IMG/VR virus record: IMGVR_UViG_3300047510_001118
Span: 186,001 to 250,000 of that record
Direction: 5' to 3' (one strand)
Length of the DNA stretch: 64,000 nucleotides
Positions 1 through 64,000 of the stretch are shown one piece after another. Numbering within the stretch: the first letter of the stretch is position 1; every line of letters starts with the position of its first letter. The position numbers and the translations under genes were made by a program. The notes beneath the pieces were generated by a model that was given only the letters and a program-made list of their open reading frames with translations, was not told where the DNA came from and did no database searches.

Positions 1-3000
1 ACAAAGAACTGATAGGCCATGCCGTCTCCGTCCCAGCCAGCAAATTCACCTTGTACATTGACTGTATTTGGCATATTAACTACTGATCCCGGAATTCCCG
101 CAGGAATAGTACTTTGAATCTTATCTGGTCCACCTACTAATACTGTACCAGCAATCAACTGTCCTGTGAATGTATTTGATCCACCTTGACTTAATCTGCT
201 GGTTAAATAGGATTTAATAGCCTTTTGAGTTGGAATTAGTTCGTTGCTGTTAGCAATAAATGTTGAATCTGTACTAAATTGTCTAATAACAACAGATGCT
301 TGTCCAACGGCAATACCACCTAAACTCAGTGTTTCTAATCCTGATAATCCAAACTGGCTAGCACTTAAGGTAACAATACCTGTAGCCTGTTCAACACCGA
401 ACAAGTCGCCAACTTTAAAGTTACCGTCTTGGTCTGTACTTGTATAAAACACGCGACCAAAGTTTACCTCAACTGCTTGATCCTGAGGTGCTAGAACAGT
501 TTCTTCTGGAACATCTGGATAATTTGTTTGTTCAAAATTACCGTAACCAATATATAGATAGTCGTGTCCTGTTAATCGAGCCTGACTATATTTTGTTCTA
601 ATTAATACTGGAGTTTCGTGATCCGGAGTTTCAGAAGATCGAATTTCCGGACCTACGGTTATATTTGCCTGTATGTTAGGAGCAACGGTACCAAATACTG
701 CTGTTGCTCCTGTAATTTTATAAATTTGATCATTACCTTGTATAACTAAGTTATCCCCGGGTCCTGGTAATCTAGTTAAATTCTTAACAGTTAATGTAAG
801 GCCGGTTTGATATTTGTCAGCATAACCACCGCCTCGAATAGCCACTGCTGTTGATGTAGTATTATATCCCTGGCCTCGGTTTAAAAATGTTGGATTTCCT
901 AGTGTACCGTTACTAATTCTTGGAATTATAGAAGCATTTACAGTCACGTTTGGATCTCTAATAGTTATAGTTGGGGCCGATGCGTAATTAGAACCAGGTT
1001 CCCAAACAGCCACACCTGTGATTCTATTAGATGTAACAGTGACTCTTCCTTTTGTTTTTGCTCCGGCTTTGATTAGTGTAGCATTGTTCTGCCCCGAGAC
1101 TGTTACAAATGCTCCGTCTTTAGACGGTTCAACCCAACCGAATGTCACTGCTCCGTATGGATCGCTAGTAACTGTTCTACGTTTCCAGTTAAATCCGTCT
1201 TCGCTGGTCCAGGCAATATCTGAATTAGCATTTAATACTAAAAATACTCCTTGACCGTAACAGATTTTAGTTCCGGTAATTTCATAGGCACTCTGTTGCC
1301 ATGTTTGGCCATCAGTGCTAAACGCTGGTTTTCCTACAGTGCTAGAAATAGCAACAAACACACCGTTACCGTAGGCTACATCAGACCAATCTTCTGACGC
1401 AGGTAATGTTGTTATTGACCAAGATGTTCCGTTAGTGCTTAATGCAGCCGACGTTCCGCCCGATGCTACCGCAACAAATTTACCTGCTCCATAGCATAAA
1501 CCAGTCCACGATGCCGAAGTCGTTAACCCTGTCCCCGTGACCCATGTATTACCAAAGTCTGTCGAATAGGCTGCTGTTGCGTTCACTGCTGGGATAGGAT
1601 TCATTGGATCATCGTTATTAGCAGGTATATAAGTTGCTATGGCAACAAATTTACTGTTTCCATAAACTACTTTATTCCAACCGGATTTAGTTGGTAGTGT
1701 CGTTCTTTTCCAGCCGTCGCCGTTTGATTTTGAGACTAATGCTGTAGACTGTGTAGCAGTTGCGCCACCGCTGTAGGCAATTATTACCCAATAACTGTTT
1801 CCGTAGGCAATTCCTGACCATTGATCTCCAACTGGTAATGTAATCGGTGTCCATGTTTCACCGTCAACTGATCGTCCGATCGTCTGTTGACCGTCTGGCA
1901 CTGCCATAAAGAACCCGTTACCATATTCGATATCTATCCACTCGCTGCCTGTGGCCAGTGCGTTTGTCTGAGAATCTTCTTGAGTAAATCCCGGTGCTAA
2001 GAATGTAATTCTTGGTTCAATAAAATAGATACAAGAATTATCTAATGTTGATTCTATTGGTGTTCCAGGATTGATATGATCCCATCCTGCAGCGGCCACA
2101 TTCATCGAACCTGTATTAGAAATCAGTGTCAGTGGAAGACCTCCCTGTGTAGTGCTTACACTAAATTGTGTGTCGCTGTCGATAGTTTTAATAAAATATT
2201 CCTGGTCACTGGTCACTCCACCAAATAAATTAGTAGAAAACGTTGCTGTCATCGAACCAAATCCAAATGATACAGAAGATCTAGCATTAGTTGAAGTACC
2301 TACCATTGTTCCTGAAGCAGTAGATAACGAAACTAATCCGTCTGAAGTTTTAGCATACATCAAACCGGTTGCTGTTGCTAGGTTTACAGATGAACCCCCA
2401 GGAACACCGCTGATCGTAAACGATACACCGTCGTTAACCGCAAGTATGTAATAGATATTTCCTGTTACTATACCACCAAACGTATTTCCAATAAATTTAA
2501 TTGGAGCATTGGCTACAAAACCTGCTGTAGATGTCACAGTAATTAAGTTTGTTACGGCCTGGGTAGCAGTAGCATCTACTTCAATTAGTGTTGGTGTTAT
2601 TGTAAATTCAGTGCCGCCGGCAATATTAGTAATATAATATTTTTGTCCTACACTTATTCCTCCGAACACAGATCCAGAAAATACAATCGGATTTAGAGGC
2701 ACTAGTGATACAGTTGAGTCGCAGGTTATGCGACCGTTAGCACTGTTTGTTGCTGTGGCTGATATTGTAACTAGATTAGTAGAAACTGTAAATTGGGTTG
2801 AACTAATCACATCGTTGACGTAGTACGTATCTCCGATGGTTATTCCTCCTAGTGCTAGACCAGTAAACTGTATTGGCATGTTAGGTAACATGTTTGTAGT
2901 TAAGCCAATTAGGTAACTGGTATAACCCGGAAATACCATGTACATATCTTGTTCGTCGTCGCCTTCGGCATTACTTAGATTCCATATTGTTCCAAACTGT

Positions 3001-6000
3001 TCTGTACTGATTGTGAATCGTGTTCCGTCTAAGATTTCCCTTATATAATAGGTAAAACCTGTAGTAACACCGCCGTAAGGTGTGCCGATAAATCTTATTG
3101 GCATATTAACAGTTAGCAATGCTGTACTAGAAACTACAATCCAGTTATCCTGCCCGCCAAATGTTTCAATAATCTGTAGTTGATTATTAGATGTATCTGT
3201 AATATTAGTTGAATAATATGTAGGTATAAATCTTATCTGTTGGTCGACGTATAGCGTACTAGTATTTCCGCTAGATAATGTAAACAATCCGCTAGAATTT
3301 TCTGTAGTACCAACATTTAACAAATCAAACGAATCTTTTACTACTGCGGCTGTTTTATTAAATGCGTTAAAATCAGCAATATATCCGTACTGTCCGGCAC
3401 CTGTGCCGCTTTGTATAAACAATCTCATACCAACGTAATTATTTGCTTCTCCTATGTCGGACTGAGCAATAGTAAAGGTTACTTCGTCTCCTGTTTGTCC
3501 GTTATTTGAGCTAACTAGATATCCTCTACCGCCCGTGCCCGTTCCGGTATCTACAATTCGTCCTTCAAATACTGCGCCGCCACGTAGTTCGTCACCGATA
3601 GCCACAGCATCTATGCCTGCTCCTGTGATTACATAGTCAGCATTAGTAGTGATATTGTTTGTTGTTGTATTAGCATAGAATGTTAACCCTGTACCAATTT
3701 GTATTTGAGCGCCATAGATTCTTGTAGTACCTGAGAATCCTAACTTTCCTCTTGGATAAATTCTAAATTGTAGATTATTATTAAAGGCATTAGTATCGTA
3801 GATTCTCATCCACAATCTATACCAGCCGTTAGGCAACTCAACTGCTCCGTATTCAACCGGGGTTAAGCCGCCACCTTCGCTGTAAGTCGTAATTATTTCT
3901 GTTTCAAAATTATAACTTACACCGCTAGATACTGTTGATGTTCCGCTAAAAATACCATATAAATCAATAAGTTGTGCGGTACCCCGTTTTACGTGTAGAC
4001 TTAGAGTATATTTTAAATTGCTGTTTGTTGGTACTGTTCCTGTAGCAGTAACCGTTGCGATAGAACTTCCTGACAGTGTTACAACTGTTATAATACAGTC
4101 GTTATCGCCATCTACACCGCCTAGTTGACTACCTAATATTCTTAATTGATTTCCTACAACATATCCGCCGCCACCAGTGTTGACTGTAACTGTATACTCT
4201 GTGGCTCCTACTACTACATCAAATAAAGAACCAATGCCAGAACCAGTGATGTTAAGAGCGTCAAGGCTAGTATAATTAGCACCTGGAGGCGCTATTGATA
4301 TATTTTGATATAGATATGATGTATCAGTATTAGATGTTAGTCCTGCTACTGTCCAAGCATTAGTTTCACCTGTTGGAGAAACTAGATTTTTTTGTAATGT
4401 AAGATTTCCATCCGAAATCCAAATACCATTTAAAAATTCGTTACTGTATTTTAGTAAATTCGTTGTTTGTTCAAAATAATTAGAACCAGCATTAGCGTAC
4501 TGCATGGACAATATTTCTGCGTTAACACCAAATGCGCTTTGAACTATAGCCTGTACTTGACTAGAACGATTATCTACTAGAGCAGTTACTGGATCTTCTT
4601 CTGGGTCAAAGCCTTCAGCAATAACACCGAAGGTACCATATGAGCTGTTACCATTAGTAGCACGGATACGTCCACCGTCTTCAGCAAAATAGCCAGCATA
4701 AGCATAGTATGAGAATACAGAAACTGCCTCAGTTAAAGAGCCTGTGCCAGTACACCAGCAACCGATACCATCGCTGATAACCTGTGTGAAGTCGTTGGTT
4801 GTGATAGATTTATTGCCACCGTTGTGTAAAGTGCCGTCGACTTTATAACCCACACAACCGTTACCAAATGTAGTTACGTTTTGTATGTAAGGGGAACGCT
4901 TCATGATCCATACAGATGTGTCATTAGGACCAGTTCCTGGATCTAAACTTACATAAGCACCGCCAGTTGGTCTGCGTGTACCAAAACTATTTGGTGCTGT
5001 TAGTGTTCCTTCTAAACCTGCTAGAGTCATGTTACGTATGCCTGTGGCATTTCTTACATAGAACATGTCTTTAAGATTATTTCCAGCATAGACTCTCATG
5101 TAACCGGAACCGTTTGGTATTGGCAATATATCCCCGCCAGGTGTAAGAGATATAGAAACATCTTTAGTCAATGTGTTGATACTTTTAACATAATATGTTT
5201 GGCCTGTAGTTATTCCGCCAAAGTCGTCGTTGACGGTGGCTGCTACGAATTGTATCGGATCATTAACTTCTAAATTTTCAACAGATTGTAATTTAAATGC
5301 GCTAACAGATGTTAGGGACAATGTTGTATAACTTATAAAAGAATTTTTAGGACGGACCACTACTCCTCTTAGTTCGTCACCAATTAAGGCAGTGTTGTCT
5401 GGAAGTGAAATAGGCAAGTCTTCAAAATAAGTTCCGGTTTTTACAAAAATAGAAGTGGTAATTCCATAGTTAGGTAAAGGAACGTTCTTAGTATTAGCAT
5501 CTTGGATAGCGGATATTAAGATATCCATTAAACTGGTTATTTCAATATATGCTGATGGTTCTGCTTGATAAGCATTGTTAAAGACCTGTGGGTCTATATA
5601 TGTAGGAGTCGGAATGATGACCCAATCTGATTCCCAGTTTTCTGCTACTCCCGGTTCTCTGCTGATGTTGTCGTTGATTAAACTAGAATACCAAAACCCT
5701 TGATAGTAAATAACATCATCTTCGTTGTAGGTATCAGTACTAATCCAAGTTCTGTTAATCTGTTGATAGTTAGTAAGAACTTCGTCTTGTTCTAACGCAT
5801 ATTGAATAATTGTTTTTAATTGTGTCAGCGCGGCCACAATATATTCTTGTGCGTCATCTGTGGCTTCATTCCTAAATGATGTTGTACTACCTTCCGCAAA
5901 AAATGCTAGAGTTGTGTATACTGTTTTACTATTACTGCCTCTAGTAATATCATATAATAGGGCATCAATTACTAATTTAGCATCTCTTTTTGTAGAAAAT

Positions 6001-7784
6001 TCATCAAAGACTGAGGAAGATGTAAACGGTGCTTGATTATTTTCTTTTCTATTAAGCATCCATTCCCACATCTCTCTTACTAAAAATTCTTTATTTGCTC
6101 TTAGTAAAAATTCTGCTTGTAGATTAGTGTTACCTAATGCTGACTGCTCGCAGGCATATTTAATTGAGTTAAATGGTTTATCCCAGGTATGACCATAACC
6201 TTCTGTGTCTTGGCCTTCTGTAGTAACATAAAAAACACGAGGAACTAAGAACATTTCGCGCCATGCTGGTTGGATATCATCCCCAGTTTTAACAACACGA
6301 AGCATATAATCTTCAGTTTCACCTGTAGTTTGAGAATCTGGATCAATAATTGGCAGGGCTATACTTTCGCCGTTGAGCACTGTTACAATATCTCCGGCAG
6401 TGTTACCGGCATTAGCGGGATCATGGCGAACAAACCAAACCCAATATTCGTTGTCAGCATCTACGTCTGGACGAAATAAATTACTTGAAGAATGATTTCG
6501 AATACATTGATAGGTGGCATTTGCCCAAACTACTAATTCGCCTACAGAGTAACTGGTGTTGGGTATCCAGAAACTTCTCCAATTATTGCTTGGAACTAAA
6601 ATGCTCCAATTGGTATAATTAACCCCAACTATGAGAATGTCTTCTTCGTCGATCGGTTCTCTATTTGGTTCATCGCTGACAATGATTGTCGTAGCATTAA
6701 CTACCTTAGAAATTGTTTGGCCTTGTAAGAAACCATTTCCTACCAGTGTCATGCCTGGAACTAAACCACTAGTCGAATCTAATACTACTGTAGTTCCAGA
6801 GCTGCCTGTGGCTTCATATGTTTTATTAACTTCATAGAATACAGGATCCTCTCCTGTGCTGTCAACAAGAGCTACAAATAGAGTTCCGGCTCTGCGTACT
6901 AGATCTCCAACGTGATAATCAACGCCACCGTCCCAGTTATTTCTTACTCTGTAACCTTGAGTAATTAATTCCCACTCTGTAGCGTTCATTGACGGTATAA
7001 TACCGCTATTACCAACAATTTTATTTAGATATGAATATCCGCCGTATTTTACAATATCGCCTGGCTGATATGTTGCCGTTTCTGTCCAAGTATCAGTATA
7101 CTCGGCGCCTGGCATCCATAGTGACCAATTTGCGTCTTGGAACTCGCTGCCTGATGTGTGCCCCGCTGAGCATACATAAAGACCAGCACCAACTTTTGCT
7201 AAATCATTCTTTTTATATCTAGTAGCGGCTGTCCAGTTTGATTTGTATTCTAATCCTTCGTGTACAATTTCCCATTTGCTTTGATCTGTTTCAAGACCCT
7301 GTGCTGCCGAAACTGATGATAAATGATTTTGTATACAACGATAAACTATTCCGCCGTATTTTACAATATCTCCTACACCATAAACAGTGCCTGTACTCCA
7401 ATTAACATTCCAACTGTCGTAACTAGAATATGTATCCCATTTAGAAATGTCAATTTGGCTAGATCCGCTAGTATGTTGTTCAACGCAGAGATATGCGCGA
7501 CCGCCGTATTTTACAATATTTCCGAGACTGTAAAATGTGTTTGGTTGCCACTCGTCTCTCCACTGTCTTCCGTCAATAACTAGATCCCATCTTGGCGCAA
7601 GACCGCCTTCACCAGTAATAAAGTTTAAATCGTCATAGAAATTAGTAGCCGAAGTATGCGGAGTTAAACAAACGTAAGACTTGCCCTGATATTGAACAAT
7701 AGCATCTCTATTGTAGGTAACAGCGGCGGCCCATTGACCTCTCCACGTAAAACGCAGTCTACCAATTTTAAATTCTTGTGCCAT
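1..7784 (-). CDS. Giant multidomain virion/adhesin-like protein, >=2594 aa, runs off the left edge (CBM5/12-like repeats, beta-helix, carbohydrate-binding module, tandem beta repeats, beta-propeller)
   Basis: ATG at 7784 after an AGGA RBS gives MAQEFKIGRLRFTWRGQW. The same frame reads ...GEFAGWDGDGMAYQFF at positions 50-3. The ORF track lists no minus-strand ORF here, consistent with no in-window stop. Motifs: repeated W...Y..GDIVKYGG..Y.C...H.S, VFYVTTEGQD...WDKPF.SIKYA, GDELR, W..v.YGNG.FVAV repeats, RLTGHDYLYIG. Confidence 0.9.
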   Translation of the reverse strand, partial: MAQEFKIGRLRFTWRGQWAAAVTYNRDAIVQYQGKSYVCLTPHTSATNFYDDLNFITGEGGLAPRWDLVIDGRQWRDEWQPNTFYSLGNIVKYGGRAYLCVEQHTSGSSQIDISKWDTYSSYDSWNVNWSTGTVYGVGDIVKYGGIVYRCIQNHLSSVSAAQGLETDQSKWEIVHEGLEYKSNWTAATRYKKNDLAKVGAGLYVCSAGHTSGSEFQDANWSLWMPGAEYTDTWTETATYQPGDIVKYGGYSYLNKIVGNSGIIPSMNATEWELITQGYRVRNNWDGGVDYHVGDLVRRAGTLFVALVDSTGEDPVFYEVNKTYEATGSSGTTVVLDSTSGLVPGMTLVGNGFLQGQTISKVVNATTIIVSDEPNREPIDEEDILIVGVNYTNWSILVPSNNWRSFWIPNTSYSVGELVVWANATYQCIRNHSSSNLFRPDVDADNEYWVWFVRHDPANAGNTAGDIVTVLNGESIALPIIDPDSQTTGETEDYMLRVVKTGDDIQPAWREMFLVPRVFYVTTEGQDTEGYGHTWDKPFNSIKYACEQSALGNTNLQAEFLLRANKEFLVREMWEWMLNRKENNQAPFTSSSVFDEFSTKRDAKLVIDALLYDITRGSNSKTVYTTLAFFAEGSTTSFRNEATDDAQEYIVAALTQLKTIIQYALEQDEVLTNYQQINRTWISTDTYNEDDVIYYQGFWYSSLINDNISREPGVAENWESDWVIIPTPTYIDPQVFNNAYQAEPSAYIEITSLMDILISAIQDANTKNVPLPNYGITTSIFVKTGTYFEDLPISLPDNTALIGDELRGVVVRPKNSFISYTTLSLTSVSAFKLQSVENLEVNDPIQFVAATVNDDFGGITTGQTYYVKSINTLTKDVSISLTPGGDILPIPNGSGYMRVYAGNNLKDMFYVRNATGIRNMTLAGLEGTLTAPNSFGTRRPTGGAYVSLDPGTGPNDTSVWIMKRSPYIQNVTTFGNGCVGYKVDGTLHNGGNKSITTNDFTQVISDGIGCWCTGTGSLTEAVSVFSYYAYAGYFAEDGGRIRATNGNSSYGTFGVIAEGFDPEEDPVTALVDNRSSQVQAIVQSAFGVNAEILSMQYANAGSNYFEQTTNLLKYSNEFLNGIWISDGNLTLQKNLVSPTGETNAWTVAGLTSNTDTSYLYQNISIAPPGANYTSLDALNITGSGIGSLFDVVVGATEYTVTVNTGGGGYVVGNQLRILGSQLGGVDGDNDCIITVVTLSGSSIATVTATGTVPTNSNLKYTLSLHVKRGTAQLIDLYGIFSGTSTVSSGVSYNFETEIITTYSEGGGLTPVEYGAVELPNGWYRLWMRIYDTNAFNNNLQFRIYPRGKLGFSGTTRIYGAQIQIGTGLTFYANTTTNNITTNADYVITGAGIDAVAIGDELRGGAVFEGRIVDTGTGTGGRGYLVSSNNGQTGDEVTFTIAQSDIGEANNYVGMRLFIQSGTGAGQYGYIADFNAFNKTAAVVKDSFDLLNVGTTENSSGLFTLSSGNTSTLYVDQQIRFIPTYYSTNITDTSNNQLQIIETFGGQDNWIVVSSTALLTVNMPIRFIGTPYGGVTTGFTYYIREILDGTRFTISTEQFGTIWNLSNAEGDDEQDMYMVFPGYTSYLIGLTTNMLPNMPIQFTGLALGGITIGDTYYVNDVISSTQFTVSTNLVTISATATNSANGRITCDSTVSLVPLNPIVFSGSVFGGISVGQKYYITNIAGGTEFTITPTLIEVDATATQAVTNLITVTSTAGFVANAPIKFIGNTFGGIVTGNIYYILAVNDGVSFTISGVPGGSSVNLATATGLMYAKTSDGLVSLSTASGTMVGTSTNARSSVSFGFGSMTATFSTNLFGGVTSDQEYFIKTIDSDTQFSVSTTQGGLPLTLISNTGSMNVAAAGWDHINPGTPIESTLDNSCIYFIEPRITFLAPGFTQEDSQTNALATGSEWIDIEYGNGFFMAVPDGQQTIGRSVDGETWTPITLPVGDQWSGIAYGNSYWVIIAYSGGATATQSTALVSKSNGDGWKRTTLPTKSGWNKVVYGNSKFVAIATYIPANNDDPMNPIPAVNATAAYSTDFGNTWVTGTGLTTSASWTGLCYGAGKFVAVASGGTSAALSTNGTSWSITTLPASEDWSDVAYGNGVFVAISSTVGKPAFSTDGQTWQQSAYEITGTKICYGQGVFLVLNANSDIAWTSEDGFNWKRRTVTSDPYGAVTFGWVEPSKDGAFVTVSGQNNATLIKAGAKTKGRVTVTSNRITGVAVWEPGSNYASAPTITIRDPNVTVNASIIPRISNGTLGNPTFLNRGQGYNTTSTAVAIRGGGYADKYQTGLTLTVKNLTRLPGPGDNLVIQGNDQIYKITGATAVFGTVAPNIQANITVGPEIRSSETPDHETPVLIRTKYSQARLTGHDYLYIGYGNFEQTNYPDVPEETVLAPQDQAVEVNFGRVFYTSTDQDGNFKVGDLFGVEQATGIVTLSASQFGLSGLETLSLGGIAVGQASVVIRQFSTDSTFIANSNELIPTQKAIKSYLTSRLSQGGSNTFTGQLIAGTVLVGGPDKIQSTIPAGIPGSVVNMPNTVNVQGEFAGWDGDGMAYQFF

Positions 7785-7818
7785 TTCTAAATTTCCTTTT
7801 AATTCTCAGCTCTATTAC

Positions 7819-8190
7819 TTATGAAACAATAAATTCGGGAGGATAATTGTATGCTTGATTAATTCTAACTACAAACTCTCCTTGGTCATTAATATAATAA
7901 AATAGGCTTCGATTGTCCCAGCGATATTGATCCCATTGTAGATTTTTATAAGGTCTTGAGTGGTCAGACTCTGCTCTACCGTCAAAGAAATCTACGCCAT
8001 ATTCAAAATCTTGAAAGTCGTCATCACTAAATCCTGGATTATTAATTATAACGCTGGCTTCTTCGTCTTGGAGATTGTCTACTTTTACAAAATATATCAA
8101 TCCGTCGTCTGTTCTACGGATGGCATAAAAATAACGTACAGAAGAATCTCCTACTGTATCTCCGGGTGTATTTCCTACAAAATATGACAT
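7819..8190 (-). CDS. Hypothetical phage protein, 123 aa
   Basis: ORF track; AGGA RBS; co-oriented within the structural operon. Confidence 0.75.
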   Translation of the reverse strand: MSYFVGNTPGDTVGDSSVRYFYAIRRTDDGLIYFVKVDNLQDEEASVIINNPGFSDDDFQDFEYGVDFFDGRAESDHSRPYKNLQWDQYRWDNRSLFYYINDQGEFVVRINQAYNYPPEFIVS

Positions 8191-8201
8191 AATCTTAATC
8201 C

Positions 8202-8531
8202 TTATTGAATTTCAACGTAGCTCATTACCACATCCAATGATGCCGGTTGGCTAGCTCTAATTTTTAAAATGTTGCTAGGGGCTACGATAAGTTTTTCTCC
8301 GCCGTTTACTGCTCTAAGACTTGAGTTAGGAGGTATAACTACATCCTTAAAATAATATCCCGTGTTTCCTAGATCGTCTGTTACTGTTACGCTGGCTAAA
8401 ATATTACTAGCCGTTAAATTAGCCAAACTCATACCAATTACTGTACCTCGAACAGTTGGTCCAAATGACAACAGTGTCTCGTCTGTGGTTCCGACTTCGT
8501 TTATTACTTTATTTTTGAAAAAATTTGCCAT
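8202..8531 (-). CDS. Small putative virion structural protein, 109 aa (beta-rich)
   Basis: ORF track; MANFFKNKV start with GGA RBS; similar in size and pattern to the 112 aa ORF at 16815-17153. Confidence 0.75.
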   Translation of the reverse strand: MANFFKNKVINEVGTTDETLLSFGPTVRGTVIGMSLANLTASNILASVTVTDDLGNTGYYFKDVVIPPNSSLRAVNGGEKLIVAPSNILKIRASQPASLDVVMSYVEIQ

Positions 8532-8535
8532 TCTA

Positions 8536-11500
8536 TTATCCTAAAATTAACGCATACGTAACCGCGATATCTTCAGCAGTTGCGCCATTAATGCCGCCGC
8601 CAGCACCTGCAGCAGAGTCCCAACTAAGACCATTAAAAATTTCTAATTGTTTAATCTGTGAATTATAGCGTGTCATACCAAGTACTGCATATGTTGGACG
8701 CTGTACACTGTCACCAGTCGGTACTACAAATCCATTTGAACCAGCAATTTTAAAATATCCAGATCCTGTCTGTGTAATTGTAGTTATGCTATCTGCGACC
8801 GTGTTGGTAATTATATTGTCTTTAATCGCAAAGTTTGCCAGTTTAATAGATCCTGTTCCTGTGGCATTAAATGCTAGATCAGTGTTATTAGACAACGGGC
8901 TAATAGTATTGCCATCAATAACAATATTATCAACTTCAACTCTACTTGTTTCTAATCTTGTGGCTGTTAAGTTGGCTGTTAGATTACTATTATTGTAAAA
9001 TCTAATTGTATCGTCGTTGGCGCCAGGCGTTAATTCTGCTGTGATGTAGGTATTTTCATCTAAGTCTGTAACTCTACTATCTAAACGAATCCAATCGGTA
9101 CCGTCGTAACCTTCGTATCGATTTAATGTTGTGTTAAATCGAATCATACCAGCCAGAGGTGTCAGCGGACGTTCCCCTGTAGTTCCTATAGGAATGATAA
9201 TACTTTGATCTGAATCAATAACTATGCTCTTGCCTGTTCCAGGTTGTAAAACAATATCGCTTGTTGAGTTTGATGCTATAACATTTGTGCTGAAATCAAA
9301 TTCTTCAATACGTATTACACCACTGCCGTTAGCAATAAGTTCTAAATCAGAATTGGTTAACGTGGTTTTAATTTGATTATCATTGATTAAAATGTCGCCG
9401 TTAAAAAATTCGTCGCTGGTAATTCTACCTGTGTTATTGAGCGTTGCTGTAGAAATAGTTCCGTCAACAGTTAAATTTTGATCAATAAGAACATTATTTG
9501 ATGGTATATAGACCTTACCAGTACCGTTGGCTATTAATCTTAAATTGCTGTTAGTAACTGTAGTGGTTATTTCATTGTCGTCAATCTTAATATCTTGGAA
9601 TTGGGCAACATCGCCTACAGTTAAATTTGTGTCGATTTCAACACTGCCTGTAACTGTAGTATTACCAATTTGATTTATGTTTCCAGTTATTCCAACTGTG
9701 CCTACTATAGTTGTATTAGATAATGTAGTAGTTCCCTGTACAGTTAATCCCTGATTAATCAGTACATCACTGCCTGATACAATAACTTTACCTGTACCAT
9801 TAGCATCTAAAATTAAATCAGCATCTTCTACATTTGTTACAATAGAATTATTATTAATTGTAATTTGATCAATAATACTTTGACCTAAATAAGCATTAGA
9901 CCATTTTAATAAACTAGTTCCTAACTTATAAGTTTCAGTGGCATCAGGTACTATATTGCTGATAATTCCGCCAACAAACTGAATAGTGTCAGTATCTTGA
10001 TCGCCTAAGATAATGTTTCCGCCAATGGTTACATTACCAACTACATCTAAATTTCCTGTGATGTTTACGTTGTTTTGTAAATTAATTTCGTCACTGGCGG
10101 CAACGATGTTTACATCGCCGCTAAGGCTTGATAAGGTATTGCCACTTAGTCTTAAATTACCAGTGTCAATTCTTGTACCGTCAATATAGGTAGTATTAGT
10201 GCCGTCACTGAATGTAACACCATTTTGAGAAACAATGTTAAAGTTTGCTGTGGTAAATTCTACAGTGCCAGCGGCTTGATTAACATAAAACAAGTCACCA
10301 ACACGGAAGTCACCTCTGTGATCAACTGAACTATAATAAATCTTTGCGCCGTTGAGTTCGACTACTTCGTTTTCTTGTATAACATAAGTTGGATCATTGT
10401 CAACACGATATCCAACGCCAATGTAGGCTAAGTTTTGTCCAATTAGATATGCTATGACGCCTATACCATCACCGTAGACTCCGTAGTTGCCGTAGATTGC
10501 CGCACTACCTATTGCTCGAATTTCTGTACCAAAGTCGCTGTAATCTAACAGAGTAATTGCCGTGGCCGCGCCGCCGGCGCTGGTTCTAATATCTTGTGGT
10601 AATAAAGTGTCATCAACAAATACTGTTGAATTGTTATCCCCATTAAATCTAGCCATTAAGACAGTGTAACTGTCGTTAACTACTGTTGATGTTGGAGGTG
10701 TAAATGTTGAGTTGTATCTTGATATACCTTTACTAATTCTTAAATCGTCAATATAACCGTGAAAGTTTAAATCACCTGTAAATCTTGATCCAATTGTTAA
10801 CGGGCTTTGAACGTATGTTGTTGTATCAGTCCAAGTAGAACCAATTTGATTACCATTTAAAAACATCTTAGTACTAGTACCACTTCTAGAAACTGCTATA
10901 TGATACCATGTACCTGCTGACATTCCGCTAACACCGCTAATTCGTGTAGTATTATTAACAGTATAAACTAATGATCCGCCGGCTGTTATTTGAATCCAAG
11001 GTGCTGATTGATTAGTTGTTGTTCTAAAATCAAGAAGACTAATACCAAATCCTGTAGTTGATCTGTAAAACCAACCTTCGACTGTAAAGTCTCCAGTGCC
11101 AAAATTAAAATCAGAATTACTTGCTATAGTTGCGTAGTCACCAACACCATCTAATGCCAAACTGGCTGTACCAAATTTCTTTTCTGCTGTTGATAGTTTA
11201 GCGTTTCCGTAGGCTGTAATAGTCTTTCCGCCTCTCTCAAACTGTGTTTCTAATCCGGTAATTTTTCCTGTTAGATAAATTTTGCCGTCAGCATCAATTT
11301 TATTAATTACACCAGAACCTAATAAAGTAGTTCCATCTGTATCGTAATAACTTAATGTATTACCTACAGCAAAAGTTCCAGTTTGTCCTGTTAGACGTAG
11401 TTCAGTTTTTCCTGCGCCGGCAAAACCTGTGCTACCACTAGTGGCATAAAAACTACGATTAGCAAAATATGTAAATGAGTTTAACCACTCAATGCGTGTA

Positions 11501-12753
11501 CCGTTGGTTGTAACTATACAATCAACGCCCGGAGTAATAAAGGTTACTGAATGGAATAAGCAACTGGCTTCTTTAGAGTTGGCGGCTACTACTGCGCCGT
11601 CTAAATATGCTCCGCGGCCAGCGTCCCCTGCGGCAAAGCCTCTTGGATCTAAACCTGTTGTTGTTGATCCTTGGGTAATAACTGTGATATTTCGTATGTA
11701 AGGACTGCGACTAGATGCTACAAAATTTGTAGCAAATTTAAAAGCATATCCGGTATTATTTGTGCTGTTGTAGAAAAAATTTGCTATTGTTACATCTTCT
11801 ATAGTAACTTCGCCGTTGAGCAATATAGCATCTAAATCATTAGTAGCCAAGGTTGGTTCAATCTTAACTGATCGAATTCCAGCACCTTTGAGCGTTACTC
11901 CAGTGGGTATTGTTAGAGGAAATATTTCTGAATATACACCTGGATAAACAAATACAGTGTCGCCAGCAGAGGCTTCACTTAGAGCATGAGCTATAGTTCT
12001 AAAAGGATCATTTTGATGATCACCCGAGTATGTATCGTTGCCGTTTTGTGCTACATACCAAATTTTGCCCTGTGTTAAATTTAAATTAATTCCGTCAACT
12101 ATAATGTCGCCTGTGACAATTACGTCACTGAACAAGTTGTTTGTATATAAATCTGCCCAACGTTTATCAGTGGTACCTAGTTTATATTCGTTGTCTAAAT
12201 CGGGGATTATATCGCTGGCTACGTCAGCATTAAAATCAATGCTGTCAGTGTCAGCATCTCCTAGTTGTATACTACCATCTGCTGTAATATTGCCTGTAGC
12301 GTGTATGTTTCCATTAACTGTTAAATCAGAAAATACTTCTACTGATCCAGAACCGTTAGGTCTTAGTTCTAGATCTGTGTTTGTTGAATTAGTACTGATT
12401 ATTTTACCAGCAATATCAATATCGCCAACTCGAAGTTTATTTTGATATACTACAGGTGTGCTTGATCCTGCTGGACTTAGAAATAATGTATCTTCAGGTG
12501 TTGAGATGGTTGTACCTGAGATTGAAATATCTGCGATGTTTGCTAGTGTGTCAACTACTAAGTTTGTAGTTCTAGTAACACCGTTAACGGTTAAAGTATG
12601 AGTGGGGTCGTTAGTCTTTATACCAACTCTGTGGTTGGCGGAGTTAGAGTCTACTACTTTTAGGTATATGAGGTCTGTCTCAAAGGCTAGGTCCACACCT
12701 TGGCGTAGAAGATTTGCCTTTAAGAGCGGACCGGAAATGCGACCAACGGTCAT
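8536..12753 (-). CDS. Large virion fibre-like protein with beta-helix-type domain and LamG/concanavalin A-like domain, 1405 aa
   Basis: KIWYVAQNG.D...G...NDPF.TI..AL..A..GDTVFVYPG.Y.E motif; LamG signature GTGDFTVEGWFY...WYHIAVSRSG....MFLNG...GYIDDLRISKG..RY; C-terminal IP.GTT..RP...GM.RFNT motifs; GGAG RBS. Confidence 0.8.
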   Translation of the reverse strand: MTVGRISGPLLKANLLRQGVDLAFETDLIYLKVVDSNSANHRVGIKTNDPTHTLTVNGVTRTTNLVVDTLANIADISISGTTISTPEDTLFLSPAGSSTPVVYQNKLRVGDIDIAGKIISTNSTNTDLELRPNGSGSVEVFSDLTVNGNIHATGNITADGSIQLGDADTDSIDFNADVASDIIPDLDNEYKLGTTDKRWADLYTNNLFSDVIVTGDIIVDGINLNLTQGKIWYVAQNGNDTYSGDHQNDPFRTIAHALSEASAGDTVFVYPGVYSEIFPLTIPTGVTLKGAGIRSVKIEPTLATNDLDAILLNGEVTIEDVTIANFFYNSTNNTGYAFKFATNFVASSRSPYIRNITVITQGSTTTGLDPRGFAAGDAGRGAYLDGAVVAANSKEASCLFHSVTFITPGVDCIVTTNGTRIEWLNSFTYFANRSFYATSGSTGFAGAGKTELRLTGQTGTFAVGNTLSYYDTDGTTLLGSGVINKIDADGKIYLTGKITGLETQFERGGKTITAYGNAKLSTAEKKFGTASLALDGVGDYATIASNSDFNFGTGDFTVEGWFYRSTTGFGISLLDFRTTTNQSAPWIQITAGGSLVYTVNNTTRISGVSGMSAGTWYHIAVSRSGTSTKMFLNGNQIGSTWTDTTTYVQSPLTIGSRFTGDLNFHGYIDDLRISKGISRYNSTFTPPTSTVVNDSYTVLMARFNGDNNSTVFVDDTLLPQDIRTSAGGAATAITLLDYSDFGTEIRAIGSAAIYGNYGVYGDGIGVIAYLIGQNLAYIGVGYRVDNDPTYVIQENEVVELNGAKIYYSSVDHRGDFRVGDLFYVNQAAGTVEFTTANFNIVSQNGVTFSDGTNTTYIDGTRIDTGNLRLSGNTLSSLSGDVNIVAASDEINLQNNVNITGNLDVVGNVTIGGNIILGDQDTDTIQFVGGIISNIVPDATETYKLGTSLLKWSNAYLGQSIIDQITINNNSIVTNVEDADLILDANGTGKVIVSGSDVLINQGLTVQGTTTLSNTTIVGTVGITGNINQIGNTTVTGSVEIDTNLTVGDVAQFQDIKIDDNEITTTVTNSNLRLIANGTGKVYIPSNNVLIDQNLTVDGTISTATLNNTGRITSDEFFNGDILINDNQIKTTLTNSDLELIANGSGVIRIEEFDFSTNVIASNSTSDIVLQPGTGKSIVIDSDQSIIIPIGTTGERPLTPLAGMIRFNTTLNRYEGYDGTDWIRLDSRVTDLDENTYITAELTPGANDDTIRFYNNSNLTANLTATRLETSRVEVDNIVIDGNTISPLSNNTDLAFNATGTGSIKLANFAIKDNIITNTVADSITTITQTGSGYFKIAGSNGFVVPTGDSVQRPTYAVLGMTRYNSQIKQLEIFNGLSWDSAAGAGGGINGATAEDIAVTYALILG

Positions 12754-12882
12754 AAATCACTCCTTTTAACCCCGTGTTTCACGGTTAACCAATTTTGGAT
12801 TTCTCCGCAGCCGCTTTGACGGCTCTTTGCTGGTTTACCACAGTTTAACCATACAAGGATTGGTCGTCCTTGTAATCAGTAG
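12754..12882 (-). ncRNA. Structured ~125 nt 5' leader (cis-regulatory RNA candidate)
   Basis: Lies between a TAAATA box and the RBS. Hairpins: TACAAGGA/TCCTTGTA (12852-12874), AGCCG/CGGCT (12809-12824), GGA-GAAA-TCC, CCGTG/CACGG (12772-12784), plus a GGTTAA/TTAACC closing helix. Confidence 0.55.
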
Positions 12883-12888
12883 TATTTA
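12883..12888 (-). promoter_or_regulatory. T4-like late promoter core (TAAATA)
   Basis: GGATAAATAC in the intergenic region upstream of the 1405 aa gene. Confidence 0.65.
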
Positions 12889-12901
12889 TCCGTTTGGGTT
12901 T

Positions 12902-15900
12902 TTAACCTAGTATTAAGTTCCATAGATAGGAAAGATCTTCCATCTGTTGACCAGTAACATTACCGCCCACGCCGCCCGAATTAATCCAAGAAGTTCCGTC
13001 CCAGATTTCAATGTACTCGCGCTCTATGTTATAGCGTGTTTCACCAATTTCTGGAGTAGGGGTGCGGTCAGCATCGTTACCATAGGGTATAATAAAACCG
13101 TCAGTACCGGTGAGTCTTACGTATCCGTTTCCGGTGGCGGATAGTGTTATAGCCGTTGATAGGTCATTTTGAATTTCATTAGAATCAAAAGTAATAGACT
13201 CAAATCTATTAAGTCCTGTACCTGTGGGAGTTAAAAATAGATCGGCATTATTGGCTGAGATTAAAGAGTTATCAAACTCTAGATTGTCTACATAAAGGCC
13301 ATTAATTCTCATACCTGCTGTGGTAATTTCCATAGCGGCCACAGTGCCGGCAACAAAATTTAATACATTTGTTGTCTTACTGGCTTTGACTGAAGTTTCT
13401 CTATCTGCTGAAAATACGCCGCCGAGCCCTCTACTAGTAATTCCGTCAAATCCTTCAAAAGTGCTGTCAGCAGTATTAAATCTTAAATCGCCCTGTGCTT
13501 TATTTGCCAGAGGTCTATTTAAATTATTTCCAACTGGTATTTTTAAACTGCCAGTAGAGTCTAAATCTGTGTTTTTAACAGTGCCCGGACGTAGTATAAT
13601 ATTATCTGTATTTTTAATAGTATTACTAACAATTTCTTGAGTTTCAACAAATACACTGCCTAAATTATCAGCAATAAAAATTAAATTAGAATTAAGTTTT
13701 GTTGTTGCTATTGAATTATCGTTAATTAAAATATCAGTAGAATAAAATTCATCCGATGTTGTTCTATTAGCAACAGTAATACCGTTTGTAGTTGTTGTAC
13801 TTAGAGCAGTTAAATTGTTATCTATGTCAAGATCGCTGTTTGAAATAACAATAGAGCCAGTACCGTTGGCTTTAATAACTAAATCTGTGTTTAAATTTGT
13901 TACCGTAATATTATTAGTTTGTATTCTTATCTGTGGCAGATAAACTATTTGATCAACAGTTAGATTATTTGTAACTGCTAAAAATCCGCTACTGTCAATA
14001 CTTCCGGTTACGTTTCTAGTTCCAGTATGATTGACTAGCCCAGTAATATTCGTAGTTCTAATATTGCTTTGTCCAACTACATCAACATTTTGATTAACTT
14101 GTACATTGCTAGTTGGTATAACTACTGTGCCCGTGCCATCGGAAGTTAAAATTAAATCAGTGTTTAACGAATTAATAGTTATTACATTGTCATAAAGTCT
14201 TACACTGTCTATATTTGCTTCAACTGTGTGTAGTTCTTGCCATACTTTTGTACTTGATCCTAACGCATAAGAATCATTGACATCTGGAACAAAGTCTTGT
14301 GATATATCTGAGAAAAATTTAATAGTATCAGTGGATTGATTGCCTAATGTTAGACCACCATCGATACTAAAATCTCCGGTAATAGATACGTTTTTTTCAG
14401 CGTTAACATTTTGAGTTAGATTAATTGTTCCGCTGGCAGCGTTAACATTTAAGTTTCCTGAGAGTGATTCAAATGTATTTCCTTGTAATCTTAGATTACC
14501 AGTACGAATTAAACTGAAATCAATATAAGTTATTTCGTCACCGATGCCCACAGTCAACGAACTAATATTATCTAGATTGATTCCCGAAGTATCAAAACTA
14601 ACTGTACCGTCTTCCAAGTTAGCAAAAAACGCATCACCTATACGCCATGTACCTTCATGGTCTTGGCTTTGATAATAAATTTTTCCTGAATTTAATTCCT
14701 GTGTTTCATTGGCTTGTATAACCAATGTTTTGTCATTGCTAGTATCTTTGCCTGTACCAATATAGGCAAAGTTATGCTGTATTAGATACATCAACGTACT
14801 AGCGCCATCTGCTACAGCACCGTATGTTCCGTAGATATTGGCTGATCCAATGCTACGAATTTCTGCTCCGAATTTAACTGCGAGGCCCGCAAATCCCAAC
14901 AAACCGTCTGTGGCATATAAGCCTCGACTAGCGTAATAAGTGAAAGAATTTAACCATTCAACTCGTACACCGTTAGTCATTGTAATCGCATCAACACCCG
15001 GTGTAATAAATGTCACTGCGTGGAAAAGCATACTGGCTTCGTTAGATGTTGACAGTGCTTGACTACCGTCTACTAACGCACCTCGACCGGCGTCACCGCT
15101 GTCAAATCCTCTTGGATCTATTTCTGAGATCACTGAGCCTTTTGTAATTACAGTTATATTTTTAACATATGGACTACGACTAGTAACACTAAATCCTGAA
15201 TCAAAACTAAAAGCATAACCTGGACTATAAAAGTCTGCTACAGTAAGATCACTGATTGTAGTCTGTCCGTTAAGTACAAAGGCGTTATTAGTATTAGTTG
15301 CCGGTGTTGGTATTACTTTAACTGATCTAATACCGAATCCATTAACTGATATTCCTTCATTTACTATTAAAGGAAATTGTTCAGTGTATGTTCCTGGATA
15401 GATAAAAACCGTATCACCAGATGTTGCTTGACTTAAAGCGTGTTTAATTGTAGCAAATGCTCCGTTTTGGTGCTCACCGTCGTTGGTGTCTAAGCCGTTG
15501 GTTGCTACATACCAAATTTTACCCTGTCTAAGTGCTAGATCAATACCGGCATCAGTTTGTAATTGTTCTGTAGTTAACAACTGCCCATTAATTAAAACAG
15601 AATGTGTTTCACTCCATCTTCGATCTGCGCGACCAAGATTGTATGTATAGTGTTGATCCGGCACAATGTCGCTGGCAATGTCTGCGTTGAATGTCACTGA
15701 ATCTGAGTCATTGTTTCCAAATATAATAGTTCCATCTAAGGTAATATCGCCTGTGGAATGTATACTTCCTGATACATTTAGATCATTAAAGACTTTAACT
15801 TCGCCAGTACCATTGGGTCTAATTTCTATGTCTGTATTAGCAGTGTAAGAAGAAATATCATTATTTTTAAGTTCTAAGTCAGCAGTTTTATTAGATGGTA

Positions 15901-16192
15901 CTTGAACTTGTTGGCCGGCAGATATCGTTAGACTACCAAATACAGTAGTGATGTTATTGTCAATTATTCTTAGATTACCAGAAAAATACGAAGTGTCTAC
16001 TAGCAATTCAGGACTGTTAGTTGTTCCTGTAACTGTGAGATCGTGGGTTGGACTAGATGTTCTAATACCTACTTTATTAGATTCTACATCTAGATAAATT
16101 AAATCGTTTTCAAATGCTAGATCAACCCCTTGTCTTAAAAGGTTGTTTTTAAGCATTATACCTGAAATTCTACCAAGGGTGTCTGCTGGCAT
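12902..16192 (-). CDS. Large virion fibre-like protein, paralog of 8536-12753 without LamG (about 1096 aa; start revised from 16207 to the ATG at 16192)
   Basis: Shares GRISG..LK.NLLRQGVDLAFE.DLIYL.V, QGKIWYVA.NG, SRSPY..NITVIT.G, VTFITPGVD and EWLNSFTY with the 1405 aa protein; GGAG RBS lies 8 nt before the ATG at 16192. Confidence 0.8.
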   Translation of the reverse strand: MPADTLGRISGIMLKNNLLRQGVDLAFENDLIYLDVESNKVGIRTSSPTHDLTVTGTTNSPELLVDTSYFSGNLRIIDNNITTVFGSLTISAGQQVQVPSNKTADLELKNNDISSYTANTDIEIRPNGTGEVKVFNDLNVSGSIHSTGDITLDGTIIFGNNDSDSVTFNADIASDIVPDQHYTYNLGRADRRWSETHSVLINGQLLTTEQLQTDAGIDLALRQGKIWYVATNGLDTNDGEHQNGAFATIKHALSQATSGDTVFIYPGTYTEQFPLIVNEGISVNGFGIRSVKVIPTPATNTNNAFVLNGQTTISDLTVADFYSPGYAFSFDSGFSVTSRSPYVKNITVITKGSVISEIDPRGFDSGDAGRGALVDGSQALSTSNEASMLFHAVTFITPGVDAITMTNGVRVEWLNSFTYYASRGLYATDGLLGFAGLAVKFGAEIRSIGSANIYGTYGAVADGASTLMYLIQHNFAYIGTGKDTSNDKTLVIQANETQELNSGKIYYQSQDHEGTWRIGDAFFANLEDGTVSFDTSGINLDNISSLTVGIGDEITYIDFSLIRTGNLRLQGNTFESLSGNLNVNAASGTINLTQNVNAEKNVSITGDFSIDGGLTLGNQSTDTIKFFSDISQDFVPDVNDSYALGSSTKVWQELHTVEANIDSVRLYDNVITINSLNTDLILTSDGTGTVVIPTSNVQVNQNVDVVGQSNIRTTNITGLVNHTGTRNVTGSIDSSGFLAVTNNLTVDQIVYLPQIRIQTNNITVTNLNTDLVIKANGTGSIVISNSDLDIDNNLTALSTTTTNGITVANRTTSDEFYSTDILINDNSIATTKLNSNLIFIADNLGSVFVETQEIVSNTIKNTDNIILRPGTVKNTDLDSTGSLKIPVGNNLNRPLANKAQGDLRFNTADSTFEGFDGITSRGLGGVFSADRETSVKASKTTNVLNFVAGTVAAMEITTAGMRINGLYVDNLEFDNSLISANNADLFLTPTGTGLNRFESITFDSNEIQNDLSTAITLSATGNGYVRLTGTDGFIIPYGNDADRTPTPEIGETRYNIEREYIEIWDGTSWINSGGVGGNVTGQQMEDLSYLWNLILG

Positions 16193-16210
16193 GTAATTAA
16201 TCTCCAATAA

Positions 16211-16216
16211 TATTTA
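16211..16216 (-). promoter_or_regulatory. Late promoter core (TAAATA)
   Basis: AATAAATATT upstream of the RBS of the 1096 aa gene, inside an 8 bp inverted repeat (16203-16221). Confidence 0.6.
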
Positions 16217-16245
16217 TTGGATATTTTACTATTAAAGACTGTAGG

Positions 16246-16815
16246 TTAACGATCGAAACCGTGTATTACGGTCACAGGTTTGCCGTAGGGCACTGCTTCT
16301 GAGAATTTAACATATCGACCCGCAGGATATGTTGTAGCACCTAGATAAAATGCTCCTGTAGGGGCACCCGGTGGGTTGTCAACTAGGGTGTAATTTGTAG
16401 TTGATATTTGAAAAACGTTTTCCACAAATACCATAATATTCTGTGGATTTGCTAGTTCAGGATAGGGAAATTTAGGATCGCCTGAATTTAATGGACCAAA
16501 GTATTCTTCAATGTCGTCACCTAACCAAGGACCTTGCTGTGTTACAAGTCCTGGTTCGTTGAATCGTACTCTGCGCCATTCGTTGTCTTTTCGCATTTCA
16601 AATTCTGGATCACCATAGTTGTTATAATCAGTATTGTATCGTACCATACCGTTGAGGTTACCAGTTACTGATGTAGTTGGACGCTCAGTGTTACTTCCTC
16701 GTGGCACTAACAGTGCGTTGTTAGTGTCCATAGTTACTTCGCCGTCATCTTGTACTGCTAGATTATTGTCGCTAACGTTGCGGAAGTTAATTTGATTTTT
16801 CTTTAAAAACTTCAT
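16246..16815 (-). CDS. Putative virion protein, 189 aa
   Basis: ORF track; LLVPRGSNTERP...GMVRYNTD motif shared with the C-termini of the two large paralogs; C-terminal VMVFVENVFQ....Y small beta-sandwich pattern. Confidence 0.7.
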   Translation of the reverse strand: MKFLKKNQINFRNVSDNNLAVQDDGEVTMDTNNALLVPRGSNTERPTTSVTGNLNGMVRYNTDYNNYGDPEFEMRKDNEWRRVRFNEPGLVTQQGPWLGDDIEEYFGPLNSGDPKFPYPELANPQNIMVFVENVFQISTTNYTLVDNPPGAPTGAFYLGATTYPAGRYVKFSEAVPYGKPVTVIHGFDR

Positions 16816-17153
16816 TATGATACTCTCATTGAACTCACGGTCACTGTTAGTCTATCGTTAGCGTTTGAAGATTTGGCGTGTACTCTTTCGCCTGTTGACA
16901 ATACTATTTTTTCTGTGTCAAATGTAAAAGTTTCGCCGGCAGGAATAGTTAAGTTATTAACAACTTTATATACGGAACTTACTGCGGCCGGATCCGGTGC
17001 TAACAGCCACAAATCTAAAACTTCATCGCTGGTTGAATAGTTACAGAAAATCATGCAGGTAACAGCGTATTCTCTCTCGTCTGTTCCGGGAGTGCCTGGA
17101 CAGGTATAAACGTCCTGTCCTAATGTTGTAATTAATGTGCTGTTAATTGCCAT
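16815..17153 (-). CDS. Small putative virion protein, 112 aa
   Basis: ORF track; stop codon overlaps the start of the downstream gene; IPAGETFTF...KIVL..G pattern resembles 8202-8531. Confidence 0.7.
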   Translation of the reverse strand: MAINSTLITTLGQDVYTCPGTPGTDEREYAVTCMIFCNYSTSDEVLDLWLLAPDPAAVSSVYKVVNNLTIPAGETFTFDTEKIVLSTGERVHAKSSNANDRLTVTVSSMRVS

Positions 17154-17162
17154 TTTTAATCC

Positions 17163-18230
17163 TTAAAATATCATACTAAATGCTAGAGCTTTTCTTCGAC
17201 TTACTAGTTCATCTCTAGTCGTTACATTTTCATCACTGCTTTGAGTATTTACAAAAAATAAACCAGTGCCACCGACGCTTTCATCTTTAGCATATATCTT
17301 TATTCCATCTGTGGCTACTGCTGGATTTAATCCTTGTAAACTTAATTTTAAACTATCGTCTATTTTAACTGAACCGGTTCCTGGATTCGATATTACTAAA
17401 TCTGTACTAAAACCTAGACCTGTTATTGCCGAATTGCTCCATCTAATACTATGTGCTTCAATTCGATCAGTGTACCAAGTTGTATTTAAAACATCATCTA
17501 ATGTCAGCACAAGTTGGCTTGGAACTCCGTCGCTGTCAAAATCTTTAATTTCTAAAATACTGTCTGATAGTTCAATAACACCGTCAACTACTCTACTGTC
17601 TTGGATCTTAAATGGTGGACTGGTGTTAAAGTATTCATTTACATAATCAACAACCGCACGAATATTTGGTATAGTATCATCATTTCTAGGAGGAAATCCT
17701 GGTAATGTGTAGTTTAATACACGCTCTTCGTAGTCGTCGGCACCATTAACGTGTACAACTGCAGTTCCTGTAATGTCGTTGCCTAACAAGTTTAAACTAT
17801 AACCGTTGGCTGTGATAGAATTAGTCTGTATACCTAATAGTTTACCATCGCCTCTTTTAAAAACAAACAGGCCGCCTTTTAAAATAGCATCTTGTGTGTC
17901 AAGCCATAGTCTATCTTCATCAAATAATATTTGAGCATTATTAAGCGATGTATTTGGTACTGTTTGTCCTAAAGGAGTAGCAGATCTATCAATTTCAATA
18001 CCTGATACTCTTTCAGTTACAAACGCATTTGTTTCGCCGCGATTGAGTAATAATATGTTATCCTCAATCTGCATGTTATTAGTCTGTACAGTAGTTGTCG
18101 TGCCTAACACATCTAAGTTACCTGTGATAGTAACTTTACCTATTTGATCTCCAGTGTTTAAAATAATTTCTCCACCAGAGGTTACAGATATTTTATATAA
18201 TGAGTCTTGTACGTTTACTAACTTTGCCAT
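17163..18230 (-). CDS. Putative virion structural protein, 355 aa
   Basis: ORF track; ITGNLDVLGTTTTV....MQIEDNILLLN motif also seen in the tail fibre at 59106-61148. Confidence 0.7.
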   Translation of the reverse strand: MAKLVNVQDSLYKISVTSGGEIILNTGDQIGKVTITGNLDVLGTTTTVQTNNMQIEDNILLLNRGETNAFVTERVSGIEIDRSATPLGQTVPNTSLNNAQILFDEDRLWLDTQDAILKGGLFVFKRGDGKLLGIQTNSITANGYSLNLLGNDITGTAVVHVNGADDYEERVLNYTLPGFPPRNDDTIPNIRAVVDYVNEYFNTSPPFKIQDSRVVDGVIELSDSILEIKDFDSDGVPSQLVLTLDDVLNTTWYTDRIEAHSIRWSNSAITGLGFSTDLVISNPGTGSVKIDDSLKLSLQGLNPAVATDGIKIYAKDESVGGTGLFFVNTQSSDENVTTRDELVSRRKALAFSMIF

Positions 18231-18244
18231 TCTATAATCCTAAT

Positions 18245-18260
18245 GGGGGCCGGAGCCCCC
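18245..18260. other. GC-rich intergenic hairpin GGGGGC-CGGA-GCCCCC
   Basis: 6 bp all-GC stem with a 4 nt loop; no U-tract on the coding (minus) strand. Confidence 0.6.
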
Positions 18261-18268
18261 TTGTTTAA

Positions 18269-18961
18269 TTACTGACTTTCAATTGATACTGTGTCAGATG
18301 TTGCTGAACCAAATGTCCATTTAACCTTAGTACCGGTAGCAAAATCGCCACTGCCAGAAACTTTTCTTTCTAACACTGCTACACGTGATGTTAGTTTTCT
18401 AACAAAGTATGCGTTAGTATTAGCATCAACTGCTGTAATTGACATTTCGTTTTCGCCTAGTGCTGCAGACTGTACTAATTTACATACTGCTGTACCGTCA
18501 CTAGTTCGAACTCTATAACGCTTACTGCCAACTTGTCTAAGTACGTCGCCTGTAGTAAGTTCTGAACCAGAACCAATTTGTGCTTCACACTTAAGAGCAT
18601 TTATGCGAGAAGCAGTAGTTAATGCGACTGTTACGCCACCTGAACCGCTAGTTAAGTTCAATGTTTCGTTGTTATCACTATCTACTACACTGATAGTTGG
18701 TACGGCTGTATAGCCACTACCAGCATCAGTAATATTAATTCCTGTTAAGTCACCGTTACCATCAATAACTGCTGTACCTGTTGCAGTTTGACCACCAGTA
18801 ATTTGTGGTGCGCTGAATGTTACAGTTGTTGTAAGTGCTGCCAAACTGGCTGCTATTGGTGCGGCAATAGTTACACTTGCTAACTTCTCGCCACCAACGC
18901 CTTCGCCGTCGGCGTTATAGTTTGTATTGCCAAAATATTTCTTATGAATAGGACGTCCCAT
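18269..18961 (-). CDS. Putative virion (possibly head-associated) protein, 230 aa
   Basis: ORF track; strong AAGGAG RBS; immediately downstream of the major capsid gene with its own late box; G/T/S/A-rich, contains ITDAGSGYT..PTISV. Confidence 0.75.
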   Translation of the reverse strand: MGRPIHKKYFGNTNYNADGEGVGGEKLASVTIAAPIAASLAALTTTVTFSAPQITGGQTATGTAVIDGNGDLTGINITDAGSGYTAVPTISVVDSDNNETLNLTSGSGGVTVALTTASRINALKCEAQIGSGSELTTGDVLRQVGSKRYRVRTSDGTAVCKLVQSAALGENEMSITAVDANTNAYFVRKLTSRVAVLERKVSGSGDFATGTKVKWTFGSATSDTVSIESQ

Positions 18962-19040
18962 TTGTTTTTCTCCTTAGTTACGAGCGTTCTAGGCTCTACG
19001 CGGTTGGTTCCGCATAAATCTGAAACCGTTTCAGACATAG
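18962..19040 (-). promoter_or_regulatory. Structured 5' leader with three hairpins
   Basis: TCTGAAA/TTTCAGA (19019-19035), TATGCGG/CCGCGTA (18997-19016), GAGC/GCTC (18982-18996), between the TAAATA box and the RBS. Confidence 0.5.
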
Positions 19041-19046
19041 TATTTA
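19041..19046 (-). promoter_or_regulatory. Late promoter core (TAAATA)
   Basis: GGATAAATAC directly after the capsid-gene terminator; same flanks as the 12883 site. Confidence 0.7.
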
Positions 19047-19051
19047 TCCAC

Positions 19052-19082
19052 AAAAGAAAAAGGACTCCGAAGAGTCCTTTTT
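19052..19082 (-). terminator. Rho-independent terminator after the major capsid gene (UUCG loop, potentially bidirectional)
   Basis: AAAAAGGACTC-TTCG-GAGTCCTTTTTCTTTT on the minus strand. Confidence 0.85.
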
Positions 19083-19106
19083 ACAGTTCGCTTAGAAAAG
19101 CGTTGA

Positions 19107-20294
19107 TTAACTAAATGTAACGTTACTTGGTGTAACAGTACCTAGGTAATCAGCGGCATTACCAAGAGATGATGCTGTGTTTGTCAACTCAACATAACCA
19201 TAACGTGTCATGAATGATACGACTGGTTCAAATGTTGCTGGATCAAGAACAACACCACTGCTCATTAATGGTACATATGGGCAGTAGAATGCTGCAGCAT
19301 CGCTCTCGCTAGAGCCTTTGTAACCGACTAGGATTTTCGCTGTGTCGGCTGCGTATGTGTTTACATACACTTTCATTGCGTTGTTTAAAGTACCTACAAA
19401 CTTAGTGTTTGTTGGTGCTTCAAATGTACCTTCAGTTGTACGAGCAAATGCGCTGGTTGTAGCAGACTGTAGAACAGTCAACATTTGTGGGCTTACAACA
19501 GCCCAGTTACCAGCACCGCGACGTGTACGCTGAGCGATACGGTTAGCAACACGGTTGATTAGAACTGCTAATGCAGCATGTTCGTCACCAACGAATGTAG
19601 CAGTACCAGACACTGCTGCCTGATCAAAGTTTTCGTTGTTCTGTGTGCCTGCTAATGTCATTAGCGAGCCTAGAACTTCTTGATCGATTTCAGCAGTAAT
19701 TTCTTGTGCTAATGCGGCCATGATTTCAGCCTCGATGTCAATACCTTGTTGGGCTTGTGCATCTTGAGCGGCTTCAAATGTCCAACGAGCACTTAGTTTA
19801 CGTGTCTTGGCTTCAACAGTTTGCTTTAGAATTTGGATGCTTAGTTTGTTACCAGCAACGCCTTCTAGAGCGGCTGTGGCAGCGGCTTTACCATTACTTG
19901 AAGATGTGCCACCGGAATACTGTTCAGCAATCTTGAATGGGCTTAGAGCTTCTTCACCTGCTACTGTATTCTGTGCGCTGTCTCCTGTGTTGGTTGTAGC
20001 ATCGCTATAACGAACACGTAGAGTATGGATTTGACCAACTGGACCAGTCATTGGCTGTACGCCAACTAATTCATTAGCGATGACCGTAGGCATCACACGA
20101 CGGATCACTGGAAGGATCACGCGATTTAGGGTTGCAACGTTACCGGCAGAAGTGGCACCAGCAGTAGCAGATTCTGAAAGATACTTACGAGTATTCTCTA
20201 AAGTTACTCCCATTACTGAACGCTTGTTACCTTGAAGGCCTTCTAATAGTGCCTCTTTAGTTTCTTGCCAGCGGCTTTCTAGTAGTTCTGACAT
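19107..20294 (-). CDS. gp23: Major capsid protein (T4 gp23 family)
   Basis: Motifs VIRRVMPTVIANELVGVQPMTGPVGQI..LR, VEAKTRKLSARWT.E.AQD, EI.AEID.E, GYKG....DAA.FYCPYVPL, F.TRYG. Confidence 0.95.
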   Translation of the reverse strand: MSELLESRWQETKEALLEGLQGNKRSVMGVTLENTRKYLSESATAGATSAGNVATLNRVILPVIRRVMPTVIANELVGVQPMTGPVGQIHTLRVRYSDATTNTGDSAQNTVAGEEALSPFKIAEQYSGGTSSSNGKAAATAALEGVAGNKLSIQILKQTVEAKTRKLSARWTFEAAQDAQAQQGIDIEAEIMAALAQEITAEIDQEVLGSLMTLAGTQNNENFDQAAVSGTATFVGDEHAALAVLINRVANRIAQRTRRGAGNWAVVSPQMLTVLQSATTSAFARTTEGTFEAPTNTKFVGTLNNAMKVYVNTYAADTAKILVGYKGSSESDAAAFYCPYVPLMSSGVVLDPATFEPVVSFMTRYGYVELTNTASSLGNAADYLGTVTPSNVTFS

Positions 20295-20305
20295 TTAAAT
20301 TCTCC

Positions 20306-21397
20306 TTATTTTAATCCAGCAAGGCGACGAATATCAATTACTTCCGCCTGGCCATTAGCACTACTAATGCTATTTGATTCTTTATTGCCTGTGATTTCTT
20401 TAGCCTCTACAAGAGCCTTCTTCTTCTCCGGTGTGCTACCGCTGAGCACAGCAGGTAGGTATTTCTCAAAACTAGAACGTAATTTTGAAGTCTGCACACT
20501 TTCTAACAACTCTGACATAATTTCTTGGTTATCCTTGCTCAAAGGATTTAGAAGTTCACTCATTACTTCTTTACGCACAGCAGTTTCTTGAGCACGAGCA
20601 ATTTCTTGCTCCTTGCTTTCAACTATCTGTTGCTTTTCAGAAATAGCATTGCGAGCTTCTGCGAGTTGCTGTTCTTTTTCTGCGATTACTTTGAGTAACT
20701 TACTGGTTTCGCTCTTCTCGCTGAGTAGGCTAGCCTGATACTCTGTAGTAAATGCTTCGAAAATTCTGCGACCAAAGTCGTTTTGACGAGCTTGATCAAT
20801 ATCTTCTCTAAGTTGATAAATTTCTTTTTCAAGACCTTGTGTTACAACAGATTCAACTAATTCTGCTGAAGTCTTAACAAACTTGCTCTTTAAGTGAGCA
20901 AATTGTTCTTTCGCTTCTTTGACTAAACGAACTTTAGTTTCGTGTAAGTCTTTCTTGTCTTCGTAGAAGTCAGCGATTTCTTTGGCTAGAGCCTCAACTA
21001 CAAACTGCTCTAACTTAGCGAAGTTGCTAGCCATTACTTTCTGATCTTCATGAAGTTCAGAAATTTCGTTGGCTAATGATTCAATAACGAACTGATTTAG
21101 TTTGCCAGAGTGTTCACGGATTGCCACAGCATACTTGGCTTTCGCTTCTGCTAACTGTGCGCGGTCTTCTGTAAACTCTTGGATTTCAGCAGTTAAACGA
21201 TCTGTGATCATTTGGTCGATTGCTTCAACCATAATCTGCTTGTCATGTTCGTATTTTTGTGCGAATTCTTCGCGAAGTTCTTGAGTAGCCTGTTCACGAT
21301 TCTCTTGGATTTTTTGATTCCAAGCAGCCTCGATGTCGGCTTTAATTTCCTCGGAAATCACATTGTTCTCGAATAATGATTTTAGCGCATCCAACAT
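20306..21397 (-). CDS. gp22: Prohead scaffolding protein (T4 gp22-like)
   Basis: E/K/A-rich coiled coil between the protease and capsid genes; N-terminal LFE..VISEE.K..IE.AW. Confidence 0.85.
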   Translation of the reverse strand: MLDALKSLFENNVISEEIKADIEAAWNQKIQENREQATQELREEFAQKYEHDKQIMVEAIDQMITDRLTAEIQEFTEDRAQLAEAKAKYAVAIREHSGKLNQFVIESLANEISELHEDQKVMASNFAKLEQFVVEALAKEIADFYEDKKDLHETKVRLVKEAKEQFAHLKSKFVKTSAELVESVVTQGLEKEIYQLREDIDQARQNDFGRRIFEAFTTEYQASLLSEKSETSKLLKVIAEKEQQLAEARNAISEKQQIVESKEQEIARAQETAVRKEVMSELLNPLSKDNQEIMSELLESVQTSKLRSSFEKYLPAVLSGSTPEKKKALVEAKEITGNKESNSISSANGQAEVIDIRRLAGLK

Positions 21398-21411
21398 GTG
21401 ATTCTCCCTTG

Positions 21412-22041
21412 TTATTGGAGACCCTTGATGATTTTCACCAAGCTCTCTTTTAAGTATTGCTGTGCCTTTTTATCGCCTGAAACTTCTTGTGCTATTCTAA
21501 ATGCCTGGCTACCGCCCCTTGTATTCATGAGATGCTCATAAATCGGTGTTGGATACGCACCTGGGGCTGATGGTTGAGCTACTACATCAACTGTAATAAT
21601 CTCGAAATCGCTCACTTCACCGGAACCGTCTTCTTTGACGTTTCCGGATCCGCGACTACTAACTCCTAACTTAACGCCGCTTTCCAACATAGTTCGCACT
21701 AACTGTCCCATAGGGGTTGGAAGAACTTTAAGTTTACCGTAACCATTTGGGCCATCCATCCACATTTCTGTGATCATATGGCTTACACGATCTAGGTTAA
21801 TTTTTAGGTCATCTGGATGATCTACTTCGCCGAGAACTGAATATCCACCAGTGATCTGGTCGTTTAGTGTTTTGACAGCCCTGCCGATTTCGCTCACAGG
21901 ATACACACGCTGATTGGCGTTACGGATACCGCCTTGGATACAAATACCTTTGAGGTACATGTTTTTGCCGTCGGCGCCATCCGACTCCACAACCATCCGG
22001 GCTTGGTCGAAACTCAAATTCTCACGTAAGTATAAACTCAT
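21412..22041 (-). CDS. gp21: Prohead protease (T4 gp21 family)
   Basis: YLKGICIQG..RN.N.RVYP, LGEVDHP, DRVSHMIT, G.GKLKVL.TPMG, LGVSSRGSG, TVDVVAQPSAP.A. Confidence 0.95.
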   Translation of the reverse strand: MSLYLRENLSFDQARMVVESDGADGKNMYLKGICIQGGIRNANQRVYPVSEIGRAVKTLNDQITGGYSVLGEVDHPDDLKINLDRVSHMITEMWMDGPNGYGKLKVLPTPMGQLVRTMLESGVKLGVSSRGSGNVKEDGSGEVSDFEIITVDVVAQPSAPGAYPTPIYEHLMNTRGGSQAFRIAQEVSGDKKAQQYLKESLVKIIKGLQ

Positions 22042-22045
22042 CGCA

Positions 22046-22822
22046 TTAAGAACCTATAGTGCTTTTTGTATTGGCTCCATTGTCACCGGAACCTTTCTTC
22101 TCTGCGCCATGACCTTTGCTTTGTGCACTTAGTTTTGTCGCATTTTTTGAACCTGGTGTATTAACATTACCAGAATTCAAATCCTTTGTTGATGGATTAG
22201 CCAATCCACCTTGTGTACCGCCTTTGTTGCTTTCGCCGCTGAAGTTAACGGCTTTGGCACCATTGCTGTTTATCTTTGTATTCTTGTTTAGTGATGGACT
22301 TTTTGTGTTAGCACCGTTGTCACCCATCTTTGCTGGGGAAACTTTTTCAACATATTCTAAAACAAAGTCTTCTTCTTTTGGCTCTTCTGGGCCCATTTCA
22401 CCGCCCATATCTAAATCCATGTCGCCTTCTTCGTCGCCCTCGTCACCCTTGTCACTCATCATTGATTCAAATTCTGAGGTTAGTGCGTCGATGATATCTT
22501 GCTTCATTAGGTCTAGATCGCCTACAGTTGCTGGCTCTTCTTCGCCGCCGTCCATTTCTTCTTCGCCTTCGCCTTCCTCTTCTTCTTCGCCTTCTTCAGC
22601 GTCAAGGTCAGCAAGAGCATCGCCTGCTTTGTCATCATTGACTTCAGACATATCAAACTCTTCATCAGTTTGTTGATCTACTTGCATGTCATCATCAAGT
22701 AGGTTTTCGTAAATTTCGCGAGATTTTGCTACCACTAATTCGTGGAATAATTCCTCGGCTTTTGATTTATCTTCATTAATTAGATATTCAAGCATCTGCT
22801 CGAACTTTGCGCGATCAGTCAT
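22046..22822 (-). CDS. Acidic/low-complexity prohead core-like protein, 258 aa (positional analogue of gp67/gp68)
   Basis: Located between portal and protease; helical N-terminus, very acidic middle, G/K/N/S-rich tail; AAGGAG RBS. Confidence 0.65.
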   Translation of the reverse strand: MTDRAKFEQMLEYLINEDKSKAEELFHELVVAKSREIYENLLDDDMQVDQQTDEEFDMSEVNDDKAGDALADLDAEEGEEEEEGEGEEEMDGGEEEPATVGDLDLMKQDIIDALTSEFESMMSDKGDEGDEEGDMDLDMGGEMGPEEPKEEDFVLEYVEKVSPAKMGDNGANTKSPSLNKNTKINSNGAKAVNFSGESNKGGTQGGLANPSTKDLNSGNVNTPGSKNATKLSAQSKGHGAEKKGSGDNGANTKSTIGS

Positions 22823-22877
22823 TTGTGTTCTCCTTTATAATTTTATGGGGCAAAACCGCCCACAAGGCTGTCGATAT

Positions 22878-22883
22878 TATTTA
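22878..22883 (-). promoter_or_regulatory. Late promoter core (TAAATA)
   Basis: ATTAAATAAT downstream of the terminator and upstream of the head operon. Confidence 0.6.
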
Positions 22884-22893
22884 ATATAGTTAT

Positions 22894-22916
22894 AAAAAAA
22901 CCGGTCAAAACCGGTT
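22894..22916 (-). terminator. Rho-independent terminator after the portal operon
   Basis: AACCGGT-TTTG-ACCGGTT followed by a T-run on the minus strand. Confidence 0.7.
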
Positions 22917-22939
22917 AAAAATGGTCAGTTTTAGAAATC

Positions 22940-23179
22940 TCAACCTGCTGGGGGAGGTGCCGCATACATTCTAGCAATAAATTCTAATTCTGCTTCTGTT
23001 TCTTTAATATGTTGATCACTGGCTTTTCTAAGTTCATTGATCTGTCCCAGTGTCAAACGAGTCTTTCTAGTATCTTCATCTTTGTCTAAGACACTGGTAT
23101 CTCTACCAGCAATGTAGCGATCATCCTGCTGTTGTTCAGCAGTGTCTCTGTTAAAATAAAAAAGTTCTCTAAGGATCAT
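22940..23179 (-). CDS. Small hypothetical protein, 79 aa, directly downstream of portal
   Basis: ORF track; RKTRLTL.QIN.LRK motif; fills the gap between portal and terminator. Confidence 0.75.
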   Translation of the reverse strand: MILRELFYFNRDTAEQQQDDRYIAGRDTSVLDKDEDTRKTRLTLGQINELRKASDQHIKETEAELEFIARMYAAPPPAG

Positions 23180-23187
23180 AATATTAT

Positions 23188-24900
23188 TTATGCTGGTGCG
23201 CCCGCTGGTGGTGCTCCAGCCGCTGGTGGTGCTCCTCCTTCTGCGGGAGCTTCCCCTTCTGGAGGTGCCATACCTTCTGGTGCTTGTTGTTCTGCGCCCA
23301 TTGCTGATGTATCTGCGGCTATACCTGTTGGACTAACACCTGCGCCACGTAATTCACCTGCGGCATCAGTTGTAGCAGAACCTAATCCAGATTCTTCTTT
23401 CCACATTTTTTCGTTTTCTGCTAGATCCTCGTCGGTCATTCCTAAGAATCTCTTTAGAGCAAATCGTTTAGATACAAATGGCAGTGCTACCATCTGTGTA
23501 AATGTCGAAATACGTTGATTATCTAGTTCTGCTTGACGATAAGCGGCAAAGTTCTGTGGGCTTTGGAAACGTATTTCAAACAAACTAAAGTCAATATTAA
23601 CACCTTTATTGTGTAGATATACTTTAAATTCTTTGTCAAATGTTTCAATCATTGCCTGCTGTAGACGCTCGCAATACTTGTTAAAACGCAATTCTTGAAT
23701 ATATGCTGTGCCAACACGACCGTCATTGAACGCCGCTTGACTGTCATCTGCGCCAGTTGGCAAGTAACTGCTAGGTATACGCAGAGCTCGCATTAACTTG
23801 TTAGTAAAATACTTTAAGTCGTCAATTTCACCCAGATTGGTACCGCCAGGTAATGTTTCAACTTTTGATCCACGTCCTTCTGCTGTCTGAGGAAAGAAGT
23901 AATCTTCGTTGATACTTAACGGATTGTAAGCACTGTCGATTGCACTGCCACCACCTGTTGAACTTGGAATACGACGCTGATGGATTTCATTTTTAACTCG
24001 CTCTACAAATCCCATGGCCAAATGGCTAGGCATATTACCTACGTCGATGTAAAAAATTCTACGCTCTGGAGCACGTTGTATACGATAGATGATAATTGCG
24101 TCTTCAAGCAGTTCTTTCTGCTTGTAGACTTTGAATACTGATTCTAATAGACTGTTACCAAATGGATAGTTGTTATCTAAGCCTTCTGACAGACTCAAAT
24201 GTACCACGTGTCTAGCATCAACGGCAAATTCGTTTTGGCTTTTGCTAAAGCGTGTACCTGTTTGCTGTGGATAAGCACCAGTCATACCTCTAGCACCACT
24301 ACCACCTTGTACGTAGGCAGCGCCGCCGGGCTGTGTATTTTGCGTATTTGGATTGATCTGAGTTACCACAAGATCCATTAAATTTACATTTAGATCACGG
24401 ATAACATACTGCTCAGGTTTCTTACCTTCGCTCTCATTGACAATAATCTTAACTACCTTACCCGGATCAATGTAATACCATTTTTGAGTTTCTGGATCTC
24501 TAGCAAAAAATCCGTCGCCGTATTTGAAAAGATTACGTGCTATACGGAACATTCTACCGTCTAACTTTTGTAGTTTACTCCACTGCTGTAAGTACTCTTT
24601 AAGAATTTTTATTTCACTGTTAGTAGCACGATTCTTAAAAAATAAATGAAATGGTGTATTGTTTTCTTTGTTTTTCTGTGTACAGAATTCTGCTAATATG
24701 TCTAGGGCCGCATTAACTTCGCTGTCCATGTCCATAGTGTCGTACTGCATATATCGTTCAATACGATTGGGACTGCCAGTATATACGTCAGGAAGGTACG
24801 AACTATAATTCGCGCGAGCAGGTCCCGCTTTGCCTCCGGCACCGGATATTGGGCTAATGTTACCTGTTGATACAGGCGAAAAGTGTCTTTTCCAACTCAT
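23188..24900 (-). CDS. gp20: Portal vertex protein (T4 gp20 family)
   Basis: LEDAIIIYRIQRAPERRIFYIDVGNMP..LA..FV, EDYFFP....GRGS.V.TLPGG.NLGEIDD..YF..KL.RALRIP.S; Pro/Ala/Gly-rich tail. Confidence 0.95.
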   Translation of the reverse strand: MSWKRHFSPVSTGNISPISGAGGKAGPARANYSSYLPDVYTGSPNRIERYMQYDTMDMDSEVNAALDILAEFCTQKNKENNTPFHLFFKNRATNSEIKILKEYLQQWSKLQKLDGRMFRIARNLFKYGDGFFARDPETQKWYYIDPGKVVKIIVNESEGKKPEQYVIRDLNVNLMDLVVTQINPNTQNTQPGGAAYVQGGSGARGMTGAYPQQTGTRFSKSQNEFAVDARHVVHLSLSEGLDNNYPFGNSLLESVFKVYKQKELLEDAIIIYRIQRAPERRIFYIDVGNMPSHLAMGFVERVKNEIHQRRIPSSTGGGSAIDSAYNPLSINEDYFFPQTAEGRGSKVETLPGGTNLGEIDDLKYFTNKLMRALRIPSSYLPTGADDSQAAFNDGRVGTAYIQELRFNKYCERLQQAMIETFDKEFKVYLHNKGVNIDFSLFEIRFQSPQNFAAYRQAELDNQRISTFTQMVALPFVSKRFALKRFLGMTDEDLAENEKMWKEESGLGSATTDAAGELRGAGVSPTGIAADTSAMGAEQQAPEGMAPPEGEAPAEGGAPPAAGAPPAGAPA

Positions 24901-24914
24901 TATATTTTCTCTTA

Positions 24915-27275
24915 TTATAACATGTTTCCAACAGAATTCCTAGTGTTTTTGGCTGTTTTACTTAGATAATCCACAGCGTCTGATTGCTGTGAAACCATTC
25001 TGCCCATGTTCATATTTAACTGATTTAATATGTCTAACATCTCTTTATCGGATGGTGCTGACATTGCTGTAGAAGATTGTTCAGCGCCTTTTGGTTTATT
25101 GTCAATAGGATTAGTTCCCTGTTGAGTTAACTTTTCCATATTGGCATTTAATTGAACAAGACTTTGAGTAAGTTTGTCCATGTTAATATTGTTTAATTCA
25201 GAAAATGCTGAAGACGTTGACATAATATTAGTCTTCAATTCTCTAAGTTTGTTATTACCGTTTTCTAAAGATACGCTGACATTTTCAGGCAATACTAGAC
25301 TAGAAAGATCAGATTTTTTAGCCGCTTCGTTTAGAGCTTCAACTTGCTTACGTGTGTCAGCCGTGGCATTAACTGTCGCCTGACGCTGTCTAACTGTTGC
25401 GTCCTCAGATGTAGATGTCGGTGTTCTTTCTGTTGCTGGTCGAGCAGGCACTGCCGGAGCAGGAGGAGGTGTGGCAGGCCTTTCGAGTGGCCTACGTGCA
25501 GCAGTTTCTAATTTAGCGGCATCCATTGCTCGACGTTGCGCAATAGTTGGTCCTCTTTCATCTTCAGGTTTTAACAATGCTTCTTTGCCCTGTTCTACTA
25601 TAACCTCTCTAACTCCAGTAGCATCAGCAATTTCATACAATGCCCAAGTAATCAATCCTATCTTAAATGTTTTCTTTAGCACTGCTTTGCCTGTGGCCAT
25701 GGCTGCTTTTAATGGAGTTTTTCCTGGTCTTGTAGGTCCTTCTGCGCCAGGCGGCAATGTTTCTCCGGCCTTTTCTCGCTGATACTTGTCATATACTTTA
25801 GAAGCGCCATAGGCTGCTAGTCCGCCTCCTGCTGCCAATCCCATCATTTCTCCGGCTATTCCTGTACCGGCTAACGCAGTAACTTTTGCCCAAGTTTTTA
25901 AATTATCAAAAGAATCTGCTAACTCTACAGCCTGGTCGCCAGCATAATTCATACCTATAGCAGTGTTATCTAATATTCCTGAATCAATAAGAGCAGATTT
26001 AAATTTGTTCTGTACTTCAGTCAGCGTTTGATCTAAGTTTGTTACTAGTCTTGTTGGATCTTGACTTTTTAGTTTGTCTTCTTGTTCTGCTTGTGCTTTT
26101 GCTAATGCAGCAGAACCGTCGCCAAGTTGCCCTAATCTAGCAGACGCTGTTATCATATTATCAGTGTTCATTGTTGTATAAACACCAACTAAATTACGAT
26201 CTTGTTTTGATCTTTCTCTCGCCGATGCGGCCGCATCATCATTGGCTTTTACCAGTGCCGCTACTGATCCAGCATTGCCTTCATACACTTCTCTAGTAAC
26301 ACGGGCCGCATCCTGACCGTTGCGTCTCATAGCCAATTGATATTCTCTGGCTTCTTTGGTAATAGCATTACCACCAGCACTGATACTATCAACCATACCA
26401 GCGGCTAATTTACCGCTAGGATCGGCTTGTTTTAATCTAGCAATTTCTGCTTGAACTTGTGCGGCTAGTTTTCCTGTAGGATCTTTTTCCATCAATGCCT
26501 GCATGGCATTTCGCATACGAAGATCTCTGGCTGCGGCTGCGTTTTGTTCATCTAATGCTTTGCGAGATACACCTGTTGCCTTGGCAAGTCTATCTAATTC
26601 TTTGTTATACTCAGCGGCACCAGCAGCCAACTGTGCGTCATCCATTCGTCTAGCCAATCCACTACGCTGCATTGTTTCCATGTAGGTAGCAGTGCCTTCG
26701 GCAATGTCATCCATTGTAAGGCCAAGTCTAGATAATTCCTTTCCTGCTCCAGCCATTACTAATCCGCTGACGCTGGCAAATTTTTGAGCACCTTCAGTGG
26801 CTGAGCCACCCATGACTGCTAAAAATTGTGAATTCTGTTGAACAGTTTTTCCAAAAACATCTAAAGGTAATCTGGCTTTGCCTGCGGCTAACTGCGCAGA
26901 CATTAGCGATTCGCCTAGATCTATACCAGTACCAGATAGTGTTCGGAATACTTGAAGATTACTGTCAAGGGTTGAACCAAAAGATCTAACAGTCTTTCCT
27001 AGACCTTCGGTGCCTATTTTTTCAGTTAAATCTGCTAGTTGTCCGCTGAAACCTGAAAGTGTTGGTGCTGTATTTGAAAATGCTTTTTCAACTAATCCAG
27101 CACTAGTTCCTATTCCTTTGTCAACTGCTCCTGCTACTGCAGGACCAGTGAATTTTCCACCAGGAGTTGGCGTACCACCGCCACTAAATGCTCCGCTACT
27201 GGAATTCTCTCTAAGACCATCACGCATTCCTTGGGCAACTGCTTGTCGTATCTGTTCAGGGGTTAAATCTGGCAT
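24915..27275 (-). CDS. Tape-measure-like protein, 786 aa
   Basis: Long Ala/Leu/Gln-rich helical protein with a central Gly/Ala hydrophobic segment (ALAGTGIAGEMMGLAAGGGLAAYG); adjacent to gp26-like and head genes. Confidence 0.7.
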   Translation of the reverse strand: MPDLTPEQIRQAVAQGMRDGLRENSSSGAFSGGGTPTPGGKFTGPAVAGAVDKGIGTSAGLVEKAFSNTAPTLSGFSGQLADLTEKIGTEGLGKTVRSFGSTLDSNLQVFRTLSGTGIDLGESLMSAQLAAGKARLPLDVFGKTVQQNSQFLAVMGGSATEGAQKFASVSGLVMAGAGKELSRLGLTMDDIAEGTATYMETMQRSGLARRMDDAQLAAGAAEYNKELDRLAKATGVSRKALDEQNAAAARDLRMRNAMQALMEKDPTGKLAAQVQAEIARLKQADPSGKLAAGMVDSISAGGNAITKEAREYQLAMRRNGQDAARVTREVYEGNAGSVAALVKANDDAAASARERSKQDRNLVGVYTTMNTDNMITASARLGQLGDGSAALAKAQAEQEDKLKSQDPTRLVTNLDQTLTEVQNKFKSALIDSGILDNTAIGMNYAGDQAVELADSFDNLKTWAKVTALAGTGIAGEMMGLAAGGGLAAYGASKVYDKYQREKAGETLPPGAEGPTRPGKTPLKAAMATGKAVLKKTFKIGLITWALYEIADATGVREVIVEQGKEALLKPEDERGPTIAQRRAMDAAKLETAARRPLERPATPPPAPAVPARPATERTPTSTSEDATVRQRQATVNATADTRKQVEALNEAAKKSDLSSLVLPENVSVSLENGNNKLRELKTNIMSTSSAFSELNNINMDKLTQSLVQLNANMEKLTQQGTNPIDNKPKGAEQSSTAMSAPSDKEMLDILNQLNMNMGRMVSQQSDAVDYLSKTAKNTRNSVGNML

Positions 27276-27291
27276 TTATTTTTCCACAAAA

Positions 27292-27334
27292 AACTGCGCA
27301 TATAAATAATTTGAGCAGTGTATCATTATATTTA
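27292..27334. promoter_or_regulatory. Divergent late promoter pair
   Basis: Perfect TATAAATA on the plus strand at 27301-27308 and TAAATA on the minus strand at 27334-27329; flanked by AACTGCGCA (27292-27300) and its near-inverse (27312-27320). Confidence 0.75.
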
Positions 27335-27349
27335 GTTGGAGTCTAAACC

Positions 27350-28207
27350 ATGGAAAATCAAGCAGTAAACCCGTTGAAAAAATATTTTCGACAACCAAAA
27401 TTATATTTAAAATTACCTAGTTCTGGATCGTTTTATCCAGAGGGAACCTTAGAAAAAACAGACAATGGAGAATATCCAGTATTTCCAATGACTGCCAAAG
27501 ATGAAATTACTATCAAGACTCCTGATGCGTTAATGAATGGACAGGCCACTGTTGATGTTATAGAAAGTTGTATTCCCAATATTAAAAATGCTTGGGCAGT
27601 TCCATCTATTGACATTGATGCTATACTGATAGCAATTCGTATTGCCACCTATGGCGAAACTATTGAATTAGACGTAACACTGCCAAACACTACTATTATT
27701 AAAACATTTACAGCAGATTTAAGATTAGTTGTAGACAAACTAATGAACGCAGTTTTTGATACTGAAATAAAAATTAGTGACGATTTAACTGCGTTTATAC
27801 GTCCTTTAACTTATAAAGAATACACTCAGAATTCAATTAAAACTTTAGAAGAACAGAGATTATTTTCAATAGTTAATAATGATCAACTTTCAGAAGAAGA
27901 AAAACAAAAGAATTTTTCAGTAAGTTTTAAAAAAATTACAGATATCACAGTGAACACAGTTGCTCAGAGTATCACTAAAATAGTTACACCTGACGGTGTA
28001 GTAACTGATCCACAGTTTATCAAAGAATTTTTAGAAAATTCAGACAAAGATTTTTTTAATAAGTTTATTGTAGCACTAGCAGATCAAAAAGAAAAATTTA
28101 TTATGCCGCCTTTTAAAGTTCAAACCTCTGAGGAAGAACAAAAAGAAGGAGCACCAGCAGAGTTTGAAGCACCTGTAGTCCTGGACGCATCAAATTTTTT
28201 CGGGTAA
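27350..28207 (+). CDS. gp26: Baseplate hub/tail assembly chaperone (T4 gp26-like)
   Basis: NPL..YFRQP..Y..LPS.G, PMTAKDE..K.PDAL.NG, ID.DAILIAIR.A.YG motifs; ends NFFG. Confidence 0.8.
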   Translation: MENQAVNPLKKYFRQPKLYLKLPSSGSFYPEGTLEKTDNGEYPVFPMTAKDEITIKTPDALMNGQATVDVIESCIPNIKNAWAVPSIDIDAILIAIRIATYGETIELDVTLPNTTIIKTFTADLRLVVDKLMNAVFDTEIKISDDLTAFIRPLTYKEYTQNSIKTLEEQRLFSIVNNDQLSEEEKQKNFSVSFKKITDITVNTVAQSITKIVTPDGVVTDPQFIKEFLENSDKDFFNKFIVALADQKEKFIMPPFKVQTSEEEQKEGAPAEFEAPVVLDASNFFG

Positions 28208-28257
28208 AGCTCTTTAATCTGCCGCTCGATGAAGCCATGCGGGTGATTAAGGGGCTT
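28195..28257 (+). promoter_or_regulatory. Predicted -1 programmed ribosomal frameshift signal
   Basis: T_TTT_TTC heptamer (28195-28201), 5 nt spacer, 13 bp stem 28207-28219/28245-28257 with an inner hairpin; the -1 frame is open into the 28237-28431 ORF. Confidence 0.75.
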
Positions 28258-28431
28258 GAAAGTGAAATCAAGTCGTTGAAGTTAGAATTATTAAAACTCT
28301 GTTGGTATATGAGAGGTGGTATTTCATTAGAAGAATGTTACAATCTATCATATGATGATCGAGCATTAATTGTAGACATTGTTAAAGAGAACATGGAAAC
28401 TACTAAGAAATCAGGATTACCTTTCTTCTAA
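28237..28431 (+). CDS. gp51-like assembly protein, probably expressed as a -1 frameshift extension of the gp26-like ORF (about 360 aa fusion)
   Basis: WYMRGGIS.EE.YNLS..DR..I motif; no recognisable RBS before ATG 28237; frame is open back to the slippery site. Confidence 0.7.
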   Translation: MRVIKGLESEIKSLKLELLKLCWYMRGGISLEECYNLSYDDRALIVDIVKENMETTKKSGLPFF

Positions 28432-28891
28432 CCTATATAGATGAACTACGTTCATCTGTTCTTCGCTTTCGCTCGAACTATTTCTTCTTTTCTTAACTAT
28501 TGAACTATTATTAAGTGCGAAGCACTTTAGTATTATCCAGATTGTTCAGGTCACACTTAGCCCTAGCGGGCTAAGAAAATGAACATTATCCGAGTTGCAC
28601 AATGTCACACAGCGTTATGGCATTACAGAGGCGGTCGTCCGGTACCTCGAGCCACGTCTTATCACGACGGCAGGCATATAAATGTACGCTATCACACTTA
28701 TATCCGTTAGGGAATTACCCTTCATTTAGCCTTTTTAAATTCTTTTCAAACAGCAAAACCAGTTGTATATAGGCATATCTGATCTTCGTCCTGTCAAGGA
28801 TAGTTGCTGAGTACTCTTAACGGCAAGAGAGTTTCCGTCCCTGCGACTCGTAGTCCAGGTATTAGGGCGCACGACATTGGCCTGCGCGAGC
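28432..28891 (-). ncRNA. Candidate large structured ncRNA (about 400-460 nt)
   Basis: Longest non-coding gap in the window, more GC-rich than its flanks, with at least 12 helices readable by eye including nested multibranch domains; starts right after the GIY-YIG stop codon. Confidence 0.7.
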
Positions 28892-29338
28892 TTATTGACC
28901 GTTTAATTTTGCCTGAGCTTGTTCTTGTAGGCGTTGTCGAAGTATGTTTGAACCACCCACTCTAACGTTGATAATGCCGTTATAGTATTCGTCAGATTCT
29001 AAAACTCTGCGTTCAAACTGTTCTCTTGCCTCTAAATATGACAGTTCTGCCTTGCTTTTACAGTAGTAAAGTATTTCTCTTGTGAAGTTTTCTGGACCTA
29101 ATGATTGAACATCTGCGTTTAACCTATCAGATGAGCCCCAGTATTCGCGCCAATCGCTTTCTACTGTGCTACGTCTTTTAAGTTTTTTGCCTTTGAGTGG
29201 TGGTTTAGTACGTTTGAATTGAGCTAATTTCTTGCCTATGTACTTTTGTCCAGTTTTGAGGTTAGTAATGAGATACACAAAGCCAATATGACCTTCTGGT
29301 ATTTCTTCAACTAAAGCATTTTGATAGTGCCATGACAT
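28892..29338 (-). CDS. Stand-alone GIY-YIG family endonuclease, 148 aa (catalytic domain only)
   Basis: GFVYLITNLKTGQKYIGKK motif plus downstream conserved E (YLEAREQ) and N (YYNGII); no C-terminal DNA-binding repeats. Confidence 0.8.
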   Translation of the reverse strand: MSWHYQNALVEEIPEGHIGFVYLITNLKTGQKYIGKKLAQFKRTKPPLKGKKLKRRSTVESDWREYWGSSDRLNADVQSLGPENFTREILYYCKSKAELSYLEAREQFERRVLESDEYYNGIINVRVGGSNILRQRLQEQAQAKLNGQ

Positions 29339-29353
29339 GCTCGTATATACCGA

Positions 29354-29584
29354 TCAGTCACTGTCCTCATCCTTGGTTTTGGTTTTGCCTATAAGTTCTT
29401 TACGTTTTGACAGTATTTCTATGCGCCTTTTAGTAGCCATCTCTCGCACTGTTCTCAGTGCTTCTCTGGCTTCTACACTTGATCCAATGTAACCATATCG
29501 TTCAAAGCGATCATTCCATCTACAGTAGGCAATAATCGCTTTGATCAACTCTTCATGTGTGTCGTTATCGAACTCTTCACTCAT
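29354..29584 (-). CDS. Small helical protein, 76 aa, basic C-terminus (weak Hc1 histone-like pattern)
   Basis: ORF track; start overlaps the gp46 stop; S.EAR.AL..V..MA..RR.EI pattern. Confidence 0.65.
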   Translation of the reverse strand: MSEEFDNDTHEELIKAIIAYCRWNDRFERYGYIGSSVEAREALRTVREMATKRRIEILSKRKELIGKTKTKDEDSD

Positions 29585-31361
29585 AAATTTCTACATCATT
29601 GGCATAACTGGTGAACCCGTTTTCTTTTACTACCTTGAGCACGTTGTTCACGCGACCCACTAATTCATCCCTATGAGAAATTAGATAGATATTCTTATGT
29701 CGTTCACGGCCCATCTTTTTCAAGATACCTAGAGAGTTTTCAACTCCGTTGGCGTCCATGCCCGAATCAATAAGTTCATCTATGAATAAGAGATTGATGT
29801 TCTGGTATAACGACTCCCAAACATCACGGAACGCCCACGACAATCCTAAGATTAAGCGATTCCTTTCTCCTCGACTCAAGTTATCAAAGTCTAAATCTTG
29901 ACCGAGTTGGGTTATTTCTACCGTTAGGTCATTTTGGAATACAACGGTGTGAGGTAGACCCACCTTATCAAGGTAGTAAGTGAGACGATTGTTTAGATAA
30001 GCAAGATTTTGGTCAATGATCTTCTTACGAATAAACGAATCTTTGTTTGTTAAAAGTTTAAGAAGAAACTCTTGATGATCTTTTACAAGAGTTAAACTGT
30101 TTATAGAATCCCACGATACATCCTGTAACGCAGTATTTTCTAACTCTGTGATCTGTTCTTGATACATATCAGTTTCTTCTTGTTTGGATTTTAGTTGGTT
30201 AGCAAGACTTTCCAAATTACTTCTGTGATTGTATGCTTCATTAAGTGTGTCGTAGAACGTCTGTGGCCGACCGTTGATGTCTCCAATCTGTTCTAATTCT
30301 TTAATAATTAAAGTTAAATCGCCTGTGACCTTGGATTTGTATGTATCCGCATCTAGAAGATTTTTTTCTGCCGCTTTAATCATTTCGTCATGTTTGTGAT
30401 CATGTAGTTCTTGTTCACAAGCCGGACATGTTTTCTTGTCTAATTGTGTTATTTCTTTAGAATATTTCTGTACAGACTTATCAGCCTGCATAACTGCTGT
30501 TTCAAGAGTGGCTTTTTCTTTGTTAAGACTCTTAATTAATGCGGCTTGTTCGTTATAGACTTTGAGTTTTTCGTGTTGAGATATCTCGTTTTCAATGTCA
30601 ACTTTTGAAAGTTCATCAATGGCCTTTTCTATTTTTGCTATTTCTGCTTCACGATTCTTTTGCCAAGCACTTTGTTTTAATTTTAAACTGTTAATACTTT
30701 CTTGTATACGTTCATTTGACTTTTTAACCGCATCAATCCGTATAGTCTCTTGCGTAATTTCGTCTTTGGTAATACGTACTTGTTCTTTTAACAGTTCTGC
30801 TTTCTCACTGAGTAGGGTTATTCCTAACAACTGTTCAATAATTACTCGTTGATCACCCGACTTCATAGATAAAAACGGTTCAGTATAGGTGTTAAGAGCA
30901 ATGATATGCTTAAACATATCGTGACTCATACCAATAAGCTCGTCAATATCTTTCTGTGTTTCTCTGCTGTCGCCTTGCCCTTCGTCATCTACGTCAGCAT
31001 TTTCCTGTTCTTGATCATCAACATAGAACTTTAATACGTTAGGCTTACGTCCACGCTCAATTCTATACAATCGTCCATTCTTTTCAAACTCTACACAGAC
31101 TAACATATTTTTACCGTTAATCTTGTTTACAAGATTATCTTTTTTAATGTTAGTTAGAGCCTGTCCAAATAAAGCATAACTTAGTGCGTTTACAATAGTG
31201 GTCTTACCCGTGCCGTTTCGAGAGCCGGAATCGTCACCTCCTTGGTCCAAGTTCTCGCCTAATACGAGGGTAAGTTGTTCTTGATTAAAATTTATAGCCT
31301 GAGTAGCATTACCCACGCTCATAAAATTTTTAACAGTTAAATCTTTTATTTTTATTATCAT
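29577..31361 (-). CDS. gp46: Recombination endonuclease ATPase subunit (T4 gp46/SbcC/Rad50-like)
   Basis: KNFMSVGN start, Walker A GSRNGTGKTT, coiled coil with CPAC zinc hook, signature LSRGE, Walker B LLFIDE. Confidence 0.95.
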   Translation of the reverse strand: MIIKIKDLTVKNFMSVGNATQAINFNQEQLTLVLGENLDQGGDDSGSRNGTGKTTIVNALSYALFGQALTNIKKDNLVNKINGKNMLVCVEFEKNGRLYRIERGRKPNVLKFYVDDQEQENADVDDEGQGDSRETQKDIDELIGMSHDMFKHIIALNTYTEPFLSMKSGDQRVIIEQLLGITLLSEKAELLKEQVRITKDEITQETIRIDAVKKSNERIQESINSLKLKQSAWQKNREAEIAKIEKAIDELSKVDIENEISQHEKLKVYNEQAALIKSLNKEKATLETAVMQADKSVQKYSKEITQLDKKTCPACEQELHDHKHDEMIKAAEKNLLDADTYKSKVTGDLTLIIKELEQIGDINGRPQTFYDTLNEAYNHRSNLESLANQLKSKQEETDMYQEQITELENTALQDVSWDSINSLTLVKDHQEFLLKLLTNKDSFIRKKIIDQNLAYLNNRLTYYLDKVGLPHTVVFQNDLTVEITQLGQDLDFDNLSRGERNRLILGLSWAFRDVWESLYQNINLLFIDELIDSGMDANGVENSLGILKKMGRERHKNIYLISHRDELVGRVNNVLKVVKENGFTSYANDVEIYE

Positions 31362-32362
31362 AGATTATTATAAATTGCCAATAATACTTTGGGATCATAG
31401 TTATCGCTTTGTATACTTGCGATTTGATTGCTGACAATTTGGTCAATACTTTCAAATTGTTCTACATTTAGATCTGTGTTAATCTCTATTTCTTTTTTCT
31501 CTGGAATAAGTGTTAACTCTCTAAGATTATTTTGTTTTACAAATGTTTCTTTGATAAAACTTGCCTCTTCAAAACTAATTGGAAGGTCAATACCTACTCT
31601 AAGATATGTTTTAGGTAGAATAAGTTTTTCACTGTTGTCTAATAATTCACTGAGTTTAAGTGTTTTAAATTTAGGAGCATCGTTCCATATCTTATATACC
31701 GGAGATTTTCCATGCTCTAAGATCATCATACCACGGTCATCGTCCCAGGCATCAGCATAATTGTGCGGAAATGCGTTGCCAATATACACAATATTCTGTT
31801 TAGCCTGACGCTTATGGAAGTGTCCTGAAAACACATATTCGGGATTCTTAAAATGATCTGCCTGTAACTCGCCATGATCTGGCATCTGTACCATAGCATT
31901 CATCATAAACAAGGGAAGTTCAAAGTGACCAAACACATAGCGGCTCTTTAATTTTTCCATTTTACGCCATTCGTCACCAACTAACCACGGGACTAGAGTA
32001 ACGTCGTCGATAGTTAGTATGTCACTGACAATGGTGACTCCGGGAATATGGCGTCCCCAGTCTACAGAGTGTACATCGCGTTTATCTTTGTAATATAAAT
32101 CGTGATTACCGGGAAAGAAAAAGAATTGGTCAAAGGCTTTGCCTAATTTTTCTAGGCTTCGAATGCTACTAACCATAGTTAACATATTAAGGCTGTTGCG
32201 ATTATGATGCCAATCGCCTAGAAAAATTCCAGTATCACAGCCTTCTTTTTTAGCCTCAGCAATAAACCAATCTACGAAATCTTCGCAGTCTTGATTATGT
32301 GCTGCCGAATTTGATTTTAATCCAAAGTGTATGTCTGTAAAACACGCAACCTTTTTAAACAT
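31358..32362 (-). CDS. gp47: Recombination endonuclease nuclease subunit (T4 gp47/SbcD/Mre11-like); start likely ATG 32362
   Basis: Metallophosphoesterase motifs DIHFG, GDWHH, GNHD, GHFE, GHFH; AGGA RBS before the second Met. Confidence 0.95.
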   Translation of the reverse strand: MFKKVACFTDIHFGLKSNSAAHNQDCEDFVDWFIAEAKKEGCDTGIFLGDWHHNRNSLNMLTMVSSIRSLEKLGKAFDQFFFFPGNHDLYYKDKRDVHSVDWGRHIPGVTIVSDILTIDDVTLVPWLVGDEWRKMEKLKSRYVFGHFELPLFMMNAMVQMPDHGELQADHFKNPEYVFSGHFHKRQAKQNIVYIGNAFPHNYADAWDDDRGMMILEHGKSPVYKIWNDAPKFKTLKLSELLDNSEKLILPKTYLRVGIDLPISFEEASFIKETFVKQNNLRELTLIPEKKEIEINTDLNVEQFESIDQIVSNQIASIQSDNYDPKVLLAIYNNL

Positions 32363-32386
32363 TAACAATTCCTATAGTTTTGGTAT

Positions 32387-32415
32387 ATTTTAACAGAAAT
32401 ATTGTAAAAGAACAA
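32387..32415 (-). promoter_or_regulatory. Possible host sigma70-type promoter for gp47/gp46
   Basis: TTGTTC-N17-TAAAAT with an extended -10 TG. Confidence 0.45.
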
Positions 32416-32419
32416 CAGG

Positions 32420-33244
32420 TTATTCGCTCGAATCTGCTTCTCTCTTCATGGCAGCATCGTATTCTGCGTTGATCATTCGGGTATAACTAGGACTCATACC
32501 GTTCATTTCTAAAATATCATCACGTATATTCTGCATTTTCTTTTCAATATTGATGACTCGAACAAACGAATTAGTAACAGCCGCAGTAAAATAGGCAAAT
32601 GGATTGTCCGATTTCGATTCATCAAACTGTAGACCAATCTGCGTTAACTGTAGAATAGCCTGGCCTTTCATTTCTTCATTATAAGTATAACCACGAACGT
32701 TGCCACGGGTGGCATATCTTTCACAGAGCTTGATATACATACGAGCTAAGGTATCTGTGATCTGTCCGTGATCCTTGCTGAACTTGCCTTTGAGCATGCC
32801 GCCTCGCCAATGGCTTTTTCCTACACAAACTAGTTGATCGTTTTCGTCAAACATCCAGTGTTGAAATGGAGGAAAATTAACTTTTTCTCTGTGATCTGCC
32901 GCACTTTTTGGTGTACGTTTACGTCCGGGCTCTAGCGGAACATGGTCGTAGGTCATAATACGAAAAACTAAATCGCTTTTTTCTATTTTTTTATAATCTA
33001 CTTCAAACTCGGCTAGTTTAACTTTTATATTTTCTGCTTTGGCTTTTTCAAATGCTTCTTGTCCTAGACGTTTTGCTCTTGCTCGTTTAGCATCAGCGAC
33101 AGTTCTAATATTAATCTTGTCTACGCTGGGCAATATAATATCATATTGATGATATTCAGGCTTAACAAAACTACAGTAAGTGTTTTTACTTTTGTGTATT
33201 TCTGATAACAAATCTTTGTTATTTAGGTAGTTAACTTTTTTCAT
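32420..33244 (-). CDS. gp55: Late transcription sigma factor (T4 gp55-like) with a large insertion
   Basis: YLNNKDLL N-terminus; region-2-like R.N.RGYTY.EEM...A, FDESKS.NPFAYFT....NSF.R.I..EKK; precedes gp47/gp46 as in T4. Confidence 0.85.
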   Translation of the reverse strand: MKKVNYLNNKDLLSEIHKSKNTYCSFVKPEYHQYDIILPSVDKINIRTVADAKRARAKRLGQEAFEKAKAENIKVKLAEFEVDYKKIEKSDLVFRIMTYDHVPLEPGRKRTPKSAADHREKVNFPPFQHWMFDENDQLVCVGKSHWRGGMLKGKFSKDHGQITDTLARMYIKLCERYATRGNVRGYTYNEEMKGQAILQLTQIGLQFDESKSDNPFAYFTAAVTNSFVRVINIEKKMQNIRDDILEMNGMSPSYTRMINAEYDAAMKREADSSE

Positions 33245-33268
33245 TATTCTTATGACTCCTCACTATAA

Positions 33269-33297
33269 ATTATAAACTCAGCACTTAATAAAGTCAA
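33269..33297 (-). promoter_or_regulatory. Near-consensus sigma70 promoter for the gp55-gp47-gp46 operon
   Basis: TTGACT (33297-33292), 17 nt spacer, TATAAT (33274-33269), then GAGGAG RBS. Confidence 0.85.
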
Positions 33298-33303
33298 TAA
33301 ATA
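33275..33303 (+). promoter_or_regulatory. Late promoter with upstream box
   Basis: AACTCAGCA-N14-TAAATA upstream of 33326. Confidence 0.7.
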
Positions 33304-33325
33304 TGTTTAACAAGGATAACCAAAT

Positions 33326-34237
33326 ATGCCAGTCGACTTAAACAATTTTGTAAGTGGTGCTAGATCAATTGCTGGTACTGCCGCTAATACATTAGGAACA
33401 GTAGTAAACTCTGTAAACACCTTAAAGACTCAAGGATTTGGAGCATTTGGCGCAAACATTGCGCAGGCTATCAGAGGAAAAAACCTATTACCCGGAGGAA
33501 TGACAGGTAAATCTTCATCCCCGACTAGCGCAATTTTTTCTTCTAATTCTAGAGACTGGCGAGTACGATTAAACTTTCCTCCTAATTTTGCTTTTATCAC
33601 TAGTCCGTTGCTAAGACCATTAATAGAAACTCAGGGATTAGTGTTCCCATACACACCGCAGATACAGATTACACATTCTGCCAATTACAGTGATATGAGT
33701 CCGGTTCATAATAATTATCCCTTTCTATCTTATGAGAATAGCAAAGTTGATAACATAACTATTAATGCTCCTTTTTATGTTGAAGATTCTCTAGAAGCCG
33801 CATATTGGGTAGCGTGTATGCACTTTTTAAAAGCAGCCACAAAAATGCAGTTTGGTGAAGATTCAAATGCCGGCGCACCTCCTCCTATTTTTAAATTAAA
33901 CGGTTACGGAGATTATGTGTTTAAAGATGTACCAGTGGTAGTTAAATCATTTACAATGGATTTACCTAACGATTCAGATTATATTTCAACAGGCCTTGCC
34001 GCACAAGGCGGTGCTACAGGCAATACTGCGGCAAGAATTGCTTCACAGGTTACCGGAATAAACTTTACTGGCTCTGCAACAGCTCAGGGAGTGTCCTGGG
34101 CACCAGTAAAAAGTACAATTAATATTACAGTAGTGCCATTATACACTAGACAACAGGTTAGAAACTTCAGTCTTGAAAAATTCGTCAGCGGCGATTATGT
34201 TATTGGATCTACTGGAAACAAAACAGGATTTATCTAA
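33326..34237 (+). CDS. Baseplate/tail tube initiator-like protein (gp48/gp54-like)
   Basis: DWRVRL, G.VFPYTP.I...H.ANY, W.A..HFL...TKM.FG, GAPPP...LNGYG.Y.F..VPVVV.SF; first gene of the baseplate cluster. Confidence 0.6.
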   Translation: MPVDLNNFVSGARSIAGTAANTLGTVVNSVNTLKTQGFGAFGANIAQAIRGKNLLPGGMTGKSSSPTSAIFSSNSRDWRVRLNFPPNFAFITSPLLRPLIETQGLVFPYTPQIQITHSANYSDMSPVHNNYPFLSYENSKVDNITINAPFYVEDSLEAAYWVACMHFLKAATKMQFGEDSNAGAPPPIFKLNGYGDYVFKDVPVVVKSFTMDLPNDSDYISTGLAAQGGATGNTAARIASQVTGINFTGSATAQGVSWAPVKSTINITVVPLYTRQQVRNFSLEKFVSGDYVIGSTGNKTGFI

Positions 34238-34539
34238 TGGCGTCAGATTATAAAAATAAAAGTCCGTGGCATACTACTACAATTTTTCCAGGATATCTTG
34301 GAAATTTAAATGTACGATCTGTAAGTGCCGAACCCGACGACTGGGAATACACCATAGAACCACAATATAATTATAGGCCAGATCTGTTGGCATTTGACTT
34401 ATACGGAACTCCTAAACTATGGTGGGTTTTTGTACAACGAAATATGGATGTATTAAAAGATCCTGTATTTGATTTTAAAACCGGAACTAGCATCTACATA
34501 CCAAAGCAGACTAGTTTATTTTCTGTTCTAGGAATTTAA
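34237..34539 (+). CDS. gp53: Baseplate wedge protein gp53-like (LysM-related)
   Basis: Y.YRPDLLA.DLYG...LWWVF...N motif. Confidence 0.75.
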   Translation: MASDYKNKSPWHTTTIFPGYLGNLNVRSVSAEPDDWEYTIEPQYNYRPDLLAFDLYGTPKLWWVFVQRNMDVLKDPVFDFKTGTSIYIPKQTSLFSVLGI

Positions 34540-34540
34540 T

Positions 34541-36832
34541 ATGACTCAGGGTAATGATAGTATTGGTATCATACCAAACGTCTTAGAAGGTTTTGCTTCA
34601 TATAACACAATTTTTACAATCAGCGCATTAACTACGGAACAATTAAATTTTCCAGAATCTGCCAACAGTTACAAAAGCAATCAACTAGGCGAAATTATAC
34701 TACGTAGTGGATCAGGTCAGCCCTCTAATCGAATTAGAACAGCCTTAACTACCTACGACAACCCTTCGGGACAATACGAATTTTTTATCGACAATATAAA
34801 CATTGAAGCAATTATTTCTTTTGATAAAAGAACCAAAGGTTCAAACGCTACAGATATTACCTTTGAAATTGTTGAACCGTATTCAATGGGGTTATTTTTA
34901 CAAAGTTTACAATTAGCCGCTGCCGCTGTCAGCGATGCTGGCACTCTTGCTACCTATACAGAAACTCCTTTTTTATTAACAATACAATTTATAGGGTATG
35001 ATGAAACAGGAAATGTAGTTCTTGTAGATGATTCGTTAGACAGGCATATACCTTTTACTTTTACGAATATTGAAATGGAAGTAGCAGCCAGCGGTTCAAA
35101 ATATAAATGTACAGCAATTCCTCATAATGAAGAAGCTCTCAAAGATTCAGTAAACAAAGTCAAAGAAGACATTGCTATAAGTGGATTAACAGTACAAGAA
35201 TTATTACAGTCGGGAAAAAATAGTTTACAATATAGATTGAACACTTACAAAAAAGAAATTGCTAAACAAGGATCAGAAACAAATAAGGAAGAATATGTTC
35301 CTGATCAAATTGTTATAATTTTTCCTAAAGATAAATCAGCAGGTATTTCTGCTCCAGGGATAGGAGAAGATCTTGGACAAGCAACAGCAGTAAATCCTGG
35401 CAGTAGCGCAAGTAACTCCCAAGTCAAACAAAAATTGTCTCTAACCCAAGAAACAATACAAGCAGGATCTGGATCAGAACAGACTATTACAAATTTATTA
35501 GTACAAGACTCGGCTTCTTTAAACAGTATTGGATCAGCAAAAATGGGCTTCACAGCCAACACCGGCGGAGAGTCGCAGCCTGCTCCAGCAAATCAAATAC
35601 AGAATGCGGCAGACAAACCAGCCTCAAGAAAAAATAACGTCTATGATCCTAAAAATAAAGTTTTTAGATTTCCACAGGGCTCGTCGGTTATTAATATAAT
35701 AACAGAAGTTTTATTAATGAGTGAATACTGTAAAAAATCTGTAGAACAACCCTCAGACGAAGCAGGTCTTAAGTCTTGGTTTAGAATTGAAACACAAGTT
35801 TATAATTTAAAAGCCAATGCTGGTAATGCTAATAGAGCAAAAAGACCTAAGTTGTTTGTTTATAAAGTAGTTGAATATAAAGTACACGAACATAGATTTA
35901 AACCACCAGGAGCGATTCCGCAGGGATACGATGCTCTTAAAAAGAATTGTGTAAAAGAATACAATTATATCTATTCAGGTAAGAACGTTGATATATTAAA
36001 TTTTAATATTAGTTTAAAGACGTCAATGTTTACAACTGCCTATTCTGATATGAATGCGTTGTCGGGATCAGTGTATGGGCAGATTAACGGAGCAGCCACT
36101 GAAGCAAATTCTCAACCAACAAATGCTGATGCTAACAAGGCAGCAGCCGATTCGGGAATGCCGGTTATTCCTGTTGGTGAGCTAAACACTCGATATAAAA
36201 ATATTGGCGGTGGTCCCAACGACGACTACCGCAGTCTAGTATCTAAAAACTTTCAAGAAGCATTGTTAAACAGTCCAGCAGACATGATGAGTATAGAGAT
36301 GGAAATTATGGGAGATCCTTATTATCTTGCTGACAGCGGAGTTGGAAACTTTAGTGACATGCCTGCTAATTTTAATATTAATGAAGATGGCTCAATGAAC
36401 TATCAAAGCGGAGAAGTTGATGTTATTATTAATTTTAGAACTCCTCTTGACTACAACTCTTTTGGTTTAATGGACTTTGCTCAAGGAGTAGATGCTACTG
36501 GATTCAGTGGATTATATAATATCTACGAAGTAACAAATACATTTAATCGCGGTAAATTTACACAGTTATTAAAAGCCATTAGGCGGCCTGTACAGAAACC
36601 TACAAAAGAAGCCGAGGCCGCTGCCAAAAAGTATGGAATCTCCGCCCGATCAGACCAGGCAAGAATGTTAGCCGAACAAGACAAAGACTTTGAAGATGAA
36701 GGTAAACCGGCAACTGTAAATCCAAACAGACCACAAACAAACACAGCAATAGATTCAACACCACAGGGAACCAGGACCGGTCAGGTAGAATACGTCCCAG
36801 GTACAAATACAAGAGTCCCAGGAAGAACATAA
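34541..36832 (+). CDS. Baseplate hub protein (gp27/late control D-like), 763 aa
   Basis: Position between gp53-like and gp5-like genes; IMGDPYYL, INFRTP.D, FSG.Y....VTNTF..GKFTQ.L C-terminal pattern. Confidence 0.6.
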   Translation: MTQGNDSIGIIPNVLEGFASYNTIFTISALTTEQLNFPESANSYKSNQLGEIILRSGSGQPSNRIRTALTTYDNPSGQYEFFIDNINIEAIISFDKRTKGSNATDITFEIVEPYSMGLFLQSLQLAAAAVSDAGTLATYTETPFLLTIQFIGYDETGNVVLVDDSLDRHIPFTFTNIEMEVAASGSKYKCTAIPHNEEALKDSVNKVKEDIAISGLTVQELLQSGKNSLQYRLNTYKKEIAKQGSETNKEEYVPDQIVIIFPKDKSAGISAPGIGEDLGQATAVNPGSSASNSQVKQKLSLTQETIQAGSGSEQTITNLLVQDSASLNSIGSAKMGFTANTGGESQPAPANQIQNAADKPASRKNNVYDPKNKVFRFPQGSSVINIITEVLLMSEYCKKSVEQPSDEAGLKSWFRIETQVYNLKANAGNANRAKRPKLFVYKVVEYKVHEHRFKPPGAIPQGYDALKKNCVKEYNYIYSGKNVDILNFNISLKTSMFTTAYSDMNALSGSVYGQINGAATEANSQPTNADANKAAADSGMPVIPVGELNTRYKNIGGGPNDDYRSLVSKNFQEALLNSPADMMSIEMEIMGDPYYLADSGVGNFSDMPANFNINEDGSMNYQSGEVDVIINFRTPLDYNSFGLMDFAQGVDATGFSGLYNIYEVTNTFNRGKFTQLLKAIRRPVQKPTKEAEAAAKKYGISARSDQARMLAEQDKDFEDEGKPATVNPNRPQTNTAIDSTPQGTRTGQVEYVPGTNTRVPGRT

Positions 36833-36833
36833 T

Positions 36834-38231
36834 ATGCCATATGATACCCGAACGCCGGAAAATATTTCACCAGATTTTAAAGCCGGCCCCTACCTTGCTC
36901 GAATTATCAATAATTTTGATCCCAAATATATGGGAACCTTACAGGTTCAACTGCTTAGGGACGTAGGTAATATTCCTGAAAGTGAAGGCAGTCTTTTTCA
37001 AGTCAAGTATCTAAGCCCATTCTATGGAGTTACGGGTTTAGACCATGTAGGAAAAAATAACACCTACGGCGACACACAAAAAAGTTACGGAATGTGGATG
37101 ATTCCTCCTGATGTAGGAGTAGTAGTATTAGTAATGTTCGTTGACGGTGACCCTAAACAAGGCTATTGGATTGGCTGTGTTCAAGACGAGTTTATGAATT
37201 TTATGATTCCTGGTTTAGCGTCCACATCGTTAAAAGTTCCGTTCAACGCAGAAAAAGCGCCAGTCGCCGAATATAACAAAAAAATTAATCCAAACGAACA
37301 GGTTGATACAACATTAATTAAAAAACCAGAACATCCGTTTACTAATATATTAACTGAGCAAGGGTTACTCAGTGACGAAACAAGAGGTATTACAACTTCT
37401 AGTGCCCGTCGAGAAAGTCCCAGCAACGTATTTGGTATTAGCACACCTGGACCAGTTGATAGAACGTCATCGGGTACTAAAGGTAATATAGGTAGCAAAG
37501 AAAACAGAATAACCGGAGCATTTGTTAGTCGGCTCGGCGGCACTACTTTTGTTATGGACGACGGTGATGAAAACTTTTTAAGAAAAAAATCTGCCGGGGA
37601 AGATAAACCAGAGTATGCCAGCGTAGAAAATGATGAAAAAGGAGGAGATCCTAAGATACCTCACAACGAGCTAGTGCGTATAAGAACACGTACTGGTCAT
37701 CAAATACTTTTACATAATTCAGAAGACCTAATCTATATTGGAAATGCCAAAGGTACAACTTGGATAGAACTAACCAGTAACGGTAAAATAGACATCTATG
37801 CCAAAGACAGTGTCAGCGTTTACAGTGAAAATGATATTAATTTTACAGCGAAACGAGATATAAATCTTACAGCAGAAACAGGAAATGTTAACATCAACGC
37901 CAGCGTTAATTTTAATGTAACTGCGGGCACTAACTATGAAATCAAAGCAGGTGCCGACGGCAAATTAACAGTTGGCGGCAACAGCAACATTAAAGCCGGC
38001 GGCAATCATGTAGAAACAGCGTCTAACATTCATATGAATGGCCCAGCAGCCGCTACAGCCCAAACTGCTCCAAAAGCCAATCGAGTTCCTAAACATGAGC
38101 CTTGGCCAGGACATGAAAATCTAAATCCTAAAAATTTTACTGCTGACAAAACAAGAGCAAAATTAACACCAGATGTTCCAGCAGAACAGTTTCCTAAGAT
38201 ACTAGATACATTCAAAAAAATAGGAAAATAA
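36834..38231 (+). CDS. gp5: Baseplate central spike (gp5/VgrG-like OB-fold plus beta-helix; no lysozyme domain)
   Basis: GPYLARI....DP..MG.LQV, SYGMW..PPD.G..VLV.F..GD...GYW.GC, RIRTRTGHQILLH, beta-helix repeats. Confidence 0.8.
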   Translation: MPYDTRTPENISPDFKAGPYLARIINNFDPKYMGTLQVQLLRDVGNIPESEGSLFQVKYLSPFYGVTGLDHVGKNNTYGDTQKSYGMWMIPPDVGVVVLVMFVDGDPKQGYWIGCVQDEFMNFMIPGLASTSLKVPFNAEKAPVAEYNKKINPNEQVDTTLIKKPEHPFTNILTEQGLLSDETRGITTSSARRESPSNVFGISTPGPVDRTSSGTKGNIGSKENRITGAFVSRLGGTTFVMDDGDENFLRKKSAGEDKPEYASVENDEKGGDPKIPHNELVRIRTRTGHQILLHNSEDLIYIGNAKGTTWIELTSNGKIDIYAKDSVSVYSENDINFTAKRDINLTAETGNVNINASVNFNVTAGTNYEIKAGADGKLTVGGNSNIKAGGNHVETASNIHMNGPAAATAQTAPKANRVPKHEPWPGHENLNPKNFTADKTRAKLTPDVPAEQFPKILDTFKKIGK

Positions 38232-38241
38232 ATAATAAACT

Positions 38242-38679
38242 ATGGCAACTACAATAACCGGTAAAAAAGTAATTCCTTCTTATCAAAATTCTGATCTCGC
38301 TCCTACCGGACGAGCATATCGCGGAATAAGCACAGTTGCCAATGTCAAGGGCAGTTATACTATTTTTGATTTAAATTTAATCAAACAAGATATTTTAAAT
38401 CATTTACATATTCGTCAGGGTGAACGTTTAGAAAATCCTAATTTTGGTTGTATTATTTGGGATTTATTATTTGACCCCCTAACTGATGATTTAAAAGATT
38501 TAATCGCACAAAACGTCACAGAGATTATGAACTACGACCCGCGAGTAAAGGTTGATAGTTTAATAGTCAGTCAATACGAGAGCGGAATTCAAGTTGAATG
38601 CGAGCTTACATACTTGCCTTACAACATATCAGAAGCATTGAGATTCCGCTTTGATCAAGACAACAATATCCTAAACTAA
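38242..38679 (+). CDS. gp25: Baseplate wedge protein gp25
   Basis: D..LIKQD.LNHL.IR.GER..NP.FG..IWDLLF.P, I...DPRV. Confidence 0.9.
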   Translation: MATTITGKKVIPSYQNSDLAPTGRAYRGISTVANVKGSYTIFDLNLIKQDILNHLHIRQGERLENPNFGCIIWDLLFDPLTDDLKDLIAQNVTEIMNYDPRVKVDSLIVSQYESGIQVECELTYLPYNISEALRFRFDQDNNILN

Positions 38680-38684
38680 AAATT

Positions 38685-38713
38685 AACTGCCCACTTTATG
38701 AATACAATAAATA
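38685..38713 (+). promoter_or_regulatory. Late promoter with upstream box
   Basis: AACTGCCCA-N14-TAAATA upstream of gp6. Confidence 0.75.
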
Positions 38714-38731
38714 TAGTATCGAGGGCAGAAT

Positions 38732-41700
38732 ATGGCAAGTGTAGATAGACAAAATAAATTAATAGCCGCAGAAGATTGGAAAAAAGTATACCAGTCTTTT
38801 AAGAACGCAGACTTTAAATCCTACGACTTTGATAACCTACGTCGTACAATGATCACGTATCTGCGTGAAAATTATCCAGAAGATTTTAACGATTATATTG
38901 AGTCAAGTGAGTACTTGGCCCTTATTGACCTTATTGCTTTCCTAGGTCAAAACCTAGCATTTAGATTTGATTTAAATGCTCGAGATAACTTTTTAGAACT
39001 GTCAGAACGCCGTGAAAGTGTACTGCGTCTAGCACGTCTTTTGTCTTATAACCCTAAACGCAATCAATCAGCAAACGGGCTATTAAAATTTACAGCAATT
39101 TCTACAACAGAATCTGTTGTAGATAGTAACGGTCGAGATATTTCAGGACAAACTATTGTTTGGAACGACAGTGCCAATGCTAACTGGTACGAGCAGTTTA
39201 TTAAAGTAATTAATGCTTCCTTGCCAGAAACAAGTCAGTTTGGGTTACCTCAGGATTCTGCTACTATCAGCGGAGTTCCAACTCAGCAATATAGATTTAA
39301 TGCGTCAAACACAGAAATACCTGTCTACGGTTTTAGCAAAAACATCGATGGCCGAAACATGGACTTTGAAATAGTGTCTACGGTATTTGCCGGCAGCAAT
39401 AAGATCTATGAAGAAGCACCATTTCCAACAAATAGTCTAGCGTTCCTACACCGAGATGATGGCGGCGGTCCAGCCAGTAGCAACACAGGATTTTTTGTAC
39501 ACTTCCGTCAAGGTACACTACAAGAAAGTACATTTGCTATTGATCGTCCAAGCACCAGCGAGACAGTTGATATCAACACACAAGAAATCAATAATTCAGA
39601 TATTTGGTTGTATTCTTTAAATTCAATCGGTTTTGAAAACGAACTATGGACTAAGGTTGATGCTGTAGAAGGCAACAACATCATCTATAATAGCATTAGC
39701 AAAAATATAAGAAACATTTACAGCGTTCTTACACGTTCATTAGACAGAGTAAGGTTAATTTTCTCTGACGGTGTGTTTGGTAATTTACCTCAGGGAAATT
39801 TTAAAGTTTATTATAGAACTAGTAATGGTTTGAGTTACTCAATAAATCCAGCAGATGTACGCAATGTGACTATTGATATTCCTTATATCAGTCGAGTAGG
39901 TAAACGAGAAATTGTAACAATTACTTTAGGATTAAAATATACAGTGGCAAACGCCACAGCCGCTGAAACCACAGACAGCATTAAAACAAATGCTCCGGCT
40001 ACTTATTACACACAGAATCGCATGATCACTGGAGAGGATTATAATGTTTTTCCTCTTAGTGTAAATCAAGAAATTGTTAAAATTAAATCAATTAACCGCA
40101 TTAGTAGTGGTATTAGTAGGTATTTTGATTTAAAAGATGCCTCAGGAAAATACAGTACAACAAATCTATTTGGCACCGACGGTGTGCTTTACAAAGAACA
40201 GACTAATGACTCATTTACTTTTACAGTAGCAACTAGAACCGACATCGAAAGCGTTATTCGTAATCAAGTCGAGCCGTTATTGTCGTCACGTAAGATTAAA
40301 GATTTTTATATTGATAACTTTCCTAGTATTAACCAAGGACCAAACTTCCACTCGTTTTATCAACAGACCAGTGCCGTTAATCTATGTACCGGGTATATTG
40401 GAGATCCATCTAGTGCCGCAATTAAAAAAGTAGGAACTTTCACATCTTCAAATTTAAGATTTATTACGCCTGGCGCAATAGTAAAATTTATTCCTAGAGA
40501 GGGATACCTTTTCACTAAAGATAACGAAGAAGTTTTGATAGCAGATGCCGATAAAGAAGCCAAATCTTATATTTGGACAAAAATAATCAATGTTGTTGGA
40601 GACGGCACAGCCTCTGGTACAGGACTATTGCCCAACGGTCAAGGACCAATTACGTTTAATGACATTGTACCATCAAACGCTGTTATGGATTTAACATACT
40701 CTAAATTTGTAACAGGATTAGAAACTAGTGTTAGAAATAGAGCCATTGATCTTATTTTTGCTAATAAAGAATTTGGCTTTAGATATGATTCGAATTCTTC
40801 TTCGTGGAAAATTATCACAGACGCAAACTTAGATAAGAAGAACGAGTTTAGTCTAGGAAAATCAGGCGACGCAAGTAATCAACAATTAGATGCTAGTTGG
40901 TTAATTCTTTTTGAAACCAACGGGGAAACCTATACTGTAACTGTTAGAGGTACACGATACGTGTTTGAAAGTGAAAAAGAAATACGCTTTTTCTATGACA
41001 GTTCAGATAAAGTATACGATAGTAACACAGGAAAAATTGTTAGAGATAAAGTTGTAGTTTTAGGTATTAATACTAAACCATCAGACATTGCTCCTATTAA
41101 TCAAGATATTGATTGGGAAATAGTCGATGATTATAAAGGCGCCGACGGATATATCGACAGTAAAAAAATATCAATAAGTTTTTATGACAATGACGAAGAC
41201 GGTGTTATAGACAACCCAGAAATTTTTGATATAGTAGTTGCTCCTGATACTGCTCTATTAGTAGACCGATACGTTTTTCAAAAGAGTCGTGTAAGCATTG
41301 ATGGTGTTACAGATTATTATTACATCAAAAACGAAAATGATTTAATTAAAATATTTCAAACACAAAATGCTGTTGATCCTAACACGTTAGTAGATCAACA
41401 ATTAATTTATATTATTGAAGAAAACTTAGTTAAAATTTTTAATAAGTCAAGTATTACATATACAGTAACAACTGATTATAAAGCGTTTATAGGTAGAGAT
41501 GAGTTAAAATTTCAATATATTCATGCCGCAGATGAAAGTTCTAGAATAGATCCGTCGTCTACAAATATTGTTGATGTGTTTATGTTAACTAAGTCATATG
41601 ACACTAATTACCGTAGATGGCTCAACGGTGACATTGCTACAAAACCGTTGCCACTAAGCAGTGATGCTTTGTTTATTAACTTTGGCAGCGACCTTAATAA

Positions 41701-42166
41701 GATTAAAGCAATGAGTGACGAGATCATTTATCACCCAGTAAAATATAAAAATTTATTCGGATCTAAAGCAGATACTAGTCTACAGGCTATCTTTAAAGTT
41801 GTTAAAAATTCCTCAATGGTAGTCAGCGACAACGATATTAAAACCGGAGTAATCAACGCAGTCAACGAATTCTTTTCAATTGAAAACTGGGACTTCGGCG
41901 ATACTTTCTATTTTGGAGAATTAGCCACTTATGTTATGACTAAACTAACTCCTAAAATTGCTAATATTGTTTTAGTTCCAAAAAATCAAAATCTTGCGTT
42001 TGGTAGTTTGTATGAAATTAAATCAAACCCCGACGAAATTTTTGCTAGTTCGGCCACAGTTGAAAGTGTTGAAATCATTTCAGAGATTACTGCGGCAAGA
42101 CTCAATTCAAGTGGCACAGTATTAACAGCAGTGTCTAGTGGCACATCAAGTATTGAAAGTAATTAA
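38732..42166 (+). CDS. gp6: Baseplate wedge protein gp6-like, 1144 aa
   Basis: YDFD.LR..MI.YL....PE.FNDY.ESSE...LID..A, A.RRESVLRLAR..SY.P.R, AP..YYTQNRM.TGEDY. Confidence 0.85.
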   Translation: MASVDRQNKLIAAEDWKKVYQSFKNADFKSYDFDNLRRTMITYLRENYPEDFNDYIESSEYLALIDLIAFLGQNLAFRFDLNARDNFLELSERRESVLRLARLLSYNPKRNQSANGLLKFTAISTTESVVDSNGRDISGQTIVWNDSANANWYEQFIKVINASLPETSQFGLPQDSATISGVPTQQYRFNASNTEIPVYGFSKNIDGRNMDFEIVSTVFAGSNKIYEEAPFPTNSLAFLHRDDGGGPASSNTGFFVHFRQGTLQESTFAIDRPSTSETVDINTQEINNSDIWLYSLNSIGFENELWTKVDAVEGNNIIYNSISKNIRNIYSVLTRSLDRVRLIFSDGVFGNLPQGNFKVYYRTSNGLSYSINPADVRNVTIDIPYISRVGKREIVTITLGLKYTVANATAAETTDSIKTNAPATYYTQNRMITGEDYNVFPLSVNQEIVKIKSINRISSGISRYFDLKDASGKYSTTNLFGTDGVLYKEQTNDSFTFTVATRTDIESVIRNQVEPLLSSRKIKDFYIDNFPSINQGPNFHSFYQQTSAVNLCTGYIGDPSSAAIKKVGTFTSSNLRFITPGAIVKFIPREGYLFTKDNEEVLIADADKEAKSYIWTKIINVVGDGTASGTGLLPNGQGPITFNDIVPSNAVMDLTYSKFVTGLETSVRNRAIDLIFANKEFGFRYDSNSSSWKIITDANLDKKNEFSLGKSGDASNQQLDASWLILFETNGETYTVTVRGTRYVFESEKEIRFFYDSSDKVYDSNTGKIVRDKVVVLGINTKPSDIAPINQDIDWEIVDDYKGADGYIDSKKISISFYDNDEDGVIDNPEIFDIVVAPDTALLVDRYVFQKSRVSIDGVTDYYYIKNENDLIKIFQTQNAVDPNTLVDQQLIYIIEENLVKIFNKSSITYTVTTDYKAFIGRDELKFQYIHAADESSRIDPSSTNIVDVFMLTKSYDTNYRRWLNGDIATKPLPLSSDALFINFGSDLNKIKAMSDEIIYHPVKYKNLFGSKADTSLQAIFKVVKNSSMVVSDNDIKTGVINAVNEFFSIENWDFGDTFYFGELATYVMTKLTPKIANIVLVPKNQNLAFGSLYEIKSNPDEIFASSATVESVEIISEITAARLNSSGTVLTAVSSGTSSIESN

Positions 42167-42176
42167 AGGACAGTAA

Positions 42177-45100
42177 ATGGCATTTACTAAAGATCAAAAA
42201 GAACCAAAACTACCAATAGGTCAAGACAGCACTCGAAGTGCTTCAGATTTTTTACCTAGATATTTTAGAACAAATACTAATCGTAAAATATTAAACGGAA
42301 CACTTGATCAGTTAATATCTGTTGGTAATGTAGATAAAATTAATGCTTACATCGGTAGAAAATCTACCAAGGCGTATACGCCTACTGACAATTACTTAGA
42401 AGAAATATCTTTAGATCGTCAGTCATACCAACTTGAGCCTGCGATCTTAGTCAAAGACAAATTAGATAATGTAACATTTTTTAAAGATTACAACGATTAT
42501 ATTAATCAGTTACTATATTTTAATACTTTTGATATTGACCACGAGCTAACTAATAGCCAAGAATTTTACAGTTGGAATCCGCACATTGATTGGGACAAAT
42601 TTGTAAACTATCGTGAATATTATTGGCTACCAATGGGACCGCAGTCAATCGCAGTTAAAGGTCAGTCTAAAGACATTGTTAGCACATACTCGATTTCTTT
42701 AGTAGAAGATTCTGATAATTTTGCTTATATTTTTACTCCTGACGGACTGACACGTAATCCTACACTAAAACTTTACAGAGGTCAAACATATAATTTTGAC
42801 ATTGACTGTGAAGGACAGCCTTTAACTTTTTCTACTAATCGTTCTCAAGATATTACATTTGTCTATAAGGACGGTGTGACTAAAGATTCTGAATATGTTG
42901 AAAAAGGAACAATTACATTTAAAGTTCCTGACAATGCGCCTGATATTATCTATTATGTTAGTAAAAATAATATCAACACATCAGGATTTTTTAAAATATA
43001 TGACATTGAAGAAAATACAGCCATCGATGTTGAAAAAGAAATATTAGGTAAAAAAACTTACTTAATCGACGGAATAACTCCGCTGTCAAGTGGAATGAAA
43101 ATTAATTTTATTGGTAATGTTACCCCTGAAAAATACAGTACTGGATTTTGGTATGTAGAAGGCGTGGGAAATGCTATTAGATTAGTTGATTCAGTTACTC
43201 TTGAAAATCCTGGAGGATATACATTCAGTGAAGACATTGACTTTGATAGTGAAAAATTTGATACACAAGGATTTGACAGCAACAATAACTATCCTTCTAA
43301 CAAAGATTATATCACTATTAATAGATCAAGCCGAGATAGAAACCCGTGGTCAAGATATAATAGATGGTTCCACAAATCTGTTATCGAAACATCGGCAGCA
43401 TATAATAATCAACCTATAGATCTTGACCAAGAAGCAAGGGCTAAAAGACCTATTGTTGAATTTGATAGAGATATCCAACTTTGGAATTTTGGAGTAGAAG
43501 CAAAAAATTCAATAGACTTAATTGATTTATATACTAAAGATGTTTTTAGCACGGTAGAAGGATCATTTGGATTTAAAGTTGATGGTGTTTCGTTAGTCGA
43601 AGGCATGCGTGTATTGTTTGCCGCAGACACTGATAAAACAGTCAATGGTAGAATTTTTAAAGTAACATTTGTTACGCACCTAGGACAAAAAAGAATTTCT
43701 CTAATTGATGTTGATGATACAAATCCTATCGAAGGAGAAAGTGTATTAGTACTACAGGGAGATTTTTTAAAAGGAAAAACATTCCATTATTCGTCTGGTG
43801 TATGGAATTTAAGTCAAGAAAAGACTGGTCTTAATCAGCCACCGTTATTTGATACTGTTGATGTATCTGGAAATAGTTTTGGAGATCGATCTGTTTATAT
43901 CGGTTCTACTTTCCAAGGAACTAAAATTTTTAGTTATGCTGTAGGAGACGTACTAGATCCAGTGTTAGGCTTTAACATTGATTATCGCAATATTGGCAAC
44001 ATCGGAGATATTGTTTTTGATTTTAATTTACAAAAAGATCAGTTTACCTATCAAGGTGAAGTTGAATTAATTACAAAAAAATTAGATAGAGGTTATCTAA
44101 AGAAAAATATTTCTATTTCAACTTTTAATTTAATAAACGGTTGGGTTAAGGCAGAATTTAATTCTAAGCAACCAGTTATTCGTCAATACGACACAACAAC
44201 TCAAAACAATTTATTTGAAATTGATGTTTATAAAAATAGTGCCACACTAGACGATCTTGAAGTGTCAGTGTTTGTTGATGATATCAAACAGCCTTCTACT
44301 TCCTATGAAGTATATAGACAAAATAGCATAGCCTACATTCAATTTAACAGCGACTTAGACACGAACAGATCTGTAGTATTAGAAACACGGTCAGCGGCAA
44401 AGAAATTAAAAGATGTTGGTTATTATAAGTTTCCAAGCAATCTTGAAAGTAATCCTCAAAATTTAAGTCTTGACGATTTAACACTGGGAGAAATCACAAA
44501 TCATTTAAAAACTATTGTTGATAATTCTCCAAGTTTTTCAGGACAAATGCCAGGAATTAGTAATCTACGAGATATCGGAGATCAAACTGGATACGGTAGT
44601 CAAATAATTCAACACTCTGCTCCGTTGGCACCAATTATCTATTCTTTTACTAACAAAAATGTTAATATAATTAAGTCTCTAAGATATGCCAATGATGAAT
44701 ACTCAAAGTTTAAAAGAAACTTTATTAGAACTGCTACAACATTAGGATATGATGGGGAAACTCGAGATCATGTTGATTTAATTTTTAAAGAATTAAGAAA
44801 AAATTCTACTACATCATCACCATTCTATCTCAGCGACATGGTACCGTTTGGTGTAAACTTTATCTACGAACAAGAAATCATCGACGATAGTTTTACTGAT
44901 TATCCGTTGACATTTGATTTTAATTTAGAAACATTAAGTCGTAAATCAGTTTTAGTTTACTTAAACGACACATTATTATTATATGGTAGAGATTACATCT
45001 TTACAAATGACAGTTTTGTTAGATTGTTAGCCCCAATCACTACAGGTGACAATTTAAAGGTAGCACAATATGAAAACAGCCTTGGCTGCTGTGTTCCACC

Positions 45101-48100
45101 GACGCCTACTAAGTTAGGATTATATCCAAAATTTGAACCTAAAATTTTTATTGATAACACATATCAAACACCAACGTTGGTAATTCAAGGGCACGATGGC
45201 AGTATCACAGTAGCCTTTAATGATTATAGAGATAATCTAATATTAGAATTAGAATATAGAATTTATAATAATATTAAGAAAGAATATGATCCTTCATTGT
45301 TTGACATTAATAATTTCATTGAAGGCCACCATAGAAAAACTAACCTTTCAACTAATGAATTAAATCTTGCTTTAAGACAAGAATTTTTAACTTGGTTAGG
45401 TTTAACTAATAAAGATTATACAAAGCACGATTTCTTTGATAGAAATAATCCTTATACATTTAATTACAAGTCTTATTCAAGCTCTGACGGAACGCCATTA
45501 ATTGGATTCTGGAGAGGAATATACAAATATTTCTATGACACTGACAGACCGCACACACACCCATGGGAGATGTTAGGTTTTTCAAATAAGCCAACTTGGT
45601 GGGACAGTGTATATGGAATTGCGCCTTATACTAAAGATAATTTAATTTTATGGAATGATCTAAGAGATGGAATAATTAGAGAGCCTGGCATACTACCAAA
45701 ACAAAATAAAAAATACGTTAGGGAAGATTTATTAACTTATATTCCTGTTGATGCTGAAGGCAATCTTTTAAATCCTTTAGAAATTGGATTAGTAAGAAAT
45801 TATGTAGCAACGTCTGCTGAAAAAGAATTTACGTTCGGCGACTGGGCGCCTGTTGAAACTGCTTGGAGACGCGGCAGTCAATATCCGTTTGCTTTAATTA
45901 CAGCCTTAACACTGTTAAGACCTGCTCAAATGTTTGCTGTTTGCTTTGATAGAGAGCGTCAATATAGAGACGGAACAGGGCAAATTGTATATAAAATGCC
46001 AGCAGGAAATCTAAGATTTAATACAACTAATTTAGTCTTTCCTAATACAGTAAAAGAATCTGAAAATAGATTTACCAGTGGACTAATCAACTATATGTGC
46101 GATTATGCTATAAGTAAATCTTTTGGATTTTTAGAAGAGTTTAAAACTGAGTTATCAAGTTTACAAATAAAAATTTCTAGCAAGTTGGCAGGATTTACTA
46201 GCAAAGAAAAATTTAAACTTATTCTCGACAGCCGTAGTCCTTTAAATCAAGGAAATGTTTTTATACCGCAAGAGAATTATAATATAATTCTTAATACTAG
46301 CAGTCCTATTTTATCAATATCTTATAGTGGTGTAATTATTGAAAAAACATCTAGCGGTTTTGTAATCAATGGATATAATAAATCAAATCCTGACTTTAGA
46401 TATTTTAAACCATTAGATACAGTTTCAGACCCAACAGTTAATGTGGGCGGTATTTCAGAAACATATCTCGAGTGGACTTCGGGTAAAACATACACTAAAG
46501 GCCAAGTTGTAAGAGTTGATCAAAACTTTTATAGAGTAACGGCTTCTCATGATGGCGGCCCTTCTTTTGAATTAAAATATTTTGCTAAACTACCAGCACT
46601 ACCAATCGTGGGCGGCAGAGAAGTTATTATTAGAAGAAACTTTACCACAGAAGTTTCAACAATACACTACGGGGCCGAATTAAAAACAACACAAGAAGTG
46701 GTTGATTTTGTATTAGGTTACGGTAAATGGTTAGAAAGCCAAGGATTTATTTTTGACAGTTTTAATCCTGTAATTAAAACAGTTACAGACTGGCAAACTA
46801 GTGCCAAAGAGTTTGCCTTCTGGACAACTCAAAATTGGAGTACTGGATCTGTAATTACCCTAAGCCCAGCAGCCGAAGAAGTAACATTTGGAAAATTATA
46901 TGCGGTTGCTGACAGCATCTACGATCCGTTCTATGAATATACAGTGTTCAAACAAGACGGTCAAACATTAGATCCAAATTTTACAAATACTGTAAGAGAG
47001 AATAATTCTTTTAGTATCCGTCCTAAAGATACTGGAGATGGTGTTTATCACATTACATTAAATTTAATTCAAAAAGAACATGTGCTAATATTAGATGATG
47101 TTACGGTGTTTAATGATGTAATATACGATCAAACACAGGGATATAGACAGGATAGGATTAAAGTTGTAGGCTATAAAATATCAGACTGGAACGGCGATTT
47201 TGTTATTCCTGGATTTGTGTATGACAGAGCAGTATTAACTGAATGGAAACCTTGGAGAGATTATGCTCTAGGAGAAACTGTAAAATACAAAGAATTTTAT
47301 TACAGTGCTAGAAAAAATATTCCAGGAACTGAGCTATTCAACGACGACGAGTGGTACAGATTAAACGGTAAACCAGAAAGTAAATTAATTCCTAACTGGG
47401 ACTATCGTGCTACACAGTTTGAAGATTTTTATGATCTAGATACAGATAGTTTCGATGTTGATCAACAAAAGTTTGCTCAACATTTAATTGGTTATCAAAA
47501 GAGACAATATCTTGAAAACATTATCAATGATGATGTAAGCCAGTATAAGTTTTATCAGGGCATGATTCAAGAAAAAGGAACAAAGAATAGCCTTTCAAAA
47601 TTATTTGACGTATTAAGTTCTACAGATGCCGACAGCCTTGAATTTTATGAAGAGTGGGCAATTAGATTAGGTCAGTACGGAGCCAGCGAAGGATTTGAAG
47701 AAGTTGAGTATCTATTAGACGAGTCTCAATTTTTAATAAATCCACAGCCTATTGAATTAGTTGATTCAGTACCTCCGGGCGTGAATGATTTTGTCTACAG
47801 AATTACTAGAGATAAAGTTTATCTAAAACCAGACACATACGATCACAAACCTATTCCTACAGTTAGGTCTAAGAAAGAATATATTCCTACTGCTGGCTAT
47901 GTACATTTAGAAGATATAAAATATATTATAACTTCTAAAGATCAAATTGGTGACTATAATATCAATGATCTAAAAGAGGGCGATTATTTTTGGTTAGGAT
48001 TTGATAAAACATCTTGGAATGTTTACAGATTTACTCTAGTTGTTTCTTCAGTAAGATCCTTCCAAGAATTATCTAATCTAAGAATTAATTTTAATTCAGC

Positions 48101-51100
48101 AAGTAGTTTATTTTCTGTAAATGATTTTATCGGAATTAACAATACAAATTCATCTGTTGAAGGAATAAAACAAGTTTTAGCAGTCGGCCCAGGATATATT
48201 GAAATTGAACTTCCTCAAGATCTTGATACTGAAGCCATTGCGGCACTTAATAACAATCTACAAGTAAACTTATTTGCTTTTACGTCGCAGAGATTAGCAA
48301 CTACAAGTTCTAAAATTTCAACAATAGACGACTTAAATGATTTACCTGTTCCTAGAAAAAAGAACGGAGAACTTGTTTGGATTGACGGTGCTAATAATGA
48401 CTGGAGTGTGTGGAAGTTTGACAAGTCATATTCTCGATCAGTGATATCTAACACTGCTGATTATTTTGGTAGAACATTAGCAGTAAGCGAAGACGATTCT
48501 ATTTTTGCTGTTAGCAGTCTAACAACTCTAGTTGATAGCAATGGGGATCCTAGAGTAGACGATAACGGAGATATATTAAAGTCTGATGTCTTATCTTTTT
48601 ATACAAGATCTACTGAAAAGTTTTCATGGCTCCTAAAGGGAGAAATATCAAAATTAACAACAATTATTCAGAACGAAAGTTTTCAAAATACAAACTATAG
48701 TTTTGGAGAATCGTTAGCCCTTAGCGCCGCCGGCGACTATCTATTAGTTGGAGCACCAGCATACGGAATAGTTGAGATTCCTCAACCACCGTTGCCACCG
48801 ATTGAAATAGTTAAAAATTGGGGTTATGTTGCCAAGTATAATAAAAACAGATTTAATAATTTTGAATTTGACAGAGTTATTTTAAGTCCAGTACAAACAG
48901 ATAATGAGTTCTTTGGTCATAAGATAGCAATATCTGGTAACGTTGCGTTTATTGCCGGTAAAGGCAGTGACACGGCGCCTGCGTCTTTGACAGCATACAA
49001 TCTAGCATCTAATACAACGACCGTAAGAATTACTTTCTCTAATGTAGAAATTATTGATTTAACAACAGGTTCTGATAATACTGTGGTAATTTCTAAATCA
49101 GACTCAACTGTAGCAGTATACAAACTAGTAGGAAATTCTTTAACATTAATACAAAATATATCATCAAGTGTTGTTCCAGGTACGCTAATTGACGACAAGT
49201 TTGGCCAATCTGTATCAATTTCTAAAGATAATTCTATGATTGCTGTGGGAATTCCATACTACAGTGAAGTGAATTCTAATCAGGGCACAGTGGCAATTTT
49301 AATTAAATCTGGTTCAACTTATCAGTACAGTTATCGTGTCAACAGCCCATTAAAACAAGAATCGGAAAGATTTGGTTACAGAGTTAGATTTAATCCTACT
49401 GGAAATAGATTGGTAGTTTACAGTTACGGTGGCGACCAAACCATTGACACAACGATTGATCAAGGTACAACTACGTTTGACCTAGACGCAATGAAATTTG
49501 TAGAGCGCAGTGAAAATGTTGGAAGTGTGCGTGTCTATGAAAAATACGGAAACAAGTTTATATTCGATGACGAACTTGAGCCTCAAGAAGTCATAGGAAT
49601 TAATTACGGCGACAATTTAGTAGTGGGTAGAAACAACATATATGTCAATGACTACACAGCCGTAGAAGGACGTTTCTATGAATTTGTAGGACGATCAACT
49701 TCGTGGACAAAATATAGAAGTCCAGATCCTATTGTTGACCTAACAAAGATAAAATCTATCTTCTTATACGATACTGTTAAAAATAATATTATTCAAAATT
49801 TAGATTTCATCGATCCAATCAACGGAAAAGTTTTAGGTGTTGCTGAACAAGAACTAAGTTTTAAAACTTATTACGATCCGGCTGTATATTCAACAGGTAC
49901 TGATGCTGTAGTTGTCGATAGTTTAATGCCATGGAAACAACAGCAAGTTGGAAAGTTATGGTGGGATTTAAGTACAATTAAATTTGTTAATCCTAATCAA
50001 GGTAGTGTTGTCTATAAAGCAAATACATGGAATAATGTATTTGCTGAAGCAGAGGTTGATATCTACGAATGGGTTGAGTCAGAATATTCACCAGAAGAGT
50101 GGGATAGTCTAGCAGACACTGAAGCCGGCCTTACACTAGGAATCAGCGGAGTATCAAAATATGGTGCTCAGGTATACAGCGTTAGTCAAACTTATGACAA
50201 CGTAAGCAAAACATTTAAAAACATTTATTATTTCTGGGTTAAAAATAAATCAATAGTTCCTGATGTAACCTTCCGTAAAGTTTCAGCCAGAGAAGTCTCA
50301 GAATTAATTTCTAATCCTAAATCTAAAGGCATTAGATATGTTACTTTATTAGGAAATAATCAATTAGCGTTAGTTAACTGTAAAGAATTAATCACTGACA
50401 AAGATGTTGCTTTAAATATTCGCTATTGGATTATTGACAAAACAGATCAAAATATACACAGTCATTATCAATTATTAGCCGAAGGCAACGTTGACAAAAA
50501 ACTTAACAAGTATGTTGAACAAAAATGGTTTGATAGTTTAATTGGATATGATAACCAGGGTAGAGAAATTCCTGATCCAAGTTTGCCACCGAAGTTAAAA
50601 TATGGTATTTTAAGCAAACCTAGACAGTCAATGTTTGTTAATAGATTAGAGGCATTAAAACAGGTTATCGAAAGAGTTAATTCTGTATTAGTAAACAATT
50701 TATTAATTGATGATTTTGATTTTGATATTTTAAATTCTAAAGAAGAACCTCCGTCAGAATTTTCAAGAGAATATGACATAGCAATTGACACTCAAAGTCA
50801 AATTAGATTTGTTGGATCTACCGGCTTTGACCAAGCCACTGCTAGTTTAGTAATCAAAGAAGGCAAAATTGAACGAGTAATAGTAACTAGTGCGGGTAGA
50901 GGATACAAGATTCCTCCTTCTGTAAAAGTTATTTCTAATACCGGCTCAGGAGCAAGATTATCAACAGTTATCAACTCTTCAGGAGAGGTTACTGCTATTA
51001 ATATTGACAATGCTGGTAGAAATTATCAAACATCGACCTTTGTAGAAATTAGACCGTTTACTGTATTAGTTACTACTGACGAAACTGCGGCTAGTAAGTG

Positions 51101-54100
51101 GTCACTGTACACCTGGAACTCAGCAATCGCTAACTGGACCAGAAGTCGTACACAAATTTATGATGTAACAAAACATTGGAACTATATTGACTGGTATGCC
51201 ACCGGATTCTCATCTTATACTAAAATAAATCATCAAATCGATTTAGCATACGAAATGAGCTTTATTGATATTGCCATTGGCGATATAGTTAAGATTAACA
51301 ATGAAAAAACAGGTGGCTGGATATTATTACAAAAAATTAATAATCTTGATACCGATAACGTATCCTTAAATTATAAAACAGTAGGCCGTCAAAACGGAAC
51401 TATACAATTTAACTCAAATCTTTATAAGTTTAAGAACAGTAACATAGGTTACGATAGTACAAGTTATGACAGAGATGTCTATGACGACGAGCCTAAAGAA
51501 GAATTAAGATTTATTTTAAGTTGTATAAAAAATAATTTACTAATTGATAATTTAGAAATTGAATATAACAAATTATTCTTTTCAAGTTTGAGATACGTGT
51601 TTACTGAACAAGGTTTTGTTGATTGGGCATTTAAGACTAGTTTTATCAAAGCCAAACATAATTTGGGAGAGCTTAAACAGAAGGTTACTTTTAAGAGCGA
51701 CAATCTAGAAAGTTATGAAGATTATATTAATGAAGTTAAACCATACAGAACTAAGATTAGAGAATTTATCAGTAATTATACAGCCTATGATCAAACTAAT
51801 TCTGCTGTAACTGATTTTGATTTACCTCCAAGGTATGTAACAGCCGAAGGTCAAATTTTACCTTTTACTGTTAAAGTTAAAAATTCTCAGATTGAATATA
51901 TAGAATCAGACATTCTAAAAGAGCCGTATCAAGATTGGTTGTCTTCTGTTGGTTACCAAGTAGTTGAGATTAGAGTAATTGACGGCGGCACAGGATATCA
52001 AGGGCCTCCTCAAGTAGAAATAGTCGGTGACGCCGAAACAACAGCAACAGCAAAAGCCTATGTTTCTCAGGGAGCAGTTTCTAAAGTAATAGTTGAAACG
52101 CCAGGTCAAGGATATGTAACTATCCCAACAATACGTTTTAATGGATCAGTTGGTGCTACAGGTAGACCTGCTAAGGCCATTGTAGTATTAGGAAACTCTT
52201 TAGTAAGAACAAATAATCTTGGAATTAAATTTGATAGAATTTCACCTGAGTTTACAGTATCGTCTATTACAGTAACGCAGGCATTTGACGGTACAGGATC
52301 AAGAACTAGATTTGAATTACGCTGGCCAGTTGATTTATCTGTTGAAAAAACCACAGTGTTCATAGATACTGAAGAACTACTATCTAATGACTTTGAAGTT
52401 TCAAACGAACTAGATACTACCTCAAAGTATACTAGATATAAAGGAATTTTAACCTTAACCAAAGCCGCGCCTATAACAACTACAGTTACTATCAATTATG
52501 CCAAAGACATAAGATTATTAGACGCCGCTGATAGAATTCAATATTATTATGAACCTGGAATTGGCCAATTAGGAAAAGATCTTGGTCAATTAATGGAAGG
52601 TGTTGATTATGGCGGTGTTGAAGTTACCGGGTTAGACTTTGACCTTGGTGCTGGCTGGGATGGCTTGCCTTGGTTTACATCTGGATGGGACGACTTTGAT
52701 GTAAACTATACTGATCATTTAGTGGTAACTGACGGTGTACAAAGAACATTCGAATTACCATACACACCCGCAGACGGTGAAGCACTTAACATTTATCTAA
52801 ACAGTGTTAGAATCGACGATCCAAATTACGATGTATATACTCTAGCAGAAGACAATTACAATAGTTTAGTTGCTGAACTTGTGATACTTCAACAAGAAGA
52901 AGAAGTATTACAGCAGGCATATGACCAAGCAGTAATTGATTATGATAATATTATAGCCGAACAAGTTGCTCGTCAGGAACAGTATGATAACCTTACAGCA
53001 GATTATGCTCCTGATTCAGGTGCTGAACCCGATCCCGATCGTCCTTGGGCAGTGCCTGGCGGTACAGATCCAATTAATATACCGCTTGAAAATCTATTAA
53101 CAGAGATTCTCGCAGACATTGCGGATCTACAGGCCCAGGCAATCGCTGCAGCAACTGTTAGAAATAATGCTCTAGATGATTTAACTGACAAACAACAAGA
53201 AGTAGCAGATAAAGAAGATGAAGTAAGCGATGCTCTTGACACACTTAATGCCGCTCCGGAAATTACAAATCCAACAGCGTCAATGAATACATTCTACGGT
53301 GACGGCATAACCAATGAAGTGGTTATTCCAAATAATGTTGTTATCGCTGATAAAGATCAGTTTATCTTCCGTAAGATTACCAGTGACGGTAGTTTTAAAC
53401 CAAACGAAAAGTTTTACGATTCTGAAATTATTGGCGGACTTCCAAATTCAACAACAGGCGGCATGAGTTACGAAACTGCCAAAGGAATCCTAGCAGAAGA
53501 AATTATTATCGATGGCGATAATTTTGTAACTACGACATCAAGTCATGCTCCAGAAGAAGTAGTTACTGGGCAGGTGCTAGATTCTGTTTCAATAACAGTC
53601 TATGACACAGTTAGCGACGGTTCTCCGGTGATTTTAAATAGACATTATATTGCCGATGGTGTTCAAACTGAATTTGCTATTGGACAAAAACCAAATACGA
53701 CTCAAGCCGCATTGGTTAAAATAAATGGTTTTGTTAAAAAACAAGATGTTGATTATACTTTTGATTATATAAATCAAAAAATTATTTTTGATACAGCGCC
53801 TCAAAAACTTGATGAAGTTGTTATTACATCAATGAGTAGAAACGGTCTAAATGTATTAGATGCTGATTCTTTTGTTGGCGACGGTATTACTAAAGAATTT
53901 ATTACAGTTGCTCGTTGGGAGGAAGACAAGTATTCTGTATTAGTGACAATTAACGGCGAAGCAGAAACAGTAACAACATTTATTACAGATTCGTCTTACA
54001 GTGAAGTTGGTAATATAGGAATTATTTTTGATACAGCACCAGTAGCCGGAGCAATCATTGATTACACTGTATTAAGTTCAACAGTTAATACTATCAGTTA

Positions 54101-56123
54101 TATGAAAACTGAAACAGTAATACATGACGGAACGGCTGATTCTTATGTATTAACTCAAATACCTTCTAACTTGAAACCTTTTGAGAATAATGTAATAGTT
54201 GAAGTTGCCGGCGAAGTTCTTCGTCCATCAGACGCAGTGTACTTTGACGTTCAGGGAACTAATAGAACCTACATAGTTGATGTAGGAGATTATGCTTTAA
54301 ATTCTATCGATACTTCACAAGTTGAAGTTTATAGAAATGGAGTAAAACTTTCAGTGTCAATTCAGTATACGTGGACTTCAACTAAAAATGAATTAAAGAT
54401 TAAACGTGGTATTGCTAATCCGGGTGATAAGATTGTATTAGTAATAGTTGATCAAGGTCAATACTATATCGAACCCGACGGCACCGATTTAAAACTAAGA
54501 CTAGTTGGCACTTATACAGCAGGTGATAAAATTTCTGTAACAACTTTTTCAAATCATGATATTCTTGAAATTGAAAGAAATAATACTTACATTAGATCTG
54601 CCTCAGAACTAATAAGAGGAACACCAGAATATTACACAATTAACGAGGTTATCAATGGAAGATTTAAATTAAGATATCCTATTAGTTCTGCTTCTTATGT
54701 GTGGGTAACATTTAATGGTAAGTTATTAACATCTGAATTAGATTATATTCTTGAAGATAATAACGAATACATCCAAATAGATAAAAATCGAAACCTATTA
54801 GAAACTGATTTAGTTGAAATTATCGTATTCAATGATGAGTATACTAAACGTCCTTTTGGTTACAGAATTTTTAAAGATATGCTTAACAGAACATTCTATA
54901 AGAGAATTGACGATACTATATCTACAAAATTAGCAACACCTTTAAATTATTTTGATACAGAAATAGAAGTAGAAGATGCCAGCGGACTCTTAGAACCAAA
55001 TAGAGATCAAAACGAAGCAGGCATCATTTATATTAATGCGGAACGTATTGAGTATCTTGAAAAAGATGGCAACACTTTAAGATATCTTCGTAGAGGTACA
55101 TTAGGTACAGGAACTCCAGCAAGTCATCCAATAGGATCATTTGTAAGAGACCAAGGTAAAAATCAAACTATTCCTTACAAAGACGAAACTGAAACTGTGG
55201 TATTAGTAGCCGATGGTTACCTAAGTGCGCTAACTGATTTTGAAAATTCTTCAACAGTAACAGTTACTGATATTAGATACGCAAGCCCAGTAAACAATAA
55301 TACTGCGTTTCCGTTAGGCGGACAAACTGTTACAGTTAAAGGTACAGGATTTAAATCTAACGTTAAGGCCTATGTTGGTAATACCGAATGTCCTACAACT
55401 TATATTAGTCCAACAGAATTAACATTCGTAAACCCACAAAAAACAGTTGGAGCATATGATCTTGTTATTACAAATCCTTCAATAATCATTGACGGCAATC
55501 TAATTCCTTCTACAAGCAGAGTAGTGCCTGGCGCAATTAAGTATCTACAGATACTTCTACCTTTTAGTCCTGCGCCAAACCCAAGTACGGAAACAGGATG
55601 GTATAAGAATACTGAAATATTAAATGTCTCAAAAATACAGATTGGTCGATATTACACTATTTCAGAATCTGGAACAACAGACTTTATTGCGATGGGTGCT
55701 GGCTCTAATAATCCGGGACATAGTTTCTTGGCTACTGCTACTGGTACAGGAACTGGAACAGTAATTAATTATTCTAGTATTCCGTATGAGTATTGGGAAG
55801 GACAAGACATTGAAATGTTCATTGGCGGTAAGAGATTACGTAAGAGTCCGTTGAGCATTTGGGACGAATCGTTAGGCCCAGACAGTCCTAGCGGTGACAA
55901 AACATTAGAAGCAGAGTTTGCAGTAAACAAAAACATAGGACCCTATGTAAGGTTAACTACACCTCCTCCTAAAGGATCTAAGATTATAGTACAGAAGAAA
56001 CTTGGACAAATGTGGACAGCACCGGGAGTACAATTATCAGATAGTCAAACCGATCAGGCTAAGTTTATTAGGGCCGGTGTTGTCTATCTACCAGGAAAAA
56101 CCCAAATAAATAATGGGAATTAA
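42177..56123 (+). CDS. Giant baseplate wedge/structural protein, 4648 aa (gp7-like position)
   Basis: Single uninterrupted ORF after gp6; FG-GAP-like propeller repeats (about 48460-49700), YI.EVKPY.TKIREF, ..GDG....F repeats, IPT/TIG domain (about 55310-55480), RG.LGT motif. Confidence 0.85.
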   Translation: MAFTKDQKEPKLPIGQDSTRSASDFLPRYFRTNTNRKILNGTLDQLISVGNVDKINAYIGRKSTKAYTPTDNYLEEISLDRQSYQLEPAILVKDKLDNVTFFKDYNDYINQLLYFNTFDIDHELTNSQEFYSWNPHIDWDKFVNYREYYWLPMGPQSIAVKGQSKDIVSTYSISLVEDSDNFAYIFTPDGLTRNPTLKLYRGQTYNFDIDCEGQPLTFSTNRSQDITFVYKDGVTKDSEYVEKGTITFKVPDNAPDIIYYVSKNNINTSGFFKIYDIEENTAIDVEKEILGKKTYLIDGITPLSSGMKINFIGNVTPEKYSTGFWYVEGVGNAIRLVDSVTLENPGGYTFSEDIDFDSEKFDTQGFDSNNNYPSNKDYITINRSSRDRNPWSRYNRWFHKSVIETSAAYNNQPIDLDQEARAKRPIVEFDRDIQLWNFGVEAKNSIDLIDLYTKDVFSTVEGSFGFKVDGVSLVEGMRVLFAADTDKTVNGRIFKVTFVTHLGQKRISLIDVDDTNPIEGESVLVLQGDFLKGKTFHYSSGVWNLSQEKTGLNQPPLFDTVDVSGNSFGDRSVYIGSTFQGTKIFSYAVGDVLDPVLGFNIDYRNIGNIGDIVFDFNLQKDQFTYQGEVELITKKLDRGYLKKNISISTFNLINGWVKAEFNSKQPVIRQYDTTTQNNLFEIDVYKNSATLDDLEVSVFVDDIKQPSTSYEVYRQNSIAYIQFNSDLDTNRSVVLETRSAAKKLKDVGYYKFPSNLESNPQNLSLDDLTLGEITNHLKTIVDNSPSFSGQMPGISNLRDIGDQTGYGSQIIQHSAPLAPIIYSFTNKNVNIIKSLRYANDEYSKFKRNFIRTATTLGYDGETRDHVDLIFKELRKNSTTSSPFYLSDMVPFGVNFIYEQEIIDDSFTDYPLTFDFNLETLSRKSVLVYLNDTLLLYGRDYIFTNDSFVRLLAPITTGDNLKVAQYENSLGCCVPPTPTKLGLYPKFEPKIFIDNTYQTPTLVIQGHDGSITVAFNDYRDNLILELEYRIYNNIKKEYDPSLFDINNFIEGHHRKTNLSTNELNLALRQEFLTWLGLTNKDYTKHDFFDRNNPYTFNYKSYSSSDGTPLIGFWRGIYKYFYDTDRPHTHPWEMLGFSNKPTWWDSVYGIAPYTKDNLILWNDLRDGIIREPGILPKQNKKYVREDLLTYIPVDAEGNLLNPLEIGLVRNYVATSAEKEFTFGDWAPVETAWRRGSQYPFALITALTLLRPAQMFAVCFDRERQYRDGTGQIVYKMPAGNLRFNTTNLVFPNTVKESENRFTSGLINYMCDYAISKSFGFLEEFKTELSSLQIKISSKLAGFTSKEKFKLILDSRSPLNQGNVFIPQENYNIILNTSSPILSISYSGVIIEKTSSGFVINGYNKSNPDFRYFKPLDTVSDPTVNVGGISETYLEWTSGKTYTKGQVVRVDQNFYRVTASHDGGPSFELKYFAKLPALPIVGGREVIIRRNFTTEVSTIHYGAELKTTQEVVDFVLGYGKWLESQGFIFDSFNPVIKTVTDWQTSAKEFAFWTTQNWSTGSVITLSPAAEEVTFGKLYAVADSIYDPFYEYTVFKQDGQTLDPNFTNTVRENNSFSIRPKDTGDGVYHITLNLIQKEHVLILDDVTVFNDVIYDQTQGYRQDRIKVVGYKISDWNGDFVIPGFVYDRAVLTEWKPWRDYALGETVKYKEFYYSARKNIPGTELFNDDEWYRLNGKPESKLIPNWDYRATQFEDFYDLDTDSFDVDQQKFAQHLIGYQKRQYLENIINDDVSQYKFYQGMIQEKGTKNSLSKLFDVLSSTDADSLEFYEEWAIRLGQYGASEGFEEVEYLLDESQFLINPQPIELVDSVPPGVNDFVYRITRDKVYLKPDTYDHKPIPTVRSKKEYIPTAGYVHLEDIKYIITSKDQIGDYNINDLKEGDYFWLGFDKTSWNVYRFTLVVSSVRSFQELSNLRINFNSASSLFSVNDFIGINNTNSSVEGIKQVLAVGPGYIEIELPQDLDTEAIAALNNNLQVNLFAFTSQRLATTSSKISTIDDLNDLPVPRKKNGELVWIDGANNDWSVWKFDKSYSRSVISNTADYFGRTLAVSEDDSIFAVSSLTTLVDSNGDPRVDDNGDILKSDVLSFYTRSTEKFSWLLKGEISKLTTIIQNESFQNTNYSFGESLALSAAGDYLLVGAPAYGIVEIPQPPLPPIEIVKNWGYVAKYNKNRFNNFEFDRVILSPVQTDNEFFGHKIAISGNVAFIAGKGSDTAPASLTAYNLASNTTTVRITFSNVEIIDLTTGSDNTVVISKSDSTVAVYKLVGNSLTLIQNISSSVVPGTLIDDKFGQSVSISKDNSMIAVGIPYYSEVNSNQGTVAILIKSGSTYQYSYRVNSPLKQESERFGYRVRFNPTGNRLVVYSYGGDQTIDTTIDQGTTTFDLDAMKFVERSENVGSVRVYEKYGNKFIFDDELEPQEVIGINYGDNLVVGRNNIYVNDYTAVEGRFYEFVGRSTSWTKYRSPDPIVDLTKIKSIFLYDTVKNNIIQNLDFIDPINGKVLGVAEQELSFKTYYDPAVYSTGTDAVVVDSLMPWKQQQVGKLWWDLSTIKFVNPNQGSVVYKANTWNNVFAEAEVDIYEWVESEYSPEEWDSLADTEAGLTLGISGVSKYGAQVYSVSQTYDNVSKTFKNIYYFWVKNKSIVPDVTFRKVSAREVSELISNPKSKGIRYVTLLGNNQLALVNCKELITDKDVALNIRYWIIDKTDQNIHSHYQLLAEGNVDKKLNKYVEQKWFDSLIGYDNQGREIPDPSLPPKLKYGILSKPRQSMFVNRLEALKQVIERVNSVLVNNLLIDDFDFDILNSKEEPPSEFSREYDIAIDTQSQIRFVGSTGFDQATASLVIKEGKIERVIVTSAGRGYKIPPSVKVISNTGSGARLSTVINSSGEVTAINIDNAGRNYQTSTFVEIRPFTVLVTTDETAASKWSLYTWNSAIANWTRSRTQIYDVTKHWNYIDWYATGFSSYTKINHQIDLAYEMSFIDIAIGDIVKINNEKTGGWILLQKINNLDTDNVSLNYKTVGRQNGTIQFNSNLYKFKNSNIGYDSTSYDRDVYDDEPKEELRFILSCIKNNLLIDNLEIEYNKLFFSSLRYVFTEQGFVDWAFKTSFIKAKHNLGELKQKVTFKSDNLESYEDYINEVKPYRTKIREFISNYTAYDQTNSAVTDFDLPPRYVTAEGQILPFTVKVKNSQIEYIESDILKEPYQDWLSSVGYQVVEIRVIDGGTGYQGPPQVEIVGDAETTATAKAYVSQGAVSKVIVETPGQGYVTIPTIRFNGSVGATGRPAKAIVVLGNSLVRTNNLGIKFDRISPEFTVSSITVTQAFDGTGSRTRFELRWPVDLSVEKTTVFIDTEELLSNDFEVSNELDTTSKYTRYKGILTLTKAAPITTTVTINYAKDIRLLDAADRIQYYYEPGIGQLGKDLGQLMEGVDYGGVEVTGLDFDLGAGWDGLPWFTSGWDDFDVNYTDHLVVTDGVQRTFELPYTPADGEALNIYLNSVRIDDPNYDVYTLAEDNYNSLVAELVILQQEEEVLQQAYDQAVIDYDNIIAEQVARQEQYDNLTADYAPDSGAEPDPDRPWAVPGGTDPINIPLENLLTEILADIADLQAQAIAAATVRNNALDDLTDKQQEVADKEDEVSDALDTLNAAPEITNPTASMNTFYGDGITNEVVIPNNVVIADKDQFIFRKITSDGSFKPNEKFYDSEIIGGLPNSTTGGMSYETAKGILAEEIIIDGDNFVTTTSSHAPEEVVTGQVLDSVSITVYDTVSDGSPVILNRHYIADGVQTEFAIGQKPNTTQAALVKINGFVKKQDVDYTFDYINQKIIFDTAPQKLDEVVITSMSRNGLNVLDADSFVGDGITKEFITVARWEEDKYSVLVTINGEAETVTTFITDSSYSEVGNIGIIFDTAPVAGAIIDYTVLSSTVNTISYMKTETVIHDGTADSYVLTQIPSNLKPFENNVIVEVAGEVLRPSDAVYFDVQGTNRTYIVDVGDYALNSIDTSQVEVYRNGVKLSVSIQYTWTSTKNELKIKRGIANPGDKIVLVIVDQGQYYIEPDGTDLKLRLVGTYTAGDKISVTTFSNHDILEIERNNTYIRSASELIRGTPEYYTINEVINGRFKLRYPISSASYVWVTFNGKLLTSELDYILEDNNEYIQIDKNRNLLETDLVEIIVFNDEYTKRPFGYRIFKDMLNRTFYKRIDDTISTKLATPLNYFDTEIEVEDASGLLEPNRDQNEAGIIYINAERIEYLEKDGNTLRYLRRGTLGTGTPASHPIGSFVRDQGKNQTIPYKDETETVVLVADGYLSALTDFENSSTVTVTDIRYASPVNNNTAFPLGGQTVTVKGTGFKSNVKAYVGNTECPTTYISPTELTFVNPQKTVGAYDLVITNPSIIIDGNLIPSTSRVVPGAIKYLQILLPFSPAPNPSTETGWYKNTEILNVSKIQIGRYYTISESGTTDFIAMGAGSNNPGHSFLATATGTGTGTVINYSSIPYEYWEGQDIEMFIGGKRLRKSPLSIWDESLGPDSPSGDKTLEAEFAVNKNIGPYVRLTTPPPKGSKIIVQKKLGQMWTAPGVQLSDSQTDQAKFIRAGVVYLPGKTQINNGN

Positions 56124-56139
56124 CTAGGTTTAAAGAAAT

Positions 56140-56168
56140 AACTGCGCAGATTAAATTAACGGTAAATA
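56140..56168 (+). promoter_or_regulatory. Late promoter with upstream box
   Basis: AACTGCGCA-N14-TAAATA. Confidence 0.75.
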
Positions 56169-56189
56169 TAGAATACAGGTGACAAAAAT

Positions 56190-56798
56190 ATGATTACAAA
56201 TGACAAATCCGGAATACTAGTACAAGGGCATATTAAAATATATGACCCAAATACTAAAGAAATCTTTATTGACAAGAAAAATGCTATTCATTATGAAAAC
56301 ATGAGTATTAGTCTAGCAGAAAGTCTTGCCAATGCCGGACAAGGATTTATTTACGAAATGGTGTTTGGCAATGGGGGTACCACAGTTGATCCAACAGGAG
56401 TTATCACATACCTTACGCCTAACAGCACAGGATCTAATGCTAGTTTATATAATGAAACTTATACAAAAGTAGTTGATGATCGTAGTACAAATAATTTAGA
56501 TCCTACAAGAAATAAAATTGAAACTCGTCATGTTACTGGAACAAACTATACTGATATTTTAGTAACTTGTTTGCTAGACTACGGCGAACCCAGCGATCAG
56601 GATGCGTTTGATAACGCTACCTATACAGACGGGCAATATGTTTTTGATGAGTTAGGACTTAGAAGTTATGATCCAACGGGCACAGGGCGTTTACTAACAC
56701 ACGTGATATTCCATCCTGTACAAAAAAGTTTAAATCGTTTAATTCAGATAGACTATACTGTTCGTGTACAGAGTTTAACCGGTTTTAATGAGGCGTAA
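56190..56798 (+). CDS. Putative baseplate/fibre-attachment structural protein, 202 aa
   Basis: ORF track; FDELGL...LLTHVIFHPVQKSLNR.IQIDYTVR.Q; between the wedge giant and the fibres. Confidence 0.7.
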   Translation: MITNDKSGILVQGHIKIYDPNTKEIFIDKKNAIHYENMSISLAESLANAGQGFIYEMVFGNGGTTVDPTGVITYLTPNSTGSNASLYNETYTKVVDDRSTNNLDPTRNKIETRHVTGTNYTDILVTCLLDYGEPSDQDAFDNATYTDGQYVFDELGLRSYDPTGTGRLLTHVIFHPVQKSLNRLIQIDYTVRVQSLTGFNEA

Positions 56799-56800
56799 TT

Positions 56801-59101
56801 ATGGCATATCAAGTTAGATACACCGATTCAACAAATTTAGATAAACCAGCATTGACGGTAGAAGACAATACTATCAATGCCACGACTAGTATTCAGTTTC
56901 CTGGTAGAAATATTACAGGTTACGGAACAATTATAGCAGAAAATTTTCTTCACATACTAGAAAATTTTGCCAACGATAGTGCTCCAGTTAGCCCAATAGA
57001 AGGCCAACTATGGTATGATAACACAGCCGGAGTTAATCAATTAAAAGTCTATGATGGCACAAGTTGGAGTTCAGCAGGCGGACTAAAGAAGGGTAACTCG
57101 GAACCAGATTTAAACAGCAGTTTACCAGGAGACCTTTGGGTAAACACAGATACTCAACAATTATATCTATACACAGGTTCGGGTTGGATTTTAGTTGGTC
57201 CAAGATTTAGTTCGGGATCACGTACAGGCGCCGAGCCAGAGTTTATTGAAGATACTCTCAGTAACGAACAGGCAGTAGTTAGCAATTATGTTAACGGTGT
57301 TCGTGTAGCAATTATAAGTAACACAGAATTTACACCTAAAGTTTTAATTCCAGGATTTACAAAAATTAATCCTGGCGTTACTTTAAATTCAAATTATAAC
57401 ACATATTTTGGAGTAGCAGAAAAAGCCAGTGCGCTGTTAGTTGGAACCACAACAGTTGATGCTAGTAATTTTTTAAGAGGCGATGCAACAAGTAATACTA
57501 ACTTTCCATTAAATGTTAGAAATGCTAACGGAATGTCTGTTGGTGAAGATACACAGTTAAACATAGGTATTGACGGAGCAGCCGGTGTAATTTTTCACAA
57601 AACTTCTGGCAGTAACTTAGATATTCGTATGAATAACAACGGTTCAATCCGTACAGTTATTCGAGTTGACAGCTCAGAACGTGTGGGTATTAACAATCCT
57701 AATCCGCAAACAGATCTTGATGTTGGGGGATCTATTACAGCATCTGGATCTATTAGTGCTACCGGAACAGAAGAGTCTACTTCAGTATCAACAGGTAGTG
57801 GTATATTTGGCGGTGGCGTAGGTATTGCTGGCAACTTAAATGTTGGCGGAGGAGTCTCGTTTGGTGGTGATGTTCGTATAGCAACTAATTTACTACCTGA
57901 TGTTGATAACGGTGCGGTCATCGGCGGCCCTGATCTTAAGATTAGCAGAATTTATGCTTCAAGGGTAGACGGCGATGTATATGGTAATGTGTTTGGGACA
58001 TTAACAGGAAACACAACAGGTAGTTCAACTAAGTTGGCTAGTCCTACAATTTTTGACCTAGACGGTGACATAACCAGTAACGAAGTTGAATTTGACGGAC
58101 AGACAGGCACCCCTACTTTAAATACACTGTCGGCATCAGGCGACGGTGTTACAGCAAGATTAACATTTACGGCACAAACAGTGGCACCGTTCCCAACAGG
58201 ATCACAGATTATTGTTTCTGGTATTGCTCCTACAGGATATCGAGGCACTTATACAGTCACAGAAGGCGGCCTCGATTATGTTGAATACGCTAATATCACA
58301 GTAGGGTCACAAACTACTGTGGGTAGTATTTCTAGATTTGGTATAAGTGGAAATAGAAAAAGATTTTTTACAAGACTAAGCGAATCATTTATCGCAGATA
58401 AACCAGAAGCAGAAGGTGTACAGGAAAACGACACCTTTGTAGTTAGTCGTGGCGCCGAAGGTTTAAAGAAAATGTCTAAGTCGCAGTTGTTTGGTGCGAT
58501 TCCTAAAACGCCTGCGGGTGTATTGTTACCATTTGCGGGTTTAAATGCTCCTATTAATTGGTTGCTGTGTGATGGTGCTGAAGTACCAATTTCATCGTAT
58601 CCCGAATTGTTTGACGCCATTGGTTATCAATTTGGAGATATTGCCACTCTTCAAGGCCTCGGTACATTTAAATTACCAGACATGAGGGGTAGAATGGCAT
58701 TGGGTCTAGATAACATGGACAATGACATTAAAGTTCCAAATAAATTAGATCCAACAAATCAGATTAAAACTAGCGGTGGCCCAGCAAATAGGGTTACTGC
58801 TCCGGAAGCAGACAGTGTTGGTTTGTCTTCTGGTTCAGAATCGAGATTAGTAGACCAATCGCAGATTCCAAATCACGTACACGATATGAAAGGTTCTGAT
58901 GAGAACCAATACTATGCGTTTAGAAATGTCCCAGGAGCACCAACAGATACAGATGCTATTTCTGGAGAGGGTTCTACAGTAACAGCAAGAGGTCAATATT
59001 TGTTAAACAGCGGTGGAATACAAGATTACACTACACAAAGTCCTCTAAATGTTATGAATCCTTATCTTTCTATAAACTATATTATCTACACCGGAAAATA
59101 A
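56801..59101 (+). CDS. Short tail fibre-like protein with tail collar domain, 766 aa
   Basis: Collar motif PAG...PFAG..AP..WLLCDG..V....YPELF..IG...G....F.LPD.RGR; C-terminal NVMNPYL.INYIIYTG. Confidence 0.8.
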   Translation: MAYQVRYTDSTNLDKPALTVEDNTINATTSIQFPGRNITGYGTIIAENFLHILENFANDSAPVSPIEGQLWYDNTAGVNQLKVYDGTSWSSAGGLKKGNSEPDLNSSLPGDLWVNTDTQQLYLYTGSGWILVGPRFSSGSRTGAEPEFIEDTLSNEQAVVSNYVNGVRVAIISNTEFTPKVLIPGFTKINPGVTLNSNYNTYFGVAEKASALLVGTTTVDASNFLRGDATSNTNFPLNVRNANGMSVGEDTQLNIGIDGAAGVIFHKTSGSNLDIRMNNNGSIRTVIRVDSSERVGINNPNPQTDLDVGGSITASGSISATGTEESTSVSTGSGIFGGGVGIAGNLNVGGGVSFGGDVRIATNLLPDVDNGAVIGGPDLKISRIYASRVDGDVYGNVFGTLTGNTTGSSTKLASPTIFDLDGDITSNEVEFDGQTGTPTLNTLSASGDGVTARLTFTAQTVAPFPTGSQIIVSGIAPTGYRGTYTVTEGGLDYVEYANITVGSQTTVGSISRFGISGNRKRFFTRLSESFIADKPEAEGVQENDTFVVSRGAEGLKKMSKSQLFGAIPKTPAGVLLPFAGLNAPINWLLCDGAEVPISSYPELFDAIGYQFGDIATLQGLGTFKLPDMRGRMALGLDNMDNDIKVPNKLDPTNQIKTSGGPANRVTAPEADSVGLSSGSESRLVDQSQIPNHVHDMKGSDENQYYAFRNVPGAPTDTDAISGEGSTVTARGQYLLNSGGIQDYTTQSPLNVMNPYLSINYIIYTGK

Positions 59102-59105
59102 GAAC

Positions 59106-61148
59106 ATGACCTATAGAATTAATAAAACAGACGGAAATCAATTAGTAGATTTGCCTGACGGTACCTTTGATACCGATACAACATCTATTACATTAATAGG
59201 TAGGAATGTTACTAGTTTTGGTGAAGCAATTAACGAAAATTTAGTAAAACTTTTAGAAAATTTTGCCAGTGCCAGTGCTCCTGAAAATGCTCTTAAGGGT
59301 CAACTATGGTATGATACAGGATCTGGAAGATTAAATGTTTACGATGGAAATACTTTTAGATCTGCCGGTGGCCCGGTTATTAGTCCAAGAACACCTCAGG
59401 ATTTAGTTGCTGGAGACCTATGGTTAAACAATGATACAAATCAACTTTGGTTTTATGATGGTTCAGACTTAGTATTAGCAGGGCCAATATATACAAATCA
59501 GCAAGGAACTACCGGATTTGTTGTAGAAACAATACTTGATAATTTTAATAGAAGTCATGTAATTTCAAAATTAGTTGTTTCTAATGTGTTACTTGGAATT
59601 TTTAGTCGAGATCAATTTACTCCAGCATTGCCTATAGCAGGATACTCAACAGCAATTAAAGAAATAAAAATAGGATTCAACGCTGCCGAACTAGCAAACA
59701 TGAAGTTTGATGTTACTGTTACTAAAACAGAAAATATTTTAACAGATGCCGGCGAATTAAAAAATGCTGCACAGATTGTGTATAATGACGAAGACGGTAC
59801 AATCTTAGGCAGTTTAGTTTTACAATCTAACAATGGTATCTCGTTTGGTGCTCCGCCAGTTGTTGATATGAAGATTGCCAATGATAAGTTTGTTATAGAA
59901 CAAACACAAACTGGTCAGCCATTTGCACTAAAAACTAAAACACCTACAGGAACACGAGAAGCGATATCAGTTGATGCTGTTAATTCTCGAGTAGGATTTT
60001 GGACTGAAACTCCTCAAGCAGATGTAGATATACAGGGAAATTTAAGAGTTGCTGGTGACATAATAGTTGGCGGTGAAACTGCTACAATCAATGTTACAGT
60101 ATTACAAGTAGAAGATAAGAATATTGTATTAGGTAATACTCCTCAGACTCCAACTGATACAGCAGCCGATGGCGGCGGAATTACATTATTAGGTGATACA
60201 GATAAAACTCTAGAGTGGAAAAACAATAGTGACTCGTGGACTAGCAGTGAAAATTTTGATTTAGCCGCAACTAAGGTTTATAAAATTAACACTACAGAAG
60301 TTTTAAGCATAGACGAGTTGGGTCCAACAGTACTAACATCAAATTTACAAAATTTAGGTAATTTAAATGAAATTAATATGGCAGGTGGAACATCTGCTAT
60401 TAGAATAGAAACTAATGAAATATCTACAGGTATTGTTGATCTAGTATTACGCCCAATTGGTCCAGGTACTAATGTAAGTGTAAGTAACAAACGAGTTATT
60501 AATCTAGCAAATCCAGTAGGTGAGCAAGATGCTACTACTAAATCGTATGTAGACACAGCAGTTTATCTACGTGGTATTGGTATGAGTATGGATATTACTT
60601 CGCCAACTGTTCCCGGAACAGCCATGGATAATCCTGAAATTGCTATTATTTTAAATGCCATTGTTCCTTTTTATGATCCTATAACAGCACCATTTGGTGT
60701 TGCTGTTAACGGAACAAGATTAAGACTACATGGAACTTATTCAACAGTAACTAACTCTACAGTTTCTTATACACCGCAAGAAGACGTTGGCAGCGGCGGC
60801 GATTTTTCTCGTGTAGTAGTATATACAGCAGTTTTTCAAGGGTCTATAGCAAGTACTACTTTAACTGTTTCTAGCGTAATTGCTGGTAATATACAAGCAG
60901 GTATGTCTATAACAGGCCCAGGAATATTAGCAGGAACTATAATTCTTTCGGGTTCAGGTTCTACTTGGACTGTAAATAACTCACAAGCAGTAGGACCAAT
61001 AACAATAAACGGTAATACTTCGGTAATTAGGGATATTTCAACAAGCCAAACGCTTGATGCGCCTATAGCAACAGTTACAGTAACCCGTGTAAACAAGTTG
61101 TTTATTATGACTAACGGCAGTTGGCTGTATACTGAACCGTTTGCATAA
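59106..61148 (+). CDS. Tail fibre-like protein, 680 aa (paralogous N-terminus)
   Basis: YRINKTDG...DGT.D..TTS..L.GRN...GE..NEN...LLENFA...P.....GQLWYD N-terminus shared with both neighbours. Confidence 0.75.
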   Translation: MTYRINKTDGNQLVDLPDGTFDTDTTSITLIGRNVTSFGEAINENLVKLLENFASASAPENALKGQLWYDTGSGRLNVYDGNTFRSAGGPVISPRTPQDLVAGDLWLNNDTNQLWFYDGSDLVLAGPIYTNQQGTTGFVVETILDNFNRSHVISKLVVSNVLLGIFSRDQFTPALPIAGYSTAIKEIKIGFNAAELANMKFDVTVTKTENILTDAGELKNAAQIVYNDEDGTILGSLVLQSNNGISFGAPPVVDMKIANDKFVIEQTQTGQPFALKTKTPTGTREAISVDAVNSRVGFWTETPQADVDIQGNLRVAGDIIVGGETATINVTVLQVEDKNIVLGNTPQTPTDTAADGGGITLLGDTDKTLEWKNNSDSWTSSENFDLAATKVYKINTTEVLSIDELGPTVLTSNLQNLGNLNEINMAGGTSAIRIETNEISTGIVDLVLRPIGPGTNVSVSNKRVINLANPVGEQDATTKSYVDTAVYLRGIGMSMDITSPTVPGTAMDNPEIAIILNAIVPFYDPITAPFGVAVNGTRLRLHGTYSTVTNSTVSYTPQEDVGSGGDFSRVVVYTAVFQGSIASTTLTVSSVIAGNIQAGMSITGPGILAGTIILSGSGSTWTVNNSQAVGPITINGNTSVIRDISTSQTLDAPIATVTVTRVNKLFIMTNGSWLYTEPFA

Positions 61149-61160
61149 TGGGCGAAGCGA

Positions 61161-61166
61161 TAAATA
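61161..61166 (+). promoter_or_regulatory. Late promoter core (TAAATA)
   Basis: GATAAATATT in the 41 nt gap before 61190. Confidence 0.6.
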
Positions 61167-61189
61167 TTATAAATTAGGGGCTTTAGTAA

Positions 61190-63160
61190 ATGGCGTATAC
61201 AATAAATCGATGGGACGGAACAGCAGTAGCAGTTATCGAAGACGGTACTGTTAACCAAAGTTTAGATGTTAAACTTATTGGTAAAAATTATGCTGGTTAC
61301 GGCGAAATACAAAACGAAAATTTTTTACATTTAACCGAAAATTTTGCTGGTTCAATATATCCAGCAAGTGCGATTCGCGGTCAATTATGGTATGACACAG
61401 CCAATAAAAAACTAAAAGTTCATACAGGTGACCTAGTAGGAGCAGTAAAACAATGGAAAACTATTGGTGGTGCCGATTACGGTATTACTGAACCTGCTTT
61501 TCCAAATAATGGTGACTTATGGTTTGATACTACAAAAGACCAATTGAAGGTTAGAACTGGAGAAACTTGGTTATCCGTTGGTCCACAAAGTGCTGGCGCT
61601 GGTACTACACAGATGCTTAGTAAGCAAGTTCGTGGTTTTGGTATTGGAAGTACAACACCAGAAAACTTCTCAATTATTATTGCTACAATCAACGATGAAC
61701 CAGTTTACATGATTTCTAGAATTGATTTTACTCTAGATATCAGTGATGCTGATAGTAATATTCCAGGATTTAATAATGCTGGAGTATCTAATTTAGTTAA
61801 AACAGGTGTTACCCTAGCAAATACTAATTCTGTCACTGGCATTAGCGGTGTTAACTCTGATCATTTATATTGGGGAACTTCTTCTAATGCTTTACGTTTA
61901 GGTGGCTTCTTAGCATCGGATTATGTACGTTCAGGAAGTTCTTCATTTACTGCTACAGTTCGTTTTAGTGATGCGGGCTATACAGTCGGCGACAGCAACG
62001 ATTTAGCAGTATTCATCGATGGCGGCACAGAACCAATTATTCAAAATATCACTGGACCAAATATTACATTTAGAGTTCGTGACGGTGCTGACATTAAATC
62101 ACCTTTATCAATTAATCCAACTGGATTAATTCCTAGTGTTACTGAAACATTTAACATTGGTTCAAATATACGTAAATGGAAAGACATTTACGCTGAAAAT
62201 TTATTTGGCATTGCCACACAAGCCAACGAACTACGTGTAGGAACAGAATATAGAGTGGCATCAACTAGCGCAGGAGCAAACACCATTGCGGCTAGAGATG
62301 CCAGCGGAAATTTATCAGCCAATACATTTAATGGTAATGCTACAAGTGCTACACGTTTAGCAACTATTAGAACAATTAACGGTGTTAATTTTGACGGTAC
62401 TAACAATATCATAGTTGAAGATGCTACTAAAGTTAGACTTGATGGCAGTACAATGACCGGTTTCCTTACATTAAGTGCCGATCCTACAAGTCCTTTACAT
62501 GCCGCAACTAAGAATTATATCGATAACAAGTTTGGTATTGGTGGCATTTTACAAGTATCCTTTGGTGGTACTGGTGCTACTACTGCTGAAAACGCTAGAA
62601 CAAACTTAGACGTTCCTTCTAGATCGGGATCAGGAGCCACAGGAACTTGGGCTATTAATACTTCTGGTACAGCAGGAAATGCTTTGTTACTAGAAGGATT
62701 CGGTCAAACTACTGCGGCAGTCATTAATACAGTTGCCAGAAGAGACGGCAGTGCTAATTTAACAGCCAACGTTTTTGTTGGTACTGCTACATCAGCACGT
62801 TACGCTGACTTAGCAGAAAAATATCTAACAGATAATGACTACGAAGTTGGAACAGTGGTTATGATTGGCGGAGAAAAAGAAGTTACTGCCTGTACATTTG
62901 GCTCAAGAGCCGTCGGTGCGATTTCTGGAAACCCTGCTTATATGATGAACAGCGGCCTAGAAGGCGGACAATATGTTGCTCTAAAAGGTCGTGTTCCAGT
63001 TAAGGTAACAGGTAGTGTTAAGAAAGGTGATAGAATGATAGCCAGCAACGGGGGAGTTGCTATTGCAGGACAACATCATACTGCCGCTGATACTTTTGCT
63101 ATTGCTTTAGAAAGTAATGATAATACAGATATTAAACTAGTTGAGTGTTTAATTCTTTAA
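61190..63160 (+). CDS. Tail fibre-like protein, 656 aa (paralogous N-terminus)
   Basis: Same N-terminal module; C-terminal ATSARYADLAEKY..D..YE.GTV..IGG.KEVT...VAL.GRVPVKV. Confidence 0.75.
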   Translation: MAYTINRWDGTAVAVIEDGTVNQSLDVKLIGKNYAGYGEIQNENFLHLTENFAGSIYPASAIRGQLWYDTANKKLKVHTGDLVGAVKQWKTIGGADYGITEPAFPNNGDLWFDTTKDQLKVRTGETWLSVGPQSAGAGTTQMLSKQVRGFGIGSTTPENFSIIIATINDEPVYMISRIDFTLDISDADSNIPGFNNAGVSNLVKTGVTLANTNSVTGISGVNSDHLYWGTSSNALRLGGFLASDYVRSGSSSFTATVRFSDAGYTVGDSNDLAVFIDGGTEPIIQNITGPNITFRVRDGADIKSPLSINPTGLIPSVTETFNIGSNIRKWKDIYAENLFGIATQANELRVGTEYRVASTSAGANTIAARDASGNLSANTFNGNATSATRLATIRTINGVNFDGTNNIIVEDATKVRLDGSTMTGFLTLSADPTSPLHAATKNYIDNKFGIGGILQVSFGGTGATTAENARTNLDVPSRSGSGATGTWAINTSGTAGNALLLEGFGQTTAAVINTVARRDGSANLTANVFVGTATSARYADLAEKYLTDNDYEVGTVVMIGGEKEVTACTFGSRAVGAISGNPAYMMNSGLEGGQYVALKGRVPVKVTGSVKKGDRMIASNGGVAIAGQHHTAADTFAIALESNDNTDIKLVECLIL

Positions 63161-63984
63161 ACAGCCATATCTGCTTTAATAGCAGGATCTGGATTGTAAT
63201 TATCTAATATAAAATCGTCGACTACATAGTCGGCGATTTTTTTATTGACAGTCATAAACAGAGTCGGTAACTCTTTAGGTGTTCTTGATAATTGTTCTTT
63301 TACAGCATCAACGTGATTATTATAGATATGACAATCACCACCGGTCCAAATAAAATCCCCAACCTTTAATTTGCATTCTCTAGCAATAATATGTGTAAGT
63401 AAACTGTAACTGGCAATGTTAAAAGGCACACCGAGAAACATATCGCAACTACGCTGATACATCTGGCAACTTAAATGCCCATCTGTAACATCAAATTGGC
63501 TCAATACATGACAGGGTGGTAGAGCCATGTCTGAAAGTTCAGAAGGATTCCAAGCAGTTAAAATATGTCTACGTCCGCTAGGATCGTTTTTAATACCATC
63601 AATTAATTGTTGTATTTGATCAACACCAAGAAAGTCCCTCCACTGTACTCCGTAGACACGACCAAGGTCGCCTTCATAGTGTGCTTTAGGTAACCAATAG
63701 TCTGCTTTAGCGTTAGCAGTCCATATAGTTGTTTTTGATAAGTCTCTAGTACCATGTAGGATCTCCGCAAGTCGGCGTTCGTCACCGCTCCCCTCTAAGA
63801 ACCAAAGAAGTTCCGAAACTACTGCTCGCCAGGCGAGCTTCTTAGTAGTAACGGCTGGGAAGCCTTCTTGCAGATTAAAACGCATTTGATAACCAAATAC
63901 GCTACGGGTTCCTACGCCCGTCCTATCAGTCTTGCTTTTTCCGTTTTCTAGAATGTGTTGTAGTGCTTGATGATATTGTTTCAT
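63157..63984 (-). CDS. thyA: Thymidylate synthase ThyA
   Basis: DRTGVGT, ELLWFL.G, LGRVYG.QWR, DQI, RRHIL.AWNP, MALPPCH, YQRSCD.FLGVPFNIASY, GD.HIYNNH. Confidence 0.97.
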   Translation of the reverse strand: MKQYHQALQHILENGKSKTDRTGVGTRSVFGYQMRFNLQEGFPAVTTKKLAWRAVVSELLWFLEGSGDERRLAEILHGTRDLSKTTIWTANAKADYWLPKAHYEGDLGRVYGVQWRDFLGVDQIQQLIDGIKNDPSGRRHILTAWNPSELSDMALPPCHVLSQFDVTDGHLSCQMYQRSCDMFLGVPFNIASYSLLTHIIARECKLKVGDFIWTGGDCHIYNNHVDAVKEQLSRTPKELPTLFMTVNKKIADYVVDDFILDNYNPDPAIKADMAV

Positions 63985-64000
63985 TGTTATATTCTTCTAC

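Follow-up and report, generated by a model that had tools for sequence, protein, structure and literature searches.

A predicted programmed -1 frameshift very likely yields two forms of a T4-type baseplate-hub assembly protein in a giant freshwater phage

Results

A -1 slip site joins a gp26/gp51-family gene to a downstream reading frame

We found that a giant freshwater phage very likely makes a short and a long version of its T4-type baseplate-hub assembly protein from one gene by a programmed -1 ribosomal frameshift, based on comparative evidence rather than on RNA or protein data; phage T4 does this job with two separate paralogous genes (26 and 51). The window analyzed is a 64,000-nt stretch of IMG/VR record IMGVR_UViG_3300047510_001118, and the phage is a RaK2/121Q/PA5oct/Atu_ph07-type jumbo phage with T4-like core genes, not a T4-like phage in the narrow sense.

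To determine whether the frameshift signal is present, we examined the sequence directly and found every feature of the original prediction, which had proposed a -1 frameshift joining a gp26-like ORF to a gp51-like ORF. The upstream ORF (ORF0, 27350-28207, + strand, 285 aa) ends GCA TCA AAT TTT TTC GGG TAA, so that the slippery heptamer T_TTT_TTC lies at 28195-28201 in X_XXY_YYZ phase, with tRNA-Phe in both the P and A sites. A 5-nt spacer (28202-28206) contains the last sense codon GGG and the start of the 0-frame stop TAA (28205-28207), and it is followed by a stem-loop (28207-28257) in which 28207-28219 pairs with 28245-28257 (13 bp with two G-U pairs), CCGC at 28222-28225 pairs with GCGG at 28239-28242, and ATG at 28229-28231 pairs with CAT at 28236-28238. 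The hairpin has an MFE of -23.7 kcal/mol (z = -3.39), 0 of 200 dinucleotide shuffles fold as well, and it is the most stable of 51 windows in the gene. The -1 frame is open from 28168 to the stop at 28429-28431, and the extension (28201-28431, + strand) has 76 codons (RVKLFNLPLDEAMRVIK...SGLPFF) plus stop; the predicted fusion is 284 + 76 = 360 aa. A terminator-like hairpin (28437-28459, + strand) closes the gene.

To determine the family of ORF0, we used profile searches and found matches to Pfam PF12322 T4_baseplate (34 bits against a cut-off of 24.5, E = 3.2e-8), the family that holds both T4 gp26 and T4 gp51, and to phrog_150 'baseplate hub' (1.3e-11). The AF2 model has a pLDDT of 88 and a pTM of 0.82, and the long-form model gave BFVD fold matches to 'baseplate hub assembly protein' at E down to 1.5e-16. 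Family scans of the extension alone gave nothing useful in Pfam or PHROGs, apart from phrog_18291 of 121Q itself.

The slip site is conserved and under nucleotide-level selection

To determine whether the heptamer is conserved, we compared related loci and found T_TTT_TTC in phase 3-18 nt before the stop in 85 of 85, each with a 69-75 codon -1 ORF. With seven further isolates included, all carry a T-run heptamer in the same phase with a 69-90 codon -1 ORF; T_TTT_TTC is present in RaK2, BF, Vibrio 2.275.O, XbC2 and CBB, whereas RsoM2USA and Xoo-sp13 have T_TTT_TTT. The heptamer, its phase and a downstream stem are conserved across 59 distinct metagenomic lineages and 11 cultured jumbo phages, although about a fifth of lineages have only a weak predicted downstream structure. 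The T-run is exactly 6 in all 59 non-redundant loci. Synonymous sites are also fixed: the preceding codon ends in T in 59 of 59 loci, although it encodes N, T, D, H or S and the background T use is 0.43-0.75, and the second Phe codon is TTC in 59 of 59, although TTC is only 14% of Phe codons elsewhere in these genes. That C is the first base of the conserved -1-frame Arg codon. In contrast, a second heptamer, A_AAT_TTT (28192-28198), is present only where the preceding codon ends in A and the pre-slip codon is AAT, and it is not conserved.

To determine whether the downstream structure is general, we first attempted a single consensus RNA fold across clades, which failed because the 3' arm and even the register differ between clades. 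Per-clade folding showed 4 pairs with double changes in the related clade, and compensatory changes relative to two related loci (L039 and L019) were read from the alignment. Using an alignment-free test, we found an uninterrupted helix with score >= 9, starting 3-8 nt (mostly 5) after the heptamer, in 42% of loci against 1.6% of control positions, a 26-fold enrichment (Mann-Whitney p = 5e-18). Mean MFE z is -1.9, and the 3' arm sits at different distances in different clades.

The extension has no conserved start codon and occurs naturally fused to the body

To determine whether the downstream ORF could be initiated independently, we examined its start. The 64-aa ORF that a gene caller would report (28237-28431, + strand) begins at an ATG that lies inside the stem and has no Shine-Dalgarno match, whereas the ATG of ORF0 has GGAG about 10 nt upstream. 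In relatives, the first ATG of the -1 ORF lies anywhere from -1 to +104 nt from the stop or is absent (PA5oct), yet the peptide F-F|R-[ILMV]-[RK]-[IL]-[LIV] is conserved from the first codon after the slip in 59 lineages. PA5oct, like RaK2 and RsoM2USA, also has no annotated downstream CDS. Hence, independent initiation at 28237 is contradicted, and this ATG encodes an internal Met of the extension.

To determine whether body and extension occur as one polypeptide in nature, we searched with an HMM of the extension and found 462 hits, including about 19 natural proteins of 319-351 aa that carry body plus extension in one frame. A profile of these long forms matches window frame 0 at positions 3-261 (2e-52) and the -1 frame at 261-337 (4.8e-30), so the two frames abut at the Phe of the T-run. 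In a natural long form, the extension is predicted to be helical. In 3 of 3 contigs examined with an in-frame long form (L092, L093 and L094, from uncultured relatives), a short PF12322 paralog lies directly upstream, and that paralog aligns end to end with window ORF0 (E = 6e-48). These tandem pairs have the same extension domain as the gene here and the same short-form C-terminus (...SFFND), and their synteny includes a large divergent upstream gene; however, the long form carries four invariant Cys, and the slip site of the short paralog is vestigial or lost, its -1 frame stopping at once.

Relationship to T4 gp26 and gp51

To determine how the two predicted products relate to T4, we compared them with gp26 and gp51. 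Pairwise BLASTP of ORF0 or the extension was uninformative, but gp26 and gp51 both match PF12322 and phrog_150 end to end, and gp51 has about 45 extra C-terminal residues. Hence, ORF0 is equally a gp26 and a gp51 homolog, and the small ORF is not, as originally predicted, gp51 on its own; it would correspond only to the C-terminal tail that distinguishes gp51 from gp26. This tail homology is weak and significant only at the profile level (hhalign P = 2.7e-4 for the tail alone; global E = 3.1e-5 aligned through the tail), and a first, less diverse 45-sequence profile gave P = 0.27. gp26 ends at about the profile position of the slip (...EFFELL against ...NFFG). These results suggest that the unshifted product is the gp26 equivalent and the shifted product the gp51 equivalent. 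In T4, the two are separate, divergently transcribed paralogs with no frameshift, the gp51 tail is about 45 aa against 76 aa here, and gene 26 also makes an internal-start product, 26', which has no counterpart here. The 'gp51' in the Goslar paper is an unrelated protein.

Genomic context and possible chaperone role

The divergent neighbor (24915-27275, - strand) encodes a 786-aa tape-measure-like virion protein, the presumed client. Its identification as a TMP rests on language-model neighbors and annotations, not on a family match (no Pfam match): the nearest named clusters are TMP families PF10145/PF20155, and the RaK2 ortholog is annotated as similar to a tail tape measure. Orthologs were detected in PA5oct and CBB virions by MS, and synteny of portal, TMP-like and gp26-like genes holds in 121Q, PA5oct and Phosso. 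In comparison, the gp26-like protein carries no virion-MS note in the PA5oct record and is absent from the retrieved stretch of the CBB virion-MS table. T4 gp26 and gp51 are listed as hub assembly chaperones, and gp51 is required for assembly but absent from the particle (PMC3004832); in addition, one gp51 homolog is annotated 'tape measure protein assembly chaperone'. Taken alone, the chaperone role is inferred and only somewhat more likely than not.

To determine whether the protein is related to the lambda G/GT tail assembly chaperones, of which the original prediction considered gp26/gp51 the equivalent, we searched for sequence and fold similarity and found no Pfam TAC hit; sequence searches of solved structures found no relative, and Foldseek of the high-confidence AF2 models against the PDB found nothing with E < 0.2 for either model. 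Hence, the similarity is an analogy, and homology is not supported. As appears to be the case for lambda G/GT and P2 E/E+E' (Xu, Hendrix and Duda 2004; Christie et al. 2002), a -1 PRF on a slippery heptamer (probably a run of six T in P2) near the 3' end of the upstream ORF would give an abundant short form and a rare C-terminally extended form with the same N-terminus, the gene sits beside a tape-measure-like gene, and the products are expected to be assembly factors rather than virion parts. However, the PF12322 body is mixed alpha/beta, is about twice the size of G, and often carries a split CxxC...CxxC site, and the stop comes only 1-6 codons after the slip. The gene is also divergent from the TMP-like gene and next to the portal gene, not between the tube and TMP genes (the portal gene is on the other side of the TMP-like gene, and a homing endonuclease and gp46/47-like genes lie downstream).

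Discussion

Our results are best explained by one gene that yields two proteins. In this model, most ribosomes translating ORF0 stop at TAA 28205-28207 and release the 285-aa protein, whereas a minority pause at the hairpin with tRNA-Phe on TTT and TTC, slip back one base, and continue in the -1 frame for 76 codons to produce a 360-aa protein with a helical C-terminal domain. We infer that the two forms act together as non-structural assembly chaperones for the central hub and tape-measure protein, with the body binding the client and the extension of the rare long form docking or nucleating the complex, as in lambda G/GT; the frameshift efficiency would set the short-to-long ratio.

Other explanations were considered. 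Slippage of RNA polymerase on the T-run, adding one U to a fraction of transcripts, is very unlikely but is not excluded without RNA data: the conserved element is a homopolymer, and two distant relatives have longer runs (T9 in RsoM2USA and T7 in Xoo-sp13) where this is more plausible, yet the run of exactly 6 in 59 of 59 non-redundant loci is probably shorter than runs giving efficient transcriptional slippage in bacteria (about 8-9 or more), and the enriched downstream structure is the hallmark of ribosomal -1 PRF and has no role in polymerase slippage. It is even less likely that these are two ordinary genes with no fusion protein. An ATG exists at 28237, database annotators call the small ORF a separate CDS, and 11 of the 59 non-redundant loci (ATGA) plus 121Q (TAATG) have an ATG overlapping the stop, so in those the extension could also be made alone by translational coupling; however, the start is not conserved, the 12 codons upstream of ATG 28237 are conserved as protein, natural in-frame fusions align across the junction, and fixation of the heptamer at synonymous sites would be left unexplained. 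A homopolymer sequencing or assembly error in a single in-frame gene is highly improbable; although such indels are common and in-frame long forms exist in other lineages, the same T6 and frame break are seen in 85 loci from independent samples and in 11 isolates sequenced by different groups, two IMG/VR contigs and DNA assemblies from two samples hold this exact sequence, and natural in-frame forms have a different junction, with one Phe and no T-run.

It is also possible, although unlikely, that the frameshift is real but the products are structural baseplate-hub subunits, which would make the G/GT parallel superficial. Records annotate the gene as 'baseplate hub (subunit)' or 'structural protein', and T4 genetic work cited in PMC3004832 suggested that gp26 may be in the hub. 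Opposing this are the absence of gp51 from the T4 particle, the tabulation of both T4 proteins as chaperones, and the virion MS records of PA5oct and, for the stretch retrieved, CBB, in which the protein is not flagged or listed although its neighbors are detected.

No paper in the literature searched mentions a frameshift in this gene. It is annotated as a 'baseplate hub' gene plus a hypothetical ORF of arbitrary length, or with no second ORF, in all 11 records inspected in detail, and no join was visible in the feature labels of the other listed hits; hundreds of metagenomic proteins are also affected. The gene should carry a ribosomal-slippage join.

To our knowledge, T4-type phages were the conspicuous group without the conserved tail-chaperone frameshift, and our results suggest the same two-form logic there, in a different protein family. 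The function of gp51 is described as unknown (PMC3004832), and we propose a model in which gp26 and gp51 are a short and a long form of one chaperone. More speculatively, and about as likely as not, the requirement for an abundant short form plus a rare extended form of a tail or hub chaperone is universal among long-tailed phages and arose independently in an unrelated fold in the T4 superfamily. T4 genes 26 and 51 would then be the subfunctionalized descendants of a single frameshifted gene, or the reverse, which would explain why gp51 acts 'catalytically' and why its function has resisted definition for 50 years; the frameshift efficiency in jumbo phages would give the stoichiometry that T4 sets by separate expression of the two genes. 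In this model, lineages of this family differ only in how they obtain the two forms: by -1 PRF (this phage and the RaK2, 121Q, PA5oct and Atu_ph07 groups), by tandem paralogs (L092-L094), or by divergent paralogs (T4 genes 26 and 51). These three interchangeable genetic solutions in one family are a clean natural experiment on how recoding signals and gene duplication substitute for each other.

The gp26-like gene ends in a slippery heptamer followed by a hairpin

To determine whether the gp26-like gene carries a -1 frameshift signal, we examined its 3' end and found that the ORF at 27350-28207 (+) encodes 285 aa and ends ...GCA TCA AAT TTT TTC GGG TAA, so that the heptamer T_TTT_TTC occupies 28195-28201 in X_XXY_YYZ phase. 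Five bases later a hairpin begins, whose lower stem pairs 28207-28219 with 28245-28257 (13 bp, two G-U); above that, CCGC at 28222-28225 pairs with GCGG at 28239-28242, and ATG at 28229-28231 pairs with CAT at 28236-28238. The MFE of this hairpin is -23.7 kcal/mol with z = -3.39, and none of 200 dinucleotide shuffles folds as well. The -1 frame is open from 28168 to the stop at 28429-28431. The ATG at 28237, which a gene caller would use, lies inside the stem and has no Shine-Dalgarno match; in contrast, the start of the 285-aa ORF (ORF0) has GGAG upstream. A terminator-like hairpin follows at 28437-28459 (+). Hence, the description in the original prediction of a slippery heptamer, a paired hairpin after a 5-nt spacer, an open -1 frame, and a downstream ATG buried in the hairpin without a clear RBS is accurate throughout.

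Upstream of the gene, TATAAATA, the T4 late-promoter consensus, occurs at 27301-27308 (+), 41 nt before the gp26-like start codon. This is its only occurrence in the 64-kb window, whereas shuffles predict 9.6 ± 2.9 copies; therefore, the motif is strongly avoided except at this promoter-like position. Other late genes in the window lack it.

Gene identity and genomic context

To identify the protein, we searched family profiles and found ORF0 matches Pfam PF12322 (T4_baseplate, E = 3.2e-8, above the gathering score) and phrog_150 'baseplate hub'. The genome is that of a freshwater jumbo phage (IMG/VR contig of 278 kb; freshwater metagenomes) with T4-like core genes, including the portal gp20 (PF07230, 2e-112), the major head protein and protease, and Rad50/Mre11-like gp46/47. 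Its nearest cultured relatives, at 29-36% identity for this protein, are Atu_ph07, Phosso, PA5oct, 121Q/PBECO4, RaK2, CBB/GAP32/BF and Vibrio 2.275.O.

The divergent neighbour (24915-27275 (-), 786 aa) has no Pfam match, but three lines of evidence make it tape-measure-like: its nearest named language-model neighbours are tape-measure families (PF10145 and PF20155 account for 65 of 100 hits), its RaK2 ortholog is annotated as similar to a tail tape measure, and its orthologs are abundant virion proteins in PA5oct and CBB. On the other side, a SegE-type GIY-YIG homing endonuclease (28892-29338 (-); Pfam PF19835, 2e-35) is inserted between the gp26-like module and the gp46/gp47-like recombination nuclease genes (29577-32368), and the content of this interval differs in every relative examined. 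Further along, a 4648-aa ORF (42177-56123 (+)), whose only Pfam hits are a TIG domain and an FG-GAP repeat, sits among large baseplate-wedge or fibre-like genes and is presumably a giant tail or fibre protein.

The frameshift signal is conserved

To determine whether the frameshift signal is conserved, we examined 80 related loci from IMG/VR plus four isolates. All 85 genes, counting the window, carry T_TTT_TTC in phase 3-18 nt before their stop, and a -1 ORF runs 69-75 codons beyond it. Seven more isolates behave the same way, of which two use T_TTT_TTT. Among the 59 non-redundant junctions, the T-run is exactly six in every case. The preceding codon encodes N, T, D, H or S but always ends in T, although background T use for those codons is 0.43-0.75. 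Similarly, the second Phe codon is always TTC, although TTC makes up only 14% of Phe codons elsewhere in these genes; its C is the first base of a conserved -1-frame Arg codon.

To determine whether the downstream ORF could be translated independently, we compared its start codons and found the first ATG of the -1 ORF lies at -1, +2, +14, +32, +50, +71 ... +104 nt from the stop, and PA5oct has no start codon at all. Nevertheless, the -1 peptide is conserved from its very first residue: F-F|R-[ILMV]-[RK]-[IL]-[LIV]...W-Y-M-R-G...E-D-R-E-I-I...K-K-[ST]-G-L-P-F-F. Hence, independent initiation cannot be the conserved way of making this domain. As to whether the ribosome or the RNA polymerase slips on the T-run, we favour ribosomal slippage because of the T6 length and the spaced structure. 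However, the most distant relatives, Ralstonia phage RsoM2USA (locus L090, about 2570-2601) and Xoo-sp13 (locus L091, about 2640-2682), have longer T-runs at the same site (T9 and T7, respectively; heptamer T_TTT_TTT) and longer extensions of about 82-90 aa, and in these phages transcriptional slippage could contribute.

To determine whether RNA structure accompanies the heptamer, we folded the 75 nt that follow it and found this region is on average 1.9 SD more stable than other windows of the same gene; it is the single most stable window in 32% of loci, including this one. An alignment-free test for an uninterrupted helix of score 9 or more starting 3-8 nt after the site found such a helix in 42% of loci against 1.6% of control positions (Mann-Whitney p = 5e-18), although about a fifth of lineages have only weak predicted structure. 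The 5' arm is always at the same place, constrained by the codons for R-[ILM]-[RK]-[IL]-[LF], whereas the 3' arm ends about 44, 62-63 or 81-84 nt from the heptamer in different clades; for that reason, a single consensus fold fails. Within one clade, 4 of 12 pairs show compensatory double changes. In addition, between the window and its relatives L039 and L019, several T-A pairs become C-G or G-C, as read directly from the alignment.

Body and extension occur as one polypeptide in nature

To determine whether the body and the extension belong to one polypeptide, we searched an HMM of the extension against 1.84 billion representative proteins and obtained 462 hits. Most are 40-98 aa ORFs whose called starts fall at many different profile positions. 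However, about 19 of the best 150 are 319-351 aa proteins with the extension at their C-terminus. These are genuine in-frame fusions of a PF12322 body and the extension; their junction reads ...LDxxxxF-R-x-K-[IL]-[IL]..., and they carry four invariant Cys. A profile built from them (337 positions) matches the window in frame 0 over positions 3-261 (E = 2e-52) and in the -1 frame over positions 261-337 (E = 5e-30), so the two frames abut at the Phe encoded by the T-run. This locates the frame change to within one residue.

To explore why two forms would be made, we looked up three contigs that carry an in-frame long form (L092, L093 and L094) and found that, in all three, a second PF12322 paralog of 276-303 aa lies immediately upstream in tandem. 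The one in L092 aligns end to end with window ORF0 (30% identity, E = 6e-48) and ends ...SFFND. The slip sites of these short paralogs are decaying: L092 (1690-1710) keeps TCT TTT TTC, but the -1 frame stops after two codons; L093 (2765-2790) has T_TTT_TTA with a -1 stop two codons later; and L094 has TTC TTT, which is not slippery. Those of L092 and L093 look like relics of a former frameshift site. Hence, these lineages provide a short and a long form from two genes. The window itself holds no second paralog.

Relationship to T4 gp26 and gp51

To determine how the two products relate to the T4 proteins, we compared them with T4 gp26 (208 aa) and gp51 (249 aa), both of which match PF12322 end to end (8.8e-64 and 3.9e-52, respectively) as well as phrog_150. 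gp51 has about 45 additional C-terminal residues, and the two genes are adjacent and divergently transcribed. gp26 ends ...GLKEFFELL, at about the profile position of the slip site, whereas gp51 continues ...VFKLLVNPDEIF..., which resembles the trans-frame junction ...FF-RVMLLQSSPEEI... of 121Q, as read directly from the sequences. A profile of 74 diverse extensions aligns to the gp51 tail with P = 2.7e-4, and the profile of in-frame long forms aligns globally to a T4-like gp51 profile through the tail with E = 3.1e-5. Since a shallower profile had not been significant, we consider this homology probable but not proven. Among T4-like gp51 homologs, the precomputed Pfam annotation lists PF28602 next to PF12322 for gp51-type proteins. 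T4 gene 26 is also annotated with an internal-start product, 26' (positions 3803-4090 (-) of the T4 locus), which is the C-terminal 95 aa; therefore, T4 also makes more than one product from this family, by a different route.

T4 gp26 and gp51 are tabulated as hub assembly chaperones; gp51 is required for assembly but absent from the particle, and its function is described as unknown (PMC3004832). One gp51 homolog is annotated 'tape measure protein assembly chaperone'.

To determine whether the fold resembles known tail chaperones, we predicted structures with AF2 and obtained confident models for ORF0 (pLDDT 88, pTM 0.82) and for a natural long form (pLDDT 91, pTM 0.86), in which the extension is predicted to form helices 266-275, 279-307, 313-317 and 321-341. 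Neither model matches any PDB entry (best E = 0.2-0.7), and no PDB chain is related by sequence to T4 gp26/gp51 or to ORF0. In BFVD, the fold is widespread among myoviruses under 'baseplate hub (assembly) protein' names (59 hits at E < 1e-3). Hence, the similarity to lambda G/GT is one of logic, not of descent.

Two-form logic in the T4 superfamily

In the literature searched, we found no mention of a frameshift in gp26/gp51 or in this gene of RaK2-like, PA5oct or Atu_ph07 phages. Similarly, none of the 11 annotated records we inspected carries a ribosomal-slippage join, and the downstream ORF is annotated with arbitrary starts or not at all.

So far, our computational results show a conserved -1 PRF cassette and a predicted 360-aa trans-frame product that corresponds to natural single-ORF proteins. 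From the T4 literature and from synteny, we infer that the short and long forms are non-structural chaperones of the hub and tape-measure complex, that the long form is the minor species, and that the frameshift efficiency fixes their ratio. The recoding logic is of the known G/GT type; what appears to be new, from the literature searched, is its presence in an unrelated family, in the T4 superfamily.

What the first reader, a model, noticed from the sequence alone, without database searches (positions are those of the whole stretch)
28432..28891. Unrecognised ~450 nt multi-domain structured RNA immediately 3' of a GIY-YIG gene
Seen in sequence: this is the largest non-coding gap in an otherwise packed window, and it is more GC-rich than the other intergenic regions. 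On the minus strand, directly after the nuclease stop, it reads as ordered domains. These are GCGCA/TGCGC; CCTG-GACT-acg-AGTC-g-CAGG; ACTCT/AGAGT; and a CAGCAA/TTGCTG-closed junction holding TCCT-tgac-AGGA and GATCAG/CTGGTT. Next come a long GGATATAAGTGT/ACATTTATATGCC hairpin whose loop (ATAGCGT) can pair with ACGCTGT about 70-80 nt downstream (pseudoknot), CGTC/GACG, and nested GTGGC-GAGG-CGG-acga-CCG-CCTC-GCCAT. Last is CGGA..GTTCA/TGAAC..TCTG enclosing CTTAGCCC-gcta-GGGCTAAG. Established: phages carry large ornate ncRNAs (GOLLD, ROOL), and some nuclease genes have dedicated partner RNAs (HEARO/omega RNAs). I do not see RNase P, tmRNA, group I or group II core motifs. Inference: a functional phage ncRNA, possibly of an uncatalogued class.
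Basis: partly seen in the sequence, partly recalled or inferred. Interest (0 to 1): 0.85.

Follow-up and report, generated by a model that had tools for sequence, protein, structure and literature searches.

The report
Large pseudoknotted phage RNA, 5' third known
The gap holds a real, roughly 465-base folded RNA conserved in hundreds of uncultured freshwater T4-like phages. Its first third is the already catalogued Polynucleobacter-1 motif, the other two thirds are undescribed, and its function is unknown.

Summary
Window 28433-28898 (minus strand) is a conserved non-coding block. It was found full-length in 141 viral or metagenome loci, 60-83% identical to the window, and always in the order gp47, gp46, (orf76), nuclease, RNA, baseplate hub.

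Covariation is strong. On 86 sequences 98.1% of cells are paired against 77.5% in shuffles, and 25 of 32 pairs change on both sides. Two pseudoknots are supported.

The RNA is not wholly uncatalogued. Positions 28748-28892 match Rfam RF01718 (Polynucleobacter-1) at 105 bits. A 2010 paper already placed that motif downstream of this gene family. The 3' ~315 nt have no Rfam match and appear undescribed. They hold the two pseudoknots, a GNRA hairpin and a terminator.

Two reader helices near the 3' end are refuted. That region instead holds a tandem direct repeat whose 7-mer is identical in both copies in 101 of 103 sequences, across nine concordant variants. I could not explain this.

The "dedicated nuclease partner" reading is weakened. 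Two loci have a PD-(D/E)XK nuclease in the same slot, several have an extra ORF wedged in (Seg-like in at least two), and relatives of the GIY-YIG protein in three cultured phages I inspected have no such RNA.

Best reading: an independent structured phage RNA whose 5' flank is a nuclease-gene slot.

The parts
28433..28898 (-). Whole conserved structured RNA, about 465 nt. It runs from the conserved C-R-G-U-(U)-A-A lead-in to the terminator hairpin.
   Evidence: Conserved at 60-83% in 141 full-length copies, with a sharp drop in conservation at about 28425. One copy in the window by nhmmer, E 1.9e-122. The 5' lead-in is shared whatever ORF lies upstream.
28892..29338 (-). 148-aa GIY-YIG nuclease gene (SegE-type catalytic domain only). 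Its stop codon lies in the RNA's 5' lead-in.
   Evidence: Pfam PF19835, E 2e-35; phrog_447. GIY, YIG, Arg, Glu and Asn motifs are conserved. 42% identical to P-SSM2 PSSM2_218.
28748..28892 (-). Domain I, the Rfam Polynucleobacter-1 motif. Helices: P1 28887-28883/28871-28867; P2 28858-28841; P3 28829-28814; P4 28809-28804/28756-28751, enclosing P4a 28799-28790 and P4b 28784-28779/28762-28757.
   Evidence: RF01718 at 105.2 bits, E 9.7e-22, full model 1-141. P1, P4 and P4b have changes on both sides. P2 and P3 form hairpins of at least 4 bp in 96% and 83% of sequences, and of at least 3 bp in 98-100%. The P4a pairs never vary.
28733..28747 (-). A-rich single-stranded linker between domains I and II.
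   Evidence: Read from alignment A1. No helix was found there.
28708..28722 (-). P5 hairpin, AGGG/CCCU type.
   Evidence: Forms a hairpin in 83-98% of 103 sequences, with 50 distinct sequences. Compensatory variants such as GGGG/CCCC and GCAGG/CCUGC are visible in A1.
28673..28705 (-). P6, a long hairpin of 11-13 bp with a conserved G-W-U-A-G-C-R-N loop.
   Evidence: All 11 pairs change on both sides and 96.1% of cells are paired. 98 distinct sequences all fold.
28609..28692 (-). Pseudoknot A: P6 loop 28692-28686 pairs with 28615-28609.
   Evidence: Six of 7 pairs change on both sides and 99.2% of cells are paired (helix 2).
28634..28668 (-). Pseudoknot B: 28668-28664 (GUCGU) pairs with 28638-28634 (ACGAC), which lies in the loop of P9.
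   Evidence: Three of 5 pairs change on both sides, for example C-G 45 against U-A 40. 98.6% of cells are paired (helix 3).
28618..28654 (-). P8 (28654-28651/28621-28618) enclosing P9 (28648-28644/28632-28628), whose 11-nt loop is A-C-M-G-G-N-N-N-A-C-C.
   Evidence: helices 4 and 5: 99.4% and 99.3% of cells paired, with 3 and 2 pairs changing on both sides.
28585..28610 (-). Tandem unit 1: GUGUGAC, 5-7 nt, NNA, CUC, then the 7-mer (GGAUAAU in the window).
   Evidence: The 7-mer is identical to that of unit 2 in 101 of 103 sequences, across nine concordant variants.
28532..28556 (-). Tandem unit 2: GUGUGAC, 5-7 nt, NNA, UCU, then the same 7-mer.
   Evidence: No complement was found inside the RNA, in the flanks or in the window.
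28556..28575 (-). H10 hairpin, CUUAGCCC/GGGCUAAG, between the two units.
   Evidence: Forms a hairpin of at least 4 bp in all 103 sequences, with 71 distinct sequences.
28514..28526 (-). H11 hairpin, with the nearly invariant sequence G-C-U-U-C-G-C at its tip.
   Evidence: Changes on both sides in 2 pairs. G-C 31, C-G 17, A-U 16 at one pair.
28479..28513 (-). Variable A/U-rich linker. Some relatives carry an extra hairpin here.
   Evidence: Alignment A1, columns about 530-580.
28458..28478 (-). H12 hairpin: a stem, an apparent pair of tandem G-A mismatches, a 2-bp stem and a GNRA-type tetraloop (GAAA in the window).
   Evidence: Stem pairs covary, U-A 58 against C-G 40 and U-A 74 against C-G 19. 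Folds in 98% of sequences. The G-A pairing is read from the sequence, not tested.
28437..28459 (.). Terminal hairpin, an intrinsic terminator that is probably bidirectional in this window.
   Evidence: Five of 7 pairs change on both sides and all cells are canonical. No G-U pair in 103 sequences. Scored as a + strand terminator. A U-run follows it in most relatives.

Best explanation
**What it is**
- A free-standing, stable, compactly folded non-coding RNA gene of a clade of uncultured, mostly freshwater T4-like myophages.
- It is the full-length form of the orphan Polynucleobacter-1 motif (RF01718). Domain I is that motif. Domains II and III add about 315 nt, with two pseudoknots, a GNRA-capped hairpin and a terminator.

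**How it is made (inferred)**
- It is transcribed as the 3' end of the leftward gp55, gp47, gp46, orf76, nuclease operon. No room for a promoter of its own is conserved.
- It ends at an intrinsic terminator.

**Why nucleases sit next to it (inferred)**
- The adjacency is positional, not a guide-RNA partnership.
- The site just 5' of the RNA is a slot in which small mobile nuclease genes sit and replace one another. The occupants seen are two GIY-YIG allele classes, a PD-(D/E)XK nuclease and Seg/I-TevI-like endonucleases.
- Each borrows the RNA's conserved UAA as its stop codon.
- This is as expected if the highly conserved DNA of the RNA gene is a safe harbour or a homing target for free-standing endonucleases. 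From my own knowledge, the T4 segB gene in the tRNA gene cluster is a precedent.

**What it does (inferred, weak)**
- It acts in trans as a ribonucleoprotein scaffold or ribozyme-like RNA.
- Its two identical single-stranded elements (NNA-YYY-NNAURAW) would bind two copies, or two sites, of one partner whose specificity differs between phage lineages.
For: **Known family**
- RF01718 match at 105 bits. The same match was found in all 12 other loci tested.
- No other family matched with E below 0.3.

**Conservation and synteny**
- Full-length copies in 141 loci.
- Synteny is constant across the GIY-sampled and the RNA-sampled loci.

**RNA-level selection**
- 98.1% of cells paired against 77.5% shuffled and 27-54% slid. 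25 of 32 pairs change on both sides. The covariation score is 0.614 against 0.208, reached by 0 of 500 shuffles.
- Ten helices covary on 103 sequences.
- All local hairpins are kept in 81-100% of sequences.
- G-U 512 against A-C 36.
- Non-coding.

**Terminator**
-.

**Nuclease slot**
- GIY type A, GIY type B, PD-(D/E)XK, and extra ORFs wedged in, two of them Seg-like.
- GIY type is incongruent with gp46 identity. For example L223 and L301 have gp46 at 86-89% but GIY at about 60%, while L209 and L264 have gp46 at 61% but GIY at 84-86%.
- RNA identity hardly depends on nuclease type: 0.68-0.71 within types against 0.64-0.69 between.
- The GIY family sits at other genome positions, with no such RNA beside it, in the three cultured phages inspected.
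- The stop codon of every kind of upstream ORF lies in the conserved GUUAA lead-in.

**Twin elements**
-.
Against: - No locus lacks a nuclease gene just upstream: 0 of 168. A purely selfish endonuclease should be sporadic, so a functional tie between a nuclease and the RNA is not excluded.
- The 148-aa GIY-YIG protein has only a catalytic domain and no recognisable DNA-binding domain. That is unusual for a homing endonuclease and leaves open how it finds a target.
- No transcript data exist, so co-transcription, processing and stability are inferred.
- No partner for the twin elements was found inside the RNA, in the 3-kb flanks or in the 64-kb window.
- The biological function is unknown.
Confidence: 0.55

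Rival explanations
1. Partner RNA of the adjacent nuclease. The RNA binds the small nuclease encoded just upstream and guides, scaffolds, activates or restrains it. The twin 7-13-nt elements would act as guide-like specifiers.
For: - A nuclease gene is upstream in 168 of 168 loci.
- The ORF and the RNA abut, or overlap by up to 219 nt.
- The GIY-YIG protein is a catalytic domain only, with a Lys/Arg-rich loop and no DNA-binding domain.
- Replacement by an unrelated PD-(D/E)XK nuclease in the same slot could be non-orthologous displacement of an effector.
- The twin elements vary between lineages as specifiers would.
Against: - One RNA serving two unrelated nuclease folds is unlikely.
- Full-length Seg-like endonucleases can sit between the GIY gene and the RNA.
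- The same GIY family is found in 750 cultured-phage records, no GenBank phage DNA matches the RNA, and the three loci inspected lack it.
- RNA sequence does not sort by nuclease type.
- The 7-mer variants are shared between GIY types A and B.
- The twin elements show only about ten variants, far fewer than true guides would.
- No target was found.
- No protein column tracks the variants.
Confidence: 0.17
2. Cis-acting 3' untranslated element. The structure stabilises, terminates or feedback-regulates the upstream nuclease mRNA, for example to keep a toxic nuclease low. It would have no role of its own in trans.
For: - It begins at the stop codon of whatever ORF lies upstream and ends in a terminator.
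- No promoter of its own is conserved.
- Weinberg et al. 2010 rated the motif as possibly cis-regulatory.
Against: - 465 nt with two pseudoknots, a GNRA hairpin and more than 15 conserved helices is far more than any known bacterial 3' UTR element needs.
- The RNA is kept unchanged when the upstream gene is swapped or when another gene is inserted.
- In L054 and L074 the 3' domain persists behind a different 5' module and a 92-aa ORF.
Confidence: 0.13
3. DNA-level element, such as an endonuclease recognition region, a replication origin with iteron-like repeats, or a recombination site. On this reading the RNA fold would be incidental.
For: - The twin direct repeats change identically, as iterons or operator sites do.
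- L019 has lost exactly one repeat unit.
- The terminal hairpin has no G-U pairs.
Against: - G-U pairs outnumber A-C 512 to 36 in covarying helices, and the pseudoknots covary. That fits selection on one RNA strand only.
- Fixed differences, CUC against UCU, sit between the co-varying parts of the repeats, which argues against gene conversion.
Confidence: 0.04
4. A diverged member of a known catalytic or housekeeping RNA class: group I or II intron remnant, tmRNA, RNase P RNA, or a ribosome-bypass (hop-like) cassette.
For: - Nuclease genes commonly live in self-splicing introns.
- Related marine phages encode tmRNA.
- The twin elements read as sense codon plus UAA or UGA, 50 nt apart. From my own knowledge this recalls the matched GGA codons of the T4 gene 60 bypass cassette, which travels with the mobA endonuclease.
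Against: - No Rfam match to any intron, tmRNA or RNase P model, even at E up to 10.
- ARAGORN finds no tmRNA.
- No flanking exons: the downstream gene is convergent here and has its own start elsewhere.
- No conserved reading frame leads into the twin elements, because the indels are not multiples of three.
- Both elements are followed by a stop codon.
Confidence: 0.04

Closest known systems
Polynucleobacter-1 RNA motif (Rfam RF01718; Weinberg et al. 2010, PMC2864571)
   Same: Window 28748-28892 matches the whole 141-nt model at 105 bits. The helices are the same. The position is the same, downstream of the GOS11034 / PSSM2_218 gene family. The freshwater setting is the same.
   Different: The published motif is only the 5' third. 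Here it continues for about 315 conserved nt, with two pseudoknots, twin repeats, a GNRA hairpin and a terminator. The 2010 paper found no copy in a sequenced purified phage and did not call the upstream gene a nuclease. Here the carrier is clearly a T4-like phage and the gene is a GIY-YIG nuclease.
cow-rumen-2 RNA motif (Rfam RF02947)
   Same: Domain II shows the same order of short motifs. These are a hairpin with a UAGC loop, then GCCGCC, then a hairpin with an ACMGGAYGACC loop, then GUAA (alignment). True cow-rumen-2 RNAs are also phage-borne, and some very large rumen phage contigs carry two or three copies.
   Different: The match is sub-threshold, 18.4 bits against a gathering score of 66, with E 0.95. 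It was not found in 12 other loci. nhmmer finds no similarity. The annotated pairings differ. I treat it as a lead, not as membership.
Free-standing homing endonucleases of T4-like phages (seg and mob genes)
   Same: These are small nuclease genes inserted between conserved genes and transcribed with their neighbours. They are swapped between related phages and sit beside highly conserved DNA. Here several nuclease types occupy one slot, their distribution is incongruent with gp46, and Seg-like GIY-YIG plus NUMOD3 genes are wedged in.
   Different: Occupancy here is universal rather than sporadic. The main occupant lacks a DNA-binding domain. Cleavage of the RNA gene's DNA has not been tested.
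Nuclease partner RNAs: HEARO (the omega RNA of IscB) and the TnpB omega RNA
   Same: A structured RNA next to a nuclease gene. As with TnpB, it starts at or inside the 3' end of the ORF.
   Different: There is no Rfam match. The nucleases are GIY-YIG or PD-(D/E)XK, not RuvC-type IscB or TnpB. No transposon ends are present, there is no hypervariable guide, and the RNA is independent of nuclease type.
Large ornate phage-associated RNAs (GOLLD, ROOL)
   Same: Several hundred nucleotides long, multi-domain, with pseudoknots, carried by phages, and of unknown function.
   Different: No sequence or structure match. It is smaller. It has a fixed syntenic position in T4-like phages and always follows a nuclease gene.

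Membership tests
Polynucleobacter-1 RNA (RF01718) | Covariance-model score at or above the Rfam gathering score of 37 bits, over the whole model | tested here: met
   105.2 bits, E 9.7e-22, model positions 1-141 of 141, at 28748-28892 on the minus strand. Scores of 79-115 bits in 12 related loci.
Polynucleobacter-1 RNA (RF01718) | The model's helices are kept with compensatory changes | tested here: met
   P1, P4 and P4b have changes on both sides on 103 sequences. P2 and P3 fold as hairpins of at least 4 bp in 96% and 83% of sequences.
Polynucleobacter-1 RNA (RF01718) | Lies downstream of a GOS11034 / PSSM2_218-family gene, as the describing paper states | tested here: met
   The upstream 148-aa protein is 42% identical to P-SSM2 PSSM2_218, E 3e-25. 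Paper text.
cow-rumen-2 RNA (RF02947) | Covariance-model score at or above the gathering score of 66 bits | tested here: not met
   18.4 bits, E 0.95, in the window only. No match in 12 relatives. nhmmer of this RNA against 118 loci, at least 12 of which hold true cow-rumen-2 copies, finds nothing.
HEARO / omega RNA of IscB or TnpB | Match to the RNA model, and an adjacent IscB or TnpB (RuvC-type) nuclease with a variable guide at one end | tested here: not met
   No Rfam match at E up to 10. The neighbours are GIY-YIG or PD-(D/E)XK nucleases. Both RNA ends are conserved and no hypervariable end exists.
Group I or group II intron | Match to the intron core models, and flanking exons of one interrupted gene | tested here: not met
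   No intron family at E up to 10. The downstream neighbour is a convergent gene here, and elsewhere a gene with its own promoter-like motif and start codon.
tmRNA (one-piece or two-piece) | tRNA-like domain and tag reading frame detectable by ARAGORN or Rfam | tested here: not met
   ARAGORN finds no tRNA or tmRNA in the window. No tmRNA family.
Free-standing homing endonuclease cassette (T4 seg/mob type) | Sporadic presence or absence among close relatives | tested here: not met
   Some nuclease is present in 168 of 168 loci. Only the extra ORFs wedged in, two of them Seg-like, are sporadic, at about 5 loci.
Free-standing homing endonuclease cassette (T4 seg/mob type) | Horizontal exchange: nuclease phylogeny incongruent with flanking core genes | tested here: met
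   GIY types A and B are distributed independently of gp46 and gp47 identity. Two loci have a PD-(D/E)XK replacement.
Free-standing homing endonuclease cassette (T4 seg/mob type) | The enzyme cuts the nuclease-free or heterotypic allele near its own insertion site | not testable with these tools
   This needs an in vitro cleavage or co-infection assay.

The most novel reading that the evidence does not exclude
The RNA founds a new class of large phage ribonucleoprotein RNA that is programmable in a limited way. Its two tandem single-stranded elements (NNA-YYY-NNA-URA-W) are always identical to each other, yet they differ between lineages. They would act as twin specifiers that base-pair with two copies of an external nucleic acid.

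Candidate partners are a DNA or RNA target handed to the small nuclease encoded upstream, or two tRNA anticodon loops. The tRNA idea comes from the variable triplets, which are all A-ending, codon-like and followed by UAA or UGA.

If this is right, the 2010 orphan motif is the handle of a guide-like or tRNA-sensing machine.
Probability: 0.1. Interest if true: 0.9.

Novelty: new variant of a known kind. Interest (0 to 1): 0.62.

Why it matters
**What changes for the known motif**
- Polynucleobacter-1 has been an orphan 141-nt motif since 2010, with no known carrier or function.
- This work shows it is only the 5' third of a roughly 465-nt RNA with two pseudoknots.
- That RNA is a syntenic, seemingly universal gene of a large clade of uncultured freshwater T4-like phages.
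- This puts it among the few large, complex-folded RNAs of phages, which as a rule turn out to be ribozymes or ribonucleoprotein cores.

**Two features that give direct handles for experiments**
- A slot at its 5' edge is always filled by one or another small nuclease gene.
- A pair of elements are kept identical to each other while they vary between lineages.
- Such "direct" covariation is not produced by ordinary RNA pairing. It points to an external partner.

**Practical use**
- The full-length alignment would allow a much better Rfam model.

Tried and rejected
- **Known RNA classes.** Rfam at the gathering threshold and at E up to 10, plus ARAGORN. Only RF01718 matched the region. No intron, tmRNA, RNase P, GOLLD, ROOL or HEARO match.
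- **GenBank phages by DNA.** No match to the RNA.
- **Genome contigs pattern scan.** My pattern was too loose. Most of the 120 hits were chance. Only 5 short MAG contigs held the RNA, so I cannot say whether any true bacterial chromosome carries it.
- **Internal partner for the twin 7-mers.** A column-wise complementarity scan gave a best value of 0.82, which was G-U noise. A duplex-energy scan found no consistent site.
- **Partner in the flanks or the window.** Nothing consistent. An 11-nt complementary match at about window 513-523 lies inside a giant ORF, and I judged it chance.
- **Promoter reading of the repeats.** Read from the sequence, the spacing between GUGAC and the 7-mer is 11-12 nt, not 16-18, and some variants lack the final T. 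Rejected.
- **Mini-ORF or ribosome-bypass reading.** No conserved frame leads in, and both copies end in a stop codon. Rejected.
- **cow-rumen-2 homology of domain II.** Motif order is similar by eye, but the match is sub-threshold and not reproducible. Kept only as a lead.
- **Co-variation between the 7-mer variants and residues of GIY, orf76, orf64, hub or gp46.** Only a diffuse phylogenetic signal.
- **Genes downstream of the RNA in other loci.** Of ten ORFs, nine had no PHROG match and one had a weak Hsp70-like match.
- **PDB sequence search with the GIY protein.** No hit.
- **A three-pair helix closing domain I** (28891-28889 with 28731-28729). About 89% canonical with little covariation. 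Left undecided.
Full report
**1. What is in the window**

The window comes from a T4-like myophage. On the minus strand lie four genes in a row:
- a late sigma factor of the gp55 type (32420-33244);
- SbcD-like gp47 (31358-32368);
- SbcC-like gp46 (29577-31361);
- a 76-aa ORF (29354-29584).

They are followed by a 148-aa protein that matches the Pfam SegE-type GIY-YIG domain, PF19835, at E 2e-35 (28892-29338).

On the plus strand a baseplate-hub gene (27350-28207) and a 64-aa ORF (28237-28431) converge on it.

The 460-nt gap between them is the largest ORF-free stretch in the window. Its G+C is 0.44-0.47, against 0.27-0.40 nearby and 0.36 in the next large gap. It has stop codons in all six frames.

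**2. Part of it is already known**

Rfam at the curated threshold places Polynucleobacter-1 (RF01718) at 28748-28892 on the minus strand. The score is 105.2 bits against a gathering score of 37, E 9.7e-22, over the whole model.

That motif was described by Weinberg et al. 2010 (PMC2864571). Their supplement says four things:
- most examples lie downstream of genes of family GOS11034, possibly related to PSSM2_218 of cyanophage P-SSM2;
- the 3' half is not always detected;
- one copy is in Polynucleobacter sp. QLW-P1DMWA-1;
- no copy was seen in a sequenced purified phage.

The GIY-YIG protein here is 42% identical to PSSM2_218, E 3e-25. The pairing "this RNA 3' of this gene" was therefore on record, although the gene was not recognised as a nuclease.

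The rest of the gap, 28432-28747, matches no Rfam family. The best match is cow-rumen-2 at 18.4 bits, E 0.95. ARAGORN finds no tRNA or tmRNA. The only paper in the searchable library that discusses the motif is the 2010 one.

**3. The whole gap is one conserved unit**

I sampled related loci in two ways.
- **By protein.** The GIY-YIG protein has more than 594 relatives in IMG/VR. In the 80 best loci the DNA downstream of the gene aligns to the window from the stop codon to about 28440-28520, at 70-83% identity.
- **By RNA.** Of these, 119 hold the RNA.

Conservation falls abruptly at about 28425. In all I collected 141 full-length copies. Of these, 103 are under 93% identical to one another and 60-83% identical to the window.

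Every locus shows the same order: gp47, gp46, (orf76), nuclease, RNA, a variable stretch of 0-3.4 kb with same-strand genes of unknown function, the 64-aa ORF, then the hub.

The window has one copy. Cultured phages have none. The closest cultured relative of the protein, at 67%, is in the marine Methylophilales phage Melnitz, after nrdB, with no such RNA beside it.

**4. It is a structured RNA on the minus strand**

On an 86-sequence alignment of 28604-28707 (A2) I wrote out five helices and counted pairs.

| Measure | Observed | Shuffled | Slid partners |
|---|---|---|---|
| Cells forming a standard pair | 98.1% | 77.5% | 27-54% |
| Pairs with a change on both sides | 25 of 32 | 20.2 | 11-16 |
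| Covariation score | 0.614 | 0.208 | 0.04-0.12 |

None of 500 shuffles reached any of the observed values.

The five helices are:
- **P6**, the long hairpin. All 11 pairs change on both sides.
- **Pseudoknot A**, the P6 loop 28692-28686 with 28615-28609. Six of 7 pairs change on both sides.
- **Pseudoknot B**, 28668-28664 with 28638-28634 in the loop of P9. Three of 5 pairs change on both sides. This one is new.
- **P8** and **P9**.

A helix search on 103 sequences also supports P1, P4, P4b, the UUC-tipped hairpin H11 and the terminal hairpin. Every local hairpin forms in 81-100% of the sequences, although 50-98 distinct sequences exist for each.

In the supported helices G-U pairs number 512 and A-C pairs 36, so the transcript is the minus strand. 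Gap runs in the alignment are mostly not multiples of three.

In many relatives the GIY ORF runs 12-219 nt into the RNA, because the stop codon is not conserved. Selection there is therefore on the RNA, not on a protein tail.

The terminal hairpin (28456-28440) is followed by a U-run in most relatives. After it comes an AAUAAAUAA motif, which resembles a T4 late promoter by my own knowledge, and then the start of the next gene. The hairpin has no G-U pairs at all. In the window it also scores as a terminator for the converging plus strand.

**5.

Three do not.
- CGG-acga-CCG is replaced by pseudoknot B.
- CGTC/GACG never varies informatively and competes with pseudoknot B.
- The outer helices CGGA/TCTG and GTTCA/TGAAC are contradicted. 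CGGA/TCTG has C-A in 45 of 103 and C-C in 13 of 103 sequences, and GTTCA/TGAAC is only 58-84% canonical.

**6. The unexplained feature**

The region of those two refuted helices is a tandem direct repeat. The layout of each unit is:
- GUGUGAC;
- 5-7 nt;
- NNA;
- CUC in unit 1 (28610-28585), or UCU in unit 2 (28556-28532);
- a 7-mer, GGAUAAU in the window.

The 7-mer is identical in the two units in 101 of 103 sequences. Nine concordant variants occur, among them AGAUAAU (41), GGAUAAU (36), GCAUAAU (11) and GGAUGAA (6). The middle base of the NNA triplet changes in parallel too.

The fixed CUC/UCU difference lies between the co-varying parts, so gene conversion is unlikely.

I found no complementary segment anywhere:
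- not inside the RNA;
- not in the 3-kb flanks;
- not in the 64-kb window.

No residue of the neighbouring proteins tracks the variants. One relative, L019, has lost exactly one unit.

Read as triplets, the element is a sense codon ending in A followed by UAA or UGA. Indels upstream rule out a conserved reading frame. My inference is that the two elements bind the same external partner. This is not shown.

**7. The nuclease association**

Among 168 loci with at least 500 nt upstream of the RNA, all have a nuclease gene there.

| Slot occupant | Loci | Note |
|---|---|---|
| GIY-YIG type A | 88 | 84-93% identical to the window's protein; inflated by the protein-based sampling |
| GIY-YIG type B | 72 | 53-65% identical |
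| PD-(D/E)XK nuclease, 171-173 aa | 2 | PF24608, E about 1e-25; abuts the RNA in place of GIY |
| GIY type B plus an extra ORF of 250-283 aa | about 5 | in L236 and L255 the extra ORF is Seg/I-TevI-like; L236 has GIY-YIG and NUMOD3 hits |

Further points:
- Whatever the upstream ORF, its stop codon sits in a conserved C-R-G-U-(U)-A-A lead-in of the RNA.
- GIY type is distributed independently of gp46 and gp47 identity.
- RNA identity depends only weakly on GIY type, 0.68-0.71 within types against 0.64-0.69 between, in all three domains. The 7-mer variants are shared between the types.
- The GIY protein keeps the catalytic motifs. It has only a catalytic domain and no sequence relative in the PDB.
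- Relatives of it are found in 750 GenBank phage records. In the four I inspected (Melnitz, S-SRM01, phiN3, P-SSM2) it sits at different genome positions.

Taken together, the slot behaves like a landing site for mobile nuclease genes beside a very conserved RNA gene. It does not behave like a fixed nuclease-guide pair. The universal occupancy remains a point in favour of a functional tie.

**8. Modularity**

- L003 lacks most of domain I downstream of P2, together with the linker.
- L019 lacks one tandem unit.
- L016 is a much more diverged version.
- L054 and L074 carry a 92-aa ORF and a different non-coding stretch of about 330 nt in place of domains I and II. They still keep the twin elements (there GCAUAAU), H11, H12 and the terminator.

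The 3' domain is thus the most persistent part, and it is the part absent from Rfam.

**9. Verdict**

This is a real structured phage RNA. Its 5' third is a known orphan motif. The full-length architecture, its phage carrier, the nuclease slot and the twin elements appear to be new. The function is unknown. My best-supported mechanism, its rivals and the tests between them are given in the fields above.

Noticed in passing
window 18959-19035 (-): A second catalogued RNA. The Rfam freshwater-2 motif (RF02980; 65.8 bits against a gathering score of 49.9) sits as a 5' leader, with its ribosome-binding site and AUG, of the gene at 18269-18961. It fits a freshwater origin for the phage.
   Followed up: no
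window 1-7805 (-) and 42177-56123 (+): Two giant genes. One is an open frame of more than 2,600 codons that runs off the start of the window on the minus strand. The other is a 4,648-aa ORF on the plus strand. Neither was annotated here.
   Followed up: partly
L324-L441 (IMG/VR; for example L337, L365 and L397 on one 411-kb contig): True cow-rumen-2 RNAs (RF02947, 90-110 bits) are carried by viral contigs. Some very large contigs, 230-424 kb, carry two or three copies each. The family is typed in Rfam only as an sRNA with no stated carrier.
   Followed up: partly
L054 3729-4055 and L074 (equivalent stretch): A different G+C-rich non-coding module of about 330 nt, with several hairpins and preceded by a 92-aa ORF, replaces domains I and II upstream of the conserved 3' domain. 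It has no Rfam match at E up to 1.
   Followed up: partly
window 27350-28207 (+): The baseplate-hub gene and its surroundings are markedly A+T-rich (G+C 0.27-0.33) compared with the rest of the region. The gene is also poorly conserved, 31-64% identical to the same loci where gp46 is 57-90%.
   Followed up: no
L001 and L002, about 3712-3770: An insertion of about 58 nt, itself a long near-perfect hairpin, sits just after the 3' strand of P9, inside P8, without disturbing the rest of the RNA.
   Followed up: no
Downstream of the RNA in most related loci (for example L005, L029, L033; alignment A1 columns about 665-720): A conserved AAUAAAUAA motif follows the terminator. It resembles a T4 late promoter and lies about 10-25 nt before the ATG of a variable same-strand gene of unknown function. 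The window lacks both the motif and the gene.
   Followed up: partly
GenBank phage records (for example P-SSM2 PSSM2_218, phiN3 gp310): Relatives of this GIY-YIG nuclease are widely annotated as 'NAD synthetase' (phrog_447). That label looks like a propagated misannotation, since the protein matches the SegE-type GIY-YIG domain.
   Followed up: partly

Follow-up and report, generated by a model that had tools for sequence, protein, structure and literature searches.

The late promoters of bacteriophage T4 are the textbook case of a minimal promoter: a single 8-bp element, TATAAATA, with no conserved upstream sequence. The gp55 sigma factor reads only this -10-like element; gp33 sits on the beta-flap, where sigma region 4 would be, and touches the backbone of the upstream duplex, while the gp45 sliding clamp, which provides activation, encircles the DNA next to it (PMC2988020; PMC7892883). 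Other phage promoters do use upstream sites. At T4 middle promoters a MotA box at -30 replaces the -35 element in front of a sigma70 -10, through sigma appropriation by AsiA and MotA. At the late promoters of phages Mu (Mor, C) and P2/P4 (Ogr, Delta), small activators bind dyad-symmetric sites at a fixed position upstream of, or overlapping, the -35 region of promoters that lack a -35 element, and so switch on structural-gene operons. Here we describe a conserved, palindrome-like 12-bp site at a fixed distance upstream of the T4-type late-promoter core in a large group of uncultured freshwater jumbo phages, found in front of baseplate, tube-initiator and tail-fiber operons. Its position suggests a dedicated regulator acting on a promoter type thought to need no upstream sequence.

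The window analyzed is a 64,000-nt stretch, bases 186001-250000 of a single 278,126-bp virus record with 39% G+C that is estimated to be about 75% complete. The phage is an uncultured freshwater/lake phage; twenty DNA runs from 10 studies hold it or close strains, and no RNA run does. Its genes place it in the jumbo myovirus assemblage that includes PA5oct, Atu_ph07 and the Rak2-like phages, at only 30-45% protein identity to any cultured member, and a megablast search of 12 kb against cultured phages found no match. The plus-strand block 33326-63160 encodes baseplate wedge, hub/lysozyme, gp25-like and gp6-like proteins, a 4648-aa protein and fiber-like proteins. Immediately to its left, on the other strand, lies a gp55-family late sigma gene, followed by SbcD/SbcC-like genes; further left are a baseplate-hub gene, portal, protease and head genes. 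There are two giant ORFs, one of 4648 aa at 42177-56123 (+), which corresponds in position to the virion protein gp355 of PA5oct, and one of at least 2594 aa at 3-7784 (-), which runs off the window. In a 1.4-kb stretch without long ORFs between the hub gene and the SbcC-like gene (28208-29576), positions 28748-28892 (-) match the Rfam Polynucleobacter-1 RNA (RF01718) at 105 bits (E=3e-23), directly 3′ of a homing-endonuclease-like ORF (28892-29338). This may be a structured RNA associated with the mobile endonuclease, and it hints at a Polynucleobacter-type freshwater host.

A preliminary description of the window reported three plus-strand intergenic sites of the form AACTNNNCA-N14-TAAATA, and this observation is confirmed. 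The boxes and cores are AACTCAGCA at 33275-33283 with TAAATA at 33298-33303, AACTGCCCA at 38685-38693 with TAAATA at 38708-38713, and AACTGCGCA at 56140-56148 with TAAATA at 56163-56168. As shown below, the conserved block extends three bases beyond these 9-nt boxes. The features of the window that bear on it are the following (no strand is assigned to the dyad elements).

33275-33286: site 1 dyad element AACTCAGCACTT, the 9-nt box plus 3 nt; matrix score 12.8 bits
33298-33303, plus strand: TAAATA late-promoter core of site 1, 22 nt before the ATG of ORF 33326-34237, the first gene of the baseplate block, whose PHROG hits are to virion structural, wedge, hub/lysozyme and gp25-like proteins
33269-33297, minus strand: sigma70-type promoter for the gp55 gene, TTGACT (33297-33292), 17-nt spacer, TATAAT (33274-33269); the dyad element fills the 12 spacer bases next to the -10
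32420-33244, minus strand: gp55-family late sigma factor, 274 aa, with an insertion of about 125 aa relative to T4 gp55
38685-38696: site 2 dyad element AACTGCCCACTT; 15.4 bits
38708-38713, plus strand: TAAATA core of site 2, 18 nt before the ATG of the gp6-like wedge gene 38732-42166, which is followed by the 4648-aa ORF
56140-56151: site 3 dyad element AACTGCGCAGAT, with 5 of 6 symmetric pairs; 14.6/17.3 bits
56163-56168, plus strand: TAAATA core of site 3, 21 nt before the ATG of ORF 56190-56798 (202 aa), followed by fiber-like genes
27292-27303: site 5 dyad element AACTGCGCATAT, whose last 3 bases are the start of TATAAATA (27301-27308), which precedes the baseplate-hub gene 27350-28207; 11.4/14.5 bits
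27329-27334, minus strand: opposite-strand TAAATA in the same gap, next to the SD of the hub gene; the likely late promoter of the 786-aa structural gene 24915-27275

Two features of the T4-type late promoter system, a gp55-family late sigma and a TATAAATA-like core upstream of late genes, are present here. The late sigma matches PHROG 12791 at 5e-79 and PHROG 234 at 2e-24, and a phmmer search aligned gp55 of PDB 7d7c (E=6e-6) to its residues 3-19 and 161-236. TAAATA, mostly preceded by A, is a credible core: of 156 copies in the record, 57 lie in the roughly 9% of the genome that is intergenic, about a 4-fold enrichment, and 46 lie within 60 nt upstream of a start codon, typically 17-30 nt, including those before the head and structural operons. 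Gene calls outside the window are crude calls of our own.

Enrichment of the box at a fixed spacing had been named beforehand as a test, and in the whole record, with 231 boxes overall, the composite occurs three times at N14 and 0-1 times at any other spacing from 0 to 39, without a halo of near-matches. We nevertheless asked whether a chance resemblance among AT-rich promoter regions had been picked out post hoc. A shuffle test that allows for this freedom (6 identical columns in any 9-nt window at a fixed register) gave p=0.0018 for the three sites, 0.0023 for the four promoters of the plus-strand block, and 0.017 among eight window promoters; among all 51 candidate promoters of the genome, some triple shares such a box by chance in about 98% of shuffles. 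The window alone is therefore only suggestive, and it is conservation in relatives that shows the element to be more than chance. Given the evidence that follows, a chance origin is effectively refuted and we regard it as most improbable.

The box is kept at the orthologous promoters in dozens of relatives whose proteins are 34-90% identical, with a spacing of 14-15 nt, while spacers and flanks diverge. Because these sequences are phylogenetically related, their counts overstate independence. At site 2, which follows the gp25-like gene, 26 IMG/VR loci at 54-83% protein identity keep a box such as ATCTACCCACTT, AACTACGCACTT or AAGTGCGCACTT 14-15 nt before TAAATA; in 14 distinct sequences, including three distant ones, the box carries 1.52 bits per column, against 0.90 for the spacer and about 0.2 for the distal flank. 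At site 1, loci around the highly conserved gp55 gene gave 55 distinct upstream regions, of which 53 could be placed in register. These show a near-invariant layout, ATTATA, the box, WATWWWGTCAA(n), TAAATA, with the element kept as AACT/ATxT..GCA(C/G)(T/A)T 14-15 nt before the core. The 202-aa gene after site 3 has more than 596 relatives at 77-94% identity in IMG/VR and is far better conserved than its neighbors; it matches only PHROG 11259 (unknown function) and no Pfam family, and the gene at the same position in PA5oct (gp357) is a virion protein by mass spectrometry. Relatives with a non-coding gap upstream of this gene carry the element at 15 nt (eight loci), whereas the majority, whose promoter lies inside an upstream coding sequence, do not. 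In DNA contigs from four runs in four studies, three of which gave long strain contigs of about 97-98% identity, no well-supported variant among those considered, which were not the full set, falls in the boxes; this is weak evidence.

With the orthologue-informed consensus, a fourth full site appeared outside the window at genome positions 139039-139050 on the minus strand, ATCTACGCACTT-N12-TAAATA. It follows a terminator-like hairpin and precedes a gene for a 463-aa tail-tube-like protein (tube-initiator type) next to the tail tube gene, and it is conserved in a 270-kb relative, G001. The site-4 gene (genome 137624-139026, minus strand) starts 5 nt after TAAATA with no Shine-Dalgarno in this genome and in G001, suggesting a leaderless mRNA that starts at the A of ATG; more distant relatives (G007 and G008) have a 30-nt leader instead. 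As a blind test we searched five more distant large contigs, one of them 100% complete, with the strict pattern AWNTNNNYASWT-N11/12-TAAATA. This gave 10 hits against 1 for the reversed control, and nine of the ten lie directly upstream of orthologues of the site-1 gene (three), the gp6-like gene (four) and the tube-like gene (two), at 34-65% protein identity.

Compiling 31 distinct boxes showed that the element is not the asymmetric 9-nt box first described but a 12-bp dyad-symmetric site with the consensus A-W-S-T-R-C|G-Y-A-S-W-T, which is its own reverse complement. The family-weighted matrix correlates with its own reverse complement at r=0.72 (column-permutation p=0.0003), and the pairs A1/T12 and T4/A9 are kept in all 31 boxes. 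The matrix was partly built with a register rule that fixes five positions, but T12, W11 and S10 emerged without being imposed. AACTACGTAGTT, AAGTGCGCACTT and ATATACGTATAT are natural perfect palindromes. Several instances, including site 1, are only 3/6 symmetric, so a monomeric reader is not excluded.

When the whole genome was scanned with this matrix, the three best positions were sites 4, 3 and 2, and of the strand-wise matches scoring at least 14 bits, 5 of 9 are intergenic, against 9% intergenic DNA in the genome. Scores of the 156 TAAATA sites at the 11/12-nt register are bimodal: 19.2, 17.3, 15.4 and 12.8 bits for the four sites, 8.8 for one other, and 3.4 or below for the rest. Other registers reach at most 7.1 bits, apart from one 10.8. 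The 8.8-bit site lies before NrdA (genome 52987) and is probably chance, as it precedes a replication-type gene unlikely to be late. Head, portal and other late promoters lack the element, as do the TAAATA sites at 12883, 16211, 19041 and 61161, for which its absence had been correctly stated; the roughly 45 other TAAATA promoters of the genome conform to the T4 rule of no conserved upstream sequence. Of three further copies proposed in the preliminary description, that at 27320-27312 scores 0.7/3.3 bits and that at 22930-22922, which lies before a terminator-like hairpin, scores 7.2/3.9 bits; neither is supported. The third, at 27292-27300, is real and very widely conserved, but it lies 2 nt, not 14, from TAAATA.

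This fifth site lies in the divergent gap 27276-27349, before a hub gene that matches Pfam T4_baseplate. The left half and center of the element, the TATAAATA that it overlaps and the opposing TAAATA (27334-27329; TATTTA on the plus strand) are conserved in most of 80 loci down to 46% protein identity, as TTAA[CG]TGCG[CT]ATA-TAAATA. The same word therefore occurs in a second, equally rigid register at another baseplate gene. The two late-type promoters face each other about 20 nt apart, so each lies in the other's 5′ leader. A divergent gap outside the window (genome 22060-22125) reads ATCTACTCA-GA-TAAATA-CTTT-TGAGCA and resembles this arrangement (AACTGCGCA-TA-TAAATA-ATT-TGAGCA); its opposite strand carries a TTGACA-N17-TATAAT promoter, and a related word occurs in G001 and in a second relative, G002.

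Site 1 appears to have two functions written on it. On the minus strand the TTGACT-N17-TATAAT arrangement upstream of the gp55 gene is conserved as TTGAC[AT], 17-18 nt, TATAAT, and this promoter is inferred from sequence alone. Sigma70 spacers are not normally sequence-constrained, so the element is selected in its own right. One could argue that it is primarily an operator of this early promoter, or serves another DNA-level process, its presence elsewhere being secondary or unrelated to late transcription; the strict conservation of the sigma70 promoter, within a highly constrained 45-bp region, is consistent with that view. However, sites 2, 3 and 4 have no promoter or gene on the other strand yet keep the element and its spacing to TAAATA, and in PA5oct the gp55 sigma70 promoter lies elsewhere while the box stays 14 nt from TAAATA, so the box is not a by-product of that promoter. 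We consider this explanation very unlikely. Apart from the opposite-strand gp55 promoter at site 1, inspection of the box as a sigma70 or ECF-type -35 showed poor hexamer matches and wrong spacing.

An RNA-level signal in read-through transcripts, such as a processing site, an attenuator or an arm that sequesters the ribosome-binding site so that only late transcripts are translated, as at T4 gene e, seems still less likely. At site 2 the box (CTGCCC) is complementary to GGGCAG in the SD region downstream of TAAATA, and in one site-3 relative the box is the 3′ arm of an 11-bp inverted repeat. The complementarity is not kept in orthologues of site 2 and is absent at sites 1, 3 and 4, no compensatory changes between box and downstream sequence were seen across relatives, and the 12-mers with flanks do not fold (MFE 0.0 kcal/mol at every site).

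PA5oct shares the synteny, and all three equivalent promoters, which lie before gp347, gp353 and gp356, fit the loose 9-mer pattern at N14, with AACTCCGTAGTT as the site-3 equivalent. By matrix score, sites 3 and 2 rank first and third among 182 TAAATA sites in the 78 kb examined, while site 1 is weak; the per-site match rate of 5.5% gives about 2e-4 for three of three. The loose pattern by itself is not specific genome-wide in this AT-rich phage (17 hits against 21 control hits), and the site-4 equivalent is ambiguous, with no TAAATA at the right distance. In the Rak2-like PBECO4 only GCAGTT-N11-TAAATA survives at site 1, and terminator hairpins occupy the other positions. In Atu_ph07 a degenerate AAATTAGTAGTT-N11-TAAATA remains next to gp55. 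The element, vestigial in these last two, is thus sharpest in the uncultured aquatic clade and fades in the cultured lineages.

What the analysis shows directly is the anatomy: the element ends 11-12 nt upstream of TAAATA at four operon promoters (the first baseplate block, the gp6-like wedge plus giant protein, the 202-aa protein plus fibers, and the tube-like protein after the tail tube), overlaps TATAAATA at the hub gene, and lies in the spacer of the sigma70 promoter at site 1. Binding, regulation and every other functional statement made here are inferred from conservation and anatomy. By T4 geometry the 12-mer would span roughly -35 to -23, centered about 29 bp upstream of the inferred start. 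The dyad symmetry, the strict 14-15 nt spacing in four unrelated promoter contexts and the restriction to baseplate and fiber operons fit a stereospecific partner of the polymerase complex, and we suggest, with moderate confidence, that a sequence-specific protein, most simply a homodimer, binds the element and makes a fixed-geometry contact with the gp55-type polymerase complex. This would set the level or timing of baseplate and tail-fiber expression apart from the other late genes. The rigid spacing favors an activator-like contact at the four promoters, whereas the overlapping register at the hub promoter and the position in the gp55 promoter look repressive; anything bound at site 1 should block host-sigma transcription of the late sigma gene, and occupancy would throttle its early transcription.

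We have thus far failed to identify such a protein. Searches for HTH_3 (XRE-type), RHH_1 and MotA_activ domains found no credible candidate in this genome or in three relatives, one of them complete; the single RHH_1 hit (13.7 bits) lies inside a 786-aa structural ORF and was dismissed. The PA5oct annotation, mostly hypothetical proteins, named no regulator. A host factor or an unrecognized fold remains possible. The preliminary interpretation is partly supported. It had proposed either a second, roughly -30 determinant for a baseplate subclass of late promoters or a dedicated regulator site, and a conserved, fixed-distance determinant around -30 does mark a baseplate/tail-fiber subclass in a genome that encodes a gp55-family sigma. 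The spacing is 14 or 15 nt rather than exactly 14, however, and the symmetry favors the second alternative, a regulator site for a dimeric protein, over a sigma-read bipartite promoter.

In a true bipartite promoter, the element would be read by the polymerase complex itself, for instance by a gp33-like co-activator on the beta-flap or by the insertion in this lineage's gp55, and would act like a -35 element for a strong subclass of late promoters. The rigid spacing at four promoters across wide divergence and the lack of a separate regulator in our searches are consistent with this, as is the observation that T4 gp33 contacts upstream duplex DNA in about this zone (PMC7892883). The insertion, which T4 lacks, lies between the equivalents of T4 gp55 residues ~23 and ~38; it is basic, almost invariant across relatives and confidently folded in the AlphaFold model (pLDDT 70-90). 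Against this possibility, a Foldseek search of the insertion against PDB found nothing with E <= 0.001 and hence no recognizable DNA-binding fold, T4 gp33 touches only the DNA backbone, only 4-5 of about 50 TAAATA promoters have the element, the hub promoter uses a different register, and dyad symmetry with natural perfect palindromes is not expected for a single asymmetric reader. We consider it unlikely, though the strongest of the alternatives.

A bolder reading, which we offer only tentatively, is that gp55-type late transcription in this lineage is not a single class: a sequence-specific factor bound at about -29 would define a separate baseplate/tail-fiber regulon while feeding back on the sigma70 promoter of the late sigma gene. 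A Pfam gp45-slide_C domain was not found in this genome or in three relatives (one of them 100% complete), nor DNA_PPF in this genome, in searches whose controls contained no T4-like phage and whose sensitivity for this lineage is uncertain; the clamp may be too diverged to detect, or may be replaced. In this view such a factor could partly replace clamp-dependent activation, a sequence-addressed activation mode for gp55 polymerases.

Neither the T4 late-transcription review, the TAC-gp45 structure paper, the PA5oct omics paper, which reports only sigma70-type motifs, nor full-text searches describe an upstream element at gp55-type promoters, and a comparative study notes that jumbo phages encode many uncharacterized transcription factors (PMC7824862). 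Activator or operator sites at phage late promoters are themselves familiar; what is new is such a site in a system where none was expected. A conserved, position-locked, dyad-symmetric element limited to baseplate and fiber operons would mean that relatives of T4 subdivide late transcription with a sequence-specific regulator, perhaps to set the stoichiometry or timing of baseplate parts against head and sheath parts, and the same site would link that control to expression of the late sigma factor itself. The 12-mer is a concrete bait for an unknown phage transcription factor, and PA5oct, which carries recognizable copies, offers a testable prediction in a cultured relative. More generally, regulatory signals can be recovered from uncultured jumbo phages by phylogenetic footprinting alone.

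In comparison with known systems, the AWST-N4-ASWT arrangement recalls the operators of small dimeric HTH proteins, such as the C-boxes (GACT-N3-AGTC) of restriction-modification controller proteins, in being a short 4-N4-4 type dyad with conserved outer tetramers and a variable center; the half-site sequence differs, and no XRE-type HTH gene was detected in the genomes searched. T4 DsbA (GapR-like), a protein conserved with gene 33 and with reported orthologues in sigma-bearing jumbo phages, is reported to bind late promoters (PMC2988020; PMC7824862), but it binds A/T-rich DNA with low affinity and little specificity, while the element described here has a G+C-rich core and sharp sequence specificity. 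The Mu and P2/P4 systems share a dyad-symmetric site at a fixed position ahead of structural-gene operons, but they use the host sigma70 holoenzyme and their sites are centered further upstream, at about -43 to -55, whereas the presumed partner here is a gp55-type polymerase. The geometry of T4 middle promoters, with an activator box centered near -30 and 11-13 bp from the -10 element, is nearly the same as that found here. Only the spacing resembles it, however: the MotA box is asymmetric with a TGCTT core, the -10 here is TAAATA rather than a sigma70 hexamer, and no MotA activation domain is encoded in the available genome. The T4 late promoters share the gp55-family sigma and the TAAATA core ahead of many structural genes, and differ in that here a conserved 12-bp element lies at about -29 in a subclass of them.
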